A stretch of 64,000 nucleotides of DNA, from NCBI GenBank assembly GCA_964576435.1, contig CAZNUP010000002.1, positions 247,182-311,181 on the forward strand, written 5' to 3'. How positions within the stretch are numbered: the first letter of the stretch is position 1; every line of letters begins with the position of its first letter. The position numbers were made by a program, and so were the translations under genes. A model generated the notes under the pieces. The model did no database searches and had not been told where the DNA came from. It saw only the letters and a list, made by a program, of their open reading frames with translations. The DNA comes from an uncultured Gammaproteobacteria bacterium (lineage in GTDB: Bacteria; Patescibacteriota; Microgenomatia; JAMCZE01). Below, in pieces: positions 1-64,000 of the stretch.

Positions 1-925
1 CTCTTTTCAGTTCGATGTAGACTCTGACACCTCTTCTATCTGATTCATCTCTCAAGTCGGCAATGCCTTCTAGTTTTTTATCTTTAACAAGATCGGCGAT
101 TCTTGCGATCATTTCCGCTTTATTTACCTGGTAAGGAATTTCAGAAACTATGATTGCTGACTTACCATTTCCCACCTCTTCAATTTCAGTTTTAGCTCTA
201 ACTATGATTTTTCCCTTACCTGTTCCATAAGCTGAGAGTATTTCTTTTTGATCATAAATTATTCCTCCAGTTGGGAAATCTGGACCCTTGATGTATTGAA
301 CAAGATCTTCAACGGTAGTGTTGTCGCTACCTTTATCAATTATGTGGACAATTGCATCGACGACTTCTGACAAATTGTGTGGTGGAATTTTTGTGGCCAT
401 ACCAACTGCGATACCATCAGCACCCATCAAGAGAAGGTTTGGAAGAAGAGCTGGCAGGAAAGATGGTTCCTCGTCCGTATTTGAATAGTTTGGAACAAAA
501 TCTACAGTTTCTTTTTCGATGTCAAAAAGAAGATAATCGGCAATTCCAGCAAGTCTTGCCTCTGTGTATCTCATGGCAGCTGCTGGGTCGCCGTCCATAG
601 ATCCAAAGTTTCCTTGGCCGTCAATTAATGGATATCTTAGGGAAAAATCTTGAGCCATGCGAACAAGGGCATCATAGACTGGTATATCGCCATGAGGATG
701 AAAAGTCTTTAATACTTCCCCAACGACTGCTGCTGACTTTTGATACTTTGAAGTGTGGTGCAAGCCAACTTTATGCATCGCATAAATGATTCTTCTGTGA
801 ACTGGTTTTAGTCCGTCTTTAACATCTGGGAGAGCTCTGGCTACGATTACGCTCATGGCGTAATCCAAATAAGCTGTTTCCATTTCCGAGGTAATCTCTG
901 TTGGTTGAATCTTGCCTACATCCAT
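1..925 (-). CDS. gyrA: DNA gyrase subunit A, N-terminal 308 aa; the 3' end of the gene lies beyond the window start
   Basis: Reverse-strand translation starts [50 protein letters not shown], the hallmark GyrA N-terminus with the active-site region; the frame stays open to position 1; not in the ORF track because it is truncated. Confidence 0.9.
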
Positions 926-974
926 ATAAAAAACCCTTTAGGGTCAGAAAATTATTATAGCGAATTTTGAGAAA

Positions 975-1289
975 TTATGCTTGGCCTTCTGGTTTGGAAG
1001 CCATGATTTTTGCCCAGTCTTTGTCTGATAGACCTGCTCCTAAAGCATGGAAATGTCTTCCTGTTTTGAGAGGAGCTACTCTACCCACTTCTTCGAAATT
1101 TGGGTCAATGACAATAACTTCTTGGCCTATACCTTCTGCGATTTCCCCTGCCTCTTCAAAGGCGAGACTTGCTCCACCTTCACCGAAACCTTGAACTGCA
1201 ATATCACCCTTGCCAGTTTCGCCGCTCACTTTCAACAGGTGATGAGTATGTGTTCCTTCGTGGTCTTTTTGTATCTTCATAGATAACAA
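975..1289 (-). CDS. hypothetical protein, 104 aa, His-rich N-terminus, no cysteines
   Basis: ORF track only; sits between hppA and gyrA in the same orientation; I cannot assign a family by eye. Confidence 0.35.
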   Translation of the reverse strand: MLSMKIQKDHEGTHTHHLLKVSGETGKGDIAVQGFGEGGASLAFEEAGEIAEGIGQEVIVIDPNFEEVGRVAPLKTGRHFHALGAGLSDKDWAKIMASKPEGQA

Positions 1290-1384
1290 TTTTACAGTAT
1301 GTTTTTATAAAAAACTATAGACATATCATTCCTTAGTTATATTATGCTATGAGATTAAAAATTACGAAGTAAGTCTATTAAATT

Positions 1385-3388
1385 TTAGACAATTAGTCCT
1401 ACTAGAAGAAGGGCGACAATGTTTGCAACTTTAATCATTGGGTTGATTGCTGGACCTGCTGTGTCTTTATATGGATCCCCTACTGTGTCGCCTGTGACTG
1501 CTGCTTGATGAGCTGGGGATTTTTTACCACCATATTTTCCAGATTCGATATATTTCTTGGCATTATCCCAAGCGGCACCGCCAGCTGTCATTGAAAGAGC
1601 TACGAAAATGCCTGTAACAATCAATCCCACCAAGAGTCCACCTAAAGCTACTGGACCTAGGAAATAGCCAACTAAGATTGGGACAACAATTGGAATTAAG
1701 GCTGGGAACATCATTTCTTTAATTGCGGCACTAGTTACAATTGCGACTGCCTTGCCGTATTCGGGTTTGGCTTTGCCGTCCATAATTCCTTTAATCTCTT
1801 TAAACTGGCGTCTAATTTCGGTGACGATTGTTTCGGCAGCTTTACCAACAGCTTCTAGAAGTTGGGCGGCAAAAAGATAGGACATTGCCCCACCAATGAA
1901 CAAGCCAACAATTACTAATGGATCTGTTAATGAGAATGTCAAAGGATTGGAGATTCTGAGTGAAACTTCTTCAACATAGGCTCCAAAAAGAACTAAGGCG
2001 GCTAGACCTGCACTACCAATGGCATAACCTTTGGTTACTGCTTTGGTTGTGTTGCCAACTGCATCGAGTGCGTCAGTTACGTCTCTAACTTTTTCTGGAA
2101 GACCTGCCATTTCAGCAATGCCGCCGGCGTTATCTGTAATTGGTCCAAAGGCGTCAATTGCGACAATGATTCCCGTCAAGGAAAGCATTGCTGCAGCTGC
2201 TACAGCTACACCATATAGGTTAGCTAGAGCGTAAGAAGCTAAGATGGCAATGCAAATCAAAACTACTGGAGCGGCTGTAGATTTCATAGAAACAGCTAGA
2301 CCAGCAATGATATTTGTTCCGTGACCTGAGACACTAGCTTTTGCAATGCTTTGGACGCTTGGGTAGTTCTTTGAGGTGTAGTATTCAGTTATGACAACCA
2401 TTCCTGCTGTAACAATGATTCCAATTAAAGCTGCCGCATAAAGATTTAATGGATTAAATACAGCATTATCCGCCATAAGGTACATAGTTAGTGGATAGAA
2501 AGCAAGAGCACTTAAGACGCCCGCAACAATTAGTCCCTTGTAAAGAGCTCTCATAATAGACTTGGATTTGTCCAAACGAACAAAAAATGCACCAATTATT
2601 GAGGCGATTATTGAAACACCACCAATTAAGAGTGGATAGTAAGAAGCTACTGGATAGTGTGGAAGAACTAATCCTCCTAATAATATAGTAGCGGCAATTG
2701 TTACGACGTAGGTCTCAAAAAGATCGGCGGCCATTCCAGCACAATCGCCCACATTGTCTCCGACGTTATCTGCAATAACACCTGGATTTCTTGGATCGTC
2801 TTCTGGGATTCCTGCTTCAATCTTTCCGACCATGTCGGTTCCGACGTCTGCGGCTTTAGTGAAGATTCCTCCACCAATTCTTGCAAAAATGGAAATTAAA
2901 GACGCACCAAAACCAAGAGCTGCTAGTTTTTCGTTGCCTGGTGGGAGGAGAAGAACTACGGCTGATGTTGCAAGGATTGCGAGACCTGCGACCATAAGTC
3001 CGGTTACTGATCCCCCATCAAAACCAACTTTGAGGGCTGGGCCCAAACCGTTTTTGGCAGCTTCTGCGGTTCGTGAATTACTTCTAACTGAAACACTCAT
3101 TCCGACAATTCCTGAAATTGCTGAAAATACTGCTCCAATTACAAATGCAATTGCTGGATAAAGCCCAAAAGCCAAATAGAGGATGGCTGTAACTGGAACG
3201 GCTACTGCCGCAACAACTGTGTACTGCTTTTTAAGATAAGCATTCGCTCCTTCAAGAATGGCCTGGGCGATTTCTTGCATTTTGGGAGTTCCTGGGGATA
3301 AAGCTAGAATGTTTTTAATCTGGAAAAGCGCGTAAAAAACAGCAATAAGTCCAGCTATAAAAGGAAGATATATTAAATATTGTTCCAT
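1385..3388 (-). CDS. hppA: membrane-bound H+/Na+-translocating pyrophosphatase (V-type PPase)
   Basis: 667 aa polytopic protein with the signature [44 protein letters not shown] and the C-terminal [21 protein letters not shown] motif. Confidence 0.9.
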
Positions 3389-3393
3389 ATATA

Positions 3394-5325
<1,932 letters not shown>

Positions 5326-5889
5326 TTACCAATTTAACAACATGTTTTCCATGGCAAGACGTGGGTTGCAACTAGCATTTAGTTCTTTCTTTGCTTTAAA
5401 AAGTAAGCGAATATTTTTTGGGTCTAGTTTGTCTTTAGACGAAACCAATAGGCTATCTATAAATTTTCTGGCTTCATCTCTTTTTAATGATTTCTCTTTT
5501 GCTAAGGTTAGTTTTTCTTGGATAGTAAGTGATTTAATTTTTTCGTAAATTGGATCATTTGGTACTTCAGCTTTTTTTCCATAAACAATAATGCAACGTG
5601 ATCTTATAGTCTCTAAGACTTGTCCATCATCTTTCACTTGAAGAACTATTTCAGAATCATTTGGGGGTTCTTCAAGAGTTTTGAGGAGAGCGTTTTGTGC
5701 TTCTTCAGTTAGTTTTTCAGCGTCTTTTACTACTACGGTTTTTTTATTACCCATTGAAACGAAGTGGATAATTTCTTTAACGACTTCAACACCAATTGAT
5801 GACTCATCTAAACTAACAATTAGAGTGTTTGGATCTTCTTTAAAATCTTTTTCCCCTATTAATAGAATTGACATATAAGGTTTAAGCAT
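5326..5889 (-). CDS. holB: DNA polymerase III delta-prime-like clamp-loader subunit, short form (no P-loop region)
   Basis: AAA+ sensor motifs NALLKTLEEPP and IRSRC in clamp-loader order; at 187 aa it is much shorter than canonical HolB. Confidence 0.55.
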   Translation of the reverse strand: MLKPYMSILLIGEKDFKEDPNTLIVSLDESSIGVEVVKEIIHFVSMGNKKTVVVKDAEKLTEEAQNALLKTLEEPPNDSEIVLQVKDDGQVLETIRSRCIIVYGKKAEVPNDPIYEKIKSLTIQEKLTLAKEKSLKRDEARKFIDSLLVSSKDKLDPKNIRLLFKAKKELNASCNPRLAMENMLLNW

Positions 5890-5906
5890 TGTACGATGAA
5901 ATAACG

Positions 5907-7655
5907 ATGGATGCTACTGCCCCAAATACCGACTTTGGTCAAGATATCGGAGATATTTTAGTTAGTCAAAAGAAAATTAGTCCTGATCAACTTGCACTTG
6001 CTCGTCAAGAAAGCGCAACTTCTGGCAGATCAATTGAACAGGTACTTCTAGATCGAGGATTTGTTAGTCAGGAGACTTTGACTGAAGTTAGGTCTGCTCA
6101 AATTGGAATTACATCTGTTGATATTTCTAAGAAAGCAATTTCTCCTGATGTTCTTATTCTTATTCCCCAACCTGTTGCCGAGAGGTATTTAGTTATGCCT
6201 TTTGAAGTTGATGGTCCTAGTAACTCCATGTCAGTTGCTATGGCTGATCCGCTTGATCTAACAGCCATTAATTTTTTAGAAAAGAAAAGTGGTAAGAGAG
6301 TTAAGCCATTTTTGGCAAATGCGGCTGATTTAAAACAAGCAATTGATGAAAAATATTCTCAAGGACTTGGCACTGAAGTCACAGCGGCTCTTAAAGATTC
6401 GCCTAATGACTTAGCAAGAGACAATAAAGCGACTACATCTTTAGATCTGTCAAAGTCCGGAGACATTATTCGTGATGCTCCTGTTACTAAAATTACTTCT
6501 TCACTTTTAGATTTTGCAGTTAAGTCCAGGGCATCTGATATCCATATTGAACCTGTCGGAGAAAATACACGGGTTAGGTACCGAATTGATGGAATTTTAT
6601 ATGAGAAATTAGTTTTGCCACTTAAGATCCATGATTCTGTTGTTTCAAGAATAAAAATCATGTCGAATTTGAAGATAGATGAAAAGAGAGTCCCACAAGA
6701 CGGTAGATTCAATTATAAGACAGAGGCTGGAGAGGTTGATGTTCGTGTTTCTACCCTACCAACTGTTTTTGGAGAAAAGGTAGTCATGAGACTACTTCGG
6801 AAATCTGGTGGTGTGCCAACTCTATCAGATCTTGGACTTAGAGGACTTGCTCTTAAGAATTTAGAAATCTCAATACTTCGTCCACATGGCATCATTATTA
6901 TTTGCGGTCCAACGGGAAGTGGAAAAACTACAACTTTGTATTCAGTTTTATCGAAGATTAATTCGACTAAAGTTAACATTGTCACACTTGAAGACCCAGT
7001 TGAATACCAAATTCCTGGAATTAATCAGGTTCAAGTTAACACTACGTCAGGACTTACTTTTGCAACAGGGCTTAGGGCATTTCTTAGACAAGATCCAAAC
7101 ATTATTCTTGTTGGAGAAATTCGAGATTCTGAAACAACTGAACTGGCTATTCAAGCGGCTCTTACTGGACATTTGGTGTTTTCAACACTTCACACAAGTA
7201 ATGCTTCAGGAGCGATTCCTAGATTTTTGGATCTTGGGGCAGAACCATTTTTACTTGCCTCCTCCCTATCAGCAATTGCTGGACAAAGAATTCTTCGAAA
7301 GATTTGCCAAAACTGCAAAGAATCTTTTGATCCACCAGAAATCATGGTCAAAGATATTATGAGTGTTCTTGGGCCTTTGCTTCCCCAGAAAGATGCTAGT
7401 GGAAAATTACATCTATATAGAGGGAAGGGTTGTAGTGAATGTGGTGATTCTGGATTTTTGGGGCGGGTGGGTATTTTTGAAGTACTTCCAGTTTCTGACA
7501 AGATTGCAAAGATGATTTTGTCTCATGCCGACTCAACTGATATTGAGAAACAGGCTGTTGAAGAGGGAATGATTACAATGAAACAAGATGGCTACTTGAA
7601 AGCACTCGAAGGGCTTACTACTATAGAAGAGGTACTGCGCGTTGCGCAGGATTAA
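5907..7655 (+). CDS. pilB: type IV pilus assembly ATPase PilB (GspE family)
   Basis: N-terminal GspE_N-like domain, Walker A GPTGSGKTTT, tetracysteine motif CQNCKESF...CSECGDSG; the ORF track starts at TTG 5889, the in-frame ATG at 5907 is preferred. Confidence 0.9.
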   Translation: MDATAPNTDFGQDIGDILVSQKKISPDQLALARQESATSGRSIEQVLLDRGFVSQETLTEVRSAQIGITSVDISKKAISPDVLILIPQPVAERYLVMPFEVDGPSNSMSVAMADPLDLTAINFLEKKSGKRVKPFLANAADLKQAIDEKYSQGLGTEVTAALKDSPNDLARDNKATTSLDLSKSGDIIRDAPVTKITSSLLDFAVKSRASDIHIEPVGENTRVRYRIDGILYEKLVLPLKIHDSVVSRIKIMSNLKIDEKRVPQDGRFNYKTEAGEVDVRVSTLPTVFGEKVVMRLLRKSGGVPTLSDLGLRGLALKNLEISILRPHGIIIICGPTGSGKTTTLYSVLSKINSTKVNIVTLEDPVEYQIPGINQVQVNTTSGLTFATGLRAFLRQDPNIILVGEIRDSETTELAIQAALTGHLVFSTLHTSNASGAIPRFLDLGAEPFLLASSLSAIAGQRILRKICQNCKESFDPPEIMVKDIMSVLGPLLPQKDASGKLHLYRGKGCSECGDSGFLGRVGIFEVLPVSDKIAKMILSHADSTDIEKQAVEEGMITMKQDGYLKALEGLTTIEEVLRVAQD

Positions 7656-7658
7656 CTT

Positions 7659-8711
7659 ATGACAATTCAAGATCTATTACAGATGACAATTGATCGAAAT
7701 GCTTCCGATTTGCATTTAGTAGTTGGTTATCCAGCCACTCTTAGAGTTGACGGAGAGCTAACACCAATCGATAACACTGTTCTTACTCCAGAACTTGTGC
7801 AAAATCTATGTCTTCCTTTACTATCCCCTGATCAAAAGAAAAATTTGGAAGCAAATCGAGAGTTGGATTTTTCTTACGGGTTTGGAGTTGGAAGATTTAG
7901 AATTAACTTCTACTATCAAAAAGGATCACTAGCTGGAGCGTTTCGACTGATTCCTCTTAAAATTAGAACTATAGATGAACTAGGACTTCCTGATATCTGC
8001 CATTCGTTTACTAACTTAAAACAAGGGTTTGTTTTAGTTACCGGACCTACCGGACATGGTAAATCAACAACAATTGCAGCAATTGTTGAAGAAATTAATC
8101 TAAAGGTTGGAGGCAATGTTCTCACAATTGAGGATCCAATTGAATATTTATATTCCAAGGGTAAAGCAATTGTATCTCAACGTGAGCTTGGTGGAGACAC
8201 CTATTCTTGGCCCAATGCGCTTCGTGCTGCACTTCGTGAGGATCCAAATGTAGTCTTAATTGGAGAAATGCGCGATTATGAAACAATCGCTGCGGCTTTA
8301 ACAATTGCTGAGACTGGGCACTTGGTTTTTGCAACGCTTCACACTAATTCTGCAGCGCAAACAATGGACCGCATCATTGATGTGTTTCCAGAAAACCAGC
8401 AGGCGCAGGTGGCACTTCAATTATCAAACACTTTAGAAGCGGTTGTGTCACAAAGACTTTTACCAGGAGCTGGTGGTGGTCGAGTTCCTGGAACAGAGAT
8501 TTTGGTAGCCACATCTGCCGTTCGGTCGATTGTTCGAGATCGCAAGTCACATCTTTTAGACAATGTGATCCAAACTTCAGCTGATCTTGGAATGATGACA
8601 ATGGATATGTCTATAGCCAATCTTGTTAAGAAAGGTAAAGTTCAGTTGGATGTTGCTTTGCAATATGCGGTTAATCCTGATTATGTTCGAGAGCTAGTTA
8701 GTAGACATTAG
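7659..8711 (+). CDS. pilT: type IV pilus retraction ATPase PilT/PilU family
   Basis: 350 aa, Walker A GPTGHGKSTT, PilT-like N-terminus MTIQDLLQMTIDRNASDLHL. Confidence 0.85.
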   Translation: MTIQDLLQMTIDRNASDLHLVVGYPATLRVDGELTPIDNTVLTPELVQNLCLPLLSPDQKKNLEANRELDFSYGFGVGRFRINFYYQKGSLAGAFRLIPLKIRTIDELGLPDICHSFTNLKQGFVLVTGPTGHGKSTTIAAIVEEINLKVGGNVLTIEDPIEYLYSKGKAIVSQRELGGDTYSWPNALRAALREDPNVVLIGEMRDYETIAAALTIAETGHLVFATLHTNSAAQTMDRIIDVFPENQQAQVALQLSNTLEAVVSQRLLPGAGGGRVPGTEILVATSAVRSIVRDRKSHLLDNVIQTSADLGMMTMDMSIANLVKKGKVQLDVALQYAVNPDYVRELVSRH

Positions 8712-8720
8712 TATTTTTTT

Positions 8721-9938
8721 GTGAAGCAATTTACCTATAAAGCCAAAGACGCAAACGGAAGCACACTTACTGGTATTGTGGAAAGTGCAGATCAATTGGC
8801 GGCTGCTAAGACTCTTCAAGAACATGGACTTTTAGTTATCTCAGTCAATGAAAAGAAATCCTTAAATTTTGGTGACCTTAAATCACTGATTCCTGGAGTC
8901 TCGAAAGTTTCTGATCAGGAGGTAGCAACTTTTACGAGACTTCTGTCTACAATGCTTAAAGCAGGATTACCTTTAATTGATGCTCTTTCCAATTTGGCAG
9001 TACAAACTACAAATCCATATTTTAAAGATGTGGTTCGTTCTGTTCTTCAAGATGTTCAAGGGGGAATTAGTTTATCTGCTTCAATGAAACGATACCCCAA
9101 AGTTTTTAATAATTTGTATGTTAGTTTGGTAGCTGCTGGTGAGGCGTCTGGAAAAGTTGGAGAGACAATGGAGAGACTTGCTGAGATGCTTGAATCTGAC
9201 CTCGATTTCAAAGGTAAAATTAAGGGAGCCCTTATTTATCCAGCAATTGTGGTAGTTGCTATGGCGGGAGTTGCTATCTTTATGATTACAACGATTATTC
9301 CAAAAATAGCTGATGTGTATGATGAATTTGGAGCAGAGTTGCCTTTACCTACTAAGATTCTAATTGGGATTTCCGACATTTTTGTTCACTATACAATCTT
9401 TGTGGTCATTTTTATTGTTATTGTCATTATTGCAGTCAAAATTTTTAGAAAAAATCCAGCTAGTGACCTTTTGATAAATAATTTTATGTATAGACTTCCA
9501 ATTATGGGAGAACTTAATTCTGAAGTGGTTATGACAATTTTAACAAGGACATTGGGAACACTTATTAATTCAGGTATTTCAATTTTAGACTCACTAAAAA
9601 TTGTGGCGAACGCTATGGCAAATGATAAATATAAGATGGGACTTGAGTATGCAGCTCAAACTGTTGAAAAAGGACTCCCTTTCTCGTCAGCGATAAGACG
9701 AAACCCAGATTTTGCTCCAATTGTGGCACAACTTTCAGCAATTGGTGAGGAAACCGGGACTCTTGGAGACAGCCTGAATAGATTATCTAAATACTATCAA
9801 GATTCTTCAGAAAGAAAAGTTAAGGCGCTGACAACGGCTTTGGAACCAATCATGATTTTAGTTATGGGGGCAATGGTTGGTGGTTTGGCGATTGCCGTAT
9901 TGCTTCCGATGTTTAATTTGGTTAATGTTATTAAATAG
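8721..9938 (+). CDS. pilC: type IV pilus inner-membrane platform protein PilC (GspF family)
   Basis: 405 aa with two GspF repeats and three TM segments; GTG start; immediately downstream of pilB and pilT. Confidence 0.85.
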   Translation: MKQFTYKAKDANGSTLTGIVESADQLAAAKTLQEHGLLVISVNEKKSLNFGDLKSLIPGVSKVSDQEVATFTRLLSTMLKAGLPLIDALSNLAVQTTNPYFKDVVRSVLQDVQGGISLSASMKRYPKVFNNLYVSLVAAGEASGKVGETMERLAEMLESDLDFKGKIKGALIYPAIVVVAMAGVAIFMITTIIPKIADVYDEFGAELPLPTKILIGISDIFVHYTIFVVIFIVIVIIAVKIFRKNPASDLLINNFMYRLPIMGELNSEVVMTILTRTLGTLINSGISILDSLKIVANAMANDKYKMGLEYAAQTVEKGLPFSSAIRRNPDFAPIVAQLSAIGEETGTLGDSLNRLSKYYQDSSERKVKALTTALEPIMILVMGAMVGGLAIAVLLPMFNLVNVIK

Positions 9939-9968
9939 GTGGAAAAACCTAATCAAATTTAAGTACGA

Positions 9969-10415
9969 ATGAAAAAGTATCTGCCCAGATCTTCAAATTC
10001 TTCAAGTGCGTTTACGCTTATTGAACTTATGGTTGTTATGGCTGTTATTGCGGTTCTTTCCACAATGGCACTTTATGGTTTAGGTAAAGCCCAGGCTGCA
10101 GCACGAGATGCGCAGCGTCAACAGATTATGACGGGGGTTCAGACGGGACTTGAAAGATATTACTCCGATAATCAAGCTTACCCTGCGGGAAATTTCTGCA
10201 CAATGATTAGTACACTTGTTACAGGAAGCTATCTAACTAGCCCCACTGACCCTACTAAGGTTCCGGTGTGTGGTACAGGAACGGTAGGTACAGCCATCTA
10301 TCAATATGGAAGTCCAGTTTCTGGGCAATGTGCAGGTACTGCCTTGCCTAATGGTTATCAACTTACATTAACGAAAGAGTCTGGTGGAAGAAATTATTTT
10401 TGCTCACCAAATTAA
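9969..10415 (+). CDS. type IV major pilin paralog 1 (class III signal, FTLIELM)
   Basis: N-terminus MKKYLPRSSNSSSAFTLIELMVVMAVIAVL with Glu+5; C-terminal disulfide-loop region ...KESGGRNYFCSPN; Ala rather than Gly at position -1. Confidence 0.8.
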   Translation: MKKYLPRSSNSSSAFTLIELMVVMAVIAVLSTMALYGLGKAQAAARDAQRQQIMTGVQTGLERYYSDNQAYPAGNFCTMISTLVTGSYLTSPTDPTKVPVCGTGTVGTAIYQYGSPVSGQCAGTALPNGYQLTLTKESGGRNYFCSPN

Positions 10416-10907
10416 ATGAAAAACGGATTTACACTCATTGAACTAATGGTGGTTATGACAGTGATTGCGATCCTGTCGACAATGATTCTTTTTGGTCTTG
10501 GTAAATCACAAGAAGCTGCAAGAGATGTGCAAAGACAACAAACAATGAAAGGAATTCAAGCCGCTCTTGCTAGATATTATGGCGACAATGGTTCATATCC
10601 AGTTGCTGGAGGGACACATGGATGGTTTACTGGAGATTTGATTGCACTTCTGGTAACACAAGGTTATTTAACATCTCCACCTACGGATCCTAATTCTTCA
10701 TGTACAGTTGCTTCTGATACTTCTGGTGCTACAAATTGGCAACCTTGTTCAGGAAAGGCAACGCCTTACTATAAATATATTTATCCAAATTGGAGCCCCA
10801 CAGGCAGTTCAACTTTTATTTGTCCCGGTATAAATGATAGGCAAAGCTACCAGTTGGTTTTGGCAAAAGAATCTGGTGGTTATTCGACTTTTTGCTCGCC
10901 GCAATAA
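10416..10907 (+). CDS. type IV major pilin paralog 2
   Basis: MKNGFTLIELMVVMTVIAIL prepilin signal (G-1, F+1, E+5); C-terminal ...LAKESGGYSTFCSPQ shared with its neighbours. Confidence 0.85.
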   Translation: MKNGFTLIELMVVMTVIAILSTMILFGLGKSQEAARDVQRQQTMKGIQAALARYYGDNGSYPVAGGTHGWFTGDLIALLVTQGYLTSPPTDPNSSCTVASDTSGATNWQPCSGKATPYYKYIYPNWSPTGSSTFICPGINDRQSYQLVLAKESGGYSTFCSPQ

Positions 10908-10948
10908 GAAATAATTAAATAAAAATTGAAATTTGAAGGAGGTGAAAA

Positions 10949-11485
10949 ATGAAAACTAGAAATTTAACAAAAAAAGGTTTTACGCTCATTGAACTCATGA
11001 TTGTGATCACGGTGATTGCAATTCTTGCTGCTATTGTCCTATTTGGACTTGGAGCCGCACAGAGAAATGCTCGAGATGTTCAAAGAGCCCAAATAATGAG
11101 AGGTGTTCAAACTGCTTTACAGGCACAAGCATCAACCAATGGATCCGGTGCTTATTTGTCAAACGCAGCAGCGGCACCAGGTTTAAATTGTACCAATGGA
11201 ACTGGGTGTTGGGGACCTATGACTACCGCCTTAACGAGTTTTATAGGAACGGGTGGTTTGGTCGATCCCGGATGTGGTAGTGGAACCCAAGATATGGTTG
11301 GAGTGGTTGGAGGTGAGCCACCAACATCTACTGGTTGTGCTGCAGGTAGCGTTCAGTATATGTATTTTTATGGTGCTAATCCTGCAATAAGTGGAGTTTC
11401 TACCTGTCCAAATGTGACTGGTAAATATGTTTTGGTTCTTAAGAAAGAAGGGGGAGGTTATCAGACTTTCTGTGCTCCTCAATAA
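10949..11485 (+). CDS. type IV major pilin paralog 3
   Basis: MKTRNLTKKGFTLIELMIVITVIAIL prepilin signal; C-terminal ...LKKEGGGYQTFCAPQ; strong SD GGAGGTG upstream. Confidence 0.85.
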   Translation: MKTRNLTKKGFTLIELMIVITVIAILAAIVLFGLGAAQRNARDVQRAQIMRGVQTALQAQASTNGSGAYLSNAAAAPGLNCTNGTGCWGPMTTALTSFIGTGGLVDPGCGSGTQDMVGVVGGEPPTSTGCAAGSVQYMYFYGANPAISGVSTCPNVTGKYVLVLKKEGGGYQTFCAPQ

Positions 11486-11551
11486 AGAGGATTTGGTTTT
11501 TAGGAATTTTAAACCACGCCCAATTGGGCGTGGTTTTGTTATGATGAGGGG

Positions 11552-12295
11552 ATGGTTGCTTTTTGGATTTTACTTTTTGCTTTTGGACTTGTCATTGGAA
11601 GCTTTTTAAATGTCCTTATATGGCGTCTTTCTGATGAAAAGGCACCAAGATTTTGGGAAGGAAGAAGCATCTGTCCCAAATGCAAACATAAACTTTCTTG
11701 GTTTGACAACATTCCCCTACTTTCCTTCATTTTACTTGGTGGTAAATGTCGCTACTGTAAAAAGAAAATTTCTATTCAATATCCAATAGTGGAACTAATA
11801 ACGGCAATTACAACGGTTTTGATAGTTAATTTTGTAAGTTATCTAGATCCATTAAGTGTTGCGAGCCTCTTAATTATTGGGTACTCATTTATTGTTATCT
11901 TTTTTGCAGATTTAAACTATCAGATCATTCCAGATGAAATGCTAATTCTCATAATCATATTTGGAGCGGCATTGAATTTTGGAGGAATTAATGTTTGGGT
12001 GGGGCTTTTAACAGCTCTTGGATTTTTCCTAGTGGTTCTTGCTACAAAGTTTCGCGGGATGGGACTTGGAGATGTAAAACTAGCCTTTGTGATGGGATTC
12101 TTACTTGGCTATCCTAGTATTTTAATTGCAGTCTGGTGGTCATTTATTATTGGTGGAATTTTTGCGGTGAGACTTCTTATATTGCACCGGAAAAATTTTC
12201 GTGACACAATGGCATTAGGACCATTTTTGGTTCTTGGAACATTAATTGCTGCCCTATGGTCAAAAGAAATTTTGGGTATTCTCTCGTTGAACTGA
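11552..12295 (+). CDS. pilD: prepilin peptidase PilD (A24 family)
   Basis: N-terminal zinc-binding CPKCKHKLSWFDNIPLLSF...GGKCRYCKKKI, polytopic, GLGDVKL active-site region. Confidence 0.85.
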   Translation: MVAFWILLFAFGLVIGSFLNVLIWRLSDEKAPRFWEGRSICPKCKHKLSWFDNIPLLSFILLGGKCRYCKKKISIQYPIVELITAITTVLIVNFVSYLDPLSVASLLIIGYSFIVIFFADLNYQIIPDEMLILIIIFGAALNFGGINVWVGLLTALGFFLVVLATKFRGMGLGDVKLAFVMGFLLGYPSILIAVWWSFIIGGIFAVRLLILHRKNFRDTMALGPFLVLGTLIAALWSKEILGILSLN

Positions 12296-12849
12296 TGATC
12301 GTGCTCGCCGTAATGGGCGCGCTTACTGGAATCGTATTTTTTGGACTCCACTCTTTCAACAATGGCCAATCTGTTGCCAATGCGCAAAAGGCATTTATAA
12401 CGGAGGTTCGCTCGGGTATTACTAAAGTTGATAATGGTGCTAATGGTTTGTCTGTCAGATCCGTAATTTTACTTGCCAATGGTGCTGATGGTTATTATGT
12501 TGATGGGACCAAAGTTTCTCTTCCAAAGGGTGTCACTATTTCTAAGAGTTCAAACCCTAGTAGTGTGATGCTTTTTTGTCTTGCAAATAAAAACTTAAGT
12601 GACTTTGATCTACCTACACAACCTAATGGTTGTTCAGGAACTTATAAAGATAGTAGTGGAAATAATATTACGGTTTCTTGCCCTAATGGAGCTACTGGAG
12701 CTGCACCTACACAATATTTTGTATGCTCTCCCCCTAATACTAAGTCTTCGCTTTCCTCTGTTACAGTTACATTTACAAATGGCTCAACGACTAAAAGTGT
12801 TGTAGTTCAAGGTAGTGGTATGAGAGTGAATCAAGTATATGCGCTATAA
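12256..12849 (+). CDS. minor pilin / pseudopilin-like protein
   Basis: MVKRNFGYSLVELMIVLAV class III signal (G-1, Y+1, E+5); overlaps the pilD 3' end by 40 nt in another frame. Confidence 0.6.
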   Translation: MVKRNFGYSLVELMIVLAVMGALTGIVFFGLHSFNNGQSVANAQKAFITEVRSGITKVDNGANGLSVRSVILLANGADGYYVDGTKVSLPKGVTISKSSNPSSVMLFCLANKNLSDFDLPTQPNGCSGTYKDSSGNNITVSCPNGATGAAPTQYFVCSPPNTKSSLSSVTVTFTNGSTTKSVVVQGSGMRVNQVYAL

Positions 12850-13291
12850 AAAGGGTTTTTCTATAGTAGAAACAATAGTTGCCTTGATGATTTTAGGAGC
12901 TATTGGGGCGGCTGTTTTGGGGCTTAACGTTCAGATTCAATCAGTGGCAAATAGTTCTAAATTCAAAACAATTTCTGAATCCCAGGCCCAAAGTATGATT
13001 GAAAGAGCTAGAAACGTAAAAGTTTCTGAAGGTGGAGTAAGTTCACTTACTGATGGTTGTTATACCAGTGAGGATTTGATTACTCCTTCTTTTACTGCAG
13101 CACAATGTACTTGTTCGTCTGCGGGTATTGTTCATGGGGGAAGTCTTCCAAATCTTGGACCAAATTTTAAGGGATATCTTGTTGTTAGTCCTAGTAGTGG
13201 TGGTGGAAAGAGAATTCAATCAGTTGTTGGATATGTAGAAAAAAATAAAACAGTTTGTACTGAAGTTGATACTTACATGTATGATTACTAA
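12839..13291 (+). CDS. minor pilin-like protein
   Basis: MRYKKGFSIVETIVALMILGAIGA prepilin-type signal with E+5; 150 aa. Confidence 0.55.
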   Translation: MRYKKGFSIVETIVALMILGAIGAAVLGLNVQIQSVANSSKFKTISESQAQSMIERARNVKVSEGGVSSLTDGCYTSEDLITPSFTAAQCTCSSAGIVHGGSLPNLGPNFKGYLVVSPSSGGGKRIQSVVGYVEKNKTVCTEVDTYMYDY

Positions 13292-13817
13292 GTTTAAAAA
13301 TAGAGCGGGGTTTACACTTATTGAGCTTGTTGTAGTGATTGCAATTTTTGGAATACTTGCAATTGTTGCGACTAACTATTTGCTTTCTACTGTTTCTACT
13401 AGTAATAGAATTAGCGTTGAAAATGAAGTTAGACAAAATGCTGTCCTAGTTCTATCCGAAATGTCAGATGAAATACGAAAAGCTACTAGTGTATGTAATA
13501 TTACCGCTAATGGATTTAAGACATCAAGCTCCCCTACCTGTGCAGCAGGTAATGATATTTCCACATTTACAATCACAAATGGTGTTGTTTCAAAAAATGG
13601 TAACCCTATCAGCTCTGATAAAGTCGCTTTTGTTGATTGTAACCAGTCTGGATGTAGTCAGGATAGAACAACTTGTGCACCCGGCATTGCTGTTACATTA
13701 AATGGTAAGGCCTATGAAATCGATATTACAGCTACACAACAAAATGCAACTACACGGGTTGATTCGTGCGCTCAAGTAAAACTTCATGATGTGGTTGTTC
13801 CTAGGAACGCGAATTGA
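13281..13817 (+). CDS. minor pilin-like protein
   Basis: MITKFKNRAGFTLIELVVVIAIFGILA prepilin signal; the ORF track starts at TTG 13266, the ATG at 13281 is preferred; overlaps the preceding gene by 11 nt. Confidence 0.6.
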   Translation: MITKFKNRAGFTLIELVVVIAIFGILAIVATNYLLSTVSTSNRISVENEVRQNAVLVLSEMSDEIRKATSVCNITANGFKTSSSPTCAAGNDISTFTITNGVVSKNGNPISSDKVAFVDCNQSGCSQDRTTCAPGIAVTLNGKAYEIDITATQQNATTRVDSCAQVKLHDVVVPRNAN

Positions 13818-13855
13818 TAATTGATAAATTTTTCTAATGTTGTTAGGCTAAAACT

Positions 13856-14695
13856 GTGAATATTGTTAGACAAAAAGGTCAAGTCACTTTGATTGCAGTT
13901 ATTTTGGGTGTTTTGGGTTTAACACTGGGACTTGCTGTTGCCTCCAGATCGCTTTCGGACTTTAAACAAGCAAGCACTGTTGATTTTGGAACTAAGGCGC
14001 TTGCTGCTGCTGAAGCGGGAGCAGAGTATGGCTTAAATGCTTTAGCAACTAGAACAACACCTGTTATCAGTTGTGAAACCTCACCAAATTTAGCAGCGGC
14101 GGGACAACCATTGGTTGGACTCAGTAACACTTTAATTAATGTCAATAATTTGGTAGTTCAGACCTGCCCGGATGCCTTGCAATTTGCAATGGGTGAAGTT
14201 GACAAAGATGATGTTTTTCAGGTTGACTTTAGTGGAAGTACAACGCCAACTACTCAAGTTAGAATTTATTGGACCGATGCTAGTGGAATTTTAGTTTCAG
14301 GTCTTTCTGACACTTTTGCAATTGGAAGATCGGCATTTCGTAATCCTTCACAACTTAGTGGAAGTAATTTTACTACTGCTACCTCCATATCTAGTTCAAA
14401 TACTGCTTGTGACCAGGAAGCAAAGAAAAACGCCGCATATAACTATACTGGAACTGTTACAGTAGTTCCCACTGGTGCAGCTAGACTTTTGAGGATTACA
14501 CCAATTGGCTCTAGCGCAAAGATATATGTTTGTGGTGAGACCACTGTTATTCCACCACAATATTATGAAGTGACTTCTACAGCCACAACGAAAAATGGAA
14601 CTACTAAAAGAGTAAGAGTACGTAGGGATATTTCTGGAAAGCTACCAGCGATTTTTGACAACGTGTTATATTCCGGAGGCTCGATCACAAAATAG
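13856..14695 (+). CDS. PilX-like pilus-associated protein (PilX_N-type N-terminus)
   Basis: N-terminus RQKGQVTLIAVILGVLGLTLGLAVASRSLSD resembles the PilX_N signature; GTG start; 279 aa. Confidence 0.5.
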   Translation: MNIVRQKGQVTLIAVILGVLGLTLGLAVASRSLSDFKQASTVDFGTKALAAAEAGAEYGLNALATRTTPVISCETSPNLAAAGQPLVGLSNTLINVNNLVVQTCPDALQFAMGEVDKDDVFQVDFSGSTTPTTQVRIYWTDASGILVSGLSDTFAIGRSAFRNPSQLSGSNFTTATSISSSNTACDQEAKKNAAYNYTGTVTVVPTGAARLLRITPIGSSAKIYVCGETTVIPPQYYEVTSTATTKNGTTKRVRVRRDISGKLPAIFDNVLYSGGSITK

Positions 14696-14710
14696 TTTTT
14701 TAAACTGCCC

Positions 14711-15739
14711 ATGAAGTTTCAAGACCACATTGGACTCGATATTGGCGAGCGAAATATTAAATTAATTCAATTAGCTCGCAATGGTGATAGCTTTAGTCTT
14801 TCTTCTATTGGAATTACTGACTCTACTCCCCTATCTGACGCTCCTGGATCAGACGCTTTAATTTCGCAGAGTATAAAAAAATTGGCTTCAGATACTGGCA
14901 CTCATGGTAAGGCAGTTGTTTTAGCTTTACCTGAATCGCAAGTTTATACACGAGTTATTGAGATGCCGTATTTGGAAGAACCGGAACTGTCGTCGACAAT
15001 TAAGTGGCAGGCCGAGCAATACATCCCTGTTTCTTTAGCCGATGTAGTTTTGAAGCACCAGGTTTTAAGTTTGCCAGAAACAGGAGTTCCTAATGCCACC
15101 ATGACGGTTCTTCTTGTTGCAGCACCGACGAGTTTAATTACAAGATATACATCAATTATTTCGAAAGCTGGACTCGAAGCAGTTGCAGTTGAGACAGAAA
15201 TTTTTGCAGCTGCGAGGTCCCTAGTTGCTAATGATGATTTTGGTGGGTCAACTCTCCTTGTCAATTTCGGATCTGATACAACAACTTTAGCAGCTTTAAA
15301 GAAAGGTAGCCTGACTCTTACCCAGTCTATTCCTACAGGTGGGTCAACAATGGTTAGAGCACTTTCTTCTAGTTTGAGTTTAGACATGAAGCAGGCTGAA
15401 GAATATAAAAAGACATATGGACTTGACTCACAAAAGCTAGATGGAAAAGTTTATACAACTATTAAGCCCATAGTGGACCAGATTATTTCCGAAATTAAAA
15501 AAGTGGTGGCATTTAGCGAAACTCGGGGAAATGATAATGCTATCAAGCGTGTGATTTTATGTGGTGGCAATGCATTAACTCCGGGACTTTTGTCTTACTT
15601 TACTGCTAATTTGGGCCTCGAGGTTCAACTTGGTAACCCCTTTAATCGCGTCCAGCTTACTGATAAGCAAAGAGCTGTGGTTTTTGATGCGGGTCCAATT
15701 TTTGCAGCGAGTGTGGGGCTTGCGATGAAACTAACATGA
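14711..15739 (+). CDS. pilM: type IV pilus assembly protein PilM (actin-like ATPase fold)
   Basis: MKFQDHIGLDIGERNIKLIQLARNGDSF N-terminus typical of PilM; 342 aa. Confidence 0.85.
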   Translation: MKFQDHIGLDIGERNIKLIQLARNGDSFSLSSIGITDSTPLSDAPGSDALISQSIKKLASDTGTHGKAVVLALPESQVYTRVIEMPYLEEPELSSTIKWQAEQYIPVSLADVVLKHQVLSLPETGVPNATMTVLLVAAPTSLITRYTSIISKAGLEAVAVETEIFAAARSLVANDDFGGSTLLVNFGSDTTTLAALKKGSLTLTQSIPTGGSTMVRALSSSLSLDMKQAEEYKKTYGLDSQKLDGKVYTTIKPIVDQIISEIKKVVAFSETRGNDNAIKRVILCGGNALTPGLLSYFTANLGLEVQLGNPFNRVQLTDKQRAVVFDAGPIFAASVGLAMKLT

Positions 15740-16290
15740 TTGACGTTAATCTTTTACCACAGAACGATTTGGTCAAAAAACAGGACACTAAAATTAAGTT
15801 TTATAGTGTTCTTGTTATTGTGGTCACTGTTTTAGTTGTTAGTGCCACTATTGGTGGACTTTTGATTTACAAAGGAATGCAAGAGAAGCAACTCGCTGAA
15901 CTTATGCTTAGAGAAAAAACTGCTAAGGCTAGCTTAGAGCAGGATACGCAGAAAGCAACCACTTTAATCTCGCTTAAAAAGAAAGCAAAAGGAATAGAGA
16001 CAATTGAAAAGAATCGTTATGACTTTCAGGATGCGTTTGGGTATGTTACTTCTCTTGTGCCGCCTGGAATTGATATTAATTCAGTAATAATTAAAGATGA
16101 TGGTGAAGTTACATTGACACTAAATAGTGAGAGCGTTCAGGAGGTTGTAGATTATATTGGTAGTATAAGCTCTGATTCAAATCTAAAGAAGACAAGAGTG
16201 TCAAGACTTGGAGTTGGTGAAGACGGAAAGGTTGGGTTTATTTTAGGTGGCGATTATGGAGAATCCAAAAAATCCACTCAGCTCAATTAA
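15736..16290 (+). CDS. pilN: type IV pilus assembly protein PilN
   Basis: MIDVNLLPQ start, a single N-terminal TM segment, 4-nt overlap with pilM. Confidence 0.75.
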   Translation: MIDVNLLPQNDLVKKQDTKIKFYSVLVIVVTVLVVSATIGGLLIYKGMQEKQLAELMLREKTAKASLEQDTQKATTLISLKKKAKGIETIEKNRYDFQDAFGYVTSLVPPGIDINSVIIKDDGEVTLTLNSESVQEVVDYIGSISSDSNLKKTRVSRLGVGEDGKVGFILGGDYGESKKSTQLN

Positions 16291-16996
16291 AATTGATAAG
16301 CAAAGTTTTGATTGGTCAAAATATCTCTTATCTGGCATTGCTGTGCTAATTGTTTTTGCCAGTAGTATTGTTTTGTATTCCTTTATTCCTTCAACTTGGG
16401 CAGAAATTAGTCAGAATTCCACTTTAATTCAAGAGGAGACAACTAAGGTATCAAACATGGAAAAGGCTGTAGCAGTTCTTAATAATGTTAATAGTTCGCA
16501 GATTGGCCAGAATTTGATCCAAGCACAACTTGCACTGCCAGATGAAAAAAGAGTTACGGGATTAGTTTCAGCGTTAACTACTTTAGCATCCTCATCGGGG
16601 GCGACAGTTTCACAAATTGACATCTCATTTGGAAAGGTGTCTACCTCATCGGGTAAGACAAAACCTGTTACAGCTACTAATTCTTTTAGCCAATTTGAAG
16701 ATACCAAACTTCCAAACGATGTGGTTGGTGTGCCAATTATTTTGGAAGTTACTGGGACATCTGACCAGGTTCTTGCGCTTATTGGAAAGGTTCAAGAGGC
16801 ATTGCCACTTCTTGATATAAGAGACATGGAATATATAGTTAGTGACGACAAGCAAAGTAGTAAACTGTCAGTTCTTGTTTATGCTCAACCTGGGGAAGTG
16901 TTTAATTTATCAAAAGTAGATAAGATTTCGCCTATTACGTATTCGGAGCAGAATTACTTGAACATCTTAAACACTAAGACTGATATTCTTCAGTGA
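16256..16996 (+). CDS. pilO: PilO-like pilus assembly protein
   Basis: N-terminal TM anchor followed by a coiled-coil region, positioned after pilM and pilN; the ORF track starts at GTG 16247, the ATG at 16256 is preferred. Confidence 0.5.
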   Translation: MENPKNPLSSIKIDKQSFDWSKYLLSGIAVLIVFASSIVLYSFIPSTWAEISQNSTLIQEETTKVSNMEKAVAVLNNVNSSQIGQNLIQAQLALPDEKRVTGLVSALTTLASSSGATVSQIDISFGKVSTSSGKTKPVTATNSFSQFEDTKLPNDVVGVPIILEVTGTSDQVLALIGKVQEALPLLDIRDMEYIVSDDKQSSKLSVLVYAQPGEVFNLSKVDKISPITYSEQNYLNILNTKTDILQ

Positions 16997-17243
16997 GGAC
17001 TACGTTTGTGTGAACTGATTGCTTAATTGAAAGGGTCTTTACTAAATTTCTAATTGCTCTTATTGTCTTTCCACCTTTACCAATTACTTTACCCATATCA
17101 TCTTTAGAAACAGTTGTTTTTAGAACAGTTCCACCATATTGGTCGACTTCATCCTCAATCAAAATAGCACTTGGTTCGTCGACAATATTTTCAAGAAGAA
17201 AAGTTAAAAGTTTTTTTGGTGAATTAGGCATGATTTTTAGCAA
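16974..17243 (-). CDS. KH-domain RNA-binding protein (YlqC / UPF0109 family)
   Basis: VIGKGGKTIRAIRNLV KH motif (GxxG); sits downstream of rpsP as in the conserved rpsP-ylqC order. Confidence 0.8.
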   Translation of the reverse strand: MLKIMPNSPKKLLTFLLENIVDEPSAILIEDEVDQYGGTVLKTTVSKDDMGKVIGKGGKTIRAIRNLVKTLSIKQSVHTNVVLTEEYQS

Positions 17244-17463
17244 GTAGACTGCCTACGGTTGCGGTTGGGGTTGCGCCAACACTCAACCAATAGTTGATAC
17301 GGTCTTTATTTAGAGTCATTTTATTTGCTTTGTCAGCTGGATTGTAAGTACCAAGAATTTCAATGGCTCTCCCATTTCTTTTCTTGTGTTCATCAATTGC
17401 GACGAGACGATAAACTGGGGCTCCTTTTTTTCCAAAGCGTGCTAGTCGTAGTTTTACTGCCAT
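17224..17463 (-). CDS. rpsP: 30S ribosomal protein S16
   Basis: MAVKLRLARFGKKGAPVYRLVAIDEHKKRNGRAIEILGTYNP. Confidence 0.9.
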   Translation of the reverse strand: MAVKLRLARFGKKGAPVYRLVAIDEHKKRNGRAIEILGTYNPADKANKMTLNKDRINYWLSVGATPTATVGSLLAKNHA

Positions 17464-17478
17464 AACTTAATCTTGATT

Positions 17479-18186
17479 TTACACTTTCAGGGCCTCTAGT
17501 GCAAGCTTGGCGGCGTTTTGTTCTGCGTCTTGCTTACTTCTACCCTCATCTTTTGCAAGAAGTTTTCCTTCCAAAAAGACCCCAACTGTAAATGTTTTGT
17601 CGTGATCTGGACCAGATTCCCCTAGAACTTGATAGGTTGGGGAAACTTTTGCTTTGTCTTGCGTTGTCTCCTGAAGAGTGCTTTTATAGTCCTGGATTTC
17701 AGAGTTCTCACTAACGTCAGTTATTAGTGGGAATAGATTTTTTTTGAGGAATTCTTTTGCTATCTCTATTCCTTGGTCCAGGTAAATGGCGCCTAAAACA
17801 GCCTCGAAGGTATCTGCAAGGAGTGATGGATTGTTTCGTCCGCCACTTTTTTCCTCACCCTTACTTATTAAAAGAAAATCCCCAAGGTTTAGTGTTTTTG
17901 CTAGCTCGCTTAAAGTTTTTGTTTTAACAAGAAGAGATCTGAGAGAAGTTAACTTGCCTTCAGGATAGGATTTGAATTTGTTATAGAGTTCTGTTGAAAC
18001 AAGAATAGAAAGCACACTATCCCCTAGAAACTCTAGACGTTCGTTAGAGACTTTAGCGGTATGTTCTTCGTTTAAATATGATCTATGAGTAAGAGCGGTT
18101 TTTAGGAGTTTTGGATCCTTGAAAGTGATATTTAACTTTTTTTGAAGATCGTCTACGTTTTCCATATTAATCAGTTTGTTCCTCAA
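17479..18186 (-). CDS. rnc: ribonuclease III
   Basis: ERLEFLGDSVL catalytic signature and a C-terminal dsRBD; 235 aa. Confidence 0.9.
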   Translation of the reverse strand: MRNKLINMENVDDLQKKLNITFKDPKLLKTALTHRSYLNEEHTAKVSNERLEFLGDSVLSILVSTELYNKFKSYPEGKLTSLRSLLVKTKTLSELAKTLNLGDFLLISKGEEKSGGRNNPSLLADTFEAVLGAIYLDQGIEIAKEFLKKNLFPLITDVSENSEIQDYKSTLQETTQDKAKVSPTYQVLGESGPDHDKTFTVGVFLEGKLLAKDEGRSKQDAEQNAAKLALEALKV

Positions 18187-18733
18187 TTTGGGTTATTAAA
18201 TCTAAGACGGTTTCTGGTGGATTTTCCTTGTCAAAAACAATGTTATATTCCTTTTCCAAACTAGCAAAGAGATCAGAAACTTCTAGGTCGGAAGCATTTA
18301 GGTCAGTTTTCAAATTGGCTTCGTCGGTTATATTTTTATCGTCCGTACCAAATTTAACTGCTAGTACGCGTTTAATTCTTGTTGGGGTTAAAAGTGCTTT
18401 GCCAAGAGCTCCGTTTATGAAACTTGGGCTTGTTTCTGTGCCAAATTCTTTGGCTAACTCCACACTTTCATCGATAATTACTTTGGCTGGGGCTTGCGGA
18501 TCAATGACAAGTTCGTAGATTCCAAGTCTTAGAATAGCTAGGTCAATTTGATTTATCCTTGTTATCTCCCATTCAGGGGCGCAGGATTTAATTAATTCGT
18601 CTATTTGTTCGATGTGTGCTACCACGTCTTTGGTTTTTTGGGAAATACGTTGACCTTTGTGAGCTTGCCAGGCAAAAAGTTCTTGAATTGTCTTTTGGCG
18701 TTCTTGATGCCTTGGGTCAGAAGCGGTTTTCAT
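18167..18733 (-). CDS. nusB: transcription antitermination factor NusB with a C-terminal acyl-carrier-protein-like extension
   Basis: NusB core up to ...SPSFINGALGKALLT; a further ~70 aa (IKRVLAVKFGTDDKNITDEANLKTDLNASDLEVSDLFASLEKEYNIVFDKENPPETVLDLITQIEEQ) align by eye to ACP (IEERVKKIIGEQLGV...[21 protein letters not shown]...). Confidence 0.7.
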   Translation of the reverse strand: MKTASDPRHQERQKTIQELFAWQAHKGQRISQKTKDVVAHIEQIDELIKSCAPEWEITRINQIDLAILRLGIYELVIDPQAPAKVIIDESVELAKEFGTETSPSFINGALGKALLTPTRIKRVLAVKFGTDDKNITDEANLKTDLNASDLEVSDLFASLEKEYNIVFDKENPPETVLDLITQIEEQTD

Positions 18734-18933
18734 TAAGCAGTTTTTGCCTTAGGTGTTTTAATTTTCTTGACTTGGCGACCTTTGTAAAAACCACAATGTT
18801 TGCAGGCAGTATGAGTTGGGGTGGGCTTTCCACAATTTGCACATTTTGAAAGCGCGAGGAATTTGGCCTGATGATCTTTTCTTCTTCGGCCTTGTCGTCT
18901 TGTTGATAGTCGGCGTTTTGGTAGTGGTGTCAT
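18733..18933 (-). CDS. rpmF: 50S ribosomal protein L32
   Basis: MTPLPKRRLSTRRQGRRRKDHQ N-terminus and a CxxC...CxxC zinc ribbon; its stop and the nusB start overlap as TAATG. Confidence 0.85.
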   Translation of the reverse strand: MTPLPKRRLSTRRQGRRRKDHQAKFLALSKCANCGKPTPTHTACKHCGFYKGRQVKKIKTPKAKTA

Positions 18934-18934
18934 G

Positions 18935-20896
18935 CTAGTTTTGAACTATTGATATTTTACTTTCTCTGATAAGTTTTAACAAGAGCGGAAAGTCTTGGGG
19001 GTTTTTTAGGACCTTTTCAGCAAAAGTTGATGATCTTTCGACTAGTTCTAGATCTGAGAAGTCTGCTATTTTTAGATCCCATTTGCCATGTTGGGCAGTC
19101 CCAAATCTCTGGCCAGGGCCTCTGAATTTAAGATCGGTTTCTGCTAACTGGAGTCCATCGTTTAGTCTTTCAAGATACTTTAGTCTACTTATTCCTTGGT
19201 CGTTTTCAGTAAACAAAAGGCAATATGACTGCTTGTCTCCCCTTCCAACTCTTCCCCTTAGTTGGTGAAGTTGGGCAAGGCCAAAACGGTCGGCTGCTTC
19301 AATTAACATAATAGTAGCGTTTGGAATGTCTATTCCGACCTCAACCACTGGAGTTGCTACCAAAATATCAAGTTTTTTGTCTTTAAATTGACCTAGGATT
19401 TTGTCTTTTTCGCTTGGTTTCATTTGGCCATGTAAAAGTCCTAACTTTAAATCTGGAAACACATTGTCTTTTAGGTTGGCATATTCTTTTTTGGCGGCTT
19501 TGACTTCAGAAAGGGTTTCCGACTCTGACTCTTCAATTAGGGGGCAAACTATAAAGCTCTGAGTTTTTTGATTTTTTATCCAGGTATAGGCCCCTGCCCT
19601 TTTTTCCTTAGGGACTACCCAAGTTTTAACTGGAAGACGGTTTTTAGGTAGCTCATCTAAGACTGAAATATCTAAATCGCCATACAAAGTTAAAGCAACA
19701 GTCCTTGGGATCGGAGTTGCTGTCATTGTCAAAACGTGAGGATTTTTGCCTTTTGCAGTTAATTTAGCTCTTTGCCCTACTCCAAAGCGATGTTGTTCAT
19801 CTATGACAATTAAACCCAGGTTTTTGAAATTTAAGTTATCTGACAAAAGGGCGTGAGTGCCAACGACAATGTCATAACCAGAGTAATCTTTGGTTGACCC
19901 TGTGGCTATCCCAACTGGGATGTCTAAAAGTTTAGAAAGTGTTTTGTGGTGTTGATTTGCAAGGATTTCTGTTGGTGCCATCAGAACTGACTGGAAGCCA
20001 TTTTCATGGGCTTGAAGCATGGCAAGAGCAGCAACTACAGTTTTTCCAGAACCGACGTCCCCTTGAAGAAGCCTGTTCATCGGAGTCTCTTTCTCTAGAT
20101 CATTTGAGATTTCTGAAATGACTTTTTCTTGGGCGACAGTCAAAGCAAAAGGTAAGGTTTTTTTAAATTTGGTTTGATCGATAGGTTTAAATTTGTTACC
20201 AATGAGGTTTTTTTGCCAAAGTTCTTTACGCTCTTTAGATTCAAGCTGAGAGAACACTAATTCATCAAATGCTAGCCTCTCTCTGGCTTTTGCTGCCAAT
20301 TCCTTACTTTCTGGGAAATGAATTTGATTAAGTGCATCTTTTAATCTCATTTCTTGATTTGGAAGATAGTCTTCTACTTCTAAGTTTTTTAAAACATGGT
20401 GAATTCGGCCTCTAAGCCACTTTGAAGAAATGCCTTCAGTTTCTGGATAAATTGGAACCAGTCTTCCGGTGTGAATAGCTTCTCCGTAAAGAACTTCATA
20501 TTGTGGGGCTTCTAATTGGAGTTTGTTGCCAGTACGTTTTACTTTTCCAGAAAGAGAAATGTTGTCGCCTTTATGGATTGCGCTAGTTAAAAATCTTTGG
20601 TTGAACCAAATTGCCTCGGAAATTCCTGTTTCATCTTCAACTTTAGCTGTTTCAATTGCGAAGCCACTTTTTGTGATAAAGTTTTTTATATCAATAACTT
20701 TCCCCTTTATTGTGACAATTTCTCCTTCTTGTAATGAATTTGCCTTTGCTAAAAGAGAAAAGTCTTCATAGCGACTTGGAATATGCCACAAGAGATCTTT
20801 AATAGTTTTAATTCCAAGCCTGTCTAGTCTTGTTTCGAATTGGGGCCCAATTTGGGGGATTTGAGAGATTCTATTTGTAAGTGAAAGCATAGCCAA
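18935..20896 (-). CDS. recG: ATP-dependent DNA helicase RecG
   Basis: 653 aa with an N-terminal wedge domain, helicase motif I GDVGSGKT, DEQHRFGV (motif II) and QLHQLRGRVGRG (motif VI). Confidence 0.9.
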   Translation of the reverse strand: MAMLSLTNRISQIPQIGPQFETRLDRLGIKTIKDLLWHIPSRYEDFSLLAKANSLQEGEIVTIKGKVIDIKNFITKSGFAIETAKVEDETGISEAIWFNQRFLTSAIHKGDNISLSGKVKRTGNKLQLEAPQYEVLYGEAIHTGRLVPIYPETEGISSKWLRGRIHHVLKNLEVEDYLPNQEMRLKDALNQIHFPESKELAAKARERLAFDELVFSQLESKERKELWQKNLIGNKFKPIDQTKFKKTLPFALTVAQEKVISEISNDLEKETPMNRLLQGDVGSGKTVVAALAMLQAHENGFQSVLMAPTEILANQHHKTLSKLLDIPVGIATGSTKDYSGYDIVVGTHALLSDNLNFKNLGLIVIDEQHRFGVGQRAKLTAKGKNPHVLTMTATPIPRTVALTLYGDLDISVLDELPKNRLPVKTWVVPKEKRAGAYTWIKNQKTQSFIVCPLIEESESETLSEVKAAKKEYANLKDNVFPDLKLGLLHGQMKPSEKDKILGQFKDKKLDILVATPVVEVGIDIPNATIMLIEAADRFGLAQLHQLRGRVGRGDKQSYCLLFTENDQGISRLKYLERLNDGLQLAETDLKFRGPGQRFGTAQHGKWDLKIADFSDLELVERSSTFAEKVLKNPQDFPLLLKLIRESKISIVQN

Positions 20897-20920
20897 ATTA
20901 TACTTGTTATACTGAAATGT

Positions 20921-22537
20921 ATGAAGGTTTTGATTGTTGGTGCTGGAATTGCTGGGTTATCACTGTCAGCACATCTAAAAATATCCGGATACGAAGTTGT
21001 TATTGTTGAACGAGCTGAAAAAATTCAAACTCACGGGTTTGTTCTAGGTCTTTGGGGGGCCGGGCTCAAGACTCTTGAAGAATTCCAAATTAATGAAAAT
21101 ATAAAGAGCGTTGGGCATTTTCCTACCCGTTTTGATCTAAGGGATAAAGACGGAAAAGTTTTAAGAAGGTTCGATTTCTCACGACTCATAGATAAATACG
21201 GGCAGGCAGTAACACTTTTGAGAAATGATTTTCAAAAGATTCTTCTTGACATCAACAAAGGGCAAAAAATTATATTAAATACCTCAATTAAGAGCCTTCA
21301 TCAAAGTAAAGATGACGTGACAGTTGTTTTTACAAACGGACATGAAGAGAAGTTTGATTTGGTGGTTGGCGCTGACGGAATTCACTCAAAGACAAGAGAA
21401 TTAATTTTCGGTGAAGGTTTTGTTAAATATTCAGGTTTGACCAGTTGGATTTATATGCTTCCGGATAGTGATCATTTTAAAACTAATGTGACGGAGATTT
21501 GGTCCGGAGATAAGTTTTTCGGCGCCTACCCTTTTAAAGAGAAAAGATTGTGTGTAATTTTTGCATTAAAAGCATCTAAAGGAATGTATTCAGATACACA
21601 AGATAAGATCTCTTTATTAAGAAAAGAATTTGGAGATTTTGGTTGGATTGTGAAAGATGTTCTAAATTCAATGACAAATCGAGAAGGCATTTTTCATACC
21701 GACTGGAATGAAGTCGAGATTAAAAATTGGCAAGACAAGAGGGTTGTTTTGATTGGGGATGCTGCTCATTCCATGTTACCCACAGCGGGCTCTGGTGCTT
21801 CAATGGCACTTGAAGACTCATTTTGGCTAGCAAATGAGATTAGGGCTAACCCAGACAATCTTATTTTAGCAGTGGAAAATTTTTGTTTACGAAGAAATAA
21901 GGCGGTTCGAGAATTAAAGGGTCATACTGATTTAATGGGGAGAATTATAGGGTTGTCTGGTCCTCTGGCAGTAGTTAGAAATTTTTTTATAGGGCTTATT
22001 CCAGAAGGATTAATACATAAGGACCTTGCATATTTGATGACTATTCAAGACAAGAAGTATATGTCTGATTATTACGCCATAAAGACGGTTTGGGAATTTG
22101 ACAAACAGAAATCCGATGTTTGTTCGACTCTATTTGAAATTAAAAATTGGCCCCAGTGGTGGAAGTTTGTTAAGTCTTCTAAGTTTGGTGACATTGTTGA
22201 TGGTAAAACAAGGGTGCACGTTGTCTTTGGATTTTGGCAATACCAGTTGGATTTCGATATATACGAAGACCAGATTTCTTCTGATGAAATCGGCGGGTCT
22301 GTTGTTGGTGATCTGTTTGGGAATGCAAATGTTAAGGTCATAAAAGAAGGCAATAGAACGAAAGTAATTTTCAAATGGCAAGTCTTAGTTGAAAGACCCT
22401 GGATAAGAAAGGCCTCAAAATTCATGCATCCGTTGTTTTCATTTGCACATAGTTATGCAATGGAGTCAGGTGCTAAAGGACTTGCTAAGGAGCTTGGGTG
22501 CAGACTCGTATCTTCTAAGTCTGTTAAAATCGACTAG
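20921..22537 (+). CDS. FAD-dependent aromatic-ring monooxygenase fused to a C-terminal SRPBCC (Bet v1/COQ10-like) domain
   Basis: VLIVGAGIAGLSLS Rossmann motif and GDAAHSMLPTAGSGASMALEDS flavin-hydroxylase motif in the first ~380 aa; the last ~150 aa resemble the polyketide-cyclase/SRPBCC fold. Confidence 0.7.
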   Translation: MKVLIVGAGIAGLSLSAHLKISGYEVVIVERAEKIQTHGFVLGLWGAGLKTLEEFQINENIKSVGHFPTRFDLRDKDGKVLRRFDFSRLIDKYGQAVTLLRNDFQKILLDINKGQKIILNTSIKSLHQSKDDVTVVFTNGHEEKFDLVVGADGIHSKTRELIFGEGFVKYSGLTSWIYMLPDSDHFKTNVTEIWSGDKFFGAYPFKEKRLCVIFALKASKGMYSDTQDKISLLRKEFGDFGWIVKDVLNSMTNREGIFHTDWNEVEIKNWQDKRVVLIGDAAHSMLPTAGSGASMALEDSFWLANEIRANPDNLILAVENFCLRRNKAVRELKGHTDLMGRIIGLSGPLAVVRNFFIGLIPEGLIHKDLAYLMTIQDKKYMSDYYAIKTVWEFDKQKSDVCSTLFEIKNWPQWWKFVKSSKFGDIVDGKTRVHVVFGFWQYQLDFDIYEDQISSDEIGGSVVGDLFGNANVKVIKEGNRTKVIFKWQVLVERPWIRKASKFMHPLFSFAHSYAMESGAKGLAKELGCRLVSSKSVKID

Positions 22538-23202
22538 TGAACAAAGAACAAACGAAAAGTTTGGCACTTTTATCTCTCCCCTTTTTGCTTGCCTTAATCA
22601 TTACTGCGGTTTTGCAATATACGATTTTAGCAAAGCCAGAACTTGTACAATCGTGGCTGGAGTCGTTTGGATCGTGGATAATTTTAGCTTATGTTCTTAT
22701 CCAAACTATCACAATTGTTGTTCCTCCGCTTGGAGCACTGTTTGCTCAACTTGCTGTTCTTTCAATTTTTGGACCACTAAAAGGAGTCGTTTTAATTTAT
22801 CTTGTTAGCACTCCAGCTTATTGTATTAATTTTTTCCTGGCTAGAAGATATGGCCGCCCTTTAGTGGAAAAGGTCATTGGAAAACAGGGTATGGCAAAGA
22901 TGGACAATGTGTTTGCTGATGCTGGTGTCGGAACACTCGTTATTTTAAAAGTTCTTCAAGGAGGATATTTTGATTTTGTCTCTTACGCAGCTGGTCTTTC
23001 TAAAATAACTTGGACGGAGTTTTTGCTTGTTAATATCTTTGGTGGTATCCCTTACGCGATTTTAACTTATATTGTTTTCTTAAAGTCTAATAACTTAATT
23101 AAATCAGTAATAATTCTTCAAGGGCTTGCAATAGTTTTGATTGCAATGTCTTTCCTTATTAACCACTATAAGAATAAAAACAAAAAAAGCCCCCAGAGTT
23201 AA
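22537..23202 (+). CDS. DedA/TVP38-TMEM64 superfamily membrane protein
   Basis: 221 aa polytopic membrane protein; weak resemblance to the DedA family; family assignment is tentative. Confidence 0.4.
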   Translation: MNKEQTKSLALLSLPFLLALIITAVLQYTILAKPELVQSWLESFGSWIILAYVLIQTITIVVPPLGALFAQLAVLSIFGPLKGVVLIYLVSTPAYCINFFLARRYGRPLVEKVIGKQGMAKMDNVFADAGVGTLVILKVLQGGYFDFVSYAAGLSKITWTEFLLVNIFGGIPYAILTYIVFLKSNNLIKSVIILQGLAIVLIAMSFLINHYKNKNKKSPQS

Positions 23203-23218
23203 TCCCGGGGGATTTTTT
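23189..23218 (+). terminator. putative intrinsic terminator (GC dyad CCCCC...GGGGG followed by T6)
   Basis: aagcccccagagttaatcccgggggatttttt spans the stop codon of the preceding gene. Confidence 0.45.
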
Positions 23219-23236
23219 GCACTTTCAAAGGAAAGA

Positions 23237-23410
23237 TTACATGGCTTTGTCGTAGTCAGCTTTGCTGACGAACTTTGTTAACCATCTTCCATCAGGGGTT
23301 TGTGCACGAACTGCATATCTAACGCCTGATTTTGATTTATATTCTTTTCTATCAGAAACTGGTAAATCAGTCTTTTGTCTTGTCTTAACGTCGTAAAAAG
23401 TTGTTGTCAT
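23237..23410 (-). CDS. small hypothetical protein, 57 aa (MTTTFYDVKTRQKTDLPVSDRKEYKSKSGVRYAVRAQTPDGRWLTKFVSKADYDKAM)
   Basis: Translated by hand; below the ORF-track size cut-off; SD GAGGTGA 7 nt upstream of the ATG. Confidence 0.45.
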   Translation of the reverse strand: MTTTFYDVKTRQKTDLPVSDRKEYKSKSGVRYAVRAQTPDGRWLTKFVSKADYDKAM

Positions 23411-23617
23411 CTAATTGTTCACCTCATTTCCCATATTTTGAGCTCGAAATCAGTATTCCAAATTCGAACTTGGGTGTCAATAGTCAGGCACAATTAGAGC
23501 GTGAGGAAGGGAAGAATCATGGAGGCAATTATTGCTAAGGTTGCTACAATTATGACTCCTTTGGTTAATTTATCGTGCTTATGAAAGAATTCCATGACGT
23601 TATAATAGACTGATTTT

Positions 23618-24664
23618 ATGAATAGAGTCAAATGGATTAGTTTAGGCGTTTTAATTGTAGCTTGTTTGGTTGCTCTATTTACGAGTTTAAATAGAGATAA
23701 TGAGCCACAAGTTCTGCCTAAAAAAGTGCTACCAACTACAACAAGTATGCCAAGACGGGTGTATGTGGGTGCTTGGGCTGGTGGATTTTGGGATAGTAGT
23801 ACAAAAACCTTAGATGTTTCAGCGCTTTCTACTTTTGAAAAGAATGTGAATAAGAAAATGGCTATTGCCAATATGTTTTCTGAATGGGGGTATTTAGCCA
23901 ACCCAGAACTTTTGGAAGACCTCAATCAGATTTCAGACCAAGGGTGGGTGCCAATGATTAGTTCTAACCCCCACTTTTTTGATGGGTGCAGTGAAAGGAA
24001 AGACAATTTGTATAAAGAGATAGCAAGTGGTCGGTGTGATGAATTTTTAGCAAGTGCGGCTGCGAATTTAAAAGCATATAAAAAACCAGTGCTTCTTAGG
24101 TTTGCTTGGGAGATGAATTTACCTTCAATGTATTGGGGGGTCGAGAAAGTTAAGAGTACCCCAAAAGACTTCATAGCTTCCTGGAGACACTTTTATGATG
24201 TCTTAGACAAAGAAGGTGCTGACAATGTAGTTTGGGTGTTATCGTTTAACACAAGTAGCGGAGAAACTATCCCCTACAAAGATCTCTATCCTGGAGACAA
24301 ATATGTCGATTGGGTAGCGATTGATGGATACAACTGGGGTGTTGGGAAACCCTGGGGTGGATGGACTGATTTTAATGGAGTGTTTAGAAACTCATACAAT
24401 GAGCTTGTGGCAGTTTCAGATAAGCCTGTGATGCTATCTGAAGTAAATAGTGCCACTAATGGCGGAAATAAAGCTTTGTGGCTTCGAGATATGTTGAATG
24501 TTCAAGTTCCTGAAAAATTTCCTAAAGTAGAAGCTATTATATTTTTCAATGAAAATAAGTCAGAAGGAGAAAGTGTTGATTGGAGACTTGAGAAGTCTGA
24601 GGAATTTTTAATGGAAGTACGCAAGGGCTTGGCTAACAATATGTACCGAAGTACCTTCCCTTAA
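23618..24664 (+). CDS. secreted or membrane-anchored glycoside hydrolase, GH26-like (beta-mannanase family)
   Basis: N-terminal TM/signal segment; LLRFAWEMN matches the GH26 acid/base motif (LRFAHEMN); LSEVN is a candidate nucleophile region. Confidence 0.6.
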   Translation: MNRVKWISLGVLIVACLVALFTSLNRDNEPQVLPKKVLPTTTSMPRRVYVGAWAGGFWDSSTKTLDVSALSTFEKNVNKKMAIANMFSEWGYLANPELLEDLNQISDQGWVPMISSNPHFFDGCSERKDNLYKEIASGRCDEFLASAAANLKAYKKPVLLRFAWEMNLPSMYWGVEKVKSTPKDFIASWRHFYDVLDKEGADNVVWVLSFNTSSGETIPYKDLYPGDKYVDWVAIDGYNWGVGKPWGGWTDFNGVFRNSYNELVAVSDKPVMLSEVNSATNGGNKALWLRDMLNVQVPEKFPKVEAIIFFNENKSEGESVDWRLEKSEEFLMEVRKGLANNMYRSTFP

Positions 24665-26305
24665 TATTTCAGTAGTCATTGTCACAAGGCTTACTCCAAT
24701 TAAGACAAAAAATAAAGCAAGAACAGCATGTGTTTTTGCGTAGACCAAAGCCTTGTTAAATACGTTGTTAGCAGTTTCTAATCTATATGGATGGGTGTAA
24801 TCAGAGACCGAGGAAATGTATCTTACATGCCAGAAGACTGAATAAAATCCCCAAGCGAGAAGAATATAGGCGTTATAGTTTCTAAAAATATCTGGCCTTA
24901 AAAGAAGCACGATTGTGAAGAAAACTATATAAATGCCGGAAATAAGCATGCCAATATTGGTGGCATTTACGAAATCGGGACTTAGGTTACTTGATTTAAC
25001 TCCAGTTGGTTGCCAGGAAGGGACACCTTTAACGATCATTCTTATGTAGGTATAGAAGTAGGTGTAAGAATTTGACAGGGCTGCGAGTTTGGTTCCCGTT
25101 TTACTTTTGTTCGTCTTAGTAAGAGGAATAATTACTCTACTTAAAATAATGTACGGCAGAAAATATAGTGTGTTCCATATAGAAAGGCTTTCTGGGTGAA
25201 GGAAAAGAAGAAGGAGTAATTGGAATGAAAAGAGCACCATTAAAGCCTCTGATAAGTAATAGGTGGGGTTAACAAGGTAAATAAGCCTGGCCATAAGATT
25301 TAGGTGCGCAGTTGGCCAATATTTCGCAAAAACTAAATTTCCACTACACCACCTTAAATGTTGTTTAAAGTAGCCTTGAAAGGTTTCTGGACTTGTGCCA
25401 ATACTTGTGATGAGGGGTAAATATTTAACATAGTAGCCGTGCTGGGTAATTAGAAGTCCCGTTGCTAAATCTTCACTGGCATGTACTTTTGGTGTCCCAT
25501 CTAATTTATTGATTGTTGTTCTTCTGTAGATTGCACTTGTGCCAACACACATGGCTGCTTTAAATTCATCACGGCAAGGCATAATCACCTTGTAGAAATC
25601 TTCAACAATGTTTCCTCCACCAAATTCAATTTCTGATCTGTCGTGCACTGCTTTAGTATTTTCGAAATATTGGGGAGTTTGTAAAATGCCAATTTCTTTG
25701 TCCGAGGCAATATAAGGAACAAGATCTTTTAGAGAATCTTTAGTTGGAATAAAGTCCGCATCAAGAATTAAAATGAATTCACCATTTGAATGATTGTAGC
25801 CAAATTCTAAGTTGCCGGATTTTTTATACTCCCCTTTATTTGGTCTTGAAAGGTAAACAAAACCATATTTATTAGCTAGGTCTTTATGCGCTTCACTCCC
25901 CTTATCATCAAGCATATAAACTTTGTAATTTGTGTAATTTAAATTGGCGACTGCTTTTAGAACTTCCTCGTGAACTGCCAAATCTTCTCCGGCCCAAGGA
26001 AGAAAAACATCAATACTTGGTTCAGAGTTTTCTTGCCAAAACTTGTTTACAAACGCTTCGTGTTTTTTTGGATCAAATTTTTGATAAAAAAGTTGAATGA
26101 AGAAACGCATCAACTTATTAATAGTGAAGATCGCAATGATGGGTCCGAACACAATTAAATAGATTGGACTTAATTGTAAGTATCGCCAAAAGCCATAACC
26201 CATTAAAAGAGTTGTCAAAATTCCCGCTATGCCAATAAAGCGAATTATATTTGGATTTGTTCTGGTGTATTCGTATTTATCTAGACGAGCTTCACTACCC
26301 CACAT
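24608..26305 (-). CDS. processive family-2 glycosyltransferase, cellulose-synthase-like (CESA/BcsA-like core, no PilZ domain)
   Basis: DAD (DxD), SED (TED-like), QTPQYF and QHLRWCSGN (QxxRW) motifs flanked by N- and C-terminal TM helices. Confidence 0.8.
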   Translation of the reverse strand: MWGSEARLDKYEYTRTNPNIIRFIGIAGILTTLLMGYGFWRYLQLSPIYLIVFGPIIAIFTINKLMRFFIQLFYQKFDPKKHEAFVNKFWQENSEPSIDVFLPWAGEDLAVHEEVLKAVANLNYTNYKVYMLDDKGSEAHKDLANKYGFVYLSRPNKGEYKKSGNLEFGYNHSNGEFILILDADFIPTKDSLKDLVPYIASDKEIGILQTPQYFENTKAVHDRSEIEFGGGNIVEDFYKVIMPCRDEFKAAMCVGTSAIYRRTTINKLDGTPKVHASEDLATGLLITQHGYYVKYLPLITSIGTSPETFQGYFKQHLRWCSGNLVFAKYWPTAHLNLMARLIYLVNPTYYLSEALMVLFSFQLLLLLFLHPESLSIWNTLYFLPYIILSRVIIPLTKTNKSKTGTKLAALSNSYTYFYTYIRMIVKGVPSWQPTGVKSSNLSPDFVNATNIGMLISGIYIVFFTIVLLLRPDIFRNYNAYILLAWGFYSVFWHVRYISSVSDYTHPYRLETANNVFNKALVYAKTHAVLALFFVLIGVSLVTMTTEILREGTSVHIVSQALAYFH

Positions 26306-26376
26306 ATTTTTTCTTTCAGAATTATTACTTTACTTCGACAATTAAACAAAATTGTTTTAGTAAAAATATCTAAATT

Positions 26377-28107
26377 ATGTATGACTTTTGTATGTCCAAA
26401 TTGGAAGCATTTAGTTTAATAGCTTTCGGATTTTTGATTTTTGAGATTGTTTTTATAAGAATTGGACTTTTCGCGGGAGTTCCTGTAACTAGTCTCACTT
26501 TAATTTTGTCCTTTGTCATATATAGTGCTGCCTTAGCTTTTATTATTTCTTCAACGAGTCAAAAGTTTGCACCACTTGTTGCTTTTATTGGACTCAATCT
26601 ATTTTTAGCTGGGGTAGCGTTTCTTCTTGGATTTACGTTTGATACCAGTTGGGACGGTCAGGGTTATCATCAAACTGCTGTCATTGCCCTGTCTCAGGGG
26701 TGGAATCCTGTATGGCATAGTGCAATTGATTTTTCTCAAAAATTACCCAGTCAAATTTTTGCAGAAGGTTACCCTTCTGCACTTTGGGAAGTTGAAGCAA
26801 GTGTGTATAGTTTTTTTGACAAGGTGAACTCTGCCAAGATTGTAAACATTTACATTGCGATTGTTGCTTTTACAGTTACTTACAGTCTTCTTAGAAAGCT
26901 TAGTTTTGGAAAAATACTTGCTGGGTTTAGTAGTCTTCTGGTAGTTTTTCAACCGGTATACATTATTCAACTTCTTACATTCATGCAGGATGGATTTGGA
27001 TATGAGGTCCTAGTTATCACGGCGGCGTCTCTTATCATAGTAGCTTTTGCTCATAGAGCTTTATTTGCTATTCCAATGTTTATCTTTGGAGAACTAATTT
27101 TAATTTCTACTAAGTATAGTAATTTGCCAATAGCACTAGCTCTTGGAGCAATTTTCTTTTTAATAGTTGGGAATAGATTTTTGAATCATGAATATATTTT
27201 TAATAAGCAGACTAAATTATTTATTGTGGGAATTGTTTTCCTTGGAGTAATATTTACATATCTTCCTTATGCAAGAAATGCGATCTCTTATAAAGCAATG
27301 TTTTATCCAACAAATATTCCGGAACTTATGGGAAGTGTTACTTATAATAATGTCCCAAATAATTTAAGGAAGGAAAACAAATTCAGCTTACTTTTTTATG
27401 GAATTTTTTCCCGGGCACAAAGCAAGGAAAGTGGTGACCCTAGAAGTAAAACCAATATAGCCCAACTTAAGTTTCCTTTTACATTTAGTCTTTTAGAAAT
27501 TGAAGATGAAGCAGGGCTTTTTAATAATCGTGTGGGTGCTGGTGGTCCGTTATTTTCTGGAATAGTTGTTTTGACTCTTCTGTTTCTTTTGGTGATGGCA
27601 TTTAAAACAAAAGATTATAAGCAAAGATATGCCTTATATAGTGCGACATTTTGTCTAGGTTTTGTTTGTATACTAGCTTTATTTGCCCCAACCCCTAACC
27701 TTTTACGGTATGTTAACCAGTTGCAGCTTTTACCATTTATTGTAATTGTGGCCACTTATGCGGTATTTAAGTCAAAGAGTGTTAAGGCATTTACAGTTTT
27801 AGTGTTAGCTTTGATTTTCCTAAATACGACCTTATATGCAAGTGGGGTTTTTGTTAAAACATATGATGAATCTCAAAAGATGTCTGAGCAGTTTAATCAA
27901 ATGAGAAGTTCTGGGAAAACTTATGAAGTAGGAGCACAACAATTTTATTCAAACTATATTTTACTTACTGAACAACAAGTTCCTTTTGTAGTTAGTGATT
28001 ACTTGGAGTGTAATAAAAACATGAAGGCTTTGGTTGCATCATCTAATACAACCCACTATTGTCCAGAATCAAACGAACTTCAAAAACTTTCGTTTACCGA
28101 TCTTTAA
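26377..28107 (+). CDS. large polytopic membrane protein, possibly a GT-C-type glycosyltransferase or polysaccharide polymerase/export component
   Basis: 576 aa with more than 10 predicted TM helices and a C-terminal soluble region; divergent from the GT2 gene. Confidence 0.4.
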   Translation: MYDFCMSKLEAFSLIAFGFLIFEIVFIRIGLFAGVPVTSLTLILSFVIYSAALAFIISSTSQKFAPLVAFIGLNLFLAGVAFLLGFTFDTSWDGQGYHQTAVIALSQGWNPVWHSAIDFSQKLPSQIFAEGYPSALWEVEASVYSFFDKVNSAKIVNIYIAIVAFTVTYSLLRKLSFGKILAGFSSLLVVFQPVYIIQLLTFMQDGFGYEVLVITAASLIIVAFAHRALFAIPMFIFGELILISTKYSNLPIALALGAIFFLIVGNRFLNHEYIFNKQTKLFIVGIVFLGVIFTYLPYARNAISYKAMFYPTNIPELMGSVTYNNVPNNLRKENKFSLLFYGIFSRAQSKESGDPRSKTNIAQLKFPFTFSLLEIEDEAGLFNNRVGAGGPLFSGIVVLTLLFLLVMAFKTKDYKQRYALYSATFCLGFVCILALFAPTPNLLRYVNQLQLLPFIVIVATYAVFKSKSVKAFTVLVLALIFLNTTLYASGVFVKTYDESQKMSEQFNQMRSSGKTYEVGAQQFYSNYILLTEQQVPFVVSDYLECNKNMKALVASSNTTHYCPESNELQKLSFTDL

Positions 28108-29241
28108 AATATCTCCTGGTTTAATTGTTACCTCTTCCCTATTTAATGTTTTACCACTAAGTTCAACTGCATTTTGATCTATTAACCTTTTAGCTTCTGT
28201 TTTACTAAGGTTCCCATACTTTGCTACCAAAGATTCTGGATCTAGTGATTCTTTTGGAGTTTCGGTTTCTGGCATTTCGACTGAATCTAAATTTCCTTTT
28301 TGAAAGGTTTGTTCGAAATGTTGTTCAGCAGATTCAGCTAATTCTTCAGAATGAAGCTCTTTTATAATTTGGTGGGCCAAAGTTTTTTTAGCAACCATTG
28401 GATTTTTTCCAGATTCCAATTCTTTTTTAATTTCAGCAATTTCAGCAAGAGGGAGATTTGTTGCTAAAGTAAAATATTGAATTATTAAGTCATCTTTAAC
28501 TGACATAACTTTTCCAAACATGTCGTTTGGCTCGTCATCAAGCCAAATCGCATTCCCCCAACTTTTGCTCATTTTCCTTCCATCTGTGCCTTCTAAATAG
28601 CCAGTAACTAAAACTGCCGATTCTTTGTTTCTTAGGTCTTTTTGCAAAATTCTACCAGCTTGCATATTAAATGTTTGATCAGCTCCACCTAGTTGAATAT
28701 CGGTGTCAAGAATATAGCTATCATAGCCTTGCATTACTGGATACAGGAGTTCGTGTAACCCTACTTTTTTGCCTTCATCCAGTCGCTTTCTAATTAGTTC
28801 TCTACTTGTAAAATCTCCTGCGGAAAAGTGCTGAGTTAGTTTGACAATATCTTCAAAAGTTAGCTTTGATAACCATTCACTGTTATGCTTTAGAGTTATT
28901 TTTGAAAAGTCGACTAATTTTTCAGCTTGTGATTTATAGTTTTTGAAGTTTTCCTTAATTTGTTCTGTTGTTAAAACAGGCCGCTCACTTTCTTTGTCTG
29001 AGGTGTCACCGATTAGGGCGGTAAAATCGCCAATTAGAAATGTAACATTATGACCAAGATTGACAAATGATTGCAACCTCCTTAGAGCAACTGCGTTACC
29101 AATGTGAATGTGGGTGGCGGTTGGGTCTATTCCATAGTAAACATTGAGGATATTTCCAGAGCGCAATGCTTTTTCCAACTGCTCTTTTCCTGGAATTATG
29201 TTTTCGACCCCCCTTGTTAGTACATCGTCAATTTGGCCCAT
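28069..29241 (-). CDS. tyrS: tyrosyl-tRNA synthetase
   Basis: GIDPTATHIHIGN (class I HIGH), KMSKS, C-terminal S4-like domain; 390 aa. Confidence 0.8.
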   Translation of the reverse strand: MGQIDDVLTRGVENIIPGKEQLEKALRSGNILNVYYGIDPTATHIHIGNAVALRRLQSFVNLGHNVTFLIGDFTALIGDTSDKESERPVLTTEQIKENFKNYKSQAEKLVDFSKITLKHNSEWLSKLTFEDIVKLTQHFSAGDFTSRELIRKRLDEGKKVGLHELLYPVMQGYDSYILDTDIQLGGADQTFNMQAGRILQKDLRNKESAVLVTGYLEGTDGRKMSKSWGNAIWLDDEPNDMFGKVMSVKDDLIIQYFTLATNLPLAEIAEIKKELESGKNPMVAKKTLAHQIIKELHSEELAESAEQHFEQTFQKGNLDSVEMPETETPKESLDPESLVAKYGNLSKTEAKRLIDQNAVELSGKTLNREEVTIKPGDILKIGKRKFLKFV

Positions 29242-29245
29242 CGAT

Positions 29246-29926
29246 TTATTTTACTATCATAGCTAGAATAATTGCTATTAGTAACGCAGGAAGAAAATTT
29301 ATAGTTTTTATTTTCTTTATTTCCATTAGTGATAGACCAATTGTGATAATTAGTGCTCCACCTACTGCTGTCAACTCGCTAATCATTAAAGGGGTGAAGA
29401 AACTTTGAAAAGTACTCGCAAGGATGGCTAAACCTCCTTGATAGATGATTAGCGGAATAATAGAAAAAATTACCCCGATTCCAAAAGTGGCCCCAAGAGC
29501 AATTGCAGTAAAACCATCGAGGATAGATTTTGTAAGAAGTATGGACCTGTCCCCTGTTAATCCTTCGGTTATTGGACCGATTATTGCCATGGAACCTATA
29601 CAAAACAAAATAAAAGACGATGTTAAGCCTTGAGAAAACCTATTGTCTTTAGATCCGGACAGAGTTTTCAGTTTGTTTGTTGTTTTATCTACTATTTCGT
29701 CGAGATGTATAGCTTCCCCAATGGCCCCTCCTATTAGTAGGCTAAATGTGAGGATAAGGAGGTTTTGAGTTTTAAGTGCCATTTGAGTTCCGATTACGAG
29801 AGTGGCGAGCCCCAGGGCCTGGAAAATAACAAGCTTAATTTTTTCAGGCAGTCTATTGTTAAGAACAATGCCAATAGTGCCCCCTAAAATTATGGCGAAA
29901 GCGTTGATAATAGTTCCCAGTAACAT
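29246..29926 (-). CDS. DUF554 (YqgA-like) membrane protein
   Basis: MLLGTIINAFAIILGGTIGIVLNNRLPEKIK...IGGAIGE pattern typical of DUF554. Confidence 0.5.
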   Translation of the reverse strand: MLLGTIINAFAIILGGTIGIVLNNRLPEKIKLVIFQALGLATLVIGTQMALKTQNLLILTFSLLIGGAIGEAIHLDEIVDKTTNKLKTLSGSKDNRFSQGLTSSFILFCIGSMAIIGPITEGLTGDRSILLTKSILDGFTAIALGATFGIGVIFSIIPLIIYQGGLAILASTFQSFFTPLMISELTAVGGALIITIGLSLMEIKKIKTINFLPALLIAIILAMIVK

Positions 29927-29930
29927 ATTT

Positions 29931-29958
29931 TAAAATTAAAAAAACCGCCCTTGTGGCG
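29931..29958 (-). terminator. intrinsic-terminator-like hairpin (CCGCC-N5-GGCGG then U7AAU4 on the minus strand), 5 nt upstream of the DUF554 start codon
   Basis: aaaattaaaaaaaccgcccttgtggcgg read on the minus strand. Confidence 0.5.
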
Positions 29959-30067
29959 GTTAGTTAGTCGATTATGTAATTTAATTACATAAATAGACTA
30001 GCCGCCTTAAGCGTGTTTTTATAATAGGACCAATTTGCAATTTTTAACATTAACCCTAGTTTAGCAA

Positions 30068-30364
30068 CTAATTTCTAATAGTCAACTTTGAGGCATGGTG
30101 ATTAATAATTAGTCCCCAAGTTAGAAGCGTTTCTGCCATTTTATATTCGTTCTGGGGTTGGGTTTCAAGCTCCTTTTGAATTTTAGGAAACGAATCAACG
30201 AATTTCTTGGGGAGTTTTTCAATTGGAAACCCTTGCATCAATTCTATTGTTTGATTTAAAAATGTCAGTATTTTACCCTTTCTTTCAGTAAATCCATCTG
30301 CTACCCAGTTACCCATCCTGGATAGATTCATACCAATTGCCTGCATTTTTTCTGTATCTGTCAT
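30068..30364 (-). CDS. hypothetical protein, 98 aa
   Basis: ORF track; 4-nt overlap with the upstream gene (ATGA). Confidence 0.4.
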   Translation of the reverse strand: MTDTEKMQAIGMNLSRMGNWVADGFTERKGKILTFLNQTIELMQGFPIEKLPKKFVDSFPKIQKELETQPQNEYKMAETLLTWGLIINHHASKLTIRN

Positions 30365-30690
30365 AAAAGAATATTCTTAATTATTTCACTAAATTTTTTA
30401 CGTATTTTTGGAGAAAGGATATCTCTACTTGGGTTATCTTGATTTGGGCGCATGTTAATCATCGAATTATAGTCAATTTCCTTTGATTCCCAGTCTATAC
30501 CTCCGCCCCAAATATTTTCTTGTTTAGAGCCTTGTTTTAGAAGCAGTTGTTCGCCTTCATAATGCCATTCTCCCCCAGCAGTCAGAATCTCCAGTTCGAT
30601 ATCTACATCAATTTTTATATACCCATTTAGGTCTTCGCTGGCATTTTTAATTTGATCTGGAGTTGCCTTTTTATTTATAAGAATGAGCAT
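30361..30690 (-). CDS. hypothetical protein, 109 aa
   Basis: ORF track; translationally coupled to the downstream ORF. Confidence 0.4.
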   Translation of the reverse strand: MLILINKKATPDQIKNASEDLNGYIKIDVDIELEILTAGGEWHYEGEQLLLKQGSKQENIWGGGIDWESKEIDYNSMINMRPNQDNPSRDILSPKIRKKFSEIIKNILL

Positions 30691-30761
30691 GGCAGTATTT
30701 TAACCTGTCTATATACTTCTTTACAGTGATAAATTCTCAGACAATCAGTTTACAAATGTAG

Positions 30762-31799
30762 TTAGTTATTGAAGTATTTTTGACAAGAGGAAAAGTCTTC
30801 GTTTGGTACTTGGGGAAGAAAATGAACCTCACTGGGGCTATCTTTTGATACGTGTACTGAATAATCAAAAAAAGCATTTGATTTATAACCTGGAAGTGAA
30901 ACTGGTCCAATATCAAGACTCGTGTCATATGTGCCCGGAATGGTCCCCTGCCAAGAATAATTTCCACTCTCGTCTGACTGAATCGTTGCGATTTGTGCGT
31001 AACCTTGCTTGTTGAAAATGTTTATAGTTACCCCTGGGACAGTGCCCTCAAAATCTTCTTTAATACCGTTACAATTCTCATCTTTATATACTAATCCTGA
31101 GACTTTGTAGTTGACATCGTTTTGAGTTTTTTGTGGTGGGGCCGTTGTTACTGCCTTTTGTTCTATTGGGGAGGGGGTATTTGTGACTGTAACCGATGGG
31201 GCTGGTAGTTTTACAGTGTTTTGTGGTTTAGTCTGTGACGGTTGGGGTAGATTGCAATTTAATAAACAAGTAATAACCTTGTCACTAATTACGGACCTTA
31301 CGATTGGGCCATATATTCTTGAATCTGAACCGTGTTCGCGATTGTCGATTAATATTATATAGGAGTTTTCTGGAATTTTATAAGGTGATGTCAATGGAAA
31401 TCCATTTTTTGGATCCGTATAAGACCAGGTTTTTGAATTAGGCATAATGTAAGGTTCTTCGATTTGAGAGTTATTGATATATACACCACCATCTTTTAAC
31501 TGAATTGTTTCTCCAGGGAGTCCGATTACCCTTCCAATAAAATCAATGTCCTGATTTGTTGGAGTCCTAAAAAGCACTATCTCCCCCATTTTTGGGTTAC
31601 CTGTCTTATAAGTAAGTTTATCAACTAAGATTACGGATGCATTAGAGTATGTGGGAAGCATGGAATTGCCTACAATTTGACTAGTACCTAATACGAAAAA
31701 ATAAACTCCTATCAAGGTTAAGATGAGAAGAAGAGGAATAGTTATAAGGAGAAATAATGTAGAAAATCCCTTATTATTGGGCATATCTAATAGTTGCAT
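30762..31799 (-). CDS. lepB: signal peptidase I with a C-terminal SdrD-B-like (Cna-B/carboxypeptidase-regulatory-like) domain
   Basis: VGNSMLPTYSNASVILVDK (catalytic Ser box), IILIDNREHGSDSRIYGPI (boxes D/E); C-terminal NYKVSGLVYKDENCNGIKEDFEGTVPGVTINIFNKQGYAQIATIQSDESGNYSWQGTIPGTY resembles the SdrD B domain. Confidence 0.75.
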   Translation of the reverse strand: MQLLDMPNNKGFSTLFLLITIPLLLILTLIGVYFFVLGTSQIVGNSMLPTYSNASVILVDKLTYKTGNPKMGEIVLFRTPTNQDIDFIGRVIGLPGETIQLKDGGVYINNSQIEEPYIMPNSKTWSYTDPKNGFPLTSPYKIPENSYIILIDNREHGSDSRIYGPIVRSVISDKVITCLLNCNLPQPSQTKPQNTVKLPAPSVTVTNTPSPIEQKAVTTAPPQKTQNDVNYKVSGLVYKDENCNGIKEDFEGTVPGVTINIFNKQGYAQIATIQSDESGNYSWQGTIPGTYDTSLDIGPVSLPGYKSNAFFDYSVHVSKDSPSEVHFLPQVPNEDFSSCQKYFNN

Positions 31800-31889
31800 T
31801 TTTAGGTTTTTTTGGCAAGATATTCAGGTTATTCTAAGGTTATGTTAGGTATGATTAGGACTTCTTAAATATGTTAAACTGGATCAGTT

Positions 31890-34463
31890 ATGTTTGATTA
31901 CTTCAGAAAGGTGTGGAGAAGCCCAGCTAGACGGATGAAGCTTTTCTACCTGGCCTCAGCTGCGCTCTTTGTTGGAATTATTCTGCTTTTTATTGCTAGT
32001 ACAGCGGTTGTGGCCGTATTTTCAGTTGGACTTCCCTCTCCAAACAAGGTGATTAGGCGTGAGGGCTATTCTACGGTCATTTATGACCGAAATGGAAAGG
32101 TTCTTTACGATCTTTATAATAATGAGAATAGAGTTCCTCTAAAACTGTCTGAGATGCCTAAATACCTTAAGGAAGGCACTATTGCGGTTGAAGATAAGGA
32201 TTTCTATAAACACCAAGGTTTTGACCCTCTTGGAGGACTTAGAATTGCTAAAAATTTAGTGACAATGGGAACGCTTACTGGGGCATCGACCCTAACCCAG
32301 CAACTTGTTAAAAACACACTTTTGTCGTCTGAAAGAACGCTTCCTAGAAAAATTAAGGAAATAATTCTTTCAAACCAACTTGAGAGCAAATTTACAAAAG
32401 ATGAAGTTTTGCAAATGTACTTAAACGAAGTACCTTATGGAGGTGCTGCTTATGGAGTGGAGTCTGCTTCTAAGATGTACTTTAATAAAAGTGCTAAGGA
32501 TTTAAATTTAGTTGAATCGGCAATTTTATCTGGTCTTCCACAGGCTCCTTCTGTTTACTCCCCTCTTTTTGGTGAACAGGGAGCTTATATTCCAAGAACA
32601 GAACACGTACTTCGCAGAATGCAGCAAGATGGATACATTACTCCTCAACAAGAAGCCGATGCAGTTAAACAACTTCCTAAGGTTAAATTTGCCTCCTCTG
32701 CAACTGATATTAACGCACCGCATTTTGTGTTTTACGTGAGAGATCAACTGGTTAAAAAGTTTGGAGAAGGTGCTGTTGAAGGAGGAGGTTTGAAAGTGAC
32801 GACAACATTGGATTTAGATACTCAGGAAAAAGCAGAAAAAATTGTAAACGAAGAAGTTAAAAAACTAAAAGCTGCTAAGGCTACTAATGGGGCCGCAGTT
32901 GTTTTAAATGCCAAGACTGGAGAAATTTTATCCATGGTTGGTTCATACGATTATTTTGATAAAGACTTTGGAAGTTATAACGTAGCAACTGCGCTTCGTC
33001 AGCCTGGATCATCTGGAAAGCCGTTTGTGTTTGCTGCTGCTATTGCTAAAGGATACCCAGCTTCTACCATGCTTATGGATGTCAAAACTGCCTATCCGTC
33101 TGGAGAAAAAGACAAGCCTGATTATGTGCCGGAAAACTATGATCTCAAATATCATGGACCTATGCAGCTTAGGTTTGCACTTGGAAATTCCATCAACACA
33201 ATTGCAGTTAAACTTACCGCAATTGTTGGGTTATCAAATATCATGCAGCTTGGGTATGATGCTGGGATTTCTACATGGGAACCAACAGCTGAAAATTTGA
33301 AGAATGTTGGGTTGTCACTTGCTCTTGGAGGAAGAGAAGTTAAGCTTTTGGAAATGACCAGTGCATACGGGATGTTTGCTAATGGCGGAGTTAGGCAAGA
33401 TCCAATTTCAATTCTTAAAGTAACTGATACTAATGGAAAAGTTTTGTATGAACACCACGATAGTGCTGGGAAGAAAGTCTTATCTCCAGAAGTATCATTT
33501 ATTATTTCCCATATTCTTTCTGACAATAATGCAAGGAAAGATGTGTTTGGTGAATCTAACCTTCTTGTAGTTTCTGGAAAAACTGTTGCAGCTAAGACTG
33601 GTACAACTGATAAAAAACGAGACAACTGGACTTTTGGTTATGATCCATCGGGACACGTAGTTGGGGTATGGGTTGGAAACAATGACAATACTGTAATGTC
33701 ACCTATCATTGCTTCTGGTGTAACGGGAGCAACGCCAATTTGGAATAAGATCATGAGAGTGGTACTTGCTGATATTCCAAGGAGTGAATTTAAAAAACCT
33801 GATGGAGTAGAAGCATTTGAAGTGGATTCTATTGGTGGAGGGTTACCAGTTTCTGGTGGGACAAATAGGAGTGAATACTTTGTTAAAGGAACGGTTCCTA
33901 CTGCTCCCGCACCAATATATAAGAAAGTTAAGATTTCTAAAGCTAATGGAAAACTTGCTAATGATTTTGAAATTAAATCGGGAAATTATGAAGAGAAAGA
34001 TTACATTGTTATTTCTGAGAAAGATCCAGTGTCAACTGATGGTAAGAATCGTTGGCAGGATGCAATTAATGAGTGGTTGAAGCAGTTTAAGAAGGATGAC
34101 TCGAAATGGAACCCGCCAACGGACAAGTCAGATTCAAACTCTGATGGTGTGGGAGTCAATGTCTCTGATCCACATGACGCACAGAGATTTGATTCAAATG
34201 AAGTGCCAATTAAAGCTAAGGCATTTGGGAGCCGAGATATAGTAAAGTTTACGGTTGAAGTTGATGGGTCTGAAAAAATTAGTAAGGTCTCGGACAATAT
34301 TGATGATAAGTTAAATCTTTCTGATGGGCCACACACTGTGAAATTTAAAGCGACTGATTCTGGGGGAAATTCTGGAGAGGCAACAATTAAGATCGGGGTT
34401 AAAGCAAATTGGGATAGTAATCCTGGTCCCTCACCAGTCCCCTCTCCCTCACCAACACCTTAA
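31890..34463 (+). CDS. class A penicillin-binding protein (PBP1A: GT51 transglycosylase plus transpeptidase) with a C-terminal Big-like/Pro-Ser-rich tail
   Basis: EDKDFYKHQGFDPLG (GT51), SSGKP (SxxK), KTGTT (KTG) motifs and an N-terminal TM anchor. Confidence 0.85.
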   Translation: MFDYFRKVWRSPARRMKLFYLASAALFVGIILLFIASTAVVAVFSVGLPSPNKVIRREGYSTVIYDRNGKVLYDLYNNENRVPLKLSEMPKYLKEGTIAVEDKDFYKHQGFDPLGGLRIAKNLVTMGTLTGASTLTQQLVKNTLLSSERTLPRKIKEIILSNQLESKFTKDEVLQMYLNEVPYGGAAYGVESASKMYFNKSAKDLNLVESAILSGLPQAPSVYSPLFGEQGAYIPRTEHVLRRMQQDGYITPQQEADAVKQLPKVKFASSATDINAPHFVFYVRDQLVKKFGEGAVEGGGLKVTTTLDLDTQEKAEKIVNEEVKKLKAAKATNGAAVVLNAKTGEILSMVGSYDYFDKDFGSYNVATALRQPGSSGKPFVFAAAIAKGYPASTMLMDVKTAYPSGEKDKPDYVPENYDLKYHGPMQLRFALGNSINTIAVKLTAIVGLSNIMQLGYDAGISTWEPTAENLKNVGLSLALGGREVKLLEMTSAYGMFANGGVRQDPISILKVTDTNGKVLYEHHDSAGKKVLSPEVSFIISHILSDNNARKDVFGESNLLVVSGKTVAAKTGTTDKKRDNWTFGYDPSGHVVGVWVGNNDNTVMSPIIASGVTGATPIWNKIMRVVLADIPRSEFKKPDGVEAFEVDSIGGGLPVSGGTNRSEYFVKGTVPTAPAPIYKKVKISKANGKLANDFEIKSGNYEEKDYIVISEKDPVSTDGKNRWQDAINEWLKQFKKDDSKWNPPTDKSDSNSDGVGVNVSDPHDAQRFDSNEVPIKAKAFGSRDIVKFTVEVDGSEKISKVSDNIDDKLNLSDGPHTVKFKATDSGGNSGEATIKIGVKANWDSNPGPSPVPSPSPTP

Positions 34464-34473
34464 GTTTCTTTCT

Positions 34474-36471
34474 TTACTCTCTTGTTGTGAGTTTGTGTTT
34501 AGTAACTAATTTTAAAATCTTTTCCCTTAATGGTTTAACTTCAGCTGAGGAAATAGATTTTGCTTCGTCTTGATAGGAAATTCTAAATGTTCTTGATTTA
34601 TTAAAGATACTCACAAGTTTTATGTTTTTTATAAGTGGTGAAATCGTGGAACTTTCCTTCAAGAATTCAGCAAGATCACTATCTTTAGTTACTTCGACTG
34701 TTATATCTTCGTAGATTGCTGGAAAGGGGGGGTATAAGAAATAAGATGAATAGGGATTTTTTTCAGGTAATACAATTTTGTCGATTGTTAACTCACAAAC
34801 AAAAATATCGCCGAGTTTTAATGAGTTGGAAATTTCTGGATTAACTAGGCCAACAAAACCAATTGGCTTCCGAAGGCTGTCTTGGATTTCAGCCACAATC
34901 GGCCCCAATCCAGCTACATGGGTAGTTTTAGATAGAGAATAATCAACGCCGAGGTTCTTCATCAAACTTTCAAGAACTCCAACAAGTTTACTGTAGGTTA
35001 TCTGATCAGCTTGTTTGCCAAGTGGTTTTATAAAAGCAACTCTATCTTGCTCAATCTTGCGTTCTTTTGGATCTTCAAAAAAAACTTTACCAACCTCAAA
35101 GTAGGATAAATTATCTTGTTTAAAGTTTGCAGCTTTAATTATTGTCCTAAAAAGCCCAGGCAAAAGACTTGGTCTTAATGTGGCAATCTTTGGATCTGGC
35201 GGATTTAAAAGATTTATTGCTTTTGGATAAGTTCCGCCTTTAGAAAATGCTTTCAAATCCGTTTCTGGAATAATTGAAAGATTCACGGTTTCCTTAAAAC
35301 CAAAATTAACTAAAATATCTTTAATTTCTTCTTCTAGTCTTACCAATGGAAATTTAATTTGGTTTGGTAGATATGTAGTAAGAGCCTTTTCTGGAATTTT
35401 CTCGTAGCCTATTATTCTCGCTACTTCTTCAACTAAATCTGCAGTTTGAATGAGGTCTGTCCTGAATGTGGGGGCTAATACATTTAGATGGTCTTTATCT
35501 TTAGAAATTTCGACTTTACCACCTAGGTGTTCCATAATGCTGGCGATTTCCTTTTGGGAAACATCCAAGCTTGTTATCTGTTTAACTTCTTTTTCTGAGA
35601 TACTTATTTCAATGGGTGTTTGCTTGTTAGGATAAAAATCAAATACCTCGCTAGTTGTTTCGGCCTGGGCAAGATCCTTAAGGAGTGTTAAAGCTCTTTC
35701 TAGGGCTATTTCTACCTGGTTTGGGTCTAAAATTTTTTCGTGCCTGGTTCCTGCGTCTGTATGAATTCCCAATCTTCTGGCTGTCTTTCTTACATTGCCG
35801 TATTTGTAAACAGCTGCTTCTAATAGAATCTCTTTGGTGTCCGCTATTGTTCCAGAGTCTCTACTACCAATAATTGTTAGACCCTGTGGCTTTTTGAGAT
35901 CTGAAAGGACGAGGTCATCAGGCTCCAAGTTTACGATATTCCCCTGAATGGTATTCATTTGCTCGTGGTTTCTGGCTCGCCTTAAAATTAATTTTTTGCC
36001 AGTTAAGCGCTCTAAATCGAAGGAATGCATAGGTTCACCTGTTTCGAGCATTACATAGTTTGTGATATCGACTACATTGTTTATGGAGGGAACTCCAAAA
36101 CAAGCTAGACGTTTTTTAAGCCATTCGGGAGATGGTTTGACCTTAACCTTTAAAGTAAGTGCCATAAAGCGTTCAACTAAGTCGGGATCTTTGATTGAAA
36201 CTAAATCACTTTTAGGGTCAGTTTTGGGGAGTTTGGTTAGTTTTAATAGGTCTAACTTTGAGTCGAAAGCAAGTGAGATCTCCCTTGCCATACCATAAAC
36301 CCCAAGGAGGTCTGGCCTGTTGCCCCTGAGTTCAAGATCTATAAGTTCTTCTGTTCCTACCTTTGATTTTTTATCCAACATGTGACCAATCATAGTTAGT
36401 CTGTCAGTCAATATATCAACTGATTTTGGTAACTTTGTATATTCTTCCAGCCAAGATAGTGGGTAAATCAT
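34474..36471 (-). CDS. pheT: phenylalanyl-tRNA synthetase beta subunit, short form lacking the N-terminal tRNA-binding domain
   Basis: B3/B4 and B5 domain order, C-terminal anticodon-binding-like region; directly downstream of pheS. Confidence 0.85.
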   Translation of the reverse strand: MIYPLSWLEEYTKLPKSVDILTDRLTMIGHMLDKKSKVGTEELIDLELRGNRPDLLGVYGMAREISLAFDSKLDLLKLTKLPKTDPKSDLVSIKDPDLVERFMALTLKVKVKPSPEWLKKRLACFGVPSINNVVDITNYVMLETGEPMHSFDLERLTGKKLILRRARNHEQMNTIQGNIVNLEPDDLVLSDLKKPQGLTIIGSRDSGTIADTKEILLEAAVYKYGNVRKTARRLGIHTDAGTRHEKILDPNQVEIALERALTLLKDLAQAETTSEVFDFYPNKQTPIEISISEKEVKQITSLDVSQKEIASIMEHLGGKVEISKDKDHLNVLAPTFRTDLIQTADLVEEVARIIGYEKIPEKALTTYLPNQIKFPLVRLEEEIKDILVNFGFKETVNLSIIPETDLKAFSKGGTYPKAINLLNPPDPKIATLRPSLLPGLFRTIIKAANFKQDNLSYFEVGKVFFEDPKERKIEQDRVAFIKPLGKQADQITYSKLVGVLESLMKNLGVDYSLSKTTHVAGLGPIVAEIQDSLRKPIGFVGLVNPEISNSLKLGDIFVCELTIDKIVLPEKNPYSSYFLYPPFPAIYEDITVEVTKDSDLAEFLKESSTISPLIKNIKLVSIFNKSRTFRISYQDEAKSISSAEVKPLREKILKLVTKHKLTTRE

Positions 36472-36472
36472 A

Positions 36473-37492
36473 TTAGTTTTCCTTATATCCTATTTCTCCG
36501 CCATAGAGAGCGCGAATATCCCTAATTTGGAATCTATCCATAACAATTCTATCGGAGCCCATACCCCAAGCAAAACCAGTGTAAATTTTTGGATCTAACC
36601 CAACCTGTCTTAACATATTTGGGTGAACCATCCCAGCTCCTAGCATTTCTATCCAGCCCCGGTACTTACAAACAGTACAGCCTTTTTGTCCGCAGAATTG
36701 GCAATCTACGTCAATACCTACTCCCGGTTCGACTTCGGGATAGTACTTACATCTAAATCTGATTTTTCGTTTTTCTCCGAAAAACTTTTTTATAAAAGTG
36801 GTTAGAGTTCCCTTAAGTTCTGCCATTGTTATTCCTTCTCCAATTGCTAGTCCTTGGTACTGAGTAAACATAATATTGTTTGAAGCATTTACGTTTTCAA
36901 ACCTGTATGCTTTTCCAGGAATTACATATCTATATGGTGGTTTCTGGCTAGCTAAGATATGTGCCTCAATTGAGGATGTGTGTGTTCTTAGAAGAATATT
37001 TGGTTCTTCAATATAGAGAGTGTCTTGAAGATCTCTTGCAGGGTGATCTAGGGGAAGGTTTAGACGGTTGTAATTAAACTCATCTGTTTCAAGTTCTGGT
37101 CCTTCAGCTATTTCAAAACCCATTGTTTTAAAAATGGAGTTCATTTCTCTAAAGACTATTGTTGTGGGGTGTAGACTACCATGCTTTGGTGGGGTTCCTA
37201 CTAAACTTGGATCAATTATTTCTTTGGCGTCTTCTTTAATTTTTTCTGACTGTGCCATGGACAACTGTCTATCCAGTGCTCCTTCAATTGTTTCTTTAAC
37301 TTCGTTAGCGAACCTCCCTACAATTATTTTCTCTTCATTTGGAAGGCTGGGGATTTTCTTCATTACTAAAGTTAGCTGTCCTTTAGATTTTCCAAGATAC
37401 TCTACTCGAATTTCTTCGAGCTCAGCTGAATCTTTGGCATGTAAAATTGCCGCGATTGCCTCGTTTTTAATATCGATAAGTTTATCTTGCAT
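36473..37492 (-). CDS. pheS: phenylalanyl-tRNA synthetase alpha subunit
   Basis: Class II core FRCKYYPEVEPGVGIDVDC...GWIEMLGAGMVHPNML. Confidence 0.9.
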   Translation of the reverse strand: MQDKLIDIKNEAIAAILHAKDSAELEEIRVEYLGKSKGQLTLVMKKIPSLPNEEKIIVGRFANEVKETIEGALDRQLSMAQSEKIKEDAKEIIDPSLVGTPPKHGSLHPTTIVFREMNSIFKTMGFEIAEGPELETDEFNYNRLNLPLDHPARDLQDTLYIEEPNILLRTHTSSIEAHILASQKPPYRYVIPGKAYRFENVNASNNIMFTQYQGLAIGEGITMAELKGTLTTFIKKFFGEKRKIRFRCKYYPEVEPGVGIDVDCQFCGQKGCTVCKYRGWIEMLGAGMVHPNMLRQVGLDPKIYTGFAWGMGSDRIVMDRFQIRDIRALYGGEIGYKEN

Positions 37493-37540
37493 ACCCTATT
37501 TTGATTCTATCGGTCTTATGTTGCGGCCGCAACAGGTGTT

Positions 37541-37756
37541 TTATCTTGTGCTTAAGTTTTGAACTGCAAGATCGTATTCATTTAGTGCTCTTATCGCTGC
37601 TTCAAGCTTAGGTCCTCTCAGTTTGTTTAAAGCTTCCTCTCTTTTTTTTGGATCTTTTACCTTTTCAGAAATAGGTCGATTGCCTGAATATCCACTCGCA
37701 GCCAATTCAATTGTACGGGTTGCATTTTCTGCTACTTTTCTTAAAGTTTTTGCCAT
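37541..37756 (-). CDS. small basic hypothetical protein, 71 aa
   Basis: ORF track; SD GGAAGGGTGGTGA upstream; family not recognised. Confidence 0.4.
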   Translation of the reverse strand: MAKTLRKVAENATRTIELAASGYSGNRPISEKVKDPKKREEALNKLRGPKLEAAIRALNEYDLAVQNLSTR

Positions 37757-37780
37757 ATTTATTCACCACCCTTCCTAAAC

Positions 37781-37809
37781 AATTAAAAAACCTCGCTATT
37801 TGCGAGGTT
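37781..37809 (-). terminator. intrinsic-terminator-like hairpin (AACCUCGC-N5-GCGAGGUU then U6) on the minus strand, immediately upstream of the SD of the 71-aa gene
   Basis: aattaaaaaacctcgctatttgcgaggtt. Confidence 0.5.
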
Positions 37810-37965
37810 GTTGATTTCTTTTCTTTAAAATATCAACTTACCTCGCTTGTGCGGGGCTAAAGAAAAAGAAATATGTACTATTATTTTGACTCATCATTAA
37901 TTTAATTATATTTTATTTTTATTAATTTTCCAAGTGGGTTTGGATAAATTTTTTAAAATATATTT

Positions 37966-38250
37966 TTAGTTTCCGAAGATTATTAATTCTTTTCCATCCT
38001 GTGTATGTAACTTTATTATGTCTCGTGAAGAGATTCTCTGGTTGTCCCAATTTGGCATTCTTAATGTTGCGCCTTTTCCTCTGTCATTTGCTATAAGAGT
38101 AATACTTTTAAGGTCTTCATAAGGAATTCCTATTGGGGGAATGACAATTAGATCTCCGTTGCCTCCCAGCATCTTTGAGTCAAACTTCTCTGTGAAACCT
38201 CCAACCATACGATTATACTCTTGGCCTTCAATTGAATATCTGTATCCCAT
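37966..38250 (-). CDS. hypothetical protein, 94 aa
   Basis: ORF track only. Confidence 0.35.
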   Translation of the reverse strand: MGYRYSIEGQEYNRMVGGFTEKFDSKMLGGNGDLIVIPPIGIPYEDLKSITLIANDRGKGATLRMPNWDNQRISSRDIIKLHTQDGKELIIFGN

Positions 38251-38268
38251 TCATATATTATAGGTCTT

Positions 38269-38613
38269 TTATTTGATTTTGTCCAGAAGGGAATGAAATG
38301 TGGATACGTGTTGAGTTGCTAAATCAGAAAGTATTTTTCGATCCAATTCTATATTAGATGTTTTTAATTTATTCATAAAAACACTGTAGGACATGCCTTG
38401 TGCTTTGACTGCTTCGTTAATGTGCAAAATCCAATCTCTTCTCATTACACCCTTTTTGTCTTTTCTGCCTGCATAGGCGTATTGACCGGCGTGAAGTGTA
38501 GCCTCTTTGGCTTTTCTTACCAAACGGCTTCTAGTCATCATGTAGCCTTTGGCTTGTTTTAGAAGCTTTTTGTGCTTGGCGTGGGTTGTTTTACCTCTTT
38601 TTACTCTGGCCAT
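38269..38613 (-). CDS. rplT: 50S ribosomal protein L20
   Basis: MARVKRGKTTHAKHKKLLKQAKGY. Confidence 0.9.
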   Translation of the reverse strand: MARVKRGKTTHAKHKKLLKQAKGYMMTRSRLVRKAKEATLHAGQYAYAGRKDKKGVMRRDWILHINEAVKAQGMSYSVFMNKLKTSNIELDRKILSDLATQHVSTFHSLLDKIK

Positions 38614-38769
38614 AAAATTTTTCTATGTATTTAGTATGTACTTCCTTAACTGGATTATATACTTTTCTCACTATGGGTTGCAAGTTCCTGTAGAAGTGAG
38701 ATTTTCGGTCACTTACTGATCTCCGAAAGTTTATTAGATATCTGTGCATTTGCTAGATTCCTAAGAACT

Positions 38770-38964
38770 TTAGATCCCTAATAGTTTCTTGAGCTTCTTT
38801 TCCAATTTTCCAGTAACTTGCACTGGATGAGCGTTTCTTCTCTTGTTGGAACTCGATTTGTGAGATTGTAAGTGTCTTTGACCGATCTTTCTTCTCATGA
38901 CCTTTCCACTGCCGGTTACTTTGAACCTGTCTTGGACTGTTTTACTGATTTTCATTTTTGGCAT
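38770..38964 (-). CDS. rpmI: 50S ribosomal protein L35
   Basis: MPKMKISKTVQDRFKVTGSGKVMRRK. Confidence 0.85.
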   Translation of the reverse strand: MPKMKISKTVQDRFKVTGSGKVMRRKIGQRHLQSHKSSSNKRRNAHPVQVTGKLEKKLKKLLGI

Positions 38965-38976
38965 ATATTTTCTCCT

Positions 38977-39489
38977 TTATTTTACTGGTGAGTAAACTGC
39001 TATTAACTGTTTGCCTTCAAACTTTGCTGGTCTATCGAGTTTTCCTGTTCCAGTTAGTTTTTCTGTAAATTCGTTAATAATTTTGTGTCCAAACTCTGGG
39101 TGAGCCATCTGGCGACCTGCGAATTTGATACTGATTTTTACATTATATCCTTTTTGCAAGAACTCCTTTGTTCTATTGATTCTAGCTTCAACATCTGCTG
39201 CTCCTGCAAATGGTCCACCGACTCTTATTTCTTTAGTTCCTGATCCTCTTTGGCCTTTTTTAGCCTCAGATTCTTTTTTCTGTTCTTGATAAAGAAACTT
39301 TTTATAGTCAATAACTTTAGCTACTGGAGGTTTTGCATTTTCTCCAATTAGGACTAAATCTGCACCCTGAGCGAGTGCGTATTCCAAAGCTTCTTCTCTT
39401 TTTAAGATGCCAATTTGTTTGCCATCGTCAGTTATGAGACGAACCTCGGGAACAGTTATTGTGCTATTTACTTTGTAACTTTTTATCAA
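38977..39489 (-). CDS. infC: translation initiation factor IF-3 (non-ATG start: TTG at 39489 or ATT at 39490)
   Basis: IKSYKVNSTITVPEVRLITDDGKQIGI and the IF3 C-domain; conserved infC-rpmI-rplT order; overlaps the thrS 3' end by 26 nt. Confidence 0.85.
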   Translation of the reverse strand: MIKSYKVNSTITVPEVRLITDDGKQIGILKREEALEYALAQGADLVLIGENAKPPVAKVIDYKKFLYQEQKKESEAKKGQRGSGTKEIRVGGPFAGAADVEARINRTKEFLQKGYNVKISIKFAGRQMAHPEFGHKIINEFTEKLTGTGKLDRPAKFEGKQLIAVYSPVK

Positions 39490-41218
39490 TTACCTCTATT
39501 TTAAGGGTATCTATGAAGTTTTTCAAGTCTACAGATCCTAAATCACCTTGATCGCGGCTCCTTACAGCAACCTGATTGGCTTCAAGCTCTTTATCTCCAA
39601 TTACAAGCATATATGGAATTTTTTGAAGTTGGGCGTTTCTGATCTTGGATCCCAGTGTTTCGGCTTTGTCGTCAAGTTCAGTACGAAATCCGGCTTTTTT
39701 GAGCTCAGATTCGACTGCTTTAGCATAATCCATGTGCCTATCGGCAATTGGCAACAGTTCAACTTGCACCGGACTCAACCAAGTTGGCAAGTTGCCTGCA
39801 AAATGTTCCAAAATGATCATCATAAATCTTTCACTTGACCCTAAAATCGCCCGGTGAATCATGACTGGTTGCTTGTTAGCACCCTCATTGTCCACATATT
39901 GCAATTTGAAACGCTCTGGCATGACATAGTCGATTTGGACAGTTGATAATTGCCATTCTCGTCCTAGTGCATCGGTTGCCATTAAATCCATTTTTGGAGC
40001 ATAGAAAGCAGCTTCACCAGGTCCGTCGTAATAATCTATTTTGTTCCGTTTCATTATGTCCACGGCCCATTTTTCTACCTTATCCCATGTTTCGGGATTG
40101 CCTAAGTATTTAGATTTATTTTCTGGGTCCCTAGTTGAAAGGCGGTAGCGATATTTGAATCCAAACGTTTCCATTACCTTTTTGGTCATTTGCAAAGCTT
40201 TGTCAATTTCTTCATCAACTTGTGACTCCATGCAGAAAATGTGACAGTCATCTTGGGAAAAAGAACGAACGCGGGCAAGACCACTTAATTCTCCTGGTTT
40301 TTCATCTCTGTAAAGCATGGCAAAATCTGTCATGCGGATAGGTAGATCTCTGTAGCTTCGCTGTTTACTTGCAAAAATTTGAGTGTGTTGGGGGCAATTC
40401 ATGGGTTTGAGGAAAAATTCTTCCTCTGAATAGTGAGAGTGGACATTGAACATATCGTCCTTATATTTATCGTAGTGACCAGAGATCTTAAATAGCTCAC
40501 CCTTAGCTACCTGCGGAGTCCAAACCTGCATATAATTTTCTTGTGATTGAAGTTCCTCGACGTAGTTATTTAAGAGCCGTCTCACGAGTGCTCCTCGTTG
40601 GGTATACAGTGGAAACCCGCTGCCAACGAGATCTGAAAAAGTAAATAAATCTAACTCCTTGCCCAGTCGTCTATGGTCTCTCTTTTCTGCTTCCGTCACT
40701 TGGTTTAAATAGTTGTCTAATTCAACTTTCGTTGGGAAAACTGTGCCGTAAATCCTTGTTAACATTTTGTTTTTTTCATCTCCACGCCAGTAGGCACCGG
40801 CGAGTTTTAAAAGTTTGAAGTGCTTTAAGTCGTTGTTTGGGTGAGGGACATGACCTCCTCGGCAAAGATCTGAATAGTTTCCAGATTTATAGAGAGTCAA
40901 AATTTGTCCATCTTTTGAAAATTCTTCTATCAACTCTAACTTGTAAGGATTGTCTTTGTAAATTTCTTTAGCCTCACCAACTGAAACTTCTTGGCGTTCA
41001 AAGCTTTTCCAACCTTTAACAATTTCTTTCATTTTTTCTTCTATCTTTGGAAAATCTTCTTCGGAGATCTTTAAATTATCAAAGTCGAAATAGAAGCCAT
41101 TTTCTATTGAGGGACCGATTGTTCTTAAAGAATCTGGATACAACTCCTCGATAGCAGCAGCTAAAAGGTGCGCTGCTGAGTGTCTTAGATTATTTAGATG
41201 TTCATCTGAGTTTTTCAT
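39464..41218 (-). CDS. thrS: threonyl-tRNA synthetase, short form without the N-terminal TGS domain
   Basis: Class II catalytic core and C-terminal anticodon-binding domain; the HSAAHLLAAAI editing-domain motif near the N-terminus. Confidence 0.9.
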   Translation of the reverse strand: MKNSDEHLNNLRHSAAHLLAAAIEELYPDSLRTIGPSIENGFYFDFDNLKISEEDFPKIEEKMKEIVKGWKSFERQEVSVGEAKEIYKDNPYKLELIEEFSKDGQILTLYKSGNYSDLCRGGHVPHPNNDLKHFKLLKLAGAYWRGDEKNKMLTRIYGTVFPTKVELDNYLNQVTEAEKRDHRRLGKELDLFTFSDLVGSGFPLYTQRGALVRRLLNNYVEELQSQENYMQVWTPQVAKGELFKISGHYDKYKDDMFNVHSHYSEEEFFLKPMNCPQHTQIFASKQRSYRDLPIRMTDFAMLYRDEKPGELSGLARVRSFSQDDCHIFCMESQVDEEIDKALQMTKKVMETFGFKYRYRLSTRDPENKSKYLGNPETWDKVEKWAVDIMKRNKIDYYDGPGEAAFYAPKMDLMATDALGREWQLSTVQIDYVMPERFKLQYVDNEGANKQPVMIHRAILGSSERFMMIILEHFAGNLPTWLSPVQVELLPIADRHMDYAKAVESELKKAGFRTELDDKAETLGSKIRNAQLQKIPYMLVIGDKELEANQVAVRSRDQGDLGSVDLKNFIDTLKIEVIDKKLQSK

Positions 41219-41478
41219 CTTGGTACGTTTTGACTATTTGTTGCTATATATTCACTTATTGCTAATAAAGTATCGCCAATAATTGGCACCCAACTCATTT
41301 GTTCTAGAATAATTACGATTATTCCAATAACAATTGTGGCACCGAGCATTATTCCTACACCCCAAGAAATTCCACCGAGAAAGTTATTTATCATGATTGA
41401 TTTCCTACTTTTCTCGACTAGCTCATGTTTTTGGTATCTTTCCATAATTTTAGTATACCTAAAAAACAAAAGAGTCAC
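41215..41478 (-). CDS. small membrane protein, 87 aa
   Basis: ORF track; two TM helices; 4-nt overlap with the thrS start. Confidence 0.4.
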   Translation of the reverse strand: MTLLFFRYTKIMERYQKHELVEKSRKSIMINNFLGGISWGVGIMLGATIVIGIIVIILEQMSWVPIIGDTLLAISEYIATNSQNVPR

Positions 41479-41652
41479 CTATTTGTTTCGACCCAGGGTT
41501 CCATCGAAACTTTGGTGACTTAATTATTCGGTTCTGCCGAATCAGTTCAGCTATAGAATTGGTGAATTTCTACTTATCACTGAAATTATTGTTAGTTTAG
41601 TATAACAGATATTGCCACCAAATCAATTCATTATTTATTTGTTTACTTAAAT

Positions 41653-42018
41653 TTATAGTCGGAAGTAAGGGTAATAGTGCTCATTTAAATAGCATTTCAA
41701 AACTTCATGAGCATGGCCACTAAGTAAAGACCCTTTTGGATACCATTTTTTAAAATTTGGGTGGCCTTCCATTTGTTTTTCTTCAGTTTTTGTTAGTGGT
41801 GATAGTTTAATTGCTTGCTTCTCAGTTATTGTTTCAGCTGCTCTTGTATCACAAACATCAAATAATACTAACTTTCCTCGCGCTACTAGTGCCGTGATTA
41901 TTATCAAAGACAACAATATGAAGAAAATTATAAACGTTAGGCTTCTGTTCATTTGGTGGGCTAATTGTACCAGAAGTGGAACAATTGGCGGAGCACTTGG
42001 ACAGGATCTGTTAGACAA
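41653..42018 (-). CDS. membrane-anchored hypothetical protein, 121 aa
   Basis: ORF track; N-terminal TM segment. Confidence 0.35.
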   Translation of the reverse strand: MSNRSCPSAPPIVPLLVQLAHQMNRSLTFIIFFILLSLIIITALVARGKLVLFDVCDTRAAETITEKQAIKLSPLTKTEEKQMEGHPNFKKWYPKGSLLSGHAHEVLKCYLNEHYYPYFRL

Positions 42019-42036
42019 TGAAATTTTACAATTGAG

Positions 42037-42681
42037 CTAATAAATAAGTTCTTTTTCTCCTTTGAAATACCTGTCAATTAAGAGTGCCATTTTATAATGA
42101 TAATTATCCCAGTTATAAGGAAATATGTCTTGATTCACTTTTATTTCAATTCGTTTCCCGTCGTGCCTTTTTCCTTCCACGGTGAACTCAAAAGCTGGAT
42201 CTTTGTGAACTCTAAGCAGTAATTGAAGCGGACATACGCATAAGGCAAAGACTTCGTCTTCTTGAGGTTGGAATTGGTCGAAGGGTCGGTTATCTTGAAT
42301 TAAGAATAAATCGCTAACTGAATTTCTCATGGTTCCATCAGTTCCTATTCCGACATTAAGTCTACGCCCAATAGAGGTTAAATTGGAAAATTTATAAGAA
42401 ATTTTTAACTCCTCCAACCCTTCATGATTTATCGCTTGATCAATTGTTTCTCCGTTTTCGTAATGGCCTGCAAGAGCAACATCAAGTTTGCCAGGAGCCC
42501 AACCAATTGTCGGACTTCTTTGTTGGTAAATTATACAGGGCTCTGGATTACTAGTTACAATCCAAAGATTGAAAGTTCCATACCAAAGGCCCTTTTGCCA
42601 GGCTTCAGTTCTTGGAACCAACCTACCTGTTTTAGAAAATTCTGGAGGCTGAAGCACCTCTACTATTAAAGACTTGTCCAT
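42037..42681 (-). CDS. Nudix-like hydrolase with a degenerate Nudix box
   Basis: GHYENGETIDQAINHEGLEELKI fits Gx5Ex7(R/H)EUxEE, with His replacing the Arg. Confidence 0.45.
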   Translation of the reverse strand: MDKSLIVEVLQPPEFSKTGRLVPRTEAWQKGLWYGTFNLWIVTSNPEPCIIYQQRSPTIGWAPGKLDVALAGHYENGETIDQAINHEGLEELKISYKFSNLTSIGRRLNVGIGTDGTMRNSVSDLFLIQDNRPFDQFQPQEDEVFALCVCPLQLLLRVHKDPAFEFTVEGKRHDGKRIEIKVNQDIFPYNWDNYHYKMALLIDRYFKGEKELIY

Positions 42682-42745
42682 GTAAGCATATTACTTTTAA
42701 TTGAGGATTATTTCTACATTTCCGAAGGAGTTTTTTCAGAATTTG

Positions 42746-42817
42746 TGGACCCGGAAGGAGTCGAACCTTCCACCTCTTCAATGTCAATGAAGCGTTCTAC
42801 CGATGAACTACGAGTCC
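42746..42817 (-). tRNA. tRNA-Val (anticodon GAC)
   Basis: Hand-folded: acceptor GGACTCG/CGGGTCC, D-arm GTTC/GAAC, anticodon stem CTTCA/TGAAG with loop TTGACAT, T-arm GAAGG-TTCGACT-CCTTC; CCA is not encoded. Confidence 0.8.
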
Positions 42818-43012
42818 TTGAGGGTATTATAGAAGAACACATCAGATTGAGCAAGATGACTTCACTTTTTTTCAATGATGCCAAGCATTATCATTAAATA
42901 AGCAATTGGGGCGAAAATAAAATCCTCAATGTCTGTTAATTTAAGCGATAAACGGGATGGTTTTTCAATTGACTTAGTCTGAGGAAAGATCTTGTCTACT
43001 TTTTCTAAAAGA

Positions 43013-43621
43013 TTACCCATTTGAACTTGCAACAGCACGTTCGTCTGAAGCGGCAAAGTTCATGCCGTGCTTTTTAAACATTGCCCAATAGCCTTTTTGC
43101 TTTTTCTTTTGTTGTGATTTATTGAGCCACATTCTGGACTCCCCGACTTTTTGGCGAAGTTCTTTTAGCATAGTAATCATCATGTCGAAGAAATTTAAAT
43201 GATAAATACCCGATTTTGCCGGTTTTGATTCCACAGTGATTTTTTTGACATCACCTGTAAGTTCTGCTGTTTGTCTTTGAAGTTTAACAACTTCGACTTG
43301 TAGTTCTTGCATGAGTCTTGCAACTTGGGCTTCAATGGCCTTTTGGCGTTCTTTGTTTATATTCAGCTCGTTGCTTTTAACTTGTTGGAAGAAACGACTT
43401 CCACCTTCTGGGGCTTTTGGTTGCTCAAGCGGTTTTGGGGCGGTGTTTAATTTAAATTCGCCGGAAAGGGGCTTTTTGAAGCCGAATTGAACCTGGGCCT
43501 CTTCGAAGATGCCTTTTGGAACATTTAGCACTTCCCCACTAAATTCTTTTAAGACTTCAGCAGGGTTGTTTGCTGAATAGTTTTTCTTTTTTGGGTCCAC
43601 TTTAGGCTGTGTCATGTTCAA
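43013..43621 (-). CDS. hypothetical Lys-rich coiled-coil protein, 202 aa
   Basis: ORF track only. Confidence 0.4.
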   Translation of the reverse strand: MNMTQPKVDPKKKNYSANNPAEVLKEFSGEVLNVPKGIFEEAQVQFGFKKPLSGEFKLNTAPKPLEQPKAPEGGSRFFQQVKSNELNINKERQKAIEAQVARLMQELQVEVVKLQRQTAELTGDVKKITVESKPAKSGIYHLNFFDMMITMLKELRQKVGESRMWLNKSQQKKKQKGYWAMFKKHGMNFAASDERAVASSNG

Positions 43622-43673
43622 ATCTAGCTTCCTTTGGGCAGGAAGTCAAGAGTAGAAATATTATACTACAGGA

Positions 43674-44534
43674 CTAAAGGGAAAGCAACCTGGTGATGGT
43701 GTTTTCTCGGCGTAAAATTGAAGCAAGTACATAAGATTGGTCCTTCAGTGCTTGCTGTTTCTTGATGTCTGTTTCTTTGGCAATGACAGAATTTACCTCT
43801 TCGTCAGATACAACTATTTTCAGGTCATCTGCAATTGCATCGAAAATGAATTCGAGCTTGAGAGCAGTTTCTGCTTGCGTGTGATATTTCTGGTGTAAAG
43901 ATTCTTGGGTTTGGCCAGAACTTTGAAGATATTGTTCAAAAGTTAGTCCAGCACTTCTTACATCTTCAAGTAAGGCAGTTGTGAGCCTACTTACTTCTGA
44001 TTCGACTAAAATCTCTGGAAGTTCAACTTTACAAACTTCAAGAAGCTTTTCAATAATTGCATTGATTTTCTTTGTTTTTTCTTCTTCGTCTTTGTCTTTT
44101 TTGTCTTCTGTGACTTCGTCACCGGGTTTCCAGATTTTTCCTGTAGCGTTTATGGCTTTAACAGCGTCTTGATAGTTTCCAAGTTCAACAGTTGGTTTTT
44201 CTGCAGCCCGTGCTATAAATTGCCAATCTTTATTTTCTTCCGCATTAGCAATTTGTACTTTTGGAGAAACAATTGGTTTCAAATTATGCTCAGCAAGAGC
44301 GTTTTGGTAGGATTGTGGAAGAACTCTGTTAACTACCTCGCCATAAATTTTACTTTTGTCGACTTTTCCTTCAATTAAATTTTTTGGGGCTTTACCTTTT
44401 CTAAATCCTTCAATCTCAATTTCACTAGCTAATTCGTCAAAAACTTTATCGTAAATAGTTTTGACGTCTGCCCAGGGGACAGTTAATGTTAGTTCAAATG
44501 CGGAGCCGCTAAGTCTTGTTAATGCTGATGCCAT
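43674..44534 (-). CDS. tig: trigger-factor-like chaperone lacking the PPIase domain
   Basis: N-domain motif EGFRKGKAPKNLIE (compare E. coli DGFRKGKVPMNIV) joined to a TF C-domain-like region; 286 aa. Confidence 0.65.
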   Translation of the reverse strand: MASALTRLSGSAFELTLTVPWADVKTIYDKVFDELASEIEIEGFRKGKAPKNLIEGKVDKSKIYGEVVNRVLPQSYQNALAEHNLKPIVSPKVQIANAEENKDWQFIARAAEKPTVELGNYQDAVKAINATGKIWKPGDEVTEDKKDKDEEEKTKKINAIIEKLLEVCKVELPEILVESEVSRLTTALLEDVRSAGLTFEQYLQSSGQTQESLHQKYHTQAETALKLEFIFDAIADDLKIVVSDEEVNSVIAKETDIKKQQALKDQSYVLASILRRENTITRLLSL

Positions 44535-44543
44535 AAGCTAATT

Positions 44544-44966
44544 CTACTTTATCTGAATGTTCAAATCAATGTTTGGCGGGGAAATTTCTGGTTCGAAGAA
44601 ATTTACCGTGCCAATTTCTTGATTGAGTGTCTTTAAATCCTCGCGCAACTTAAGAAAGGCTGCATCGCTTGCGTATTTAGAGTTTGTGTTTGGAACAATA
44701 GTAATTGTCGTAGTTGGGATGATTGTTGGAACAGGTGTTATTAGAGTTTGCATTGGAGCAGGGCGTTTTAAAATAGAAATTCCTGCCAAGATGCCAATGA
44801 AGGCTATTAAAATTATAATTACAGTCCCAGCTATAACTCCAACCAATGGAAGAGGTAATTTCTTTTTTTCAGGTTTTACTGGTTGGGTTTCTTGGACTGG
44901 TGGATTTTGGGTCTCTTGTACCTCAGTGGGTTTCTGTTCTGGAACTGGTTGTTGTTCTGGATTCAT
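44544..44966 (-). CDS. membrane-anchored Pro/Gln-rich hypothetical protein
   Basis: ORF track; central TM helix. Confidence 0.4.
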   Translation of the reverse strand: MNPEQQPVPEQKPTEVQETQNPPVQETQPVKPEKKKLPLPLVGVIAGTVIIILIAFIGILAGISILKRPAPMQTLITPVPTIIPTTTITIVPNTNSKYASDAAFLKLREDLKTLNQEIGTVNFFEPEISPPNIDLNIQIK

Positions 44967-44970
44967 ATGT

Positions 44971-45759
44971 TTAGCCTGTATAGGATCTAACTATTTCCAA
45001 TAAATAAGAGGCAGCTTCTTTTAAATATTGATTGGCTTCAATTAAAGATTTTTGACCAGCTAATAAATCAATTTTCTGATTTCTTTTTAAATCTTTTCCC
45101 GAAAGAATGGTTTGGGCCTTTTCGGCCTTTTGATTTTGAAAGTCTAACTTTGTTTGAATAGTAATTATTCCCCTTTCCGCTGCTGTCGTATTTTCTCCTT
45201 GGTTTCTAATTTCACCAAGTTTTGTAGTTACACCGGCAATATCAGTATTCAACTTGTTTCTTAAGGCGCCTTCTTTGGCAATAAGAATGGCCCCCACAGT
45301 TTGTTTTGTTTCTTCGTCCATTTGTTCATACTGTTTTTTGAATTCGTCTGAAAGGCTATTTAAATCATCCAAATCGCCAGCAGCATCTATAGTTGCTTGA
45401 TTTGAGGATAACCATTGCTTTTCACTTTGTCTGATTCCTGTAAATGTTTTTTTAGTGTCGTCAGAGACTCCAGTCGTTGCGTTTAATTTTTCCTGAAGCA
45501 AATCATAATAGGTGGACATTACTTGGTTTCTGGCTTTTAGGACAGCTTTAAATTTCACTATCGCGTCATTTTGAGCAGTCAGTGTACCGTAGGTTTGATA
45601 GGCTGATTTTGCAACTTGGTACTCATTGTAAGCATTTTTGTAATTTTGAAGATTAAAGACATAATCCTGATAAGCTGTGGCAAAGTCTGCTGAGACTGAC
45701 TTTGGAATAATAGCAACAAGGAAAACAAAAGCTATAAAGATTGAAGCAATTTTTCGCAT
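44971..45759 (-). CDS. secreted coiled-coil hypothetical protein
   Basis: Signal peptide MRKIASIFIAFVFLVAIIPKSVSA. Confidence 0.4.
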   Translation of the reverse strand: MRKIASIFIAFVFLVAIIPKSVSADFATAYQDYVFNLQNYKNAYNEYQVAKSAYQTYGTLTAQNDAIVKFKAVLKARNQVMSTYYDLLQEKLNATTGVSDDTKKTFTGIRQSEKQWLSSNQATIDAAGDLDDLNSLSDEFKKQYEQMDEETKQTVGAILIAKEGALRNKLNTDIAGVTTKLGEIRNQGENTTAAERGIITIQTKLDFQNQKAEKAQTILSGKDLKRNQKIDLLAGQKSLIEANQYLKEAASYLLEIVRSYTG

Positions 45760-45805
45760 TGTGGATATCAGTTTAGTACAGATATATAATAGAGTGCAAG
45801 TTTAA

Positions 45806-45888
45806 GCAGATGTGGCGGAATTGGTATACGCGCACGCCTTAGGAGCGTGTTCCCAAAAGGAATGGAGGTTCAAGTCCTCTCATCTGCA
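45806..45888 (+). tRNA. tRNA-Leu (anticodon TAG), class II with a long variable arm
   Basis: Hand-folded: acceptor GCAGATG/CATCTGC, anticodon stem CACGC/GCGTG with loop CTTAGGA, variable arm TTCC-CAAAA-GGAA, T-loop TTCAAGT; CCA is not encoded. Confidence 0.8.
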
Positions 45889-47411
45889 CTAGATAGGACA
45901 GCATTGTCCTTAAATGTACGAATAGATTGATATAACGGGCTAATCTTCTGGTTCAATGTGCCGTTATAGTTCCAAGCCACTCCGAGAGGGAAGATTGAAC
46001 CAAGGAGCACTTTAAGCTCAAATATATTAGACCTTTTGTAAGTTTCGCCTAAGTCAGCCAACAAGGTTTTCATAAAGGTAGTTACTGCATCAATATTGTA
46101 TTTATCAATAGTAGCATCGTCTTTGGCGATTTGGGCTTGAAGCATTTTGTCTTCGATGAACGTACTTTGCTCCTTGAACACGTCGTCTGAATAAACTCCA
46201 TTCAGATTTTTTTCTACCATTGTTCGGCGTAGCTCTTTGAGTCTGGCAATTTCATTGTCGGCTTCATTCTTCATTTTTTGTAATCTTGAAAGACGCTCGT
46301 GGTAAGTTTTATACAAAAAATTAATGAAAAGATTTAAGCATTCTGGTTTTGGAGTAATTTCTTTTAACAATTGGATAAGTGTATTTTCTAACTCCTCTAC
46401 CTTAATAGAAGTAGAAGTGCAGGGTTTTCCACATCTGTAATAGCCGTACTTAGCATATCTGCCCTTACTCCACCCGCCTGTCAGTCCCATGCCACATTTG
46501 GCACATTTAATGACTCTTCTTAAGGGGAAATCTGGATTAGTGCTATTTCTTTTGGCTAGAGCAATTTTATTGACGTTTCGCCCGTCGAGAATAGCTTGAA
46601 CTTTATAAAATTGTGGTTCGCCTATCATGGCTACATGCTGCCCTTTTACCTCTTCTTTATAGGTCGGTGACGCTAATACACCCATATAAAATTTGTTTCT
46701 GAATATTTCGTCAGTTCTCTGAGGTCTTAACGGCCTCTCTATTTTGCCATGCTTCTCTAGGAGTCCCCAATCATTCATTATTTTAGTCATTTCCCGAAGA
46801 CTTTTTGTCCCAGTAGTCATAAGATCCCAAGCTTTTTTAACTCTGTCCCAACTATTAGTATCCTTTACGGCAAAACCTGCCTCTACTTTATATCCTAATG
46901 GTGCTTGACCCGTTACTAACATCCCTGAAAGGTAACGAGCCTTTAATCCATTTCTAGATCTTTCGCTTCTAATGTCGTTATCTAGCTGAGCAAAGCCAGC
47001 TAATACTGTCTCTACTAACTTTTCTGTGGGACTATTCCCTGTTGGTTCAGTAGCGGAAACAATAGTGACACCATTTTCTGCCAGCTTTTTTCTAATTGCT
47101 AAATAATCAGCCGTTTGTCTGGAAACACGATCAAGCCTGTAAATGAACATCGCCTGAACCCGTCCCTTATTTTTTCGGCAATATTCAAGAAGATTAATAA
47201 GAACTGGTCTGCCTAAAATACTTTTTGCAGACCGGCCTTCTTCTCTAAAAACTTCAGTCACAATGTAACCTCTTTTTTCTGCCTCCTTGCGACAGATTTC
47301 TTCCTGAGTATCGAGTGAAAAGTTGTCTACTTGTTCTTCTGTAGAAACGCGCAGGTAAAGAATCGCCTTTTTGCCGGTATCATATATTACTTCCGATCCG
47401 AATGAGTTCAT
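45870..47411 (-). CDS. large serine recombinase (phage/ICE integrase type)
   Basis: N-terminal resolvase domain AILYLRVSTEEQVDNFSLDTQ...YRLDRVSRQ, recombinase domain and a zinc-ribbon region (CAKCGMGLTGG...C); the 3' end overlaps the tRNA-Leu 3' end by 19 nt. Confidence 0.85.
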   Translation of the reverse strand: MNSFGSEVIYDTGKKAILYLRVSTEEQVDNFSLDTQEEICRKEAEKRGYIVTEVFREEGRSAKSILGRPVLINLLEYCRKNKGRVQAMFIYRLDRVSRQTADYLAIRKKLAENGVTIVSATEPTGNSPTEKLVETVLAGFAQLDNDIRSERSRNGLKARYLSGMLVTGQAPLGYKVEAGFAVKDTNSWDRVKKAWDLMTTGTKSLREMTKIMNDWGLLEKHGKIERPLRPQRTDEIFRNKFYMGVLASPTYKEEVKGQHVAMIGEPQFYKVQAILDGRNVNKIALAKRNSTNPDFPLRRVIKCAKCGMGLTGGWSKGRYAKYGYYRCGKPCTSTSIKVEELENTLIQLLKEITPKPECLNLFINFLYKTYHERLSRLQKMKNEADNEIARLKELRRTMVEKNLNGVYSDDVFKEQSTFIEDKMLQAQIAKDDATIDKYNIDAVTTFMKTLLADLGETYKRSNIFELKVLLGSIFPLGVAWNYNGTLNQKISPLYQSIRTFKDNAVLSSADERT

Positions 47412-47719
47412 ACTCCCCCTTTCTCATGTAGCATTTCTTTTAGGGTTAACCCATCGAATATTGTTCTTTCAAAAGTATCCAACCAGTTTTCGACTAGGAA
47501 TTGAATTTCTGTAACCACATCTCTTAGTTCGTCCGATTCGTAAGAGTCAGCAACACTTCCCAATATTTGCTTTGCCTTTTGAATATTTTTGTCTTCAAAT
47601 TGCTGCTGATCAAATATTGCGTCCAAAGAGAAGACTTCTGAAGTGGTCGTTTGTACGGCTCTGGTTAAGGGCCTTATGACTTGATCCTGTGGAAGTTGAG
47701 TTTGTAATATGTGTTCCAT
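47408..47719 (-). CDS. hypothetical protein, 103 aa, co-oriented with and 4-nt overlapping the recombinase gene
   Basis: ORF track; sits where an excisionase or recombination directionality factor would be expected. Confidence 0.4.
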   Translation of the reverse strand: MEHILQTQLPQDQVIRPLTRAVQTTTSEVFSLDAIFDQQQFEDKNIQKAKQILGSVADSYESDELRDVVTEIQFLVENWLDTFERTIFDGLTLKEMLHEKGGV

Positions 47720-47723
47720 ATTC

Positions 47724-47816
47724 GTGCGTGATACTATCTATATAACGATAGTATATATCGATATAACGATAGTGTCAATAACGTCGTGTGTACTTTGAAT
47801 AATTGATGTCCTATAA
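47724..47816. promoter_or_regulatory. divergent control region with operator-like repeats and a candidate -10 box
   Basis: Direct repeats ataacgatagt at 47743-47753 and 47763-47773; inverted arms actatc/gatagt; TATAAT at 47811-47816. Confidence 0.4.
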
Positions 47817-47897
47817 TTCCCGTGAATGTTCAATTAAGAATTTGGAGCTTATTAATAAGAAAAATAAAGATAAATCTTCTGTCCACAAGATTAATCC

Positions 47898-50522
47898 ATG
47901 GATATTATCAGTCAGTCAATAAGCTTTTTATTATTCCATTATTGGTTTATTGCTCTCACAGTTGTTTTTGTAGGCCTTTTGTCTGGTTTGCGGTGGCTTC
48001 TTGAAATAAGGAGATCATTAACTGATAAATCAGTCCTGCTTGAATTGACACCACCAGCCTTTAGTCAAAAAACTGCCTATACCACCGCTCAGCTTTTTAC
48101 GGTGGTGCATACACTCGGCAGCAAAAGGAAATTTATAGATAGAGTTTTAGGAAGGAAGATTATATTTTCCTTTGAGATCGTGTCTACAGTTGATCAAGGG
48201 ATAAGATTTCTAATAAGAACATCTCCTAGGGAGGTAAATAATGTCAAAAGAAATTTGTTTTCCTACGTTCCACAAGCAAATGTAAGAGAAGCTGAAGAGT
48301 ACTTACCTAAAATTTCAGACCTTTCTCACACGAAAGTGACTGAATATAAGTTAAGTAAACATTTTGCCTTTCCACTCCAAAAACAAAATGTCTTAGATGA
48401 ACACGATCCAGTGGCTTATATCACTGGCATGATGACGAAATTGGCACCTAGTGAACTTATTGCTTTCCAATTGGTGCTAACTCCTACAAAAGTTGATGAG
48501 GTGAATAAATTATCAGCAATGATTCTCCATAACGAGGACGTTTTGGCCTATTTAAACAAGTTTCAGTTCCCTGTTTGGCCCAAACCAGTGACTTTCACTT
48601 TAGATCTTCTGTTTAAAGGAATTGGTTCACTGGGAAGAGAAACCCAATGGATAGCTACAGAGTTGGTTCACTCGCCAAGTTCTTCTCCTGCCTATACTTA
48701 CCAAATGCAACCTCAACAACAAATGCAGCAGGCACATGTTAAACCGGCAAGAGTTTTAAGCAGTTTTGAGCAGCAGACAGTTGAGACGATTCAAGAAAAG
48801 ATTAAACAATCACTTTTTGAAAGTTCGATTCGTGTTCTGACGATTATGAAAGATAAAACTGCCAGTCAGGAAAGAAGTGACGGTTTTACCTCCTCTTTGG
48901 CAGTTTTTGGAGTGCCACAATATCAAACAATTCAGGCAAAGAATAGTTTTCCGAGAATTTTAACTGACAAATTGAGACTATTGGCTTTTGAAAAACGACT
49001 ATTGTCACCCGTCTTAAACACAAGTAATTCTCTTTTATCTGTCTCAGAGGCGGCTGACTTATTCCACTTCCCATTTGCCAAAGTTACTCAAACTGAAAAC
49101 ATAGTTAAGGTCATGTCAAAAGAGTTGCCAGCACCGCTCACTTTGAAACAAGGAAAAGAGTTAAGTGTTGTGTTTGGAAAGAACACTTATGCGGGAACAG
49201 AAACACCGATAGGACTAACGGCTGATGAACGAAAAACCCACATGTACATTATTGGACGAACTGGCAGTGGCAAGACAACTTTGATGTTTAGCATGGCCAA
49301 GCATGATATTGAAGCTGGCGAAGGCATGGCGTTTGTTGATCCTCATGGTGATGTGTCCGAAGACCTGCTCGCTTCAGTTCTAGAAGAGAGAAAAGACGAC
49401 CTTATATATTTCAACCCAGTTGACCTTAAATACCCGATAGGAATTAATTTACTTGAGCTAACTCCTGGTTTAGACGAAGACGAAGCTGAACTTGAAAAAG
49501 AATTGGTAGCTGAAGGAGTAATATCGCTCTTTAGAAAAGTCTTCTCTAAAGAAGAAAATGCCAACGCACATCGGATTGAATATATTTTGAGAAATACCAT
49601 TCATACCGCATTTACCACAGAAGAACCAACAATATTTACTGTTTATGACCTTTTAAATAACCCGCCATTCCAGCAAAAAGTGGTAGCCAAGCTTCAAGAT
49701 GAAAATCTAAAGAACTTTTGGAAATTTGAATTTGGCCGAGCTGGTGACTATCAAGTGGTTAAGATGACAAGTGGAGTCACAGCAAAGATCGGTCGGTTTC
49801 TTTTCTCCCCAACTGCTAAAAGAATACTTGAGCAAAAGAAATCCACCATTAATTTCGATGATGTGCTGGATGGAAAAATATTGATTTGTAATCTTCCACA
49901 AGGAAAATTAGGTGAGGATACCGCGAAACTTCTAGGAACAACTATCTTAACTAAACTGCAGCAAGCGGCACTAAAACGAGCCGATCGGCCACAAAGTGAA
50001 AGGAAACAGTTTCACCTCTACGTTGATGAATTTCAGAACTTTGCCACATTATCTTTCTCAAAGATGTTGTCCGAAGGTCGTAAATATGGCCTAGAGGTTT
50101 GTATTGCGGAACAGTCAACTTCCCAACAACAAGATAGAAGCATTGTTAATGTAATTTTGTCTAACGTAACTACGGTGATTTGCTTCAAGTCTGGGAATCC
50201 AATTGATGAACAGCTGATGCTTTCTCAATTTGCGCCTTATGTGGAAGAGGGCGAAATCCAGAATCTGTCCCGTTACCATTTCTATATAAAGATATCAGCA
50301 ATTGAGTCCGAAGCTCCTTTCTCCGGTGAAACTCTTTTTATTCCAGTCATTAAAGACAAAGAAAAGATGGAAGCACTAATTGAAGCGTCTAGAAAAAATT
50401 GGGCAATTAAATACGAGCATAAATTGAAAGTAGCGAGCAAAGAGAAGATTTCAAGAGGCCCAGAAACGAGTCCTAAAAAAGCTAAAAATACTGCATTACC
50501 CGAAGATGATAATGATGAATAA
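47898..50522 (+). CDS. type IV secretion coupling protein (VirD4/TraG/TraD family) with a long N-terminal membrane-anchored extension
   Basis: N-terminal TM helices; Walker A IIGRTGSGKTT followed by FVDPHGD; Walker B HLYVDEFQNF; RKYGLEVCIAEQSTSQQQD. Confidence 0.75.
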   Translation: MDIISQSISFLLFHYWFIALTVVFVGLLSGLRWLLEIRRSLTDKSVLLELTPPAFSQKTAYTTAQLFTVVHTLGSKRKFIDRVLGRKIIFSFEIVSTVDQGIRFLIRTSPREVNNVKRNLFSYVPQANVREAEEYLPKISDLSHTKVTEYKLSKHFAFPLQKQNVLDEHDPVAYITGMMTKLAPSELIAFQLVLTPTKVDEVNKLSAMILHNEDVLAYLNKFQFPVWPKPVTFTLDLLFKGIGSLGRETQWIATELVHSPSSSPAYTYQMQPQQQMQQAHVKPARVLSSFEQQTVETIQEKIKQSLFESSIRVLTIMKDKTASQERSDGFTSSLAVFGVPQYQTIQAKNSFPRILTDKLRLLAFEKRLLSPVLNTSNSLLSVSEAADLFHFPFAKVTQTENIVKVMSKELPAPLTLKQGKELSVVFGKNTYAGTETPIGLTADERKTHMYIIGRTGSGKTTLMFSMAKHDIEAGEGMAFVDPHGDVSEDLLASVLEERKDDLIYFNPVDLKYPIGINLLELTPGLDEDEAELEKELVAEGVISLFRKVFSKEENANAHRIEYILRNTIHTAFTTEEPTIFTVYDLLNNPPFQQKVVAKLQDENLKNFWKFEFGRAGDYQVVKMTSGVTAKIGRFLFSPTAKRILEQKKSTINFDDVLDGKILICNLPQGKLGEDTAKLLGTTILTKLQQAALKRADRPQSERKQFHLYVDEFQNFATLSFSKMLSEGRKYGLEVCIAEQSTSQQQDRSIVNVILSNVTTVICFKSGNPIDEQLMLSQFAPYVEEGEIQNLSRYHFYIKISAIESEAPFSGETLFIPVIKDKEKMEALIEASRKNWAIKYEHKLKVASKEKISRGPETSPKKAKNTALPEDDNDE

Positions 50523-50552
50523 ACTGTGTTAGCGCGTTAACACAGTTTTTGA
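50522..50552 (+). terminator. 10-bp perfect stem hairpin (aactgtgtta-gcgcgt-taacacagtt) followed by T-rich sequence; terminator and/or oriT-like inverted repeat
   Basis: Read directly from the sequence; lies between the coupling-protein gene and the putative relaxase gene. Confidence 0.45.
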
Positions 50553-50647
50553 GTAATTTTGAACCTAATTTGTTTTTGTTTACATCTTTTTTATATCTTA
50601 TATAAATATAAGAGGCTTTATTTATAACCATAAAAGTTGACCTATCC

Positions 50648-51412
50648 ATGACTACTCCATCTATAACTAAAGGCCAAATAAAAATAATACATTCACTATA
50701 TAAATTCCGCTTCCTAACTATTAACCATCTTCAAAAACTACTCAACCACAAAGCTCAATATCGAATTAATACCTGGCTACAAGATTTGCAAGACAAAAAA
50801 TATATTTCCGTAATTAAAGACAAAGATCGAACACAACCATTTATATATTGTTTAGACACTAAGTCCGGTCACGTTCTCAAAGACAATGAAAAGTTTGAAA
50901 AAACTTTTCTAAGTAGGTTGTATAAAGAAAAGAGTAAAGAAAGGCCGTTTATTAATCACCACCTTTTTATTGCAACTGTTTATCTCTTTTTCCTGTCAAA
51001 GAAGGAAAAACAATCGGTGCTTAAATTTTTTACTAAACAGAACTTGAAGGGTTATCAATATTTCCCTGATCCTCTTCCCGATGCATATATTTCAGTCAAA
51101 AACGAAAAACAAACCAAGAGATATTTTTTAGATTTGTTTGATCCCAATATTCCACCTTTTGTTCTGAGAAATAGAATCAAATATTATTTGAAGTATTTCC
51201 AAGACGGTCAGTGGCAAGAAAACACGGAAAACAGCCCGTTTCCGTTAATTCTGTTTGTTTGTCCCAATGACCGATTAAAAAAACACATTTTCATGTATAG
51301 CAAATCGTTGCTTCAAAAGTCATTTAATAATGAAGTCAAACTTTTTCTCACCACAAAAGAAATTTTGGAAGCAAATAATCCGGATCTAACGGTTTGGGAG
51401 CAAGCAAAGTAG
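50648..51412 (+). CDS. replication-relaxation (Replic_Relax) family protein, putative relaxase
   Basis: N-terminal wHTH-like ITKGQIKIIHSLYKFRFLTINHLQKLL and an INHHLFIATVYLF His motif; sits beside the coupling protein. Confidence 0.5.
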   Translation: MTTPSITKGQIKIIHSLYKFRFLTINHLQKLLNHKAQYRINTWLQDLQDKKYISVIKDKDRTQPFIYCLDTKSGHVLKDNEKFEKTFLSRLYKEKSKERPFINHHLFIATVYLFFLSKKEKQSVLKFFTKQNLKGYQYFPDPLPDAYISVKNEKQTKRYFLDLFDPNIPPFVLRNRIKYYLKYFQDGQWQENTENSPFPLILFVCPNDRLKKHIFMYSKSLLQKSFNNEVKLFLTTKEILEANNPDLTVWEQAK

Positions 51413-51448
51413 TGTTCGCCGCCGGGCAGTGGCGGCAAAATTCCTAAT

Positions 51449-51748
51449 TCACTCGTGCAATTTCTTCACTTGTGATAGCGGTTTTGGTTCAAAAGAGGAA
51501 TCGCGCTCAACTCCTAATCCTAATGGCCCTTTGGCGCTACTAAGTTCTGAAAGCGAGAAATATCCAAACTCGCGCTCATGTCCCACTACAAAGCCGTAAA
51601 ACATATCTTTCCCATCAAATTCAATTGCATACCAAGTCCACCTTGAGGTAGGCGTAAAGAATTTGCACACTACTTGTGGATCTTCTATCCATTCGGTTGA
51701 TCCTATGGGAGGCAAGTTATCAGCCACAAATTTTGGTAATAGATTCAT
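51449..51748 (-). CDS. DUF2958 family protein (common on conjugative elements)
   Basis: KFFTPTSRWTWYAIEFDGKDMFYGFVVGHEREFGYFSLSELSSAKGPLGLGVERDSSFEPKPL matches my recollection of the DUF2958 consensus; the ATG after SD GGGGGTG is preferred over the track's GTG at 51757. Confidence 0.55.
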   Translation of the reverse strand: MNLLPKFVADNLPPIGSTEWIEDPQVVCKFFTPTSRWTWYAIEFDGKDMFYGFVVGHEREFGYFSLSELSSAKGPLGLGVERDSSFEPKPLSQVKKLHE

Positions 51749-51781
51749 TAAGTTCACCCCCTTTCTGTAAAAAATTGAATT

Positions 51782-51805
51782 TCGAAAGCATGCGCATGCT
51801 TTCGA
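51782..51805. promoter_or_regulatory. 24-bp perfect palindrome tcgaaagcatgcgcatgctttcga in a divergent intergenic region
   Basis: Read directly; flanked by direct repeats cccttgtc(a/t)(a/g)aaga at 51884 and 51904 and a TATAAT at 51958. Confidence 0.5.
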
Positions 51806-51937
51806 TAGAAGAAAGCAGAAAAGCAGGGTGAATTTTGCAAGGGCGAAGCTACGCGCAGTTTATTGAAGTGAAACGAAAACCCTTGTCAAAAGAGGGGCGC
51901 AGCCCTTGTCTGAAGACGGAAGGCAAGTAGTTGCTTC

Positions 51938-54409
51938 TTGAAACCTAAATCCCAGAGTATAATGCCAATTATGAGGTACGAGCAGCTAATCACCCTGGAG
52001 GAAAAAAATAAATGGCTCGAGCTTGAAGTGACGCTTGGGACTAATGACGCGCTTATTGGTAAGGATTTATCGAGATTGCGTAATTTCCTAAAAACCTTTA
52101 ATGACTTAGAAAAACGAAATTTGGAAGCGACCACTACTTTGAGTTTTAATCTAGAATCTCCTTTGTCATTGGAAGACAATCCAAAATTACTGAAATTATT
52201 GTTAATAAAAAAATTTATTGAACAGCACGGCCTCTCTGTTATTAGGGAAGCAAAATCAAACCAAGGCCTATCTGAAAAAACTGTTTTCTTGGAAGTTTCT
52301 GATGGACTATTTAATCGGAACGAGTATCCAGAGAAAATATATGTCTATGCAGCATATAGGCAGCGAGGAAGCCCTAATACATGGCTAAAGGTGATTAGTA
52401 ATTTGACGGCAGATGAAGTTGAACAGAAGTTGGAAAGTAAAACACGGGCTCTACAATCATATATTAATCATCATCTTCGGATTTCGAGAAAATTCAGATT
52501 TAAGGAAACTATTGGTAGTCTAGCCATTTTCGTTTTTTCTAAAGCTATTCCAGCGAAAGTTATGAAAGGAGAGACAAAAAACCTAGAAGTACAGAGAGCT
52601 ACATATACCATGGTTGTTTTTGACAAATCAGAAAATAAGTTAGGTGTTGTTACTGGTAGCAGGAAAGAAGTTCAGCTAATTCAAAGGTATATTCGTTATA
52701 GGCTTCTCCCCGACTCTATTGGCACCCCACGCTCTGAATTAGAAAAAGACCGCAAGGACATTCTTAAAAAGATTTTGGCTTCGAATGGAGATAGGTTCAT
52801 TTCCTTAAACAGCGTTTCATTCAAAACAACATTATTGCCGGGGCACCCTTCTGTTCGGTTAAAGGTCAACGGTAGTTCCTCAGTCGATGACGCCTTAAAT
52901 GCGCTACCTGATATGTGGAACAATCTTGGAATTGAGGCGCTGAGGAACGTAGATTACCAATTTCAAGGGAAAATTGTAAATGTTTATATATATGGAGATG
53001 AATGGAAAAGAATTTTCATCAATACTACAGCCAAAAGGAACTCACGTGAACTAGAAAATTATATCCTGGATGACCTCAACCAACGTCTTGGTACAAACGT
53101 AAAAGAGACAAGTTTTATTGTAGAACCTTTAACAGATGAGTACATTCTAGAAAAAATATTCATTGTTAAACGGGTTGCATCATTTCCACCAGTGCCGAAA
53201 CAAGTAGAGGGAATGATTATCAGACTTATTGGTCAAAAAATAATTAAAGAACCTACTAAAATTTCTAGAAGAAGATGTTCCATTTGTTATGGATTTTCTT
53301 GGAACGATTGGAATTGCCCCAATTGTGATAGAGAATCGATGATTGTCGTTGGCGAGGCTATAAATATTGAGTTAGTCGAGACAGTAGTCATTCGTAAACT
53401 TGCCAAATTACTTCCAAATGACTTGCCAAACTTTCAAGTTAAATTGATTCCTTATAAGCAAAGAAGAAATTATAAAAAAACAGTAATAAAAATTTATAAT
53501 CCAACCAAGAATTTATCCGTTTTTATCTTGTTAATTTCTGATAAGAAAGACTTGCCTTTCGTTGAAGATTTATTGCATGAAGGATTTGGTGTAATAGGGA
53601 TAATAGATCCAGAATTAGGGCAGAAGGCAGATTATTTGGAACGAAGTGGCTGCAATTTAGTTCCATTGCATTTAGTAGTAAATAGACTTGTCAATGGTTC
53701 TGATAGACCGACATTCTTAACACATGTCGAGGATCAAGAGCGAAAAGTTCTAGAAAGAATTTTTGCAAACTTGAGAATGTCCCTGAATAAACTCAACAAT
53801 AAACCGAACAATTATGATGAAGATATGTTTGAAATTGACATTACTAATTTGTTTCAAGCTATTGTTCCTGATGTCATTAGATTAGGTACCGAGCATAAAG
53901 GAAGATCAGTTCCGGATGGTTATTGTTGCTATGGCTATAAAGAATTAGCCCGAAAGAAACGGCTATTTGGGTGGGATGCAAAATACAGCATTCATTCAAA
54001 TTATAGATTGGGTTCTACTGACCTAGTTAAACAAAAAAGGTACCTGGCATGGTTGAGTGCAAAAAATAGTGAGCCGGCCAAGATTGGCAGCTTGGGGATA
54101 TATGCTTTTATTTCTAATTTTGATTCCGCCACGGGTTTTAATACCACCCTTACAAATTTAACAAAATGGGATAAATTTCCGAGACAGTGTCGATTGATTC
54201 TTGTGCAGGACAAATTACTTGTCGAAATTTGTGAATGGATATTAGCACATTGGCAACAAGTGATAGATAACAACTCATTGATTTCTGAGGTAACCTTTAA
54301 GTGGTTTAGAAGAAATACTGCTAAATCTTTTAATACATTGCACGTCAATGATTGGCACAAACTAGAAAAAAAGTTAAATCAAATTCCTCTTTTAGCCCGT
54401 CATAATTGA
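51938..54409 (+). CDS. large uncharacterised protein (823 aa) with a central zinc ribbon and a C-terminal PD-(D/E)xK-like nuclease motif
   Basis: CSICYGFSWNDWNCPNCD (CxxC-N10-CxxC); C-terminal ...RSVPDGYCCYGYKELARKKRLFGWDAKYS (PD ... DxK spacing, Mrr-like); no Walker A seen; the track starts at TTG 51938, an ATG lies at 51962. Confidence 0.5.
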   Translation: MKPKSQSIMPIMRYEQLITLEEKNKWLELEVTLGTNDALIGKDLSRLRNFLKTFNDLEKRNLEATTTLSFNLESPLSLEDNPKLLKLLLIKKFIEQHGLSVIREAKSNQGLSEKTVFLEVSDGLFNRNEYPEKIYVYAAYRQRGSPNTWLKVISNLTADEVEQKLESKTRALQSYINHHLRISRKFRFKETIGSLAIFVFSKAIPAKVMKGETKNLEVQRATYTMVVFDKSENKLGVVTGSRKEVQLIQRYIRYRLLPDSIGTPRSELEKDRKDILKKILASNGDRFISLNSVSFKTTLLPGHPSVRLKVNGSSSVDDALNALPDMWNNLGIEALRNVDYQFQGKIVNVYIYGDEWKRIFINTTAKRNSRELENYILDDLNQRLGTNVKETSFIVEPLTDEYILEKIFIVKRVASFPPVPKQVEGMIIRLIGQKIIKEPTKISRRRCSICYGFSWNDWNCPNCDRESMIVVGEAINIELVETVVIRKLAKLLPNDLPNFQVKLIPYKQRRNYKKTVIKIYNPTKNLSVFILLISDKKDLPFVEDLLHEGFGVIGIIDPELGQKADYLERSGCNLVPLHLVVNRLVNGSDRPTFLTHVEDQERKVLERIFANLRMSLNKLNNKPNNYDEDMFEIDITNLFQAIVPDVIRLGTEHKGRSVPDGYCCYGYKELARKKRLFGWDAKYSIHSNYRLGSTDLVKQKRYLAWLSAKNSEPAKIGSLGIYAFISNFDSATGFNTTLTNLTKWDKFPRQCRLILVQDKLLVEICEWILAHWQQVIDNNSLISEVTFKWFRRNTAKSFNTLHVNDWHKLEKKLNQIPLLARHN

Positions 54410-54509
54410 CTTTACTCCACCCACTGATATAATCTGATATAGATTTTAATAGTAAGTTTCTTTTTCTTCTGCCCTTCAGAAAAGAACTTCCAAGGAAGGG
54501 GGTGGAAGT

Positions 54510-54848
54510 ATGAAGAAATTAATTTTTCTACAATCGCTTGTTTTAACTGCACTCGTAGTTGCCTCTCCTGCATTTGCTGCCTCCGCTGATGTTTCCAAAA
54601 TCCAAACATTTATCCAAAGTATTATCCAAGTCTTGGTAACGATTGCCGCTCTTGTGGCGTCTGGATTTTTTGTTTTGGGAGGATTTGGCTATATCACAAG
54701 TTCCGGTAATCCTGAGTCACTGGATAAATCCAAGAAAACTATTCTCTACTCAGCAATCGGGTTAGTAGTAGTACTCGGGGCATTTGTGCTATCCAATATG
54801 GTTACTCAACTAGCTACTGGCGCCTTTGGAGCTGCAGCTGGCAATTAA
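54510..54848 (+). CDS. VirB2/TrbC-like conjugative pilin
   Basis: Signal peptide MKKLIFLQSLVLTALVVASPAFAAS followed by two hydrophobic helices; 112 aa; strong SD AAGGAAGGGGGTGGA. Confidence 0.6.
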   Translation: MKKLIFLQSLVLTALVVASPAFAASADVSKIQTFIQSIIQVLVTIAALVASGFFVLGGFGYITSSGNPESLDKSKKTILYSAIGLVVVLGAFVLSNMVTQLATGAFGAAAGN

Positions 54849-54849
54849 C

Positions 54850-56151
54850 ATGCCTATGAAAAGAGTATTAACCATTTTAGGATTAGTCCTAGGGTTCTTC
54901 GTATTTCCCATGCCTGCCTTTGCTGCAGGATCAGATTTGGCAAGTTATACCACTGACACTTTAAACATCATTACCATTATCGCCAGCGCCGCAGCAACAC
55001 TATTTCTCATCAAAGGTGGTTATCTCTACTTCACCTCCGCTGGTCAACCCCAAGCACTCGAAGAAGCAAAGAAAACAATCAGAAACAGCTTGATGGGACT
55101 GGTAGTAGTTCTTGCCGCAGGATTAATTGTCTCCGTCTTTAAAGGTGCTCTTCCTGCTTCCACAGGAGACACGAGCACTGCAGCCGTAGCAATTGCACCC
55201 ATTACTACAATTAAACCAACCGATGGTCTGTCCCAGGTTCTTATCGATGCAGTCTCAGCCTTCATTCAAAATATTGTTGAAAGCTCAACCAAACCAATCG
55301 TAGACGGGATTATTGGCTTTTTGACTACAACACCGAACTTATTGGGAAATTCTGTCATCACAAAGTTTTGGCTTGTCAGCTTGGGAATTGTGGACACACT
55401 TTTTGTTTTGGTGGTGGCACTTCTTGGACTGCATTTCATGAGCGCTAGTGCACTTGGCTTTGAAGAAGTAGAACTAAAACAACTCCTTCCAAGGATTGGC
55501 ACCGCTTTTCTGGGGGCCAATATTTCTTTGTTCCTGGCTGATTATGTAATCACTACTTGTAACGTGTTGGTGAAAACAATCTTAGATTCCACTGGAGGAC
55601 TAACTCACGCTTGGATTATGGATGCCATTAATCCAGTAACTTTTGCTACGGGTGGTACACCTCTAATTACTCTCATCTTTCTAGTTTTGTTCTTAATTCT
55701 CTCTGTTGTCCTGTTGCTTATGTACATTGCTAGATTAATTACCCTTTCTTTAGGAGCAGTGTTGTCACCCTTCATTTTTCTTCTCTGGACCCTGCCGAAG
55801 TTTTCTGACTTTGCTGAAATTGCCATTAAGTCATATGTTGTAACTGTATTTATGGTTTTTGTGCACGTAGTCATTATTCAACTAGCAGCAGCATTCTTAA
55901 CAATTCCTGGAAATTCAAATAATTCCCTTTTGGCAATTGCTATTGCCATTGGACTTTTTCTCACACTTTTGAAAGTTCCCGGGACCATGATGCAAATGGT
56001 CTTCTATACCTCACGAAATGGCACATTTAAAAAGATGGGTAGTCAAATTGTTAATGTGATGACCAGCGACAAATCTGGTGCAGCCAGTTCGGCTAGTTCT
56101 GCAGCCAGAGAAGCTGTTGTCAAACTGCCCAGAAAGGCGGTAGCGATATGA
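54850..56151 (+). CDS. VirB6/TrbL-like T4SS polytopic membrane protein with an N-terminal pilin-like domain paralogous to the upstream VirB2-like gene
   Basis: N-terminal ~105 aa (PAFAAGS...IKGGYLYFTSAGQPQALEEAKKTI...GLVVVLAAGLIVS) parallels PAFAASA...LGGFGYITSSGNPESLDKSKKTI...GLVVVLGAFVLS of the preceding ORF; at least 6 TM helices follow. Confidence 0.6.
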   Translation: MPMKRVLTILGLVLGFFVFPMPAFAAGSDLASYTTDTLNIITIIASAAATLFLIKGGYLYFTSAGQPQALEEAKKTIRNSLMGLVVVLAAGLIVSVFKGALPASTGDTSTAAVAIAPITTIKPTDGLSQVLIDAVSAFIQNIVESSTKPIVDGIIGFLTTTPNLLGNSVITKFWLVSLGIVDTLFVLVVALLGLHFMSASALGFEEVELKQLLPRIGTAFLGANISLFLADYVITTCNVLVKTILDSTGGLTHAWIMDAINPVTFATGGTPLITLIFLVLFLILSVVLLLMYIARLITLSLGAVLSPFIFLLWTLPKFSDFAEIAIKSYVVTVFMVFVHVVIIQLAAAFLTIPGNSNNSLLAIAIAIGLFLTLLKVPGTMMQMVFYTSRNGTFKKMGSQIVNVMTSDKSGAASSASSAAREAVVKLPRKAVAI

Positions 56152-56654
56152 GAAGCACAGTCATTCCAGCACAAATTACCACTGTTGAAGATAAAATCGC
56201 AGGCAATTTAAACTTGACCCAAATTGTGCTCTTTCTAGGTGCAATATTTGCAACTACATTTCTCTACGTTATCTTACCGCCAACCCACCACTTAACCCCT
56301 CTAAAGACCATCGTAGGGCTCATAACCATCACCGGATTTATGGCCCTGGCAGTTCGAATCAAAGGAAAGATCGTTCTTGACTGGCTACTTGTTCTTTCTA
56401 GGTACAACTTGCGACCAAAATATTACGTGTTTAATAAAAACGACGCCTATTTACGAACCCTATATTTACCAGAGCTACCCGCCAAAGCAAAGCTGTTTGC
56501 TAAAAAGGTGAGCCCACAAAAAGCTACGCAACCTGAGACAACCAATATCGTCATTAAGGACCTAGTAAAGTTGGATGCTTTAGTACAAGACAAAAACCTG
56601 AGTTTTAGTTTTAAAACTAACAGAAAAGGAGGACTCGATGTGGCTTTTGAATAA
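56148..56654 (+). CDS. PrgI/VirB3-like small T4SS membrane protein
   Basis: 168 aa with two TM helices, directly upstream of the VirB4 genes; 4-nt overlap with the upstream gene. Confidence 0.4.
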   Translation: MRSTVIPAQITTVEDKIAGNLNLTQIVLFLGAIFATTFLYVILPPTHHLTPLKTIVGLITITGFMALAVRIKGKIVLDWLLVLSRYNLRPKYYVFNKNDAYLRTLYLPELPAKAKLFAKKVSPQKATQPETTNIVIKDLVKLDALVQDKNLSFSFKTNRKGGLDVAFE

Positions 56655-57240
56655 ATCAAATCAAAAAATGAGTTCCAGAAAACAAATCAACATTAAAGAA
56701 GTGAAAGACGGAATGTTAATTTTGCCTAACAACCAATACCGAGTGGCAATTGAAACTTCCTCAATTAACTTTGAGCTTAAAAGCGAACAGGAGCAGGACG
56801 TTTTGATTGATAGTTTTCAAAATTTCCTCAACTCCCTTCCATGTCAGCTGCAAATCCTTATTCGCGTGAGAGAAATTGACATCGATTCTTACTTGGAGGA
56901 AATATCAAAAGGAAAACAGCTGCAAGAAGAGCTGCGTAACTATTGCGATTTCATTAAAACTGTTGTCTCGGGAAACAAAATCCTTTCCAGACGTTTTTAT
57001 GTCATTATTCCCTATCACAGCGCAAGTGGGAGTAAGGATTTTGAATTTATCAAAGAACAGATTCGTTTAAATTGTGACCTGGTCACTAAAGGCTTGGAAA
57101 AATTGGGAATGAAAGCAAAACAGTTGGACAGTCTTGAAATTCTCGATCTGTTCTACAGTTTCTATAATCCAGGCCAGACTAAGACGCAAGAACTTAAAGG
57201 GCAAACAATTCAGACACTTTTACAAAATAACTATGCCTAA
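56638..57240 (+). CDS. VirB4 N-terminal-domain-like protein (separate 200-aa ORF)
   Basis: Length and position equivalent to the N-domain of ~800-aa VirB4 proteins; the stop overlaps the next start (ATGCCTAA). Confidence 0.4.
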   Translation: MWLLNKSNQKMSSRKQINIKEVKDGMLILPNNQYRVAIETSSINFELKSEQEQDVLIDSFQNFLNSLPCQLQILIRVREIDIDSYLEEISKGKQLQEELRNYCDFIKTVVSGNKILSRRFYVIIPYHSASGSKDFEFIKEQIRLNCDLVTKGLEKLGMKAKQLDSLEILDLFYSFYNPGQTKTQELKGQTIQTLLQNNYA

Positions 57241-59047
57241 CTTAAATCTAAATTTAATCAATCGACTAAAGCAATTTGAGTCCAAGTCGCTAGGGCTTAA
57301 AGGCAAGAACAGCCAAAAAGAGGCAACGAAGAAAGCCATGAGCTTTAATTTTGGTGAACAAGACCAAGTAGATCTTCTATCCTACTCGGGTCTGATGGAA
57401 GAAGCCTCGTATCTTCAAGTGGGTGACAAATTTGTACGCACATTATTTATTTCCGGCTACCCCTATGTTGCTTCCACTGGTTGGCTCAACATGCTCATCA
57501 ATTTTAATCACAACGTGGATATTTCATATCACATTGAACAAGTTGACCCTCAACTTGCCTTGCCAAAATTAAACAGAAAAATAACTGAGCTCGAGTCCAC
57601 AAAGAGATCAATGCTTAAGGACGGAAAAGTAATAGGCTCGGAGATTACAGATCCCTTAGACTCAGCTATTGAACTTAAAAACAAAATTCAACGCGGTCAA
57701 GAGAAGTTGTTTCAAGTCTCGATATATATAAACATTAGTGCTGATAATCTCAGTGATTTAAATAAACTCACCACAACTTTGGAAACAGTAATGTCGACTA
57801 GGTTGTTTTATATTAAAACTGCCCAATTCCAACAATTGGAAGGGCTGCAATCGACTCTTCCCAGAGGAGAGAACCTTCTTAATCAAAGACGAAATTTAGA
57901 CAGTTCCTCGGCCGCATTAACATTTCCTTTCGTGTCTTCTGAACTAGTTCAAGAGTCAGGTATCTTGTATGGGATAAACAAATCAAACAATTCGCTCGTT
58001 ATCATCGACAGATTCAGTTTAAACAATGCCAACAGTATAATTTTCGCTCAGTCTGGATCCGGAAAAAGCTACACAGCAAAGGTTGAAATACTCCGGCAAC
58101 TTATGCAGGGAACTAGAGTCATTGTGATTGATCCAGAGAGGGAATATCAACAGTTGGCTAAATCAGTCAACGGTAGTTACATCCAACTGTCTGCCAATTC
58201 AAAAGAAAAAATTAATCCCTTCGACTTTTCACTTACAAACTACCATCGGGAAAATATCCTGGCAGAAAATATCCAAAACCTAACTGAAATAATTTCTCTT
58301 ATGGTTGGTTCCCTTTCCGATGAAGAACGAGCAATAGTAGATAAAGCCTTAATTCAAACATACAAAAAGTTTGGTTTTTCAATCAACAGTAAAAGCACCG
58401 AGCTTAAAGGAAGAAAGTTCCCACTCCTCAAAGATTTCTATAAAGAATTGAAAAACCTACACCAAACTGATTTATGTAATCGGCTAGATAAATTCGTCAA
58501 CGGCTCCCTTGCGTCAGTATTCGATTCAGAAACAAATATTCAGCTTGATAACCGCTTAGTAGTTTTTGACATCAAGGACCTTGGAGAATCACTGAGACAA
58601 ATAATGATGCTTGTTGTAGCTAACTTTGTGAATTCCGAAGTTAAATCGAATCCACAAAAGAGAATTTTGGTGATTGATGAGGGTTGGCTACTTCTGCAAT
58701 ACGAGGAAAGTGCCAGATTCATTTCTGGACTAGTCAGGCGAGCCAGAAAATATTACTTGGGAGTAACAATCATCTCTCAGCAAGCTAATGACTTCTTAAA
58801 TCAAGAATATGGTCGCGCCATTGCTTCGCAAAGCTCACTTAGAATTTTAATGAAACAAGACACCACAACAATTCAAAAGGTAGCTCAAGAATTTCATCTG
58901 AGTGAATACGAACAACATTTTCTGTTAACTTGTGACCGAGGCGAAGCACTGATTATTGCTGACCAAAATCATGTTGCTCTCAAAGTTGTCGCCTCAGAAA
59001 AAGAGCACCCGCTTCTGACAACCGATCCTAAGGAGATATATCTCTAA
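57233..59047 (+). CDS. VirB4/TrbE-family T4SS ATPase (C-terminal ATPase part)
   Basis: Walker A AQSGSGKSYTAK; Walker B RILVIDEGWLLL; the track starts at 57134, but the ATG at 57233 (MPNLNL) right after the upstream stop is preferred. Confidence 0.75.
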   Translation: MPNLNLNLINRLKQFESKSLGLKGKNSQKEATKKAMSFNFGEQDQVDLLSYSGLMEEASYLQVGDKFVRTLFISGYPYVASTGWLNMLINFNHNVDISYHIEQVDPQLALPKLNRKITELESTKRSMLKDGKVIGSEITDPLDSAIELKNKIQRGQEKLFQVSIYINISADNLSDLNKLTTTLETVMSTRLFYIKTAQFQQLEGLQSTLPRGENLLNQRRNLDSSSAALTFPFVSSELVQESGILYGINKSNNSLVIIDRFSLNNANSIIFAQSGSGKSYTAKVEILRQLMQGTRVIVIDPEREYQQLAKSVNGSYIQLSANSKEKINPFDFSLTNYHRENILAENIQNLTEIISLMVGSLSDEERAIVDKALIQTYKKFGFSINSKSTELKGRKFPLLKDFYKELKNLHQTDLCNRLDKFVNGSLASVFDSETNIQLDNRLVVFDIKDLGESLRQIMMLVVANFVNSEVKSNPQKRILVIDEGWLLLQYEESARFISGLVRRARKYYLGVTIISQQANDFLNQEYGRAIASQSSLRILMKQDTTTIQKVAQEFHLSEYEQHFLLTCDRGEALIIADQNHVALKVVASEKEHPLLTTDPKEIYL

Positions 59048-59668
59048 ATGAGTCTCATAACTCCAAGTACAATTCTCACCGTCTGGTCATTTAGAAAAGA
59101 ATTAATCTACGTAGCCATAGCATTTCTAATTGTTCTCTCACTCCCAATTGTGGCCGTTATTATTCTCACAAATACCGGATTAAATATTGTCTCCGACAAA
59201 TTAGCCACTGTTAATGTCCAAACTCAGGCTATTCAAATTAGAAACCCAGCGGATGGAGAAATAATCAAAGAAATTCATGCCCAAATTGTCTGGCCAGTCA
59301 AAGGAGTGATTACCCTAAACTTTGGCGAACCTGATTTGCCGTTTCAACCCCTCCATACAGGAATTGATATTGCGAACCCTGAAGGGAAAATTGGTGATCC
59401 AATAACTCCTTTTATGAATGGAAAGGTCATCTACGCTGGGGAAACTGCTATTGGCTATGGCAAACACATCATTATTGATCACGGAGATAACATCAGCTCA
59501 GTTTATGGACACTTAGATAAGGTTAATGTGTTTACAAGTCAACAGGTAACCACCAATGATGTAATTGGTCTAGAAGGACAAACAGGTTGGGCTACAGGAC
59601 CACATTTACATTTTGAAATAAGAGTTTTTGGAATCCCGGTGAATCCGAGAACATTTTTATTTAATTAA
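59048..59668 (+). CDS. M23 family peptidoglycan endopeptidase (conjugation-associated cell-wall hydrolase)
   Basis: HTGIDIA...GYGKHIIIDHGDNISSVYGHL...GPHLHFE (the HxxxD and HxH zinc ligands of M23) plus an N-terminal TM anchor. Confidence 0.85.
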   Translation: MSLITPSTILTVWSFRKELIYVAIAFLIVLSLPIVAVIILTNTGLNIVSDKLATVNVQTQAIQIRNPADGEIIKEIHAQIVWPVKGVITLNFGEPDLPFQPLHTGIDIANPEGKIGDPITPFMNGKVIYAGETAIGYGKHIIIDHGDNISSVYGHLDKVNVFTSQQVTTNDVIGLEGQTGWATGPHLHFEIRVFGIPVNPRTFLFN

Positions 59669-59670
59669 TC

Positions 59671-60081
59671 TTGCAATTCCTATTAGGCTTTTCTACAATC
59701 TGTAGTATGGAAACTAAGCAACTGAGTGAACTTGAGCAGGAAGTGATGAACATCGTTTGGGAACTGAAAAACTGTTCGGTACGAGATGTGCTTGAAGAAT
59801 TAACTAAGTCTAAAAAACTAGCATATACCACCGTAGCAACCATCCTTCAGAGACTTAATGATAAAGGAGTCGTCGTTCGTAAAGGATCTGGGCAAACTTT
59901 TTCCTACTCTCCTAAAATTTCTAGAGAGGTTTACAGCAAAAATGTGGCGCAAACTTTTATCCAGAAGTTTTTCAGGTCCTTTGGTGACACAGCTGTAGCA
60001 TCATTCGCAGAAACCCTAGATAAACTCCCTACGGAGAAAAAGAAACATTTATTAAAATTATTATCTGATCATGGCAATTAA
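59671..60081 (+). CDS. BlaI/MecI/CopY family transcriptional repressor
   Basis: LSELEQEVMNIVWELKNCSVRDVLEEL...YTTVATILQRLNDKGVVVRK winged-helix signature; no C-terminal Cys cluster. Confidence 0.8.
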   Translation: MQFLLGFSTICSMETKQLSELEQEVMNIVWELKNCSVRDVLEELTKSKKLAYTTVATILQRLNDKGVVVRKGSGQTFSYSPKISREVYSKNVAQTFIQKFFRSFGDTAVASFAETLDKLPTEKKKHLLKLLSDHGN

Positions 60082-61021
60082 AAATTTACTTTTTCCTTTC
60101 AGTTTGATTGGTGCTTTCGGTTTGACTACGCTTTTAATTTTTCAGAAATTTCTCCAGCTTTCCATTGGACATACCGTCTATTATTGCCAAAATGTAATTA
60201 AATCCTTATCGCTTCAGTTTCCCCAACCTCTCGGTATTGTTCTTATTTCACTTCTTTTATTAACGATTGTTTTTCCATTACTTAAGTTTTTGTTTAATCT
60301 TCACAAACTTTCCCGACTTAAAAATAATCTAACTCCTAGCCTGGAAATGAGCAAAAAATTATTTCGCCTTGTGACAGCTCTAGATTTACAAGGAAAAGTA
60401 ATTCAGGTTAAAAGTAGAAAGTTGTTTGCCTATTGTGTGGGGATGAAAAGTCCAAAAATATATGTTTCGTCAGCGCTTATATCATCAGTAGACTCTAGGG
60501 AATTAGAAGCAATATTACTTCACGAGAAAAGTCATTTAGATAATCATGACCCATTTGTTTTAGTATTGATGTCCATTGTCCACTCTTTATTTCCCTATTT
60601 GCCAATACTCAGTGATTTTGTTCGAAACTTTCGTATCGAAAGAGAAATTCAGGCCGATCAAGCAGCCGTTTATCAGCAAGGTGAGATGAAACCACTTCTT
60701 TCAGCAATGAGGAAACTTCTTTTAATTGAAGACTCTGACAGGTTTGCATTTTCCTTAGGAATGGGAGAGCTGGACACTCTTGAAGTTCGAATTAATATGC
60801 TACTTAACAAAAAATTGATCCACAAGAAGTTCCATGCTCTGAATATTATTGCAACTACTGTAACGATTCTGGTTGTTGGGTTTATGGCAATTGCTCCTGT
60901 TCATGCAATAGAAAATCATGAGAACGGAAAAGATGTTATGACAGTCTGGTGTGACGGAAATCAAACCATTAATTCAAGTCAGCCATCAGAAAATTCCTCC
61001 CATCCATATAGCACTAAATAA
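60071..61021 (+). CDS. M56 (BlaR1-like) membrane metalloprotease/signal transducer without a penicillin-binding sensor domain
   Basis: HEKSHLDNHD (HExxH) in a polytopic membrane protein; overlaps the BlaI-family gene by 11 nt. Confidence 0.75.
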   Translation: MAIKNLLFPFSLIGAFGLTTLLIFQKFLQLSIGHTVYYCQNVIKSLSLQFPQPLGIVLISLLLLTIVFPLLKFLFNLHKLSRLKNNLTPSLEMSKKLFRLVTALDLQGKVIQVKSRKLFAYCVGMKSPKIYVSSALISSVDSRELEAILLHEKSHLDNHDPFVLVLMSIVHSLFPYLPILSDFVRNFRIEREIQADQAAVYQQGEMKPLLSAMRKLLLIEDSDRFAFSLGMGELDTLEVRINMLLNKKLIHKKFHALNIIATTVTILVVGFMAIAPVHAIENHENGKDVMTVWCDGNQTINSSQPSENSSHPYSTK

Positions 61022-61072
61022 CTGTTAAATTCCTCTTGACAAGTTAGAACCTTACTACTACACTGCGTAGTA

Positions 61073-61804
61073 ATGAAGTTTGATAACCCTATTATTTCAA
61101 TCCTGGTGGCAGTAGTAATTTTTGTTCTTGGCGCCGGGATTGGTGGAATGTATACTAAGATTCAATACCTTGAAGGGAAGGGAGCAGCAGGATCCGCAGC
61201 CCTTGCTGTTGCCCCTTTGGGAGGTCAGCCTGCTCCAAATGCTGCTCCTCCCGCCCCAACAAAAGTTGATATCAAGGTGACAAGCGATGATCCATATTTG
61301 GGAAATGCCAATGCAAAACTAACTGTAGTTGAGTTTGGTGACTTTCAGTGTCCGTTCTGTGGAAAATTCCACTCTGAAGTTTTAACACAGCTTAAGAAGG
61401 ACTATATCGATACTGGCAAGGTTAAGTTCGTTTTTAAAAATCTTGCCTTTTTAGGTAAAGAGTCAACTGACACTGCAAATGCGGCAATGTGTGCTAAGGA
61501 ACAAAATAAATATTGGGAATACCACGACAAGATTTACACTAGCCAAAACGGGGAAAACCAAGGTACTTTTTCCATTCCTAATCTAAAGAAATTTGCGGTG
61601 GACCTTGGATTAGATCCAACCCAATTTGATAGTTGCTTAGATAGTCAAAAATATAATGCCCAAGTGACTGCTGATAATACTGAGGCCAATAAGAATGGTT
61701 TCACCAGCACTCCAAGCACTGCAGTAGGAGACACTCCGGTAATTGGTGCCCAACCTTACAATGCTTTTAAGACAATCATTGACCAAAAATTATCGGCGCT
61801 CTAG
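61073..61804 (+). CDS. DsbA-like thiol:disulfide oxidoreductase, membrane-anchored
   Basis: FGDFQCPFCGKFH thioredoxin-fold CxxC motif and an N-terminal TM helix. Confidence 0.75.
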   Translation: MKFDNPIISILVAVVIFVLGAGIGGMYTKIQYLEGKGAAGSAALAVAPLGGQPAPNAAPPAPTKVDIKVTSDDPYLGNANAKLTVVEFGDFQCPFCGKFHSEVLTQLKKDYIDTGKVKFVFKNLAFLGKESTDTANAAMCAKEQNKYWEYHDKIYTSQNGENQGTFSIPNLKKFAVDLGLDPTQFDSCLDSQKYNAQVTADNTEANKNGFTSTPSTAVGDTPVIGAQPYNAFKTIIDQKLSAL

Positions 61805-61814
61805 TCATTTTTCT

Positions 61815-62312
61815 ATGAAAAAGGTTTTAGTTCCAGCGCTGATAATTACGATCCTCTACTTCTTGGCAACGACATATTTTATGAATTCACGTCTAGCCCT
61901 CGACACATTAACTGGAAACTACCCAGTAAGTTATAAACTCGATCTCACACTGGCACTAATTCTAGGAATGTGGTCGGCCATGGGGGCATTTGGACTAATG
62001 ATCCTTTTAATAACAGCAGGACTTACAGGACTTAACCTATCAATACTGGGTCAACGTATTGGGGAACTTTCAAAAACAGGGAACATGCATTTTGTTGTGG
62101 GTGGCAGCTCTGTTCTTGGACTCGCAACTAGCGGTTGTGCTGCCTGTGGACTGCCGATTCTGGCATTATTTGGAATTTCGGGAAGCTTGTTATATTTACC
62201 CTTTCGAGGATTGGAACTGTCGTTCCTGTCGATCGTGTTACTTACTATTTCCCTAGTTGCTCTTGTTAAAACAAGGACAGCAACTGAGTGCAGAATTAAT
62301 TCAAATGTCTGA
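61815..62312 (+). CDS. small polytopic membrane protein with an intramembrane CAAC (CxxC) motif; candidate redox partner (VKOR/DsbB-like role) of the DsbA-like protein
   Basis: MKKVLVPALIITILYFLATT...LATSGCAACGLPILALFG; the track starts upstream at 61743 in the same frame, the ATG at 61815 is preferred. Confidence 0.4.
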   Translation: MKKVLVPALIITILYFLATTYFMNSRLALDTLTGNYPVSYKLDLTLALILGMWSAMGAFGLMILLITAGLTGLNLSILGQRIGELSKTGNMHFVVGGSSVLGLATSGCAACGLPILALFGISGSLLYLPFRGLELSFLSIVLLTISLVALVKTRTATECRINSNV

Positions 62313-62682
62313 CAAAACTAAAAATTTTCTTTTGTCTGGTCTATTAATCGGCGCAATTGTTTTAATAACATCCGTGTTTTTTAAAGTGATTGCTCCCTCC
62401 GGACAAGTCATGGCCAAAAGTAAAACGTTTAATCTTGTGCTTCAAAATGAACAATATATTCCCAACAAAATTCAAGTTAATTTAAATGATAATGTGACTC
62501 TTAAAATTGACAATAAAGATAATATTCTTCACGGGTTACACATTACCCAATTTAATATTTCAGAAGATATTCCCCCTCTTTCCCAAAAGACAGTTCAATT
62601 TGTTGCAACTACTAATGGGCCAATGACAGCGGGGTGCGCTAATGATCAACATAAAGAAAAGTTAGATATTGAAGTTATATGA
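62305..62682 (+). CDS. membrane-anchored cupredoxin-like protein
   Basis: HGLH...C...H spacing after an N-terminal TM anchor; the start ATG overlaps the upstream stop (ATGTCTGA). Confidence 0.4.
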   Translation: MSDKTKNFLLSGLLIGAIVLITSVFFKVIAPSGQVMAKSKTFNLVLQNEQYIPNKIQVNLNDNVTLKIDNKDNILHGLHITQFNISEDIPPLSQKTVQFVATTNGPMTAGCANDQHKEKLDIEVI

Positions 62683-63128
62683 CGTTAACAACGGAAACGA
62701 AAATAATCGGAGCACTAATTCTAATGACAGTCGTCATTGTTATTGGTGGAGTGTTTCTTTTTTCTAAACAAAGTAACAAAACCGTCCTAAAGGATCAGGT
62801 TGTGGCAGAGAACGGTCTACACTGGCATCCAAAATTAAGCATTTTTATAAAAGGAAAAAAACAGGAAATTCCTGATAATATCGGATTGGGTGCAGTTCAT
62901 GGAAAAATTCACACTCACACTGAAGACGCAAAAGATGGTGTGATTCACATGGAAATGTCTGGGCTAGTTCTAAAAGAAGATACCAAACTTGTAAAGTTTT
63001 TCCTAGCTTGGGGAAAGGATTTTAATTTTGGGGGCCAGCCTAAAATGACTGTTAATGGCAAAGAAAATATGGATCTTAATAAATACTTAATGAAAAATGG
63101 TGATAATATAGAAATTCGATATGAATAA
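62679..63128 (+). CDS. membrane-anchored His-rich putative metal-binding protein
   Basis: HWHP, HGKIHTHTED and VIHMEM motifs; 4-nt overlap with the upstream gene. Confidence 0.4.
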   Translation: MTLTTETKIIGALILMTVVIVIGGVFLFSKQSNKTVLKDQVVAENGLHWHPKLSIFIKGKKQEIPDNIGLGAVHGKIHTHTEDAKDGVIHMEMSGLVLKEDTKLVKFFLAWGKDFNFGGQPKMTVNGKENMDLNKYLMKNGDNIEIRYE

Positions 63129-64000
63129 TTGGAAAAGATTTTTAACTAGCAGAAATGTTATTTTAGCAGCCTTAGCAATTATTGGAGTCCTTCTGCTGTT
63201 TCAGTTTAAGACGCAACAAACAGGACTTACAAATTCCCCAGCGCAGCTTTCAACAACAGGTGAAAATCAGTCAGCCCTCGAAGCGATGGAGGCAATTCCA
63301 GAAAGCGGAGTCCCACAAGCAACCGAGAAACAAGGACTACAAGAACTGAAATTCAGTCTTGAAAACGGAGTCAAAGTTTTTAAACTTACTGCAGAGCCAA
63401 TTCGTTGGCCTATTCTTAAAGACACTACCGTCACTGCTTGGGCATATAACGGAATGGTCCCGGGGCCATTAATTCGGGTTAGTGATGGTGACAAAGTCAA
63501 GTTACTTGTAAAGAATAATCTTCCAGAAGCAACAACGATTCATTGGCATGGCATTCTTGTTCCAAACAACATGGATGGGATTCCAGACGAAACGCAAGAA
63601 CCTATTAAGCCAGGCGAAACGTTTACTTATGAATTTACTGCCAAACCGGCGGGGACATTCTGGTATCATTCCCACTTTAATAGCGATAAGCAAATCTCAG
63701 TTGGTCTCTCAGGAGCATTTATTATTGAGCCTCCTGGTGGTTTAGCATCAAAACCAGATATCGATAAAGTTCTAATGCTTAATGAATGGCGAGTGATTGG
63801 TGGCCAAACATATGCAGCGATGCCAGCAACGGGAATGGACGGAAACTTCTTTACAATCAATGGAAAAGCATTTCCGCAGACCGAAACAATAGAGGCAAAG
63901 GTGGGGCAAAAGGTGCGCCTTCGTTTTATTGGCAGTGGGCAAATGATTCATCCGATGCATCTACATGGGTTCCCATTTAAAGTTGTGGCAACTGATGGAA
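63121..64000 (+). CDS. multicopper oxidase (CueO/CopA-like), 3' end beyond the window
   Basis: Hand translation MNNWKRFLTSRN...TIHWHGILVPN...FWYHSHF...HPMHLHGFPF (type 2/3 copper His motifs); absent from the ORF track because no stop lies in the window. Confidence 0.8.
   Translation, partial: MNNWKRFLTSRNVILAALAIIGVLLLFQFKTQQTGLTNSPAQLSTTGENQSALEAMEAIPESGVPQATEKQGLQELKFSLENGVKVFKLTAEPIRWPILKDTTVTAWAYNGMVPGPLIRVSDGDKVKLLVKNNLPEATTIHWHGILVPNNMDGIPDETQEPIKPGETFTYEFTAKPAGTFWYHSHFNSDKQISVGLSGAFIIEPPGGLASKPDIDKVLMLNEWRVIGGQTYAAMPATGMDGNFFTINGKAFPQTETIEAKVGQKVRLRFIGSGQMIHPMHLHGFPFKVVATDG

What the first reader, a model, noticed from the sequence alone, without database searches (positions are those of the whole stretch)
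18167..18933. NusB with a C-terminal ACP-like tail sitting exactly where the fab/acpP cluster lies in other bacteria (rpmF ... acpP-rnc synteny relic)
In many bacteria the order is rpmF-plsX-fabHDG-acpP-(fabF)-rnc. Here rpmF (stop overlapping as TAATG) is followed by nusB, whose last ~70 aa align by eye to acyl carrier protein, and then rnc. There are no fab genes, consistent with a lipid-synthesis-deficient, host-dependent lifestyle. The ACP-like segment has the serine shifted (NASDLEV against DSLDTV), so it may be a degenerate relic or a repurposed interaction domain fused to NusB.
Basis: partly seen in the sequence, partly recalled or inferred. Interest (0 to 1): 0.55.

Follow-up and report, generated by a model that had tools for sequence, protein, structure and literature searches.

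The report
NusB fused to serine-less ACP domain
A candidate-phyla-radiation (Microgenomates) bacterium has welded a leftover acyl carrier protein, which has lost the serine that carries its cofactor, onto the transcription factor NusB, and relatives made the same fusion independently at least three times, which suggests the old lipid-synthesis protein now works as a docking module in ribosomal-RNA production.

Summary
Window 18167-18733 (minus strand) encodes a 188-aa protein: a bona fide NusB (aa 1-115) joined by a 2-3 residue linker to a 73-aa domain that is homologous to type-II acyl carrier protein in sequence (PDB AcpP E=3e-7; NCBIfam ACP E=1e-9) and in predicted fold (TM 0.75-0.84). It fails the curated ACP thresholds. 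It also lacks the phosphopantetheine serine: Asp149 occupies that position, and only 2 of 67 family members have Ser there.

The synteny-relic idea is supported. Related Microgenomates genomes carry either nothing, a free-standing 76-86 aa ACP-like gene, or the fusion in one conserved slot (recG-rpmF-nusB-[ ]-rnc-rpsP-khpA). Genuine acpP lies just upstream of rnc in Bacillus and other bacteria. The free forms have also mostly lost the serine.

Closely related free/fused pairs show two different fusion mutations (an 81-nt deletion and a 2-nt indel). With the older window clade, that makes at least three independent fusions to NusB and none to RNase III.

Best reading: a cofactor-independent, acidic ACP-derived interaction domain acting with NusB, analogous to the Ppant-less mitochondrial ACP of Plasmodium. 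Its partner and function are inferred, not shown. I found no description of the architecture in the literature I could search. Interest is moderate.

The parts
18167..18733 (-). nusB::ACP-like fusion gene, 188 codons plus TAA stop (18167-18169)
   Evidence: ORF listing. An identical protein, P0001, occurs on 3 public contigs. About 67 fused homologues exist at 43-66% identity.
18389..18733 (-). NusB domain, aa 1-115 (six helices: 7-24, 32-39, 41-51, 62-77, 83-97, 102-114)
   Evidence: PF01029 E=1.4e-24. TIGR01951 scores 96.6 bits, above the 88.35 cutoff. Foldseek TM about 0.7 to NusB structures 1eyv, 1tzt and 3d3b.
18170..18388 (-). ACP-like domain, aa 116-188 (helix I 117-128, helix II 149-163, helix IV 176-187); net charge -9
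   Evidence: NCBIfam ACP models E=1e-9. PDB AcpP E=3e-7. Foldseek TM 0.75-0.84, rmsd 1.1-1.7 A to AcpP structures. Charge computed.
18269..18304 (-). Degenerate phosphopantetheine-attachment motif DLNASDLEVSDL (aa 144-155). The Asp149 codon (18287-18289) occupies the canonical Ser36 position and Ser148 (18290-18292) the Asp35 position.
   Evidence: Gap-free alignment to [12 protein letters not shown]. Family column at the Ser position: D42 E10 P4 Q4 N3 S2 T1 K1. Preceding column: T50 S9 D3 G3 N2. Helix II starts at residue 149 in the model.
18733..18933 (-). rpmF (L32), stop overlapping the nusB start as TAATG
   Evidence: PF01783 E=2.9e-16; sequence read directly.
17479..18186 (-). rnc (RNase III). 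The start is either TTG 18186 (20-nt overlap with the fusion gene) or, more plausibly, ATG 18165 (TAA-T-ATG), with an SD-like GAGGAA at 18179-18184 inside the last ACP-domain codons.
   Evidence: Pfam Ribonucleas_3_3 E=7e-41 and dsrm E=6e-17; sequence read directly.
18935..20896 (-). recG, first gene of the conserved block recG-rpmF-nusB-(ACP)-rnc-rpsP-khpA
   Evidence: ORF. The same block with RecG_wedge/DEAD/Helicase_C is found in relatives. The best promoter-like site lies just upstream at 20925-20897, and there is no minus-strand terminator-like site down to 16800.
16974..17463 (-). rpsP (17224-17463) and the khpA-type KH-domain gene (16974-17243), the downstream end of the block
   Evidence: KH_KhpA-B E=2.2e-16. 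Ribosomal_S16 occupies the same position in relatives.

Best explanation
The gene encodes a genuine NusB whose C-terminus is fused, through a 2-3 residue linker, to a domain descended from the acyl carrier protein gene that ancestrally sat just upstream of rnc.

In this lineage of candidate-phyla-radiation (CPR) bacteria (Microgenomates, reported to lack fatty-acid synthesis), the ACP gene stayed in place between nusB and rnc. It lost the serine that carries phosphopantetheine. It kept the four-helix fold and the acidic face of helix II. It then fused in frame to NusB on at least three separate occasions.

The domain therefore most likely does not carry acyl groups. It works as a cofactor-independent acidic docking module, rigidly mounted on the last helix of NusB. 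My inferred guess for its role is to bind a basic partner in the rRNA antitermination and processing machinery: RNase III (encoded immediately downstream and translationally coupled), S10/NusE, or another antitermination-complex subunit.

Shown here: homology, fold, loss of the serine, synteny, the free and fused states, and the fusion mutations. Inferred: absence of the cofactor, the interaction function, and the identity of the partner.
For: - Homology and fold. The free-standing Daviesbacteria form, with Pro at the Ser position, also models as an ACP (pLDDT 86.8, TM 0.8-0.9).
- Serine loss: 65 of 67 fused proteins lack Ser at the canonical site, and the preceding residue is Thr in 50 of 67. 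Free forms carry P, E, K, G, A, F or T there, and only L007 and L085 keep Ser.
- Helix-II acidic residues are retained: E151 in 64 of 67, D154 in 64 of 67, E160 in 62 of 67. Mean net charge of the tail is -8.3.
- Synteny: three states in one slot. Genuine acpP lies next to rnc (PMC4838370).
- Independent fusions: L011 versus L007 is an 81-nt in-frame deletion; L010 versus L006 is a 2-nt frameshift; the window clade is a third type. There are 0 ACP-Rnc fusions against 7 NusB-ACP fusions in 89 loci.
- Rigid two-domain model: pTM 0.88, with no pLDDT dip at the junction.
- Constraint: the tail diverges faster than NusB (42% against 59% identity) but in step with it (r=0.66), with no frameshifts or stops across about 67 clusters.
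- Lineage context: CPR bacteria are described as unable to synthesize membrane lipids, and even the CPR group with near-complete FA pathways lacks ACP synthase (PMC7242380).
- Precedent: the Ppant-less ACP of Plasmodium binds Isd11-Nfs1 (PMC8547962).
Against: - No partner has been identified, and no interaction was tested.
- The module is absent from 52 of 80 related species, so it is dispensable in most of the group.
- Two fused Amesbacteria forms carry a 4-residue deletion at the start of helix II (L056, L071), which looks like decay.
- The window protein itself has a Ser (148) one residue before the canonical site, and a few relatives keep Ser at the site, so modification is not strictly excluded.
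- Only 64 kb of the genome could be searched for AcpS and fab genes.
- The inter-domain geometry rests on pTM alone; neither PAE nor coordinates were available.
- Charge differences in NusB and Rnc between lineages with and without the module are weak and not corrected for phylogeny.
Confidence: 0.65

Rival explanations
1. Neutral relic. The ACP-like sequence has no protein-level function. It persists, free or fused, only because its reading frame carries the ribosome-binding site and translational coupling needed to express rnc. The fusions are harmless accidents between overlapping genes.
For: - It is lost entirely in 52 of 80 lineages.
- It evolves faster than NusB.
- L056 and L071 carry deletions in helix II.
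- The rnc SD-like sequence and start lie inside or abut the last tail codons.
- The genes overlap, so 1-2 nt indels fuse them easily.
Against: - The fold is confidently predicted from the family alignment (pLDDT about 95 over the tail; 86.8 for free forms).
- The hydrophobic core and helix-II acidic residues are conserved at or above 90% across proteins only 40-60% identical.
- There are no stops or frameshifts in about 67 fused and more than 30 free clusters.
- Fusions occur only to NusB, never to Rnc, despite equal overlap.
- Lineages without the module express rnc directly after nusB, so coupling does not require it.
Confidence: 0.2
2. The domain is still a working carrier protein. It is phosphopantetheinylated on Ser148 (or on Thr/Ser in relatives) and used, for example, to shuttle scavenged fatty acids to PlsX/PlsC-type acyltransferases in a cell that lacks FASII.
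For: - An overall AcpP-like sequence and fold.
- A hydroxyl residue (T/S) in 59 of 67 proteins one position before the canonical site.
- A few relatives keep the canonical Ser (L007 DS, L085 SS).
- From general knowledge, Gram-positive PlsC needs acyl-ACP even when fatty acids are scavenged.
Against: - The canonical Ser is absent in 65 of 67 fused proteins and in nearly all free forms. Daviesbacteria forms read G-P, with no hydroxyl residue at either position.
- The majority residue is Thr, which to my knowledge is not a PPTase substrate.
- The Asp35 equivalent that AcpS recognises is lost.
- There are no AcpS, fab or pls genes in the window.
- CPR genomes are reported to lack ACP synthase (PMC7242380).
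- A carrier rigidly fused to NusB would be an odd shuttle.
Confidence: 0.07
3. Assembly or gene-calling artefact: a frameshift error has joined two separate genes.
For: One free-standing call (P0125, 85 aa) is identical to the tail of fused P0069, which shows that gene callers sometimes disagree at this junction.
Against: - The identical 188-aa protein occurs on three independent contigs.
- About 67 distinct fused clusters come from many samples, with a conserved junction.
- There is no stop codon in frame.
Confidence: 0.01

Closest known systems
NusB (transcription antitermination factor; E. coli, M. tuberculosis, T. maritima)
   Same: The N-terminal 115 aa pass the NusB equivalog threshold and share the all-helical fold. 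The DEAVELAK...FINGALGK core is conserved.
   Different: The domain is shorter at the N-terminal bundle: the Pfam match starts at model position 42, and all Microgenomates NusBs are about 112-125 aa. It carries a C-terminal ACP-like domain where E. coli NusB, as I recall the sequence, has only a short tail.
AcpP/AcpA, the type-II fatty-acid-synthase acyl carrier protein
   Same: A four-helix fold (TM up to 0.84), end-to-end sequence similarity, an acidic helix II, and a position immediately upstream of rnc, as in B. subtilis acpA-rnc.
   Different: No Ser at the DSL site (Asp149). Scores fall below all curated ACP cutoffs. There are no fab genes nearby. It is covalently fused to NusB.
Ppant-less mitochondrial ACP of Plasmodium and other Apicomplexa (Falekun et al. 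2021, PMC8547962)
   Same: An ACP retained after loss of FASII, with the cofactor serine replaced, that acts (in Plasmodium, experimentally) purely as a protein-binding subunit through its acidic surface.
   Different: That protein is eukaryotic and organellar, has Ser->Phe, and partners with the LYR protein Isd11-Nfs1. This one is bacterial, has Ser->Asp/Glu/Pro, is linked to NusB and rnc, and no partner has been shown. That paper reports no Ser-less ACPs outside Apicomplexa and Vitrella.
mt-ACP in the MALSU1-L0R8F8-mt-ACP mitoribosome assembly module (PMC8067846)
   Same: An ACP moonlighting in ribosome biogenesis. This locus lies among ribosome-biogenesis genes (rpmF, nusB, rnc, rpsP, khpA, and trmD in relatives).
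   Different: From general knowledge, mt-ACP binds LYR proteins through its acyl-Ppant arm. No LYR protein or Ppant is evident here. The link is by analogy only.
RsmB/Sun (NusB-like N-terminal domain fused to a 16S rRNA methyltransferase)
   Same: A precedent for the NusB fold as the N-terminal module of a two-domain rRNA-related protein. RsmB models hit the NusB half weakly (E=3.5e-6).
   Different: The C-terminal partner in RsmB is a catalytic methyltransferase, not an ACP fold. The window protein is a true NusB equivalog, not an RsmB.

Membership tests
NusB (TIGR01951 / PF01029) | Profile score above the curated cutoff | tested here: met
   TIGR01951 scores 96.6 bits against 88.35; PF01029 scores 87.5 bits against 23.1.
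NusB (TIGR01951 / PF01029) | All-alpha NusB fold | tested here: met
   AF2 pLDDT 93.8. Foldseek 1eyv, 1tzt, 3d3b and 3r2c at TM about 0.7 (target-normalised), probability 1.00.
NusB (TIGR01951 / PF01029) | Binds S10 (NusE) and BoxA RNA and supports rrn antitermination | not testable with these tools
   No rRNA operon or S10 gene lies in the window, and no complex prediction was available.
Acyl carrier protein / PP-binding (PF00550, TIGR00517, NF002150) | Profile score above the curated cutoff | tested here: not met
   PF00550 scores 15-16 bits against 20.8; TIGR00517 28.4 against 70.45; NF002150 38.3 against 66. The hits are statistically significant (E=1e-9) but sub-threshold.
Acyl carrier protein / PP-binding (PF00550, TIGR00517, NF002150) | Four-helix ACP fold | tested here: met
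   TM 0.75-0.84, rmsd 1.1-1.7 A to 2eht, 5h9h, 1l0h and 2x2b. The free-standing relative reaches TM 0.8-0.9.
Acyl carrier protein / PP-binding (PF00550, TIGR00517, NF002150) | Conserved Ser of the D-S-L motif at the N-terminus of helix II (phosphopantetheine attachment) | tested here: not met
   The window protein has Asp149, and only 2 of 67 fused family members have Ser. Free forms mostly have Pro.
Acyl carrier protein / PP-binding (PF00550, TIGR00517, NF002150) | A cognate PPTase (AcpS/Sfp) and acyl-ACP-using enzymes in the genome | tested here: inconclusive
   None in the 64-kb window. The literature reports that CPR genomes lack ACP synthase.
Ppant-independent ACP (apicomplexan mACP type) | ACP homologue lacking the cofactor Ser in a compartment or organism without FASII | tested here: met
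   Ser loss is shown. Absence of FASII is taken from the literature on CPR and from the absence of fab genes at this locus and in relatives' loci.
Ppant-independent ACP (apicomplexan mACP type) | Binds an LYR-motif protein (Isd11) and stabilises Nfs1 | not tested
   No LYR or Nfs1 search was done. The genomic linkage points to NusB and rnc instead.

The most novel reading that the evidence does not exclude
The serine-less ACP-like protein is a previously unrecognised, lineage-specific subunit of the bacterial rRNA antitermination and processing machinery. It docks on NusB, non-covalently in Davies-, Ames-, Blackburn- and Beckwithbacteria and covalently in the fused clades. Through its acidic helix II it recruits or positions RNase III (or S10 or another basic factor) at BoxA-bound transcription complexes. 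This would be a bacterial counterpart of the cofactor-independent ACP of Apicomplexa and of mt-ACP's role in mitoribosome assembly, and it would hint that the widespread acpP-rnc gene pairing reflects an old functional link between ACP and RNA processing.
Probability: 0.2. Interest if true: 0.75.

Novelty: new variant of a known kind. Interest (0 to 1): 0.5.

Why it matters
- It gives a bacterial example of an acyl carrier protein that outlived fatty-acid synthesis by losing its cofactor site and taking on another job. That phenomenon has so far been documented experimentally only for apicomplexan mitochondria, and the authors of that work found no other cases outside Apicomplexa and Vitrella.
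- Recurrent, mechanistically distinct fusions to NusB are a classic 'Rosetta stone' signal. They name a concrete partner, and so a concrete experiment, for a protein family that automated pipelines label either plain 'NusB' or 'acyl carrier protein / phosphopantetheine-binding protein'.
- It warns against counting these genes as evidence of lipid metabolism in CPR genome reconstructions.
- It offers an explanation to test for why acpP and rnc are neighbours and co-transcribed in Firmicutes and other bacteria.

Tried and rejected
- **Exhaustive profile search of the tail**: it returned 27,450 PP-binding superfamily members, including PKS/NRPS carriers. This confirms the superfamily but does not define a distinct clade or point to a partner.
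- **Foldseek against afdb50**: the library was unavailable.
- **Model coordinates and PAE** are not exposed, so the NusB-ACP interface could not be inspected. Only pTM and pLDDT are available.
- **Context of P0163**: a second, non-fab ACP in Lachnospiraceae, uninformative for synteny.
- **Cluster look-up**: gave no organism names for the window protein. The lineage is inferred from named relatives (Microgenomates, Gottesmanbacteria).
- **Literature search for the Bacillus order** recG-fapR-plsX-fabD-fabG-acpA-rnc found nothing. Only acpA-rnc-smc-ftsY and the fabG locus tag (BSU15910) are documented. The recG...rpsP-khpA-trmD parallel rests on my memory of the B. subtilis map.
- **Net-charge comparison** of NusB and Rnc in lineages with and without the module: small differences (p=0.01-0.06), uncorrected for phylogeny and multiple tests. 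I count this as inconclusive.
- **Literature searches for a described NusB-ACP fusion**: nothing relevant.
- **Considered and rejected:**
  - Colicin-immunity-like nuclease inhibitor (same SCOP fold class, from memory): the sequence similarity is clearly to AcpP.
  - L7/L12 dimerisation domain (Pfam E=0.12): noise.
Full report
**What is at the coordinates.** On the minus strand the window carries a tightly packed block: recG (18935-20896), rpmF (18733-18933), a 188-codon ORF (18167-18733), rnc (17479-18186), rpsP (17224-17463) and a KhpA-type KH gene (16974-17243). The rpmF stop and the start of the 188-aa ORF overlap as TAATG. The ORF's TAA (18167-18169) lies either 20 nt inside rnc (TTG start at 18186) or one base before a more plausible rnc ATG at 18165, with an SD-like GAGGAA inside the last codons of the ORF. 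No terminator-like site lies on this strand between recG and the KH gene, and the best promoter-like match is just upstream of recG.

**The two halves of the protein.** Residues 24-113 match Pfam NusB (E=1.4e-24). The whole protein passes the curated NusB equivalog threshold (TIGR01951, 96.6 bits against 88.35).

The last 73 residues fail Pfam PP-binding at its gathering score (15-16 bits against 20.8, E=0.015-0.03). They do hit several NCBIfam ACP models at E about 1e-9, though at 38 bits against cutoffs of 66-71. They also align end to end with solved AcpPs: T. maritima 6lvt at E=3.2e-7, A. aeolicus 2ehs at 1.8e-6, B. subtilis 1hy8 at 3.4e-5.

An AlphaFold2 model built on 67 homologues is confident (pLDDT 93.8, pTM 0.88), with no confidence dip across the 2-3 residue junction. 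Foldseek matches residues 1-115 to NusB structures (TM about 0.7) and residues 116-188 to about 30 different AcpP structures (TM 0.75-0.84, rmsd 1.1-1.7 A over 68-72 columns). So the tail is an ACP-fold domain homologous to type-II FAS ACP, but it is not a canonical member of that family.

**The serine.** DLNASDLEVSDL aligns without gaps to E. coli [12 protein letters not shown]. Asp149 sits at the Ser36 position, which is also the first residue of helix II in the model, and Ser148 sits at the Asp35 position. This is a family trait, not a quirk of this protein:
- Among 67 fused homologues the Ser36 column reads D42, E10, P4, Q4, N3, S2, T1, K1.
- The preceding column reads T50, S9, D3, G3, N2.
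- The helix-II acidic residues that canonical ACPs use to dock on partner enzymes (a role known from general knowledge) are kept: E151 in 64 of 67, D154 in 64 of 67, E160 in 62 of 67.
- The tail stays strongly acidic, with mean net charge -8.3.

**Distribution and origin.** About 67 clusters (at 90% identity) of fused proteins, 178-220 aa long, exist in public data. All come from Microgenomates-type CPR bacteria. The next-best NusB relatives are 112-125 aa and unfused. Neighbourhood look-ups show three states in one conserved slot of recG-rpmF-nusB--rnc-rpsP-khpA(-trmD):
- nothing (L001);
- a free-standing 76-86 aa ACP-like gene whose start and stop overlap nusB and rnc (Daviesbacteria L003/L004; Amesbacteria L006, L008; L007);
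- the fusion (the window and L005).

In a survey of 80 species-representative NusB loci, 52 had none, 24 a free gene and 4 a fusion, and rnc followed directly in practically all of them.

The free proteins also mostly lack the serine. Daviesbacteria-type forms read DLG[IL]GPVE, and Amesbacteria-type forms read DLGLS[PE]xQ. Only L007 (DS) and Beckwithbacteria L085 (SS) keep it. The Daviesbacteria protein still models as an ACP (pLDDT 86.8; TM 0.8-0.9 to AcpPs; helix II starts at the Pro).

Genuine DSL-type acpP genes lie next to rnc in other bacteria. L091 shows acpP-fabF-rnc. In B. subtilis, rnc is the second gene of an acpA-rnc-smc-ftsY operon with a detectable acpA-rnc mRNA (PMC4838370). E. 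coli has yceD-rpmF-plsX-fabH-fabD-fabG-acpP-fabF. From memory, and not verified here, the B. subtilis map reads recG-fapR-plsX-fabD-fabG-acpA-rnc-...-rpsP-khpA-...-trmD, which would match the flanks of this locus as well. The 'synteny relic' reading is therefore well supported.

**How the fusions arose.** A neighbour-joining tree of tails and free proteins places fused forms in at least three positions. DNA comparison of close free/fused pairs shows different mutations:
- L011 differs from L007 (74.5% DNA identity) by an 81-nt in-frame deletion. It removes the last NusB codons, the stop and a hairpin-containing spacer, giving ...SILQN|MTEPTLTEKL.
- L010 differs from L006 by a 2-nt indel that shifts nusB into the overlapping ACP frame, giving ...GALGHIIKSH|MNPNLKSAIL.
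- The window clade (junction ...GKALLTPTRIKRV, no internal Met) is a third and older event.

No ACP-Rnc fusion occurs in 89 loci, although those two genes overlap in the same way. Recurrent fusion with one neighbour only is the strongest evidence available here that the ACP-like protein acts together with NusB.

**What it most likely does.** CPR bacteria are described as unable to synthesize membrane lipids, and even the CPR group with near-complete FA pathways lacks ACP synthase (PMC7242380). The window holds no second ACP, no AcpS-like ORF and no fab or pls genes. That covers only 64 kb of the genome. With the serine gone and Thr as the majority neighbouring residue, a carrier function is unlikely.

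I favour a cofactor-independent, acidic interaction domain mounted on NusB (confidence about 0.65). RNase III, S10 or another antitermination-complex subunit is a speculative partner. The best experimental precedent is the Plasmodium mitochondrial ACP: it is Ser->Phe, essential, and binds Isd11-Nfs1 without Ppant (PMC8547962). mt-ACP in the MALSU1-L0R8F8 module shows that an ACP can serve ribosome biogenesis (PMC8067846). The PDB hit lists also contain ACP as a structural subunit of MukBEF, MmpL5-MmpS5, EmbA-EmbB and Ycf2-FtsHi complexes.

**Rivals.**
- *Neutral relic kept for translational coupling of rnc (about 0.2).* It fits the frequent loss, the faster divergence (42% against 59% identity) and the helix-II deletions in L056 and L071. 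It fits poorly with the conserved core and acidic face, the intact frames across about 100 clusters, and the one-sided fusions.
- *A still-functional carrier (about 0.07).* It would need modification of Thr or Ser at the -1 position and a PPTase that nobody has seen.
- *An artefact.* This is excluded by three independent identical contigs and dozens of divergent homologues.

**Known or new.** Both domains are known kinds, and serine-less ACPs are known from Apicomplexa. I found no description of the NusB::ACP architecture, or of the free serine-less ACP-like family wedged between nusB and rnc in Microgenomates, in the searchable literature. Databases label these proteins 'NusB', 'acyl carrier protein' or 'phosphopantetheine-binding protein'. 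I class the finding as a new variant of a known kind, of moderate interest (0.5). The descriptive part is solid and gives a directly testable hypothesis. The function remains inferred.

Noticed in passing
window 45806-59668: An integrative-conjugative-element-like region in a CPR genome. tRNA-Leu(tag) at 45806-45889 abuts a large serine recombinase (45870-47411, minus strand). It is followed by a T4SS coupling-protein-like gene (47898-50522), Replic_Relax (50648-51412), DUF2958 (51449-51757), an 823-aa protein with no Pfam hit (51938-54409), PrgI (56148-56654), a VirB4/TraG-P-loop ATPase (57134-59047) and an M23-peptidase-like ORF (assigned by eye).
   Followed up: partly
window 5889-16996: A type IV pilus gene cluster (pilB, pilT, pilC, several pilins, prepilin peptidase, pilM/N/O-like; mostly assigned by eye). 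It lies directly next to the nusB-rnc block. The same adjacency (PilM_2 plus unknowns on the opposite strand) is conserved in relatives.
   Followed up: no
L007 2740-2805 versus L011 3345-3350: The nusB/ACP-like spacer of the free-standing locus contains a GC-rich inverted repeat (CCTGCCTGCCGGCAGGCCAG). It is exactly the part removed, together with the stop codon, by the 81-nt deletion that created the fused gene in the close relative. It may be an internal terminator or attenuator.
   Followed up: partly
L056 3349-3534; L071 3355-3546: Two fused Amesbacteria-type tails carry a 4-residue deletion at the start of helix II and score much lower (E=4e-7 and 5e-8, against about 1e-20 for others). 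The module may be decaying in some lineages.
   Followed up: no
loci L011-L089 (record titles): Many contigs that carry the typical Microgenomates recG-rpmF-nusB-rnc block are titled 'uncultured Gammaproteobacteria/Pseudomonadales bacterium'. Single ones are titled Bathyarchaeia, Nanoarchaeota, Methylomirabilota or Saccharimonadales. These are probably mislabelled or mis-binned public records.
   Followed up: no
window 17479-18186: The rnc start is ambiguous. The mechanical ORF begins at TTG 18186, but ATG 18165 (giving MENVDDLQKK...) follows the fusion gene's stop as TAA-T-ATG and has an SD-like GAGGAA 13 nt upstream. Relatives' Rnc proteins are 215-222 aa, closer to the shorter version.
   Followed up: partly
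window 20921-22537: A 538-aa protein in which an FAD-dependent monooxygenase domain (FAD_binding_3, aa 2-307) is followed by about 200 aa with no Pfam match. It is transcribed divergently from recG.
   Followed up: no
window 59671-63999: By eye from the translations: a BlaI/BlaR1-like regulator pair, a DsbA-like thioredoxin, a cupredoxin-like protein and a multicopper oxidase (cut by the window end). This may be a copper or redox stress island just after the conjugative-element-like region.
   Followed up: no

What the first reader, a model, noticed from the sequence alone, without database searches (positions are those of the whole stretch)
45806..64000. Integrative conjugative element with a Gram-positive-type T4SS inserted at tRNA-Leu(TAG) in an apparently CPR-like genome
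A large serine recombinase (45870-47411) ends inside the 3' end of tRNA-Leu, the classic signature of tRNA-targeted integration. Downstream lie a VirD4-type coupling protein, a Replic_Relax-like putative relaxase, a DUF2958 protein, a VirB2-like pilin, a VirB6-like protein, a PrgI/VirB3-like protein, VirB4 and an M23 cell-wall hydrolase. That is a full single-membrane (Gram-positive-style) conjugation set. The surrounding chromosome looks like a reduced Patescibacteria/Saccharibacteria genome (hppA pump, minimal aaRS forms, no fab genes); to my knowledge conjugative elements in such genomes are poorly documented. The element extends beyond the window end.
Basis: partly seen in the sequence, partly recalled or inferred. 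Interest (0 to 1): 0.75.

Follow-up and report, generated by a model that had tools for sequence, protein, structure and literature searches.

The report
Conjugative element at tRNA-Leu in Patescibacteria
A block of at least 34 kb that starts at a tRNA-Leu gene in an ultra-small (Patescibacteria, Microgenomates-group) bacterium has the complete gene set of a self-transmissible DNA element carrying copper-resistance genes, and it belongs to a large, apparently undescribed family of tRNA-targeting mobile elements in a phylum whose secretion machines were thought to have lost their DNA-transfer role.

Summary
tRNA-Leu(TAG) lies at 45806-45889. A 513-aa large serine recombinase (LSR) ends 20 nt inside its 3' end. 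A VirD4-type coupling protein (T4CP), a Replic_Relax (=MOBC) relaxase, DUF2958, a VirB2-like pilin, a VirB6-like protein, PrgI, a TrsD-like protein, VirB4 (passes the CD1110/MPF-FATA cutoff) and an M23 hydrolase follow.

The ICE reading is largely supported. Recovered contig sequence extends the block to at least 34 kb of copper/heavy-metal cargo. A sister copy in another genome uses a different LSR (28% identity) at a different tRNA-Leu. Its 26 block proteins average about 78% identity, against about 52% for syntenic chromosomal proteins, and there the block is 38-42% GC in a 47% GC chromosome.

The tRNA|LSR<->T4CP-relaxase-DUF2958 core recurs in more than 50 loci at 15 tRNA species. A conserved palindrome (candidate oriT) sits between T4CP and relaxase. 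Only some copies carry a T4SS.

Corrections: the host is Microgenomates-group, not Saccharibacteria. T4SSs in this phylum are well documented; linked relaxase and integrase are not. The proposed attR repeat test does not suit a serine recombinase. No right end, empty site or excision was found.

The parts
45806..45889 (+). tRNA-Leu(TAG), the chromosomal side of the left junction (attL). The junction with element DNA is inferred to lie at its 3' terminus (...TCTGCAC|TAGATAGGACAGC). No CCA is encoded.
   Evidence: ARAGORN, Rfam 58.5 bits, junction comparison across the family.
45870..47411 (-). Large serine recombinase (513 aa), the integration/excision enzyme. Its last 6 codons and stop codon are read from the tRNA 3' end.
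   Evidence: Pfam Resolvase 108 bits, Recombinase and Zn_ribbon_recom, all above cutoff. RVST catalytic motif. More than 1,000 homologues. A tRNA abuts the gene in 22 of the 32 related loci where a recombinase was detected.
47408..47719 (-). Small acidic ORF (103 aa) whose stop overlaps the recombinase start by 4 nt. Conserved partner of this recombinase type. Candidate accessory or directionality factor (inferred).
   Evidence: Homologues at 31-57% identity directly upstream of the recombinase in relatives. No family hit.
47729..47777 (.). Palindrome with 22-nt arms in the divergent recombinase/T4CP intergenic region. Candidate operator.
   Evidence: the repeat finder, 82% complementary, 5-nt spacer. 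Function inferred.
47898..50522 (+). VirD4-type coupling protein (T4CP, 874 aa).
   Evidence: Pfam TrwB_AAD_bind and TraG-D_C; NCBIfam conju_CD1115, TraD and CedD similarities below cutoff. Walker A GRTGSGKT. 91% identical to the sister copy.
50521..50548 (.). Palindrome AAACTGTGTTAGCG|CGTTAACACAGTTT. Candidate oriT or relaxase binding site.
   Evidence: Related palindromes (consensus TGTACCTACGCGTAGGTACA) lie between T4CP and relaxase in 28 of 37 loci at >=8/12 complementary positions. At >=10/12 the count is 12 of 37, against 4 of 685 control windows. The intergenic region is 94% identical to the sister copy, against 82% for the genes.
50648..51412 (+). Replic_Relax / MOBC-type putative relaxase (254 aa): winged helix plus a restriction-endonuclease-like domain.
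   Evidence: PF13814, 36.4 bits against a cutoff of 25.3. PF13814 equals MobC per PMC5357655. AF2 model pLDDT 94. Foldseek top hits FokI and PaqCI. A homologue follows the T4CP in 39 of 39 loci.
51449..51757 (-). DUF2958 protein (102 aa), a conserved member of the core module. Function unknown.
   Evidence: Pfam 49 bits. Present downstream of the relaxase in most relatives.
51938..54409 (+). 823-aa cytoplasmic protein with a Zn ribbon, occupying a variable slot. Probably accessory or defence cargo (inferred).
   Evidence: No Pfam, NCBIfam, PADLOC or PDB hit. The slot holds AbiEii in the sister copy, and HD-domain or HTH+PIN genes in L046 and L068.
54510..54848 (+). VirB2-like T4SS pilin (112 aa; signal peptide plus 2 TM).
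   Evidence: Pfam T4SS_pilin 46 bits, TrbC 39 bits. Hydropathy.
54826..56151 (+). Polytopic membrane protein (433-441 aa, about 9 TM-like segments) with an N-terminal pilin-like domain. VirB6-like channel component (inferred).
   Evidence: Pfam T4SS_pilin at the N-terminus; NCBIfam Mbov_0395 pilin-like below cutoff. Hydropathy. 88% identical to the sister copy.
56148..56654 (+). PrgI/VirB3-like protein (168 aa, 2 TM).
   Evidence: Pfam PrgI 30 bits against a cutoff of 27.
56638..57240 (+). TrsD-like protein (200 aa), equivalent to a detached VirB4 N-terminal domain.
   Evidence: NCBIfam matches to the N-terminal regions of VirB4_plasma and conju_CD1110 and to TrsD, all below cutoff. Precomputed Pfam TraC-like.
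57233..59047 (+). VirB4 ATPase (604 aa), MPF-FATA type.
   Evidence: NCBIfam conju_CD1110, 374 bits against a cutoff of 325. Walker A SGSGKS and Walker B ILVIDE. Best plasmid matches are Firmicutes/Actinobacteria CD1110-family VirB4 at 30-37% identity.
59048..59668 (+). Membrane-anchored M23 peptidase, a cell-wall hydrolase for channel assembly (VirB1 analogue; inferred role).
   Evidence: Pfam Peptidase_M23 97.5 bits. Follows VirB4 in all T4SS-linked relatives.
59671..61021 (+). BlaI/CopY-family repressor plus a BlaR1/M56 sensor-protease pair. This is where the cargo starts.
   Evidence: Pfam Penicillinase_R 102 bits; Peptidase_M56 and M48. Syntenic in the sister copy.
61073..64000 (+). Metal and redox cargo: DsbA, a 165-aa membrane protein, cupredoxin, a 149-aa protein, and the start of a multicopper oxidase (63121 onward). 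Beyond the window it continues with YtkA, DUF305, M23, HMA-DsbD, CopZ-like, CopA, DsbD, a two-component system, ICMT and a second P-type ATPase, to at least 80,206.
   Evidence: Pfam. Gene tables of L001 and L018, which are 100% identical to the window where they overlap.

Best explanation
The region from the 3' end of tRNA-Leu(TAG) (45889) to beyond the window end is an integrative and conjugative element (ICE) of at least 34 kb in the chromosome of a Microgenomates-group Patescibacterium.

Inferred mechanism:
1. The large serine recombinase, possibly helped by the small co-transcribed ORF, recombines an element site with the extreme 3' end of a tRNA gene. The tRNA stays intact and no long repeat is made.
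2. After excision, the winged-helix/nuclease-fold MOBC-type relaxase acts on an oriT. The candidate is the conserved palindrome between the T4CP and relaxase genes.
3. The VirD4-type coupling protein hands the DNA to a monoderm-type channel built from VirB4, TrsD, PrgI/VirB3, a VirB6-like protein and a VirB2-like pilin, with an M23 hydrolase opening the wall.
4. The recombinase re-integrates the element in the recipient.

The cargo is a copper/heavy-metal resistance and envelope-redox island with its own regulators.

Shown: gene identities, the recurrence of the tRNA|recombinase<->T4CP-relaxase architecture, horizontal sharing of the whole block, and the conserved palindrome.
Inferred: excision, nicking site, transfer, the role of the small ORF, and current activity.
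For: - Gene content: all ICE signature proteins are present and intact.
- Family recurrence: of loci with enough sequence, 19 of 21 have an LSR upstream of the T4CP and 39 of 39 have the relaxase downstream. 22 of the 32 loci with an LSR detected have an abutting tRNA, and 14 tRNA species are used besides this Leu-TAG.
- Junctions: within recombinase subgroups, different tRNAs are fused to the same element-side sequence exactly at the tRNA terminus.
- Sister copy (GCA_964641255.1): same T4CP->T4SS->Cu->two-component block, more than 32 kb syntenic, but a different LSR (28% identity) at tRNA-Leu(GAG).
- Horizontal sharing: 26 block proteins average about 78% identity (T4CP 91, VirB6-like 88, response regulator 96), against about 52% for 12 syntenic chromosomal proteins (GyrA/GyrB 80).
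- Composition: the sister block is 38-42% GC in a 46.8% GC chromosomal region.
- Same full layout with different cargo at tRNA-Gly(GCC) in L073, at tRNA-Gly(TCC) in L031 and at tRNA-Leu(CAG) in L046; L068 has the T4CP-to-M23 part but no upstream sequence.
- Relaxase fold: winged helix plus restriction-endonuclease-like domain, as published for MOBC.
- Conserved palindrome between T4CP and relaxase.
Against: - No right boundary: no tRNA-fragment repeat and no inverted half-site above the shuffle null in 34 kb here, nor in 12 relatives.
- No empty site in a close relative. The nearest flank homologue (L006) has the tRNA in inverted orientation and its contig ends 930 bp away.
- No GC difference between element and chromosome in the window itself.
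- No excision or circular-form evidence.
- Published genetics in Saccharibacteria (as cited in PMC12102498) tie this T4SS type to epibiotic growth, so the channel may have a non-conjugative role.
- The candidate catalytic acidic residues of the relaxase are not strictly invariant in a 42-sequence alignment.
- The chromosome-versus-element identity contrast rests on one 14-kb chromosomal region.
Confidence: 0.72

Rival explanations
1. Only the roughly 6-kb core (recombinase, small ORF, T4CP, relaxase, DUF2958) is mobile. It would be an integrative mobilizable element that happens to sit next to the genome's resident chromosomal T4SS and a chromosomal copper island, and it borrows that T4SS in trans.
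For: In the T4CP-seeded metagenome set only 3 of 16 loci with at least 8 kb of downstream sequence have a T4SS there. The others carry efflux, reverse-transcriptase or other genes. Two core modules without a T4SS lie on one 753-kb contig. The 2025 survey found only 148 of 5,713 T4CPs near virB4 (PMC12102498). Streptococcal IME_Class_8 has the same compact trio without a T4SS.
Against: The T4SS follows DUF2958 in the same order and orientation, 0.3-2.8 kb away, in six independent loci: five at five different tRNAs (window, sister, L031, L046, L073), plus L068, whose upstream sequence is missing. T4SS and cargo proteins are as elevated in identity as the core between the window and the sister copy (VirB6-like 88, M23 87, response regulator 96, against a chromosomal mean of about 52). 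In the sister genome they share the foreign low GC.
Confidence: 0.12
2. It is a domesticated or fossil element. It arrived as an ICE but is now fixed. Its T4SS serves the episymbiotic lifestyle (import or export of macromolecules with the host bacterium) and does not transfer the element.
For: T4SS genes of this clade are near-universal in the phylum and essential for epibiotic growth in the one genetic study cited in PMC12102498. Element GC equals chromosome GC in the window. No att sites or excision evidence were found.
Against: Every integration and DNA-processing gene is intact, with catalytic motifs. The T4CP-relaxase intergenic region with its palindrome is more conserved (94%) than the genes. 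The integration module and target tRNA have been exchanged between close copies. Cargo differs between copies. All of this indicates recent mobility.
Confidence: 0.12
3. It is not mobile at all: a vertically inherited, conserved chromosomal neighbourhood, with a recombinase that merely happens to lie next to a tRNA.
For: No boundary or repeat was found. Composition is uniform in the window.
Against: The same module sits at 15 different tRNA species with unrelated flanks: trigger factor, dxr, flavodoxin/ddl, tRNA clusters. Block identity far exceeds chromosomal identity. There is a GC contrast in the sister genome.
Confidence: 0.03

Closest known systems
Patescibacteria-clade T4SS (Quinonero-Coronel et al. 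2025, Microb Genom, PMC12102498)
   Same: Same component set and order: VirB2-like pilin, VirB6-like protein, PrgI/VirB3, TrsD, VirB4, a nearby peptidase. The closest VirB4 relatives are all Patescibacteria at 80-88% identity. The clade is nested in MPF-FATA.
   Different: That survey reports these systems as chromosomal, mostly without a relaxase (109 in 3,035 genomes, 15 near virB4) and with the T4CP rarely nearby. It concludes the system was repurposed away from conjugation, and it does not mention integrases or tRNA sites. Here T4CP, a MOBC-like relaxase, a serine integrase and a tRNA junction are all contiguous with the T4SS.
Streptococcal IME_Class_8 (Coluzzi et al. 2017, PMC5357655)
   Same: A compact module of serine integrase, VirD4-type coupling protein and PF13814/MobC relaxase.
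   Different: Those are small mobilizable elements of Firmicutes without a T4SS, and only two were found. The relaxase here has no tblastn match in 72,556 plasmids. Sequence relationship of the recombinases was not tested. Whether the streptococcal elements target tRNA genes was not checked.
MPF-FATA ICEs and plasmids of Firmicutes (CTn2/CD1110 type; pAD1 TraX as the MOBC prototype)
   Same: VirB4 passes the CD1110-family cutoff. Best plasmid hits are Firmicutes/Actinobacteria CD1110 VirB4 at 30-37% identity. No outer-membrane components. PrgI-like and TrsD-like proteins are present. MOBC-class relaxase with a restriction-endonuclease-like fold.
   Different: It has a VirB2-like pilin, which is absent from Gram-positive systems according to PMC12102498. 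VirB4 is split into TrsD-like and VirB4 parts. The hydrolase is M23 instead of CHAP/SLT. No adhesin was found. The host is an ultra-small episymbiont lineage.
Large-serine-recombinase elements (SCCmec CcrAB, Anabaena XisF, phage integrases such as Bxb1)
   Same: Resolvase, Recombinase and Zn-ribbon architecture; weak NCBIfam similarity to CcrB and XisF; absence of long direct repeats at the junctions.
   Different: All NCBIfam scores are far below the equivalog cutoffs. The target is the 3' terminus of tRNA genes, with many different tRNAs used across the family. From my own knowledge, and not verified exhaustively, that target is typical of tyrosine integrases and unusual for serine integrases.

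Membership tests
Integrative and conjugative element (ICE) | Site-specific recombinase at one end | tested here: met
   LSR with three Pfam domains above cutoff and the RVST motif.
Integrative and conjugative element (ICE) | Relaxase, coupling protein and VirB4-based mating-pair-formation genes within one contiguous block | tested here: met
   All lie within 45870-59668.
Integrative and conjugative element (ICE) | Both boundaries (attL and attR) defined, or an empty site in a relative | tested here: inconclusive
   attL is inferred at the tRNA 3' terminus. No attR signal in 34 kb. No usable empty site.
Integrative and conjugative element (ICE) | Evidence of horizontal mobility of the whole block | tested here: met
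   Sister copy at another tRNA with another LSR. Block about 78% against chromosome about 52% identity. GC 38-42% against 46.8%.
Integrative and conjugative element (ICE) | Excision and conjugative transfer demonstrated | not testable with these tools
   Needs read-level or experimental data.
MPF-FATA type IV secretion system | VirB4 of the FATA clade | tested here: met
   NCBIfam conju_CD1110, 374 bits against a cutoff of 325. Plasmid hits are CD1110-family VirB4. No phylogeny was built.
MPF-FATA type IV secretion system | PrgI/VirB3-like and VirB6/PrgH-like membrane components; no outer-membrane core | tested here: inconclusive
   PrgI passes (30 bits against 27). The VirB6 assignment rests on topology and position only. 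No VirB7/9/10 homologues were seen.
MOBC relaxase (PF13814 Replic_Relax) | Profile match above the curated cutoff | tested here: met
   36.4 bits against 25.3. PF13814 equals MobC per CONJscan in PMC5357655. MOBscan itself was not run.
MOBC relaxase (PF13814 Replic_Relax) | Restriction-endonuclease-like catalytic fold | tested here: met
   AF2 model pLDDT 94. Foldseek top hits FokI (E 3e-4, probability 0.99) and PaqCI. TM-scores are low (0.3-0.37) because of domain arrangement.
MOBC relaxase (PF13814 Replic_Relax) | Conserved catalytic acidic residues; oriT nicking | tested here: inconclusive
   The D of LPDAY and the acidic residue of FL(D/E) are common but not invariant in 42 sequences. Nicking cannot be tested here.
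Large serine recombinase | N-terminal resolvase catalytic domain with nucleophile Ser, recombinase domain and zinc ribbon | tested here: met
Patescibacteria-clade 'repurposed' T4SS (PMC12102498) | No associated relaxase or T4CP; fixed chromosomal location (often near dnaA) | tested here: not met
   Relaxase and T4CP are adjacent, and the location is next to a tRNA and an integrase. gyrB lies 40 kb away in the window. No dnaA was seen among the 10 large chromosomal ORFs scanned, but the chromosomal part was not fully annotated.

The most novel reading that the evidence does not exclude
The recombinase-T4CP-MOBC-like-relaxase-DUF2958 module may be the 'missing' DNA-processing machinery of the patescibacterial T4SS. 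The thousands of 'orphan' coupling proteins reported in this phylum would then mostly belong to tRNA-terminus-targeting integrative elements. Some would be self-transmissible, like this one, and most would be mobilizable through a resident T4SS. Their divergent relaxases would have escaped standard MOB profiles. Conjugation would then be a common, active function of T4SSs in these ultra-small episymbionts, not an abandoned one. It would also define a large family of serine integrases that use tRNA 3' ends as landing sites.
Probability: 0.4. Interest if true: 0.85.

Novelty: new variant of a known kind. Interest (0 to 1): 0.7.

Why it matters
Patescibacteria (CPR) make up a large share of bacterial diversity, and little is known about how they exchange genes. 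Their near-universal T4SS has no established substrate, and the current published view is that it lost its conjugative role because relaxases seemed to be missing.

This locus and its family supply a contiguous integrase, relaxase, coupling protein, candidate oriT and T4SS. That makes 'do CPR bacteria conjugate?' directly testable through excision PCR or long reads, relaxase-oriT binding, and recombinase att assays.

It also shows how metal-resistance and defence genes move between these reduced genomes. It points to possible genetic tools for a phylum that is hard to manipulate: tRNA-targeting serine integrases and a native transfer system.

Tried and rejected
Rejected as a criterion because serine recombinases leave no long repeat.
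- Inverted half-site of the element-side junction sequence: best matches are no better than shuffled controls.
- att-like similarity or tRNAs at the strand-switch point about 33 kb into the sister element: nothing found. The GC there stays low, so it is probably not the true end.
- Empty-site search with the left-flank trigger factor in one genome per species: only two short contigs. One has the tRNA inverted and ends 930 bp beyond it, so it is uninformative.
- The source contig (318,946 bp, NCBI) could not be fetched. Only Logan contigs ending at the equivalent of 80,206 were available.
- The 823-aa ORF: no hit in Pfam, NCBIfam, PADLOC or PDB sequences.
- Saccharibacteria affiliation: rejected on GyrB and VirB4 relatives.
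- The 'Gammaproteobacteria' labels on the two related GTDB contigs were treated as submitter mislabels, because GyrB relatives are consistently Patescibacteria.

Full report
OBSERVATION

ARAGORN and Rfam place tRNA-Leu(TAG) at 45806-45889 on the + strand. A 513-aa ORF on the - strand (45870-47411) matches Resolvase (108 bits), Recombinase and Zn_ribbon_recom, all above Pfam cutoffs. It carries the YLRVSTEEQ catalytic-serine motif. Its last six codons and stop codon lie in the final 20 nt of the tRNA.

Downstream profile hits:
- VirD4-type coupling protein, 47898-50522: TrwB_AAD_bind, TraG-D_C, Walker A GRTGSGKT.
- Replic_Relax protein, 50648-51412: 36.4 bits against a cutoff of 25.3.
- DUF2958, 51449-51757, minus strand.
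- An 823-aa protein with no family hit.
- VirB2-like pilin, 54510-54848.
- A polytopic protein with about 9 TM-like segments and an N-terminal pilin-like domain, 54826-56151.
- PrgI, 56148-56654.
- A TrsD-like 'detached VirB4 N-terminus', 56638-57240.
- VirB4, 57233-59047: NCBIfam conju_CD1110, 374 bits against a cutoff of 325; Walker A and B present.
- A membrane-anchored M23 peptidase, 59048-59668.

'VirB6-like' rests only on topology and position.

EXTENT AND CARGO

A Logan contig that is 100% identical to window 51178-64000 continues to the equivalent of coordinate 80,206. After M23 the genes stay co-oriented:
- a BlaI/CopY-family repressor and a BlaR1/M56 protein
- DsbA, cupredoxin, multicopper oxidase, YtkA, DUF305, another M23
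- HMA-DsbD, a CopZ-like HMA protein, a CopA P-type ATPase, DUF5676, DUF1573, DsbD
- an OmpR/HisKA two-component pair, ICMT, and a second heavy-metal P-type ATPase

The block is therefore at least 34.3 kb from the tRNA, and its cargo is a copper/heavy-metal and envelope-redox island.

HOST

The left 45 kb is ordinary chromosome: H+-PPase, GyrB, a type IV pilus cluster, RecG, PBP1, PheT, ThrRS. Named GyrB relatives are 'Patescibacteria group', 'Candidatus Microgenomates' and 'Gottesmanbacteria' at 74-83% identity. VirB4 relatives at 80-88% are Daviesbacteria, Woykebacteria, Shapirobacteria, Gottesmanbacteria and other Microgenomates-group names. The genome is Patescibacteria, but Microgenomates-group and not Saccharibacteria.

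WHAT IS ALREADY KNOWN

Quinonero-Coronel et al. 2025 (PMC12102498) report the following:
- VirB4 occurs in 2,417 of 3,035 Patescibacteria genomes, in a monophyletic clade nested in MPF-FATA. TrsD, PrgI/VirB3, VirB6 and VirB2-like pilins lie nearby.
- Only 109 relaxases were found (58 MOBC), 15 of them near virB4 and 39 near a T4CP.
- Of 5,713 T4CP homologues, only 148 lie near virB4.

The words integrase, recombinase and tRNA do not occur in that paper. Coluzzi et al. 2017 (PMC5357655) show that PF13814 equals the MobC relaxase superfamily. They also describe streptococcal IME_Class_8, a compact trio of serine integrase, VirD4 and MobC. So a T4SS in a CPR genome is not new. A T4SS that is contiguous with a coupling protein, a relaxase and a tRNA-associated integrase is rare in the published record.

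FAMILY-LEVEL EVIDENCE FOR tRNA-TARGETED INTEGRATION

Contexts of recombinase homologues, 48 metagenome loci seeded with the T4CP and two VirB4-seeded contexts were analysed together:
- 39 of 39 loci with at least 1.1 kb downstream of the T4CP have a homologue of the relaxase directly after it.
- 19 of 21 loci with at least 2.6 kb upstream have a divergently oriented large serine recombinase.
- 22 of the 32 loci in which a recombinase was detected have a + strand tRNA gene abutting or overlapping the recombinase 3' end. Several of the remaining ten are cut by contig ends.
- Fourteen tRNA species are used, besides this Leu-TAG: Arg-CCG/TCG/TCT, Phe-GAA, Lys-TTT, Gly-TCC/CCC/GCC, Leu-TAA/CAG/GAG/TAG, Gln-TTG and Glu-TTC.
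- Two copies lie on one 753,569-bp contig.

Within recombinase subgroups, different tRNAs are joined to the same element-side sequence exactly at the tRNA terminus. Examples are ...GCACCA|AGTGAGTCGCTTGGGTTCTC for Arg-TCT, Leu-TAA and Phe-GAA, and ...ACCA|TAGAGAACTTTTT for Leu-TAG and Leu-GAG. This places the crossover at or just after the discriminator/CCA end. That is what a serine recombinase with a 2-bp crossover would produce: an intact tRNA and no long direct repeat. It explains why no copy of the tRNA 3' end exists in 34 kb here or in 20 relatives. An inverted half-site was also not detectable above shuffled controls, so the right end remains undefined.

IS THE T4SS PART OF THE MOBILE UNIT?

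Among T4CP-seeded loci with at least 8 kb downstream, only 3 of 16 have a T4SS. The others carry efflux, reverse-transcriptase or other genes. The conserved core is therefore recombinase, small ORF, T4CP, relaxase and DUF2958, and many members look like mobilizable elements.

In six independent loci the T4SS follows DUF2958 in identical order and orientation, at most a few genes away:
- window: tRNA-Leu-TAG
- sister copy: tRNA-Leu-GAG
- L031: tRNA-Gly-TCC
- L046: tRNA-Leu-CAG
- L073: tRNA-Gly-GCC
- L068: upstream sequence missing

L073 was chosen only for its name and contig length.

The sister copy is the decisive comparison. It lies in GCA_964641255.1, on a 950,062-bp contig. It is syntenic from the T4CP through the T4SS, the copper genes, the two-component system and the second ATPase, over more than 32 kb. 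It begins with a different large serine recombinase (28% identity) at tRNA-Leu(GAG), at the end of a tRNA cluster.

Between the two genomes, 26 block proteins average about 78% identity. Examples: T4CP 91, relaxase 85, VirB6-like 88, M23 87, DsbA 88, DsbD 94, response regulator 96, kinase 92. Twelve syntenic chromosomal proteins around gyrB average about 52%: GyrA/GyrB 80, PilB 67, PilT 69, PilC 61, the others 31-55. In the sister genome the block is 38-42% GC against 46.8% for that chromosomal region. In the window both are about 38%.

The whole block, T4SS and cargo included, is thus much more recently shared than the hosts. It has exchanged its integration module and target. This favours a true ICE over 'a small mobilizable element parked next to a resident T4SS'.

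DNA-PROCESSING MODULE

A palindrome sits between the T4CP and relaxase genes: AAACTGTGTTAGCG|CGTTAACACAGTTT at 50521-50548 in the window. The family consensus is TGTACCTACGCGTAGGTACA. It is found in 28 of 37 loci at >=8/12 complementary positions. At >=10/12 the count is 12 of 37, against 4 of 685 control windows. The surrounding intergenic region is 94% identical between the window and the sister copy, although the flanking genes are 82% identical. It is the best oriT candidate. This is inference.

WHAT REMAINS UNSHOWN

No attR, no empty site and no excised form were found, and activity is unknown. The only related left-flank contig (L006) carries tRNA-Leu(TAG) next to the same genes, but inverted and close to the contig end. 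The chromosome-versus-block contrast uses one chromosomal region. The T4SS may also, or instead, serve the episymbiotic lifestyle, as genetics in Saccharibacteria (cited in PMC12102498) suggest.

VERDICT

The ICE interpretation is the best-supported reading (about 0.72). The host assignment, the state of the literature and the proposed attR test all need correcting. Literature searches found no description of integrative or conjugative elements with serine integrases at tRNA ends in this phylum. Mechanistically it is an MPF-FATA/MOBC/serine-integrase ICE, a known kind. Its variants are the host phylum, the tRNA-terminus targeting by a serine recombinase, the pilin-bearing split-VirB4 T4SS, and membership of a large family that bears on the open question of what patescibacterial T4SSs do.

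Noticed in passing
window 42745-42817 and 45806-45889; L006 930-1014; L007 2083-2155: tRNA-Val(GAC) and tRNA-Leu(TAG) are each inverted relative to the same neighbouring protein genes (262-aa, 140-aa, trigger factor, DUF5660) when the window is compared with two related genomes at 68-72% identity. The protein genes keep their order and orientation. No explanation yet; recombinase-mediated inversion is one idea.
   Followed up: partly
window 1385-3388; L070 11945-12481: The window has a membrane H+-pyrophosphatase between gyrB and gyrA. The sister genome has a soluble inorganic pyrophosphatase (178 aa) at the same position.
   Followed up: no
L016 1-7100: In the sister genome a second, unrelated large serine recombinase (541 aa) reads through tRNA-Gly(GCC) on the other side of the same tRNA cluster. 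It faces a block with M78 peptidase, HTH, DUF3800 and a DNA methylase, which is probably another integrated element.
   Followed up: partly
window 51938-54409: An 823-aa cytoplasmic protein with a CxxC...CxxC zinc ribbon (about aa 447-464) has no hit in Pfam, NCBIfam, PADLOC or PDB sequences. It occupies a variable slot that holds AbiEii, an HD-domain protein or an HTH+PIN pair in other copies, which suggests a defence or addiction function.
   Followed up: partly
window 51782-51805 and 47729-47777: There is a perfect 12+12 palindrome TCGAAAGCATGC|GCATGCTTTCGA between DUF2958 and the 823-aa ORF. There is also a palindrome with 22-nt arms, containing two 18-nt direct repeats, in the divergent recombinase/T4CP promoter region. 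Both are likely regulatory sites.
   Followed up: no
L039 and L062 (contig Ga0172379_10000002, 753,569 bp): Two copies of the recombinase-T4CP-relaxase module lie about 60 kb apart on one contig, at tRNA-Arg(TCT) and tRNA-Gln(TTG). Neither has a T4SS within 10 kb. This fits the roughly two T4CPs per genome reported for the phylum.
   Followed up: partly
L073 12455-21818: The related element in 'Microgenomates group bacterium Gr01-1014_5' carries a defence cluster as cargo directly after the T4SS: SMODS-like, trypsin-like protease, PDDEXK nuclease, Type ISP restriction-modification and an SNF2 helicase.
   Followed up: no
window 47954 and 51178; extended coordinate 80206: Logan contigs from four samples of one study break at the start of the T4CP gene, inside the relaxase gene and inside the second P-type ATPase gene. 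This may reflect several related copies of these genes in the community or the genome.
   Followed up: no
window 5889-13800: A complete type IV pilus gene cluster lies next to gyrB and is syntenic in the sister genome: PilB with an MshEN domain, a PilT-like ATPase, PilC, several pseudopilins and a prepilin peptidase.
   Followed up: no
window 59671-60081: The 'BlaI' repressor belongs to the BlaI/MecI/CopY family. Given the copper genes downstream, it may be a CopY-type copper-responsive repressor and not a beta-lactam regulator. This is from my own knowledge and was not tested.
   Followed up: no

Follow-up and report, generated by a model that had tools for sequence, protein, structure and literature searches.

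A putative FokI-type PD-(D/E)xK nuclease carried by a Patescibacterial conjugative element, with a probable role in defence

The genomes of CPR bacteria (Patescibacteria) are tiny, and few of their defences have been characterised. The window analysed here (the whole stretch of DNA, 64,000 nucleotides in length) contains an ICE with a large gene that bears no family annotation, and the question raised by this locus is what the encoded protein does for the element that carries it. In our preferred reading, to which we assign a probability of roughly 0.55, it is a stand-alone restriction-like nuclease that is carried as ICE cargo and acts, independently of a methyltransferase, against incoming foreign DNA such as that of phages and rival mobile elements. 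The occurrence of this 2.4-kb gene across CPR conjugative elements and phage-like and restriction-modification (R-M) islands, and of full-length relatives on haloarchaeal plasmids, points to unexplored restriction-like immunity.

The gene and its host element

An earlier note on this DNA had called an ORF of 823 codons on the plus strand (51938..54409), and this ORF was found as described, with a TTG start and a TGA stop. The protein is nevertheless more likely to be 812 aa than 823 aa long: the close homologues (n = 15) comprise 807-816 aa and all share the N-terminus MR[YH]E, from which the true start is probably the ATG given in Table 1. The existence of full-length homologues with 50-71% identity (mean column identity 71%) indicates that the ORF is not a chance ORF. 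The long ORFs of the window end with TAA (22), TAG (10), or TGA (7) and are free of in-frame breaks; since TGA thus serves as a stop, alternative genetic code 25 was ruled out. A perfect -10 hexamer lies just upstream of the ATG, but was omitted by the promoter scan because there is no acceptable -35 element. No Shine-Dalgarno sequence precedes the ATG, and together with the position of the hexamer this suggests that the transcript may be leaderless.

Table 1. Positions in the window of the nuclease gene, its encoded domains and candidate catalytic residues (812-aa numbering), and nearby sequence elements.
Feature	Position	Strand	Remarks
24-bp perfect palindrome TCGAAAGCATGCGCATGCTTTCGA	51782-51805	no strand	divergent DUF2958/nuclease intergenic region
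-10 hexamer TATAAT	51958..51963	+	perfect; ends 7 nt 5' of ATG 51971
Nuclease gene	51971..54409	+	likely start ATG 51971; stop TGA 54407-54409; 812 aa
N-terminal helical bundle, residues 1-132	51971..52366	+	AF2 models, pLDDT mostly 77-95
Alpha+beta modules, residues 133-420	52367..53230	+	generic TBP-like/KA1/helix-grip type
Zinc ribbon, C436-x2-C439-x9-C449-x2-C452	53276..53326	+	Cys cluster
Alpha/beta linker domain, residues 471-580	53381..53710	+	beta-beta-beta-alpha-beta-alpha-beta-alpha
Cleavage domain, residues 581-812	53711..54406	+	FokI/BspD6I-like PD-(D/E)xK
Candidate catalytic E621	53831-53833	+	conserved motif
Candidate catalytic D649	53915-53917	+	conserved motif
Candidate catalytic D669	53975-53977	+	conserved motif
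Candidate catalytic K671	53981-53983	+	conserved motif

The ICE is integrated at tRNA-Leu and encodes a serine integrase, a VirD4 coupling protein, a Replic_Relax relaxase, a pilin, VirB6, VirB3, VirB4, and an M23 hydrolase. The relaxase is the 254-aa product of the gene at 50648-51412, which lies beside the coupling protein gene and matches PF13814 (Replic_Relax; E-value 7e-9), the Pfam family of the MobC/MOBC relaxases (PMC5357655). The nuclease ORF itself was considered as the ICE relaxase and ruled out on account of this neighbour. The ICE is complete without the nuclease gene, which in our reading is accessory cargo; the GC content of the gene is 35.8% vs. 38.2% for the ICE. No methyltransferase was found in the ICE or elsewhere in the 64-kb window, and the window ORFs of at least 100 aa contain no N6/N4 methyltransferase motif other than a chance NPPF in the T4CP gene. 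A search for att direct repeats marking the right end of the ICE gave none that was convincing.

The nuclease gene is flanked, as the earlier note had it, by the genes for a DUF2958 protein (51449-51757, minus strand) and the T4SS pilin (54510-54848, plus strand), and the promoter scan assigned the pilin operon a strong promoter of its own (54406-54433), in line with cargo status of the nuclease gene. The 24-bp palindrome that had previously been linked to the nuclease gene is present as a single copy in the window, with no match in any of 100 shuffles, but it is missing from all 21 related loci. It was therefore rejected as a regulatory site conserved along with the nuclease gene, and since it is not kept upstream of the homologues the palindrome is to be regarded as part of the ICE backbone, where it probably represents an operator or an oriT-type element.

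Domain architecture and candidate active site

Structure models were built from only 15-17 sequences and reached pLDDT values of 75 and 81. The N-terminal helical bundle gave no specific fold match. The first of the alpha+beta modules that follow is basic (net charge of +10 for residues 133-248), and the modules together (residues 133-420) are proposed to be the target-recognition or sensor region. None of the recognised modification-reader folds (SRA, EVE, YTH, winged helix) was detected in the N-terminal half, a point against our preferred reading, and as modelled the N-terminal 475 aa appear unlike any recognised recognition domain. Comparison of protein segments with each other by hhalign gave nothing that would indicate a second nuclease-domain copy or internal repeats.

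The zinc ribbon had been noted before as CxxC-N10-CxxC; the motif holds, with a spacer of nine residues instead of ten. The four cysteines are kept in 65-68 of the 68 distant homologues covering this region. The PDB profile search yielded weak zinc-ribbon likenesses only, among them one to the L37ae/eL43 zinc ribbon (E-value 0.4). A Walker A motif is absent from the protein, in agreement with the previous observation that no P-loop is visible.

The modelled C-terminal domain has a restriction-endonuclease fold with an alpha-beta-beta-beta-alpha-beta core and matches the cleavage domain of FokI/BspD6I better than other restriction-endonuclease folds. It contains a PD...DAK motif (P648-D649 and D669-A670-K671) with E621 upstream. 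These catalytic positions (E621, P648-D649, D669-A-K671) are invariant in 15/15 close homologues, and in the distant relatives (n = 78; 12-21% identity) D669 and K671 are always present, position 649 is always D or E, and E621 is kept in all but one (77/78). The catalytic block is the best-conserved segment of the family, and nothing apart from the zinc ribbon and the PD-(D/E)xK core is kept superfamily-wide. The modelled fold and the conserved motif thus strongly support the identification of the protein as a putative PD-(D/E)xK nuclease.

Structure prediction of the C-terminal region, which the earlier note had suggested as a check, therefore returned a nuclease fold with conserved candidate residues and not the non-nuclease match that it had named as contrary evidence. 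Of its description of this region as Mrr-like, the PD...(D/E)xK motif and the fold stand; the affiliation with Mrr does not, as there was no match to Mrr_cat at an E-value of up to 1, and likewise none to PF13814 or to Endonuc-FokI_C. Against the FokI cleavage domain, hhalign gave a probability of only 64% (E-value 6.5e-5) and placed E621/D649/D669/K671 in register with FokI D450/D467/K469. The residues of the FokI dimer interface are not kept, and the position of FokI R487 is occupied by R, K, or G, which is another point against our preferred reading.

The leading regions of mobile elements harbour anti-defence genes, which would fit an anti-defence factor, as also considered in the earlier note, or an inert DNA-binding protein (a decoy or regulator) in place of an active nuclease. 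We regard this as very improbable: the (near-)invariance of the catalytic tetrad at 12-21% identity argues for retained catalysis, and the protein resembles no known anti-restriction protein.

Distribution and genomic context of the relatives

No model in Pfam, NCBIfam, PADLOC, or PHROGs covers any part of the family, as judged from the window protein and 61 distant relatives, and a sequence search of the PDB gave no match for the window protein, so that the label "uncharacterised" given to it before still applies to this annotation gap. In PADLOC-DB v2.0.0, which includes the nuclease variants of Lamassu LmuA, the window protein matched 0 families, and 62 superfamily members produced three isolated weak matches only. 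This lack of a match among the PADLOC defence models is a counterpoint to the defence reading. Nothing was obtained from plasmids (tblastn with the window protein), from IMG/VR viral contigs (scan with the close-family alignment), or from viral structures (Foldseek, E-value of up to 0.001). A homologue search seeded by the alignment of the distant homologues retrieved the close family only, and genome and metagenome scans added just three further loci. Clustering at 50% identity divides the superfamily, which is common to CPR bacteria and haloarchaea, into about 115 clusters. The close family is rare and is mostly found in small phage-like elements as their largest gene, which makes a role in the life cycle of these elements possible.

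All homologue loci examined represent mobile or defence contexts; the exclusively core contexts that had been named beforehand as speaking against a mobile defence factor were not encountered. In three haloarchaeal plasmids the relative, whose match to the family is full-length (hhalign probability 99.9), directly follows McrB/McrC and lies beside DUF262, HNH, and DUF1156/DUF499 genes. At locus L016 it is located directly 3' of a Bil operon, and locus L001 combines a tyrosine integrase with HindVP and HaeII R-M systems, Vsr, and a KAP NTPase. The T4SS element at L012 is related to the window ICE (VirB4 69% identical), with the nuclease gene at another site and in the other orientation, as expected of cargo. 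Other relatives reside in phage-like islands with a serine recombinase. From these mobile-element and defence-island settings a defence role is predicted as probable, with the protein probably being a stand-alone weapon against foreign DNA. A conserved partner gene was sought and rejected: ORFs of 556 aa, ~104 aa, and 113-153 aa recur in some loci, but none of them occurs in the window, and the 556-aa protein has no PDB or PHROG assignment.

The same contexts bear on whether the protein could instead be the element's own nuclease, i.e., a site-specific nickase or endonuclease that initiates replication or processing of the element after its excision, an exclusion or addiction factor, or even a second, non-canonical relaxase-like nickase of Patescibacteria. 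In the window the gene has the DNA-processing module (T4CP, MOBC) on one side and the T4SS on the other, and in serine-recombinase islands of ~10 kb without a recognisable replication protein it is the largest gene. MOBC relaxases are reportedly related to restriction endonucleases, as described by Francia and colleagues in 2013. Furthermore, most T4SS clusters of Patescibacteria are without a known relaxase (PMC12102498). We nevertheless consider this explanation quite unlikely. The window ICE already has a relaxase of the MOBC type, encoded next to the coupling protein, the nuclease ORF lacks the corresponding Pfam match, and neither the palindrome beside the gene nor the position of the gene relative to the T4SS is conserved; moreover, relatives following McrBC, following the Bil operon, and in R-M islands occur without a replicon or transfer module.

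Non-conjugation functions have been proposed for Patescibacterial T4SSs (PMC12102498), and in two of ten close-family loci the gene is embedded in a T4SS cluster, as would be expected of a toxic nuclease effector that the T4SS delivers to the host bacterium or to competing cells. Against this, a T4SS is absent from the remaining 8/10 loci and from every distant locus examined, the window contains no adjacent immunity gene, the gap between the nuclease gene and the pilin gene is just 100 nt, and the protein showed none of the known T4SS translocation signals. We therefore give such an effector only a slim chance.

N6_N4 methyltransferases are encoded within ~5 kb in 6/10 close-family loci (ParB-methyltransferase fusions in five loci, an HTH-methyltransferase in one), and these could be cognate methylases, which is a further counterpoint to the defence reading as formulated here. 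The protein might accordingly belong, as the endonuclease, to a classical type IIS-like R-M system whose methyltransferase is unlinked and encoded elsewhere in the host genome or, in phage-like islands, as the ParB-N6_N4 protein(s). Its FokI/BspD6I-like cleavage domain fits this explanation, and so do the two adjacent methylases each at L003 and L007, as such pairs are needed for asymmetric type IIS sites. However, mobile elements typically have orphan methylases in the form of ParB-methyltransferase fusions encoded next to terminase genes, and at L001 every neighbouring methylase is already paired with its own endonuclease. Methyltransferases are missing not only from the ICE and the window but also from the vicinity of the gene at L006 and L012, and none is linked to it at L016 and L017. 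If the enzyme cut unmodified DNA, the gene would be lethal whenever it moved to another element and left its methylase behind. We consider a type IIS-like R-M origin unlikely.

Proposed mechanism and comparison with known nucleases

For a stand-alone defence nuclease we propose that the variable N-terminal part of 470 residues, with its helical bundle, TBP/KA1-like modules, and zinc ribbon, would recognise the target, which may be defined by its sequence, by a modification of the DNA, or by DNA structure, and that the C-terminal FokI-type domain with its single predicted active site (E621, D649, D669, K671) would cut the DNA. As in FokI and BspD6I, one such domain on its own would be limited to nicking, and two molecules would have to pair to break both strands. 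Since the element encodes no cognate methyltransferase, self-protection would probably be achieved either by the choice of modified or otherwise non-self DNA as the target, in the manner of type IV enzymes and END nucleases, or by autoinhibition. More tentatively, the family may represent a new superfamily of single-gene immune nucleases of CPR bacteria and haloarchaea, in which a new sensor array is combined with a FokI-type domain without a methyltransferase. If true, this would mean a new way of self/non-self discrimination, and engineering might gain a new modular nuclease scaffold. Genome editing with ZFN/TALEN-type tools relies heavily on FokI-type cleavage domains, and a natural family in which such a domain is combined with another recognition scaffold could bring a new principle of targeting to light.

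The likeness to FokI and to N.BspD6I/R.BspD6I (PDB 2fok, 2ewf, 2p14) concerns the modelled cleavage domain. In contrast to FokI, the window protein is not a member of Pfam FokI_C (the hhalign probability being only 64%), lacks the helix-turn-helix/winged-helix recognition domains D1-D3 in its N-terminal 475 aa, has a zinc ribbon and a further alpha/beta domain as insertions, is ~230 aa longer, and has no cognate methyltransferase. With the stand-alone, modification-dependent type IV/type IIM enzymes (END nucleases, MspJI-like enzymes, Mrr) it shares the single polypeptide with modular sensor and nuclease, the lack of a methyltransferase, and the location within mobile elements and defence islands; its putative sensor modules, however, are not of the iEndoIII, SRA, EVE, or winged-helix type. 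END nucleases are type IIS-like enzymes without a methyltransferase that provide modification-dependent defence against modified phage DNA (PMC12191111) and offer a precedent for the present reading, but their nuclease is a PLD and not a PD-(D/E)xK domain of the FokI type. Mrr differs by its Mrr_cat domain and its N-terminal winged-helix reader, neither of which was found here. The similarity to RnlA (RNase LS) is one of generic fold without a sequence relationship, and the RnlA effector is a HEPN RNase with an antitoxin partner. MOBC relaxases (PF13814) are likewise nucleases. Their genes adjoin VirD4 coupling protein genes on serine-integrase elements (PMC5357655), whereas relatives of the window protein, which is not a PF13814 member, are also found away from transfer genes.

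Gene model and FokI-type catalytic domain

The large ORF on the ICE described in the earlier note as a candidate nuclease (51938..54409, plus strand; 823 codons from a TTG start to a TGA stop) is a real gene with 15 full-length homologues of 807-816 aa (50-71% identity). Because all 15 open with MR[YH]E, the start is almost certainly ATG 51971, as judged from these N-termini, giving a product of 812 rather than 823 aa, which is identical to the database protein P0001. In the host genome TGA does act as a stop codon, the stop usage of long ORFs being TAA 22, TAG 10 and TGA 7, with no broken genes. A perfect TATAAT ends 7 nt before the ATG and neither a Shine-Dalgarno sequence nor an acceptable -35 is present upstream; from the TATAAT position and the missing Shine-Dalgarno sequence, the mRNA may be leaderless.

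The protein was rightly called uncharacterised, as no part of it matched Pfam, NCBIfam, PADLOC, PHROGs or the PDB sequence set, and the reported absence of a P-loop was borne out, no Walker A motif being found. A profile search against 1.84 billion cluster representatives recovered 115 relatives at E <= 1e-3, 23 of them below 1e-30. Many were 790-920 aa long and aligned across the whole length, others only over residues ~580-800, and no consistent Pfam, PADLOC or NCBIfam domain was found in 61 distant relatives.

Conservation was counted in an alignment of 78 relatives with 12-21% identity to the window protein. The C-terminal motif ...VPDGY...GWDAKYS..., with the glutamate of FEID upstream, lies in the best-conserved segment, the catalytic block (residues 613-720), whose mean identity was 70% among the close and 30% among the distant sequences, compared with 15-20% elsewhere in the latter. 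D669 and K671 were kept in all 78 relatives, position 649 (D649) was D or E in all 78, and E621 and Y691 were each kept in 77. As modelled, the domain was likened to N.BspD6I nickase (2ewf, score 12.4), FokI (2fok, 12.2), the R.BspD6I small subunit (2p14, 11.3; 154 residues at 3.3 A) and HindIII (3a4k, 9.0). The claim of a C-terminal PD-(D/E)xK domain thus held, although the domain is FokI-type and not Mrr-like, with its catalytic set intact and strongly conserved. The zinc ribbon was also present (C436-x2-C439-x9-C449-x2-C452), with a spacer of N9 instead of N10, and its four cysteines were kept in 65-68 of the 68 sequences spanning the region; it is conserved in the superfamily, and the N-terminal region is variable. 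The libraries searched contain no description of the superfamily or of the full architecture, the catalytic domain itself being of a kind already known.

Genomic context of the relatives and putative function

In both CPR bacteria and Halobacteria the nuclease gene occurs singly, on unrelated mobile elements and in defence islands. Two of the 10 distinct close-family loci examined (window included) are T4SS elements, namely the window and L012, whose VirB4 is 69% identical to that of the window and whose nuclease gene lies at the other cluster end in reverse orientation. Five are ~10-kb phage-like islands with a ParB-N6_N4 methyltransferase (L003, L004/L005, L007, L011, L021), most of which also bear a TerL/TerS-like pair and an S24 repressor; L010, with an HTH-N6_N4 methyltransferase and an S24 repressor, is the sixth methyltransferase locus of the ten. 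At L001, where an R-M island comprises HindVP, HaeII, Vsr, a KAP NTPase, HNH and Fic, the gene stands at the island's head beside a tyrosine integrase; L006 has no recognisable mobile or defence module. No neighbour is conserved at every related locus, and the recurrent small neighbours are all missing from the window. In five related loci a recurrent 556-aa protein, to which Pfam, PDB and PHROG give no assignment, is encoded beside or near the gene; the window lacks this protein, which may be an occasional partner or mere co-cargo.

The islands of the L004 and L011 type resemble CPR-bacterial phage satellites. They combine a serine recombinase (present in both), an OB-fold protein, an HTH protein, a TerL-like (weak Terminase_6C) and TerS-sized pair, the methyltransferase and the repressor, and they lack capsid genes. 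Upstream of the nuclease homologue in the L007 island, at a distance of a few genes, lies the gene for a 170-aa protein that has a PycTM (Pycsar effector transmembrane) domain.

Of the more distant superfamily members, that at L016 directly follows a Bil (BilB-like/BilD_N) operon, that at L013 shares its region with CARF/Csa3, HerA-NurA, SMC and a transposase, and that at L019 has an integrase as its neighbour. On three haloarchaeal plasmids (L017, L018 and L020; plasmids of Salinigranum, Haloglomus and Haloferax) a member is encoded directly 3' of McrB-like and McrC genes, with DUF262, HNH and DUF1156/DUF499 genes alongside. With hhalign, 662 columns of the family profile aligned to this 786-aa haloarchaeal protein (prob 99.9%, E 5e-34). 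The McrB-like AAA ATPase, McrC and this member form the same one-strand three-gene block with a 59-nt gap on all three plasmids, a possible mobile defence island or McrBC-linked variant.

We infer that the nuclease is an active DNA endonuclease for defence or mobile-element conflict. The gene context points to defence, and a stand-alone restriction-like defence nuclease is the favoured reading (probability roughly 0.55); an anti-defence or inert protein is very improbable. The N-terminal region would select the target and the C-terminal domain would cut it, one cleavage domain nicking and a double-strand break requiring the pairing of two molecules, as in FokI/BspD6I. No methyltransferase was found in the ICE or the rest of the window, and a classical type IIS endonuclease with an unlinked methylase is considered unlikely. 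Since its gene travels without a methyltransferase, the proposed stand-alone nuclease would probably discriminate self from non-self either through autoinhibition or through the kind of target that it attacks, namely modified or otherwise non-self DNA. A precedent for such a type IIS-like nuclease without a methylase is provided by the END nucleases, which are aimed at hypermodified phage DNA (PMC12191111). As a candidate for a new family of stand-alone restriction-like nucleases the protein is solid and testable, and its catalytic end would work by a conventional mechanism.

The carrying element and its sites

As first described, the gene lies between DUF2958 (upstream, opposite strand) and the T4SS pilin gene (downstream), in a compact ICE adjoining tRNA-Leu(tag). 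Because the 3' end of the serine-recombinase gene overlaps this tRNA, the ICE appears to be integrated at tRNA-Leu; no convincing att direct repeat for its right end was found in the window.

Coordinates of features in the window and at related loci
Feature	Location	Coordinates	Strand
Type IV pilus cluster	window	5889-16996	
tRNA-Leu(tag)	window	45806-45889	+
Serine recombinase	window	45870-47411	-
Tandem 18-nt units	window	47735-47773	
VirD4-type coupling protein	window	47898-50522	+
Replic_Relax protein, 254 aa (PF13814, MOBC)	window	50648-51412	+
DUF2958	window	51449-51757	-
24-bp palindrome	window	51782-51805	
TATAAT region	window	51958-51973	
Nuclease	window	51971-54409	+
Sigma-70 promoter	window	54406-54433	
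Pilin	window	54510-54848	+
VirB6-like	window	54826-56151	+
PrgI/VirB3	window	56148-56654	+
VirB4	window	57134-59047	+
M23 peptidase	window	59048-59668	+
BlaI/BlaR1-like genes	window	59671-61021	
Phage-like island	L004	2168-13332	
Phage-like island	L011	3624-13290	
PycTM protein	L007	8933-9445	
556-aa recurrent protein	L007	12426-14096	
556-aa recurrent protein	L010	13625-15295	
556-aa recurrent protein	L003	2757-3860	
556-aa recurrent protein	L021	~2990-3439	
556-aa recurrent protein	L006	195-497	
McrB-McrC-nuclease block	L017	3393-8801	
McrB-McrC-nuclease block	L018	3393-8801	
McrB-McrC-nuclease block	L020	3219-8630	

Replic_Relax belongs to the MOBC relaxase superfamily, and serine integrase, VirD4 and MobC constitute a described module (PMC5357655). 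The ICE therefore has its own relaxase and does not need the nuclease as one, which argues against an element-maintenance or processing nickase, a role regarded as quite unlikely. Most T4SS clusters of Patescibacteria are without a relaxase, MOBC being the commonest class where one occurs (PMC12102498). With a coupling-protein gene followed by the MOBC relaxase gene (47898-51412), the ICE is among the minority of such clusters with relaxase and integrase, and since it has both it is potentially conjugative. The T4SS operon is transcribed independently, as it has its own strong, near-consensus sigma-70 promoter (TTGACT-16-TATAAT, extended TG), which overlaps the nuclease stop codon 5' of the pilin gene, and a strong pilin Shine-Dalgarno sequence. 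That the nuclease is an effector delivered by the T4SS is highly improbable.

The 24-bp perfect palindrome reported earlier was found as a single copy in the window, 25 nt upstream of the DUF2958 start, and is terminator-like in score on the minus strand because a T-run follows it there. It was absent from all related loci and is thus not specific to the nuclease gene; possible roles are those of an operator or of an oriT-type inverted repeat serving the adjacent MOBC relaxase. With this correction and those to a FokI-like domain, 812 aa and an N9 spacer, the interpretation of the earlier note is supported.

Two tandem, near-identical 18-nt units (TATCTATATAACGATAGT / TATCGATATAACGATAGT), each partly palindromic, lie within the 487-nt gap 5' of the coupling-protein gene and are a candidate regulatory or oriT site. 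Directly after the M23 peptidase, a BlaI/Penicillinase_R repressor and a BlaR1-like M56 peptidase are encoded, followed by DsbA-like and cupredoxin genes; these genes may belong to the ICE. For the rest, the window has ordinary chromosomal genes (GyrB, H+-PPase, type IV pilus genes, RecG, aminoacyl-tRNA synthetases); its type IV pilus cluster encodes PilB-like and PilT-like ATPases, PilC, PilM and others, and such a cluster alongside GyrB, H+-PPase and RecG is typical of Patescibacteria.
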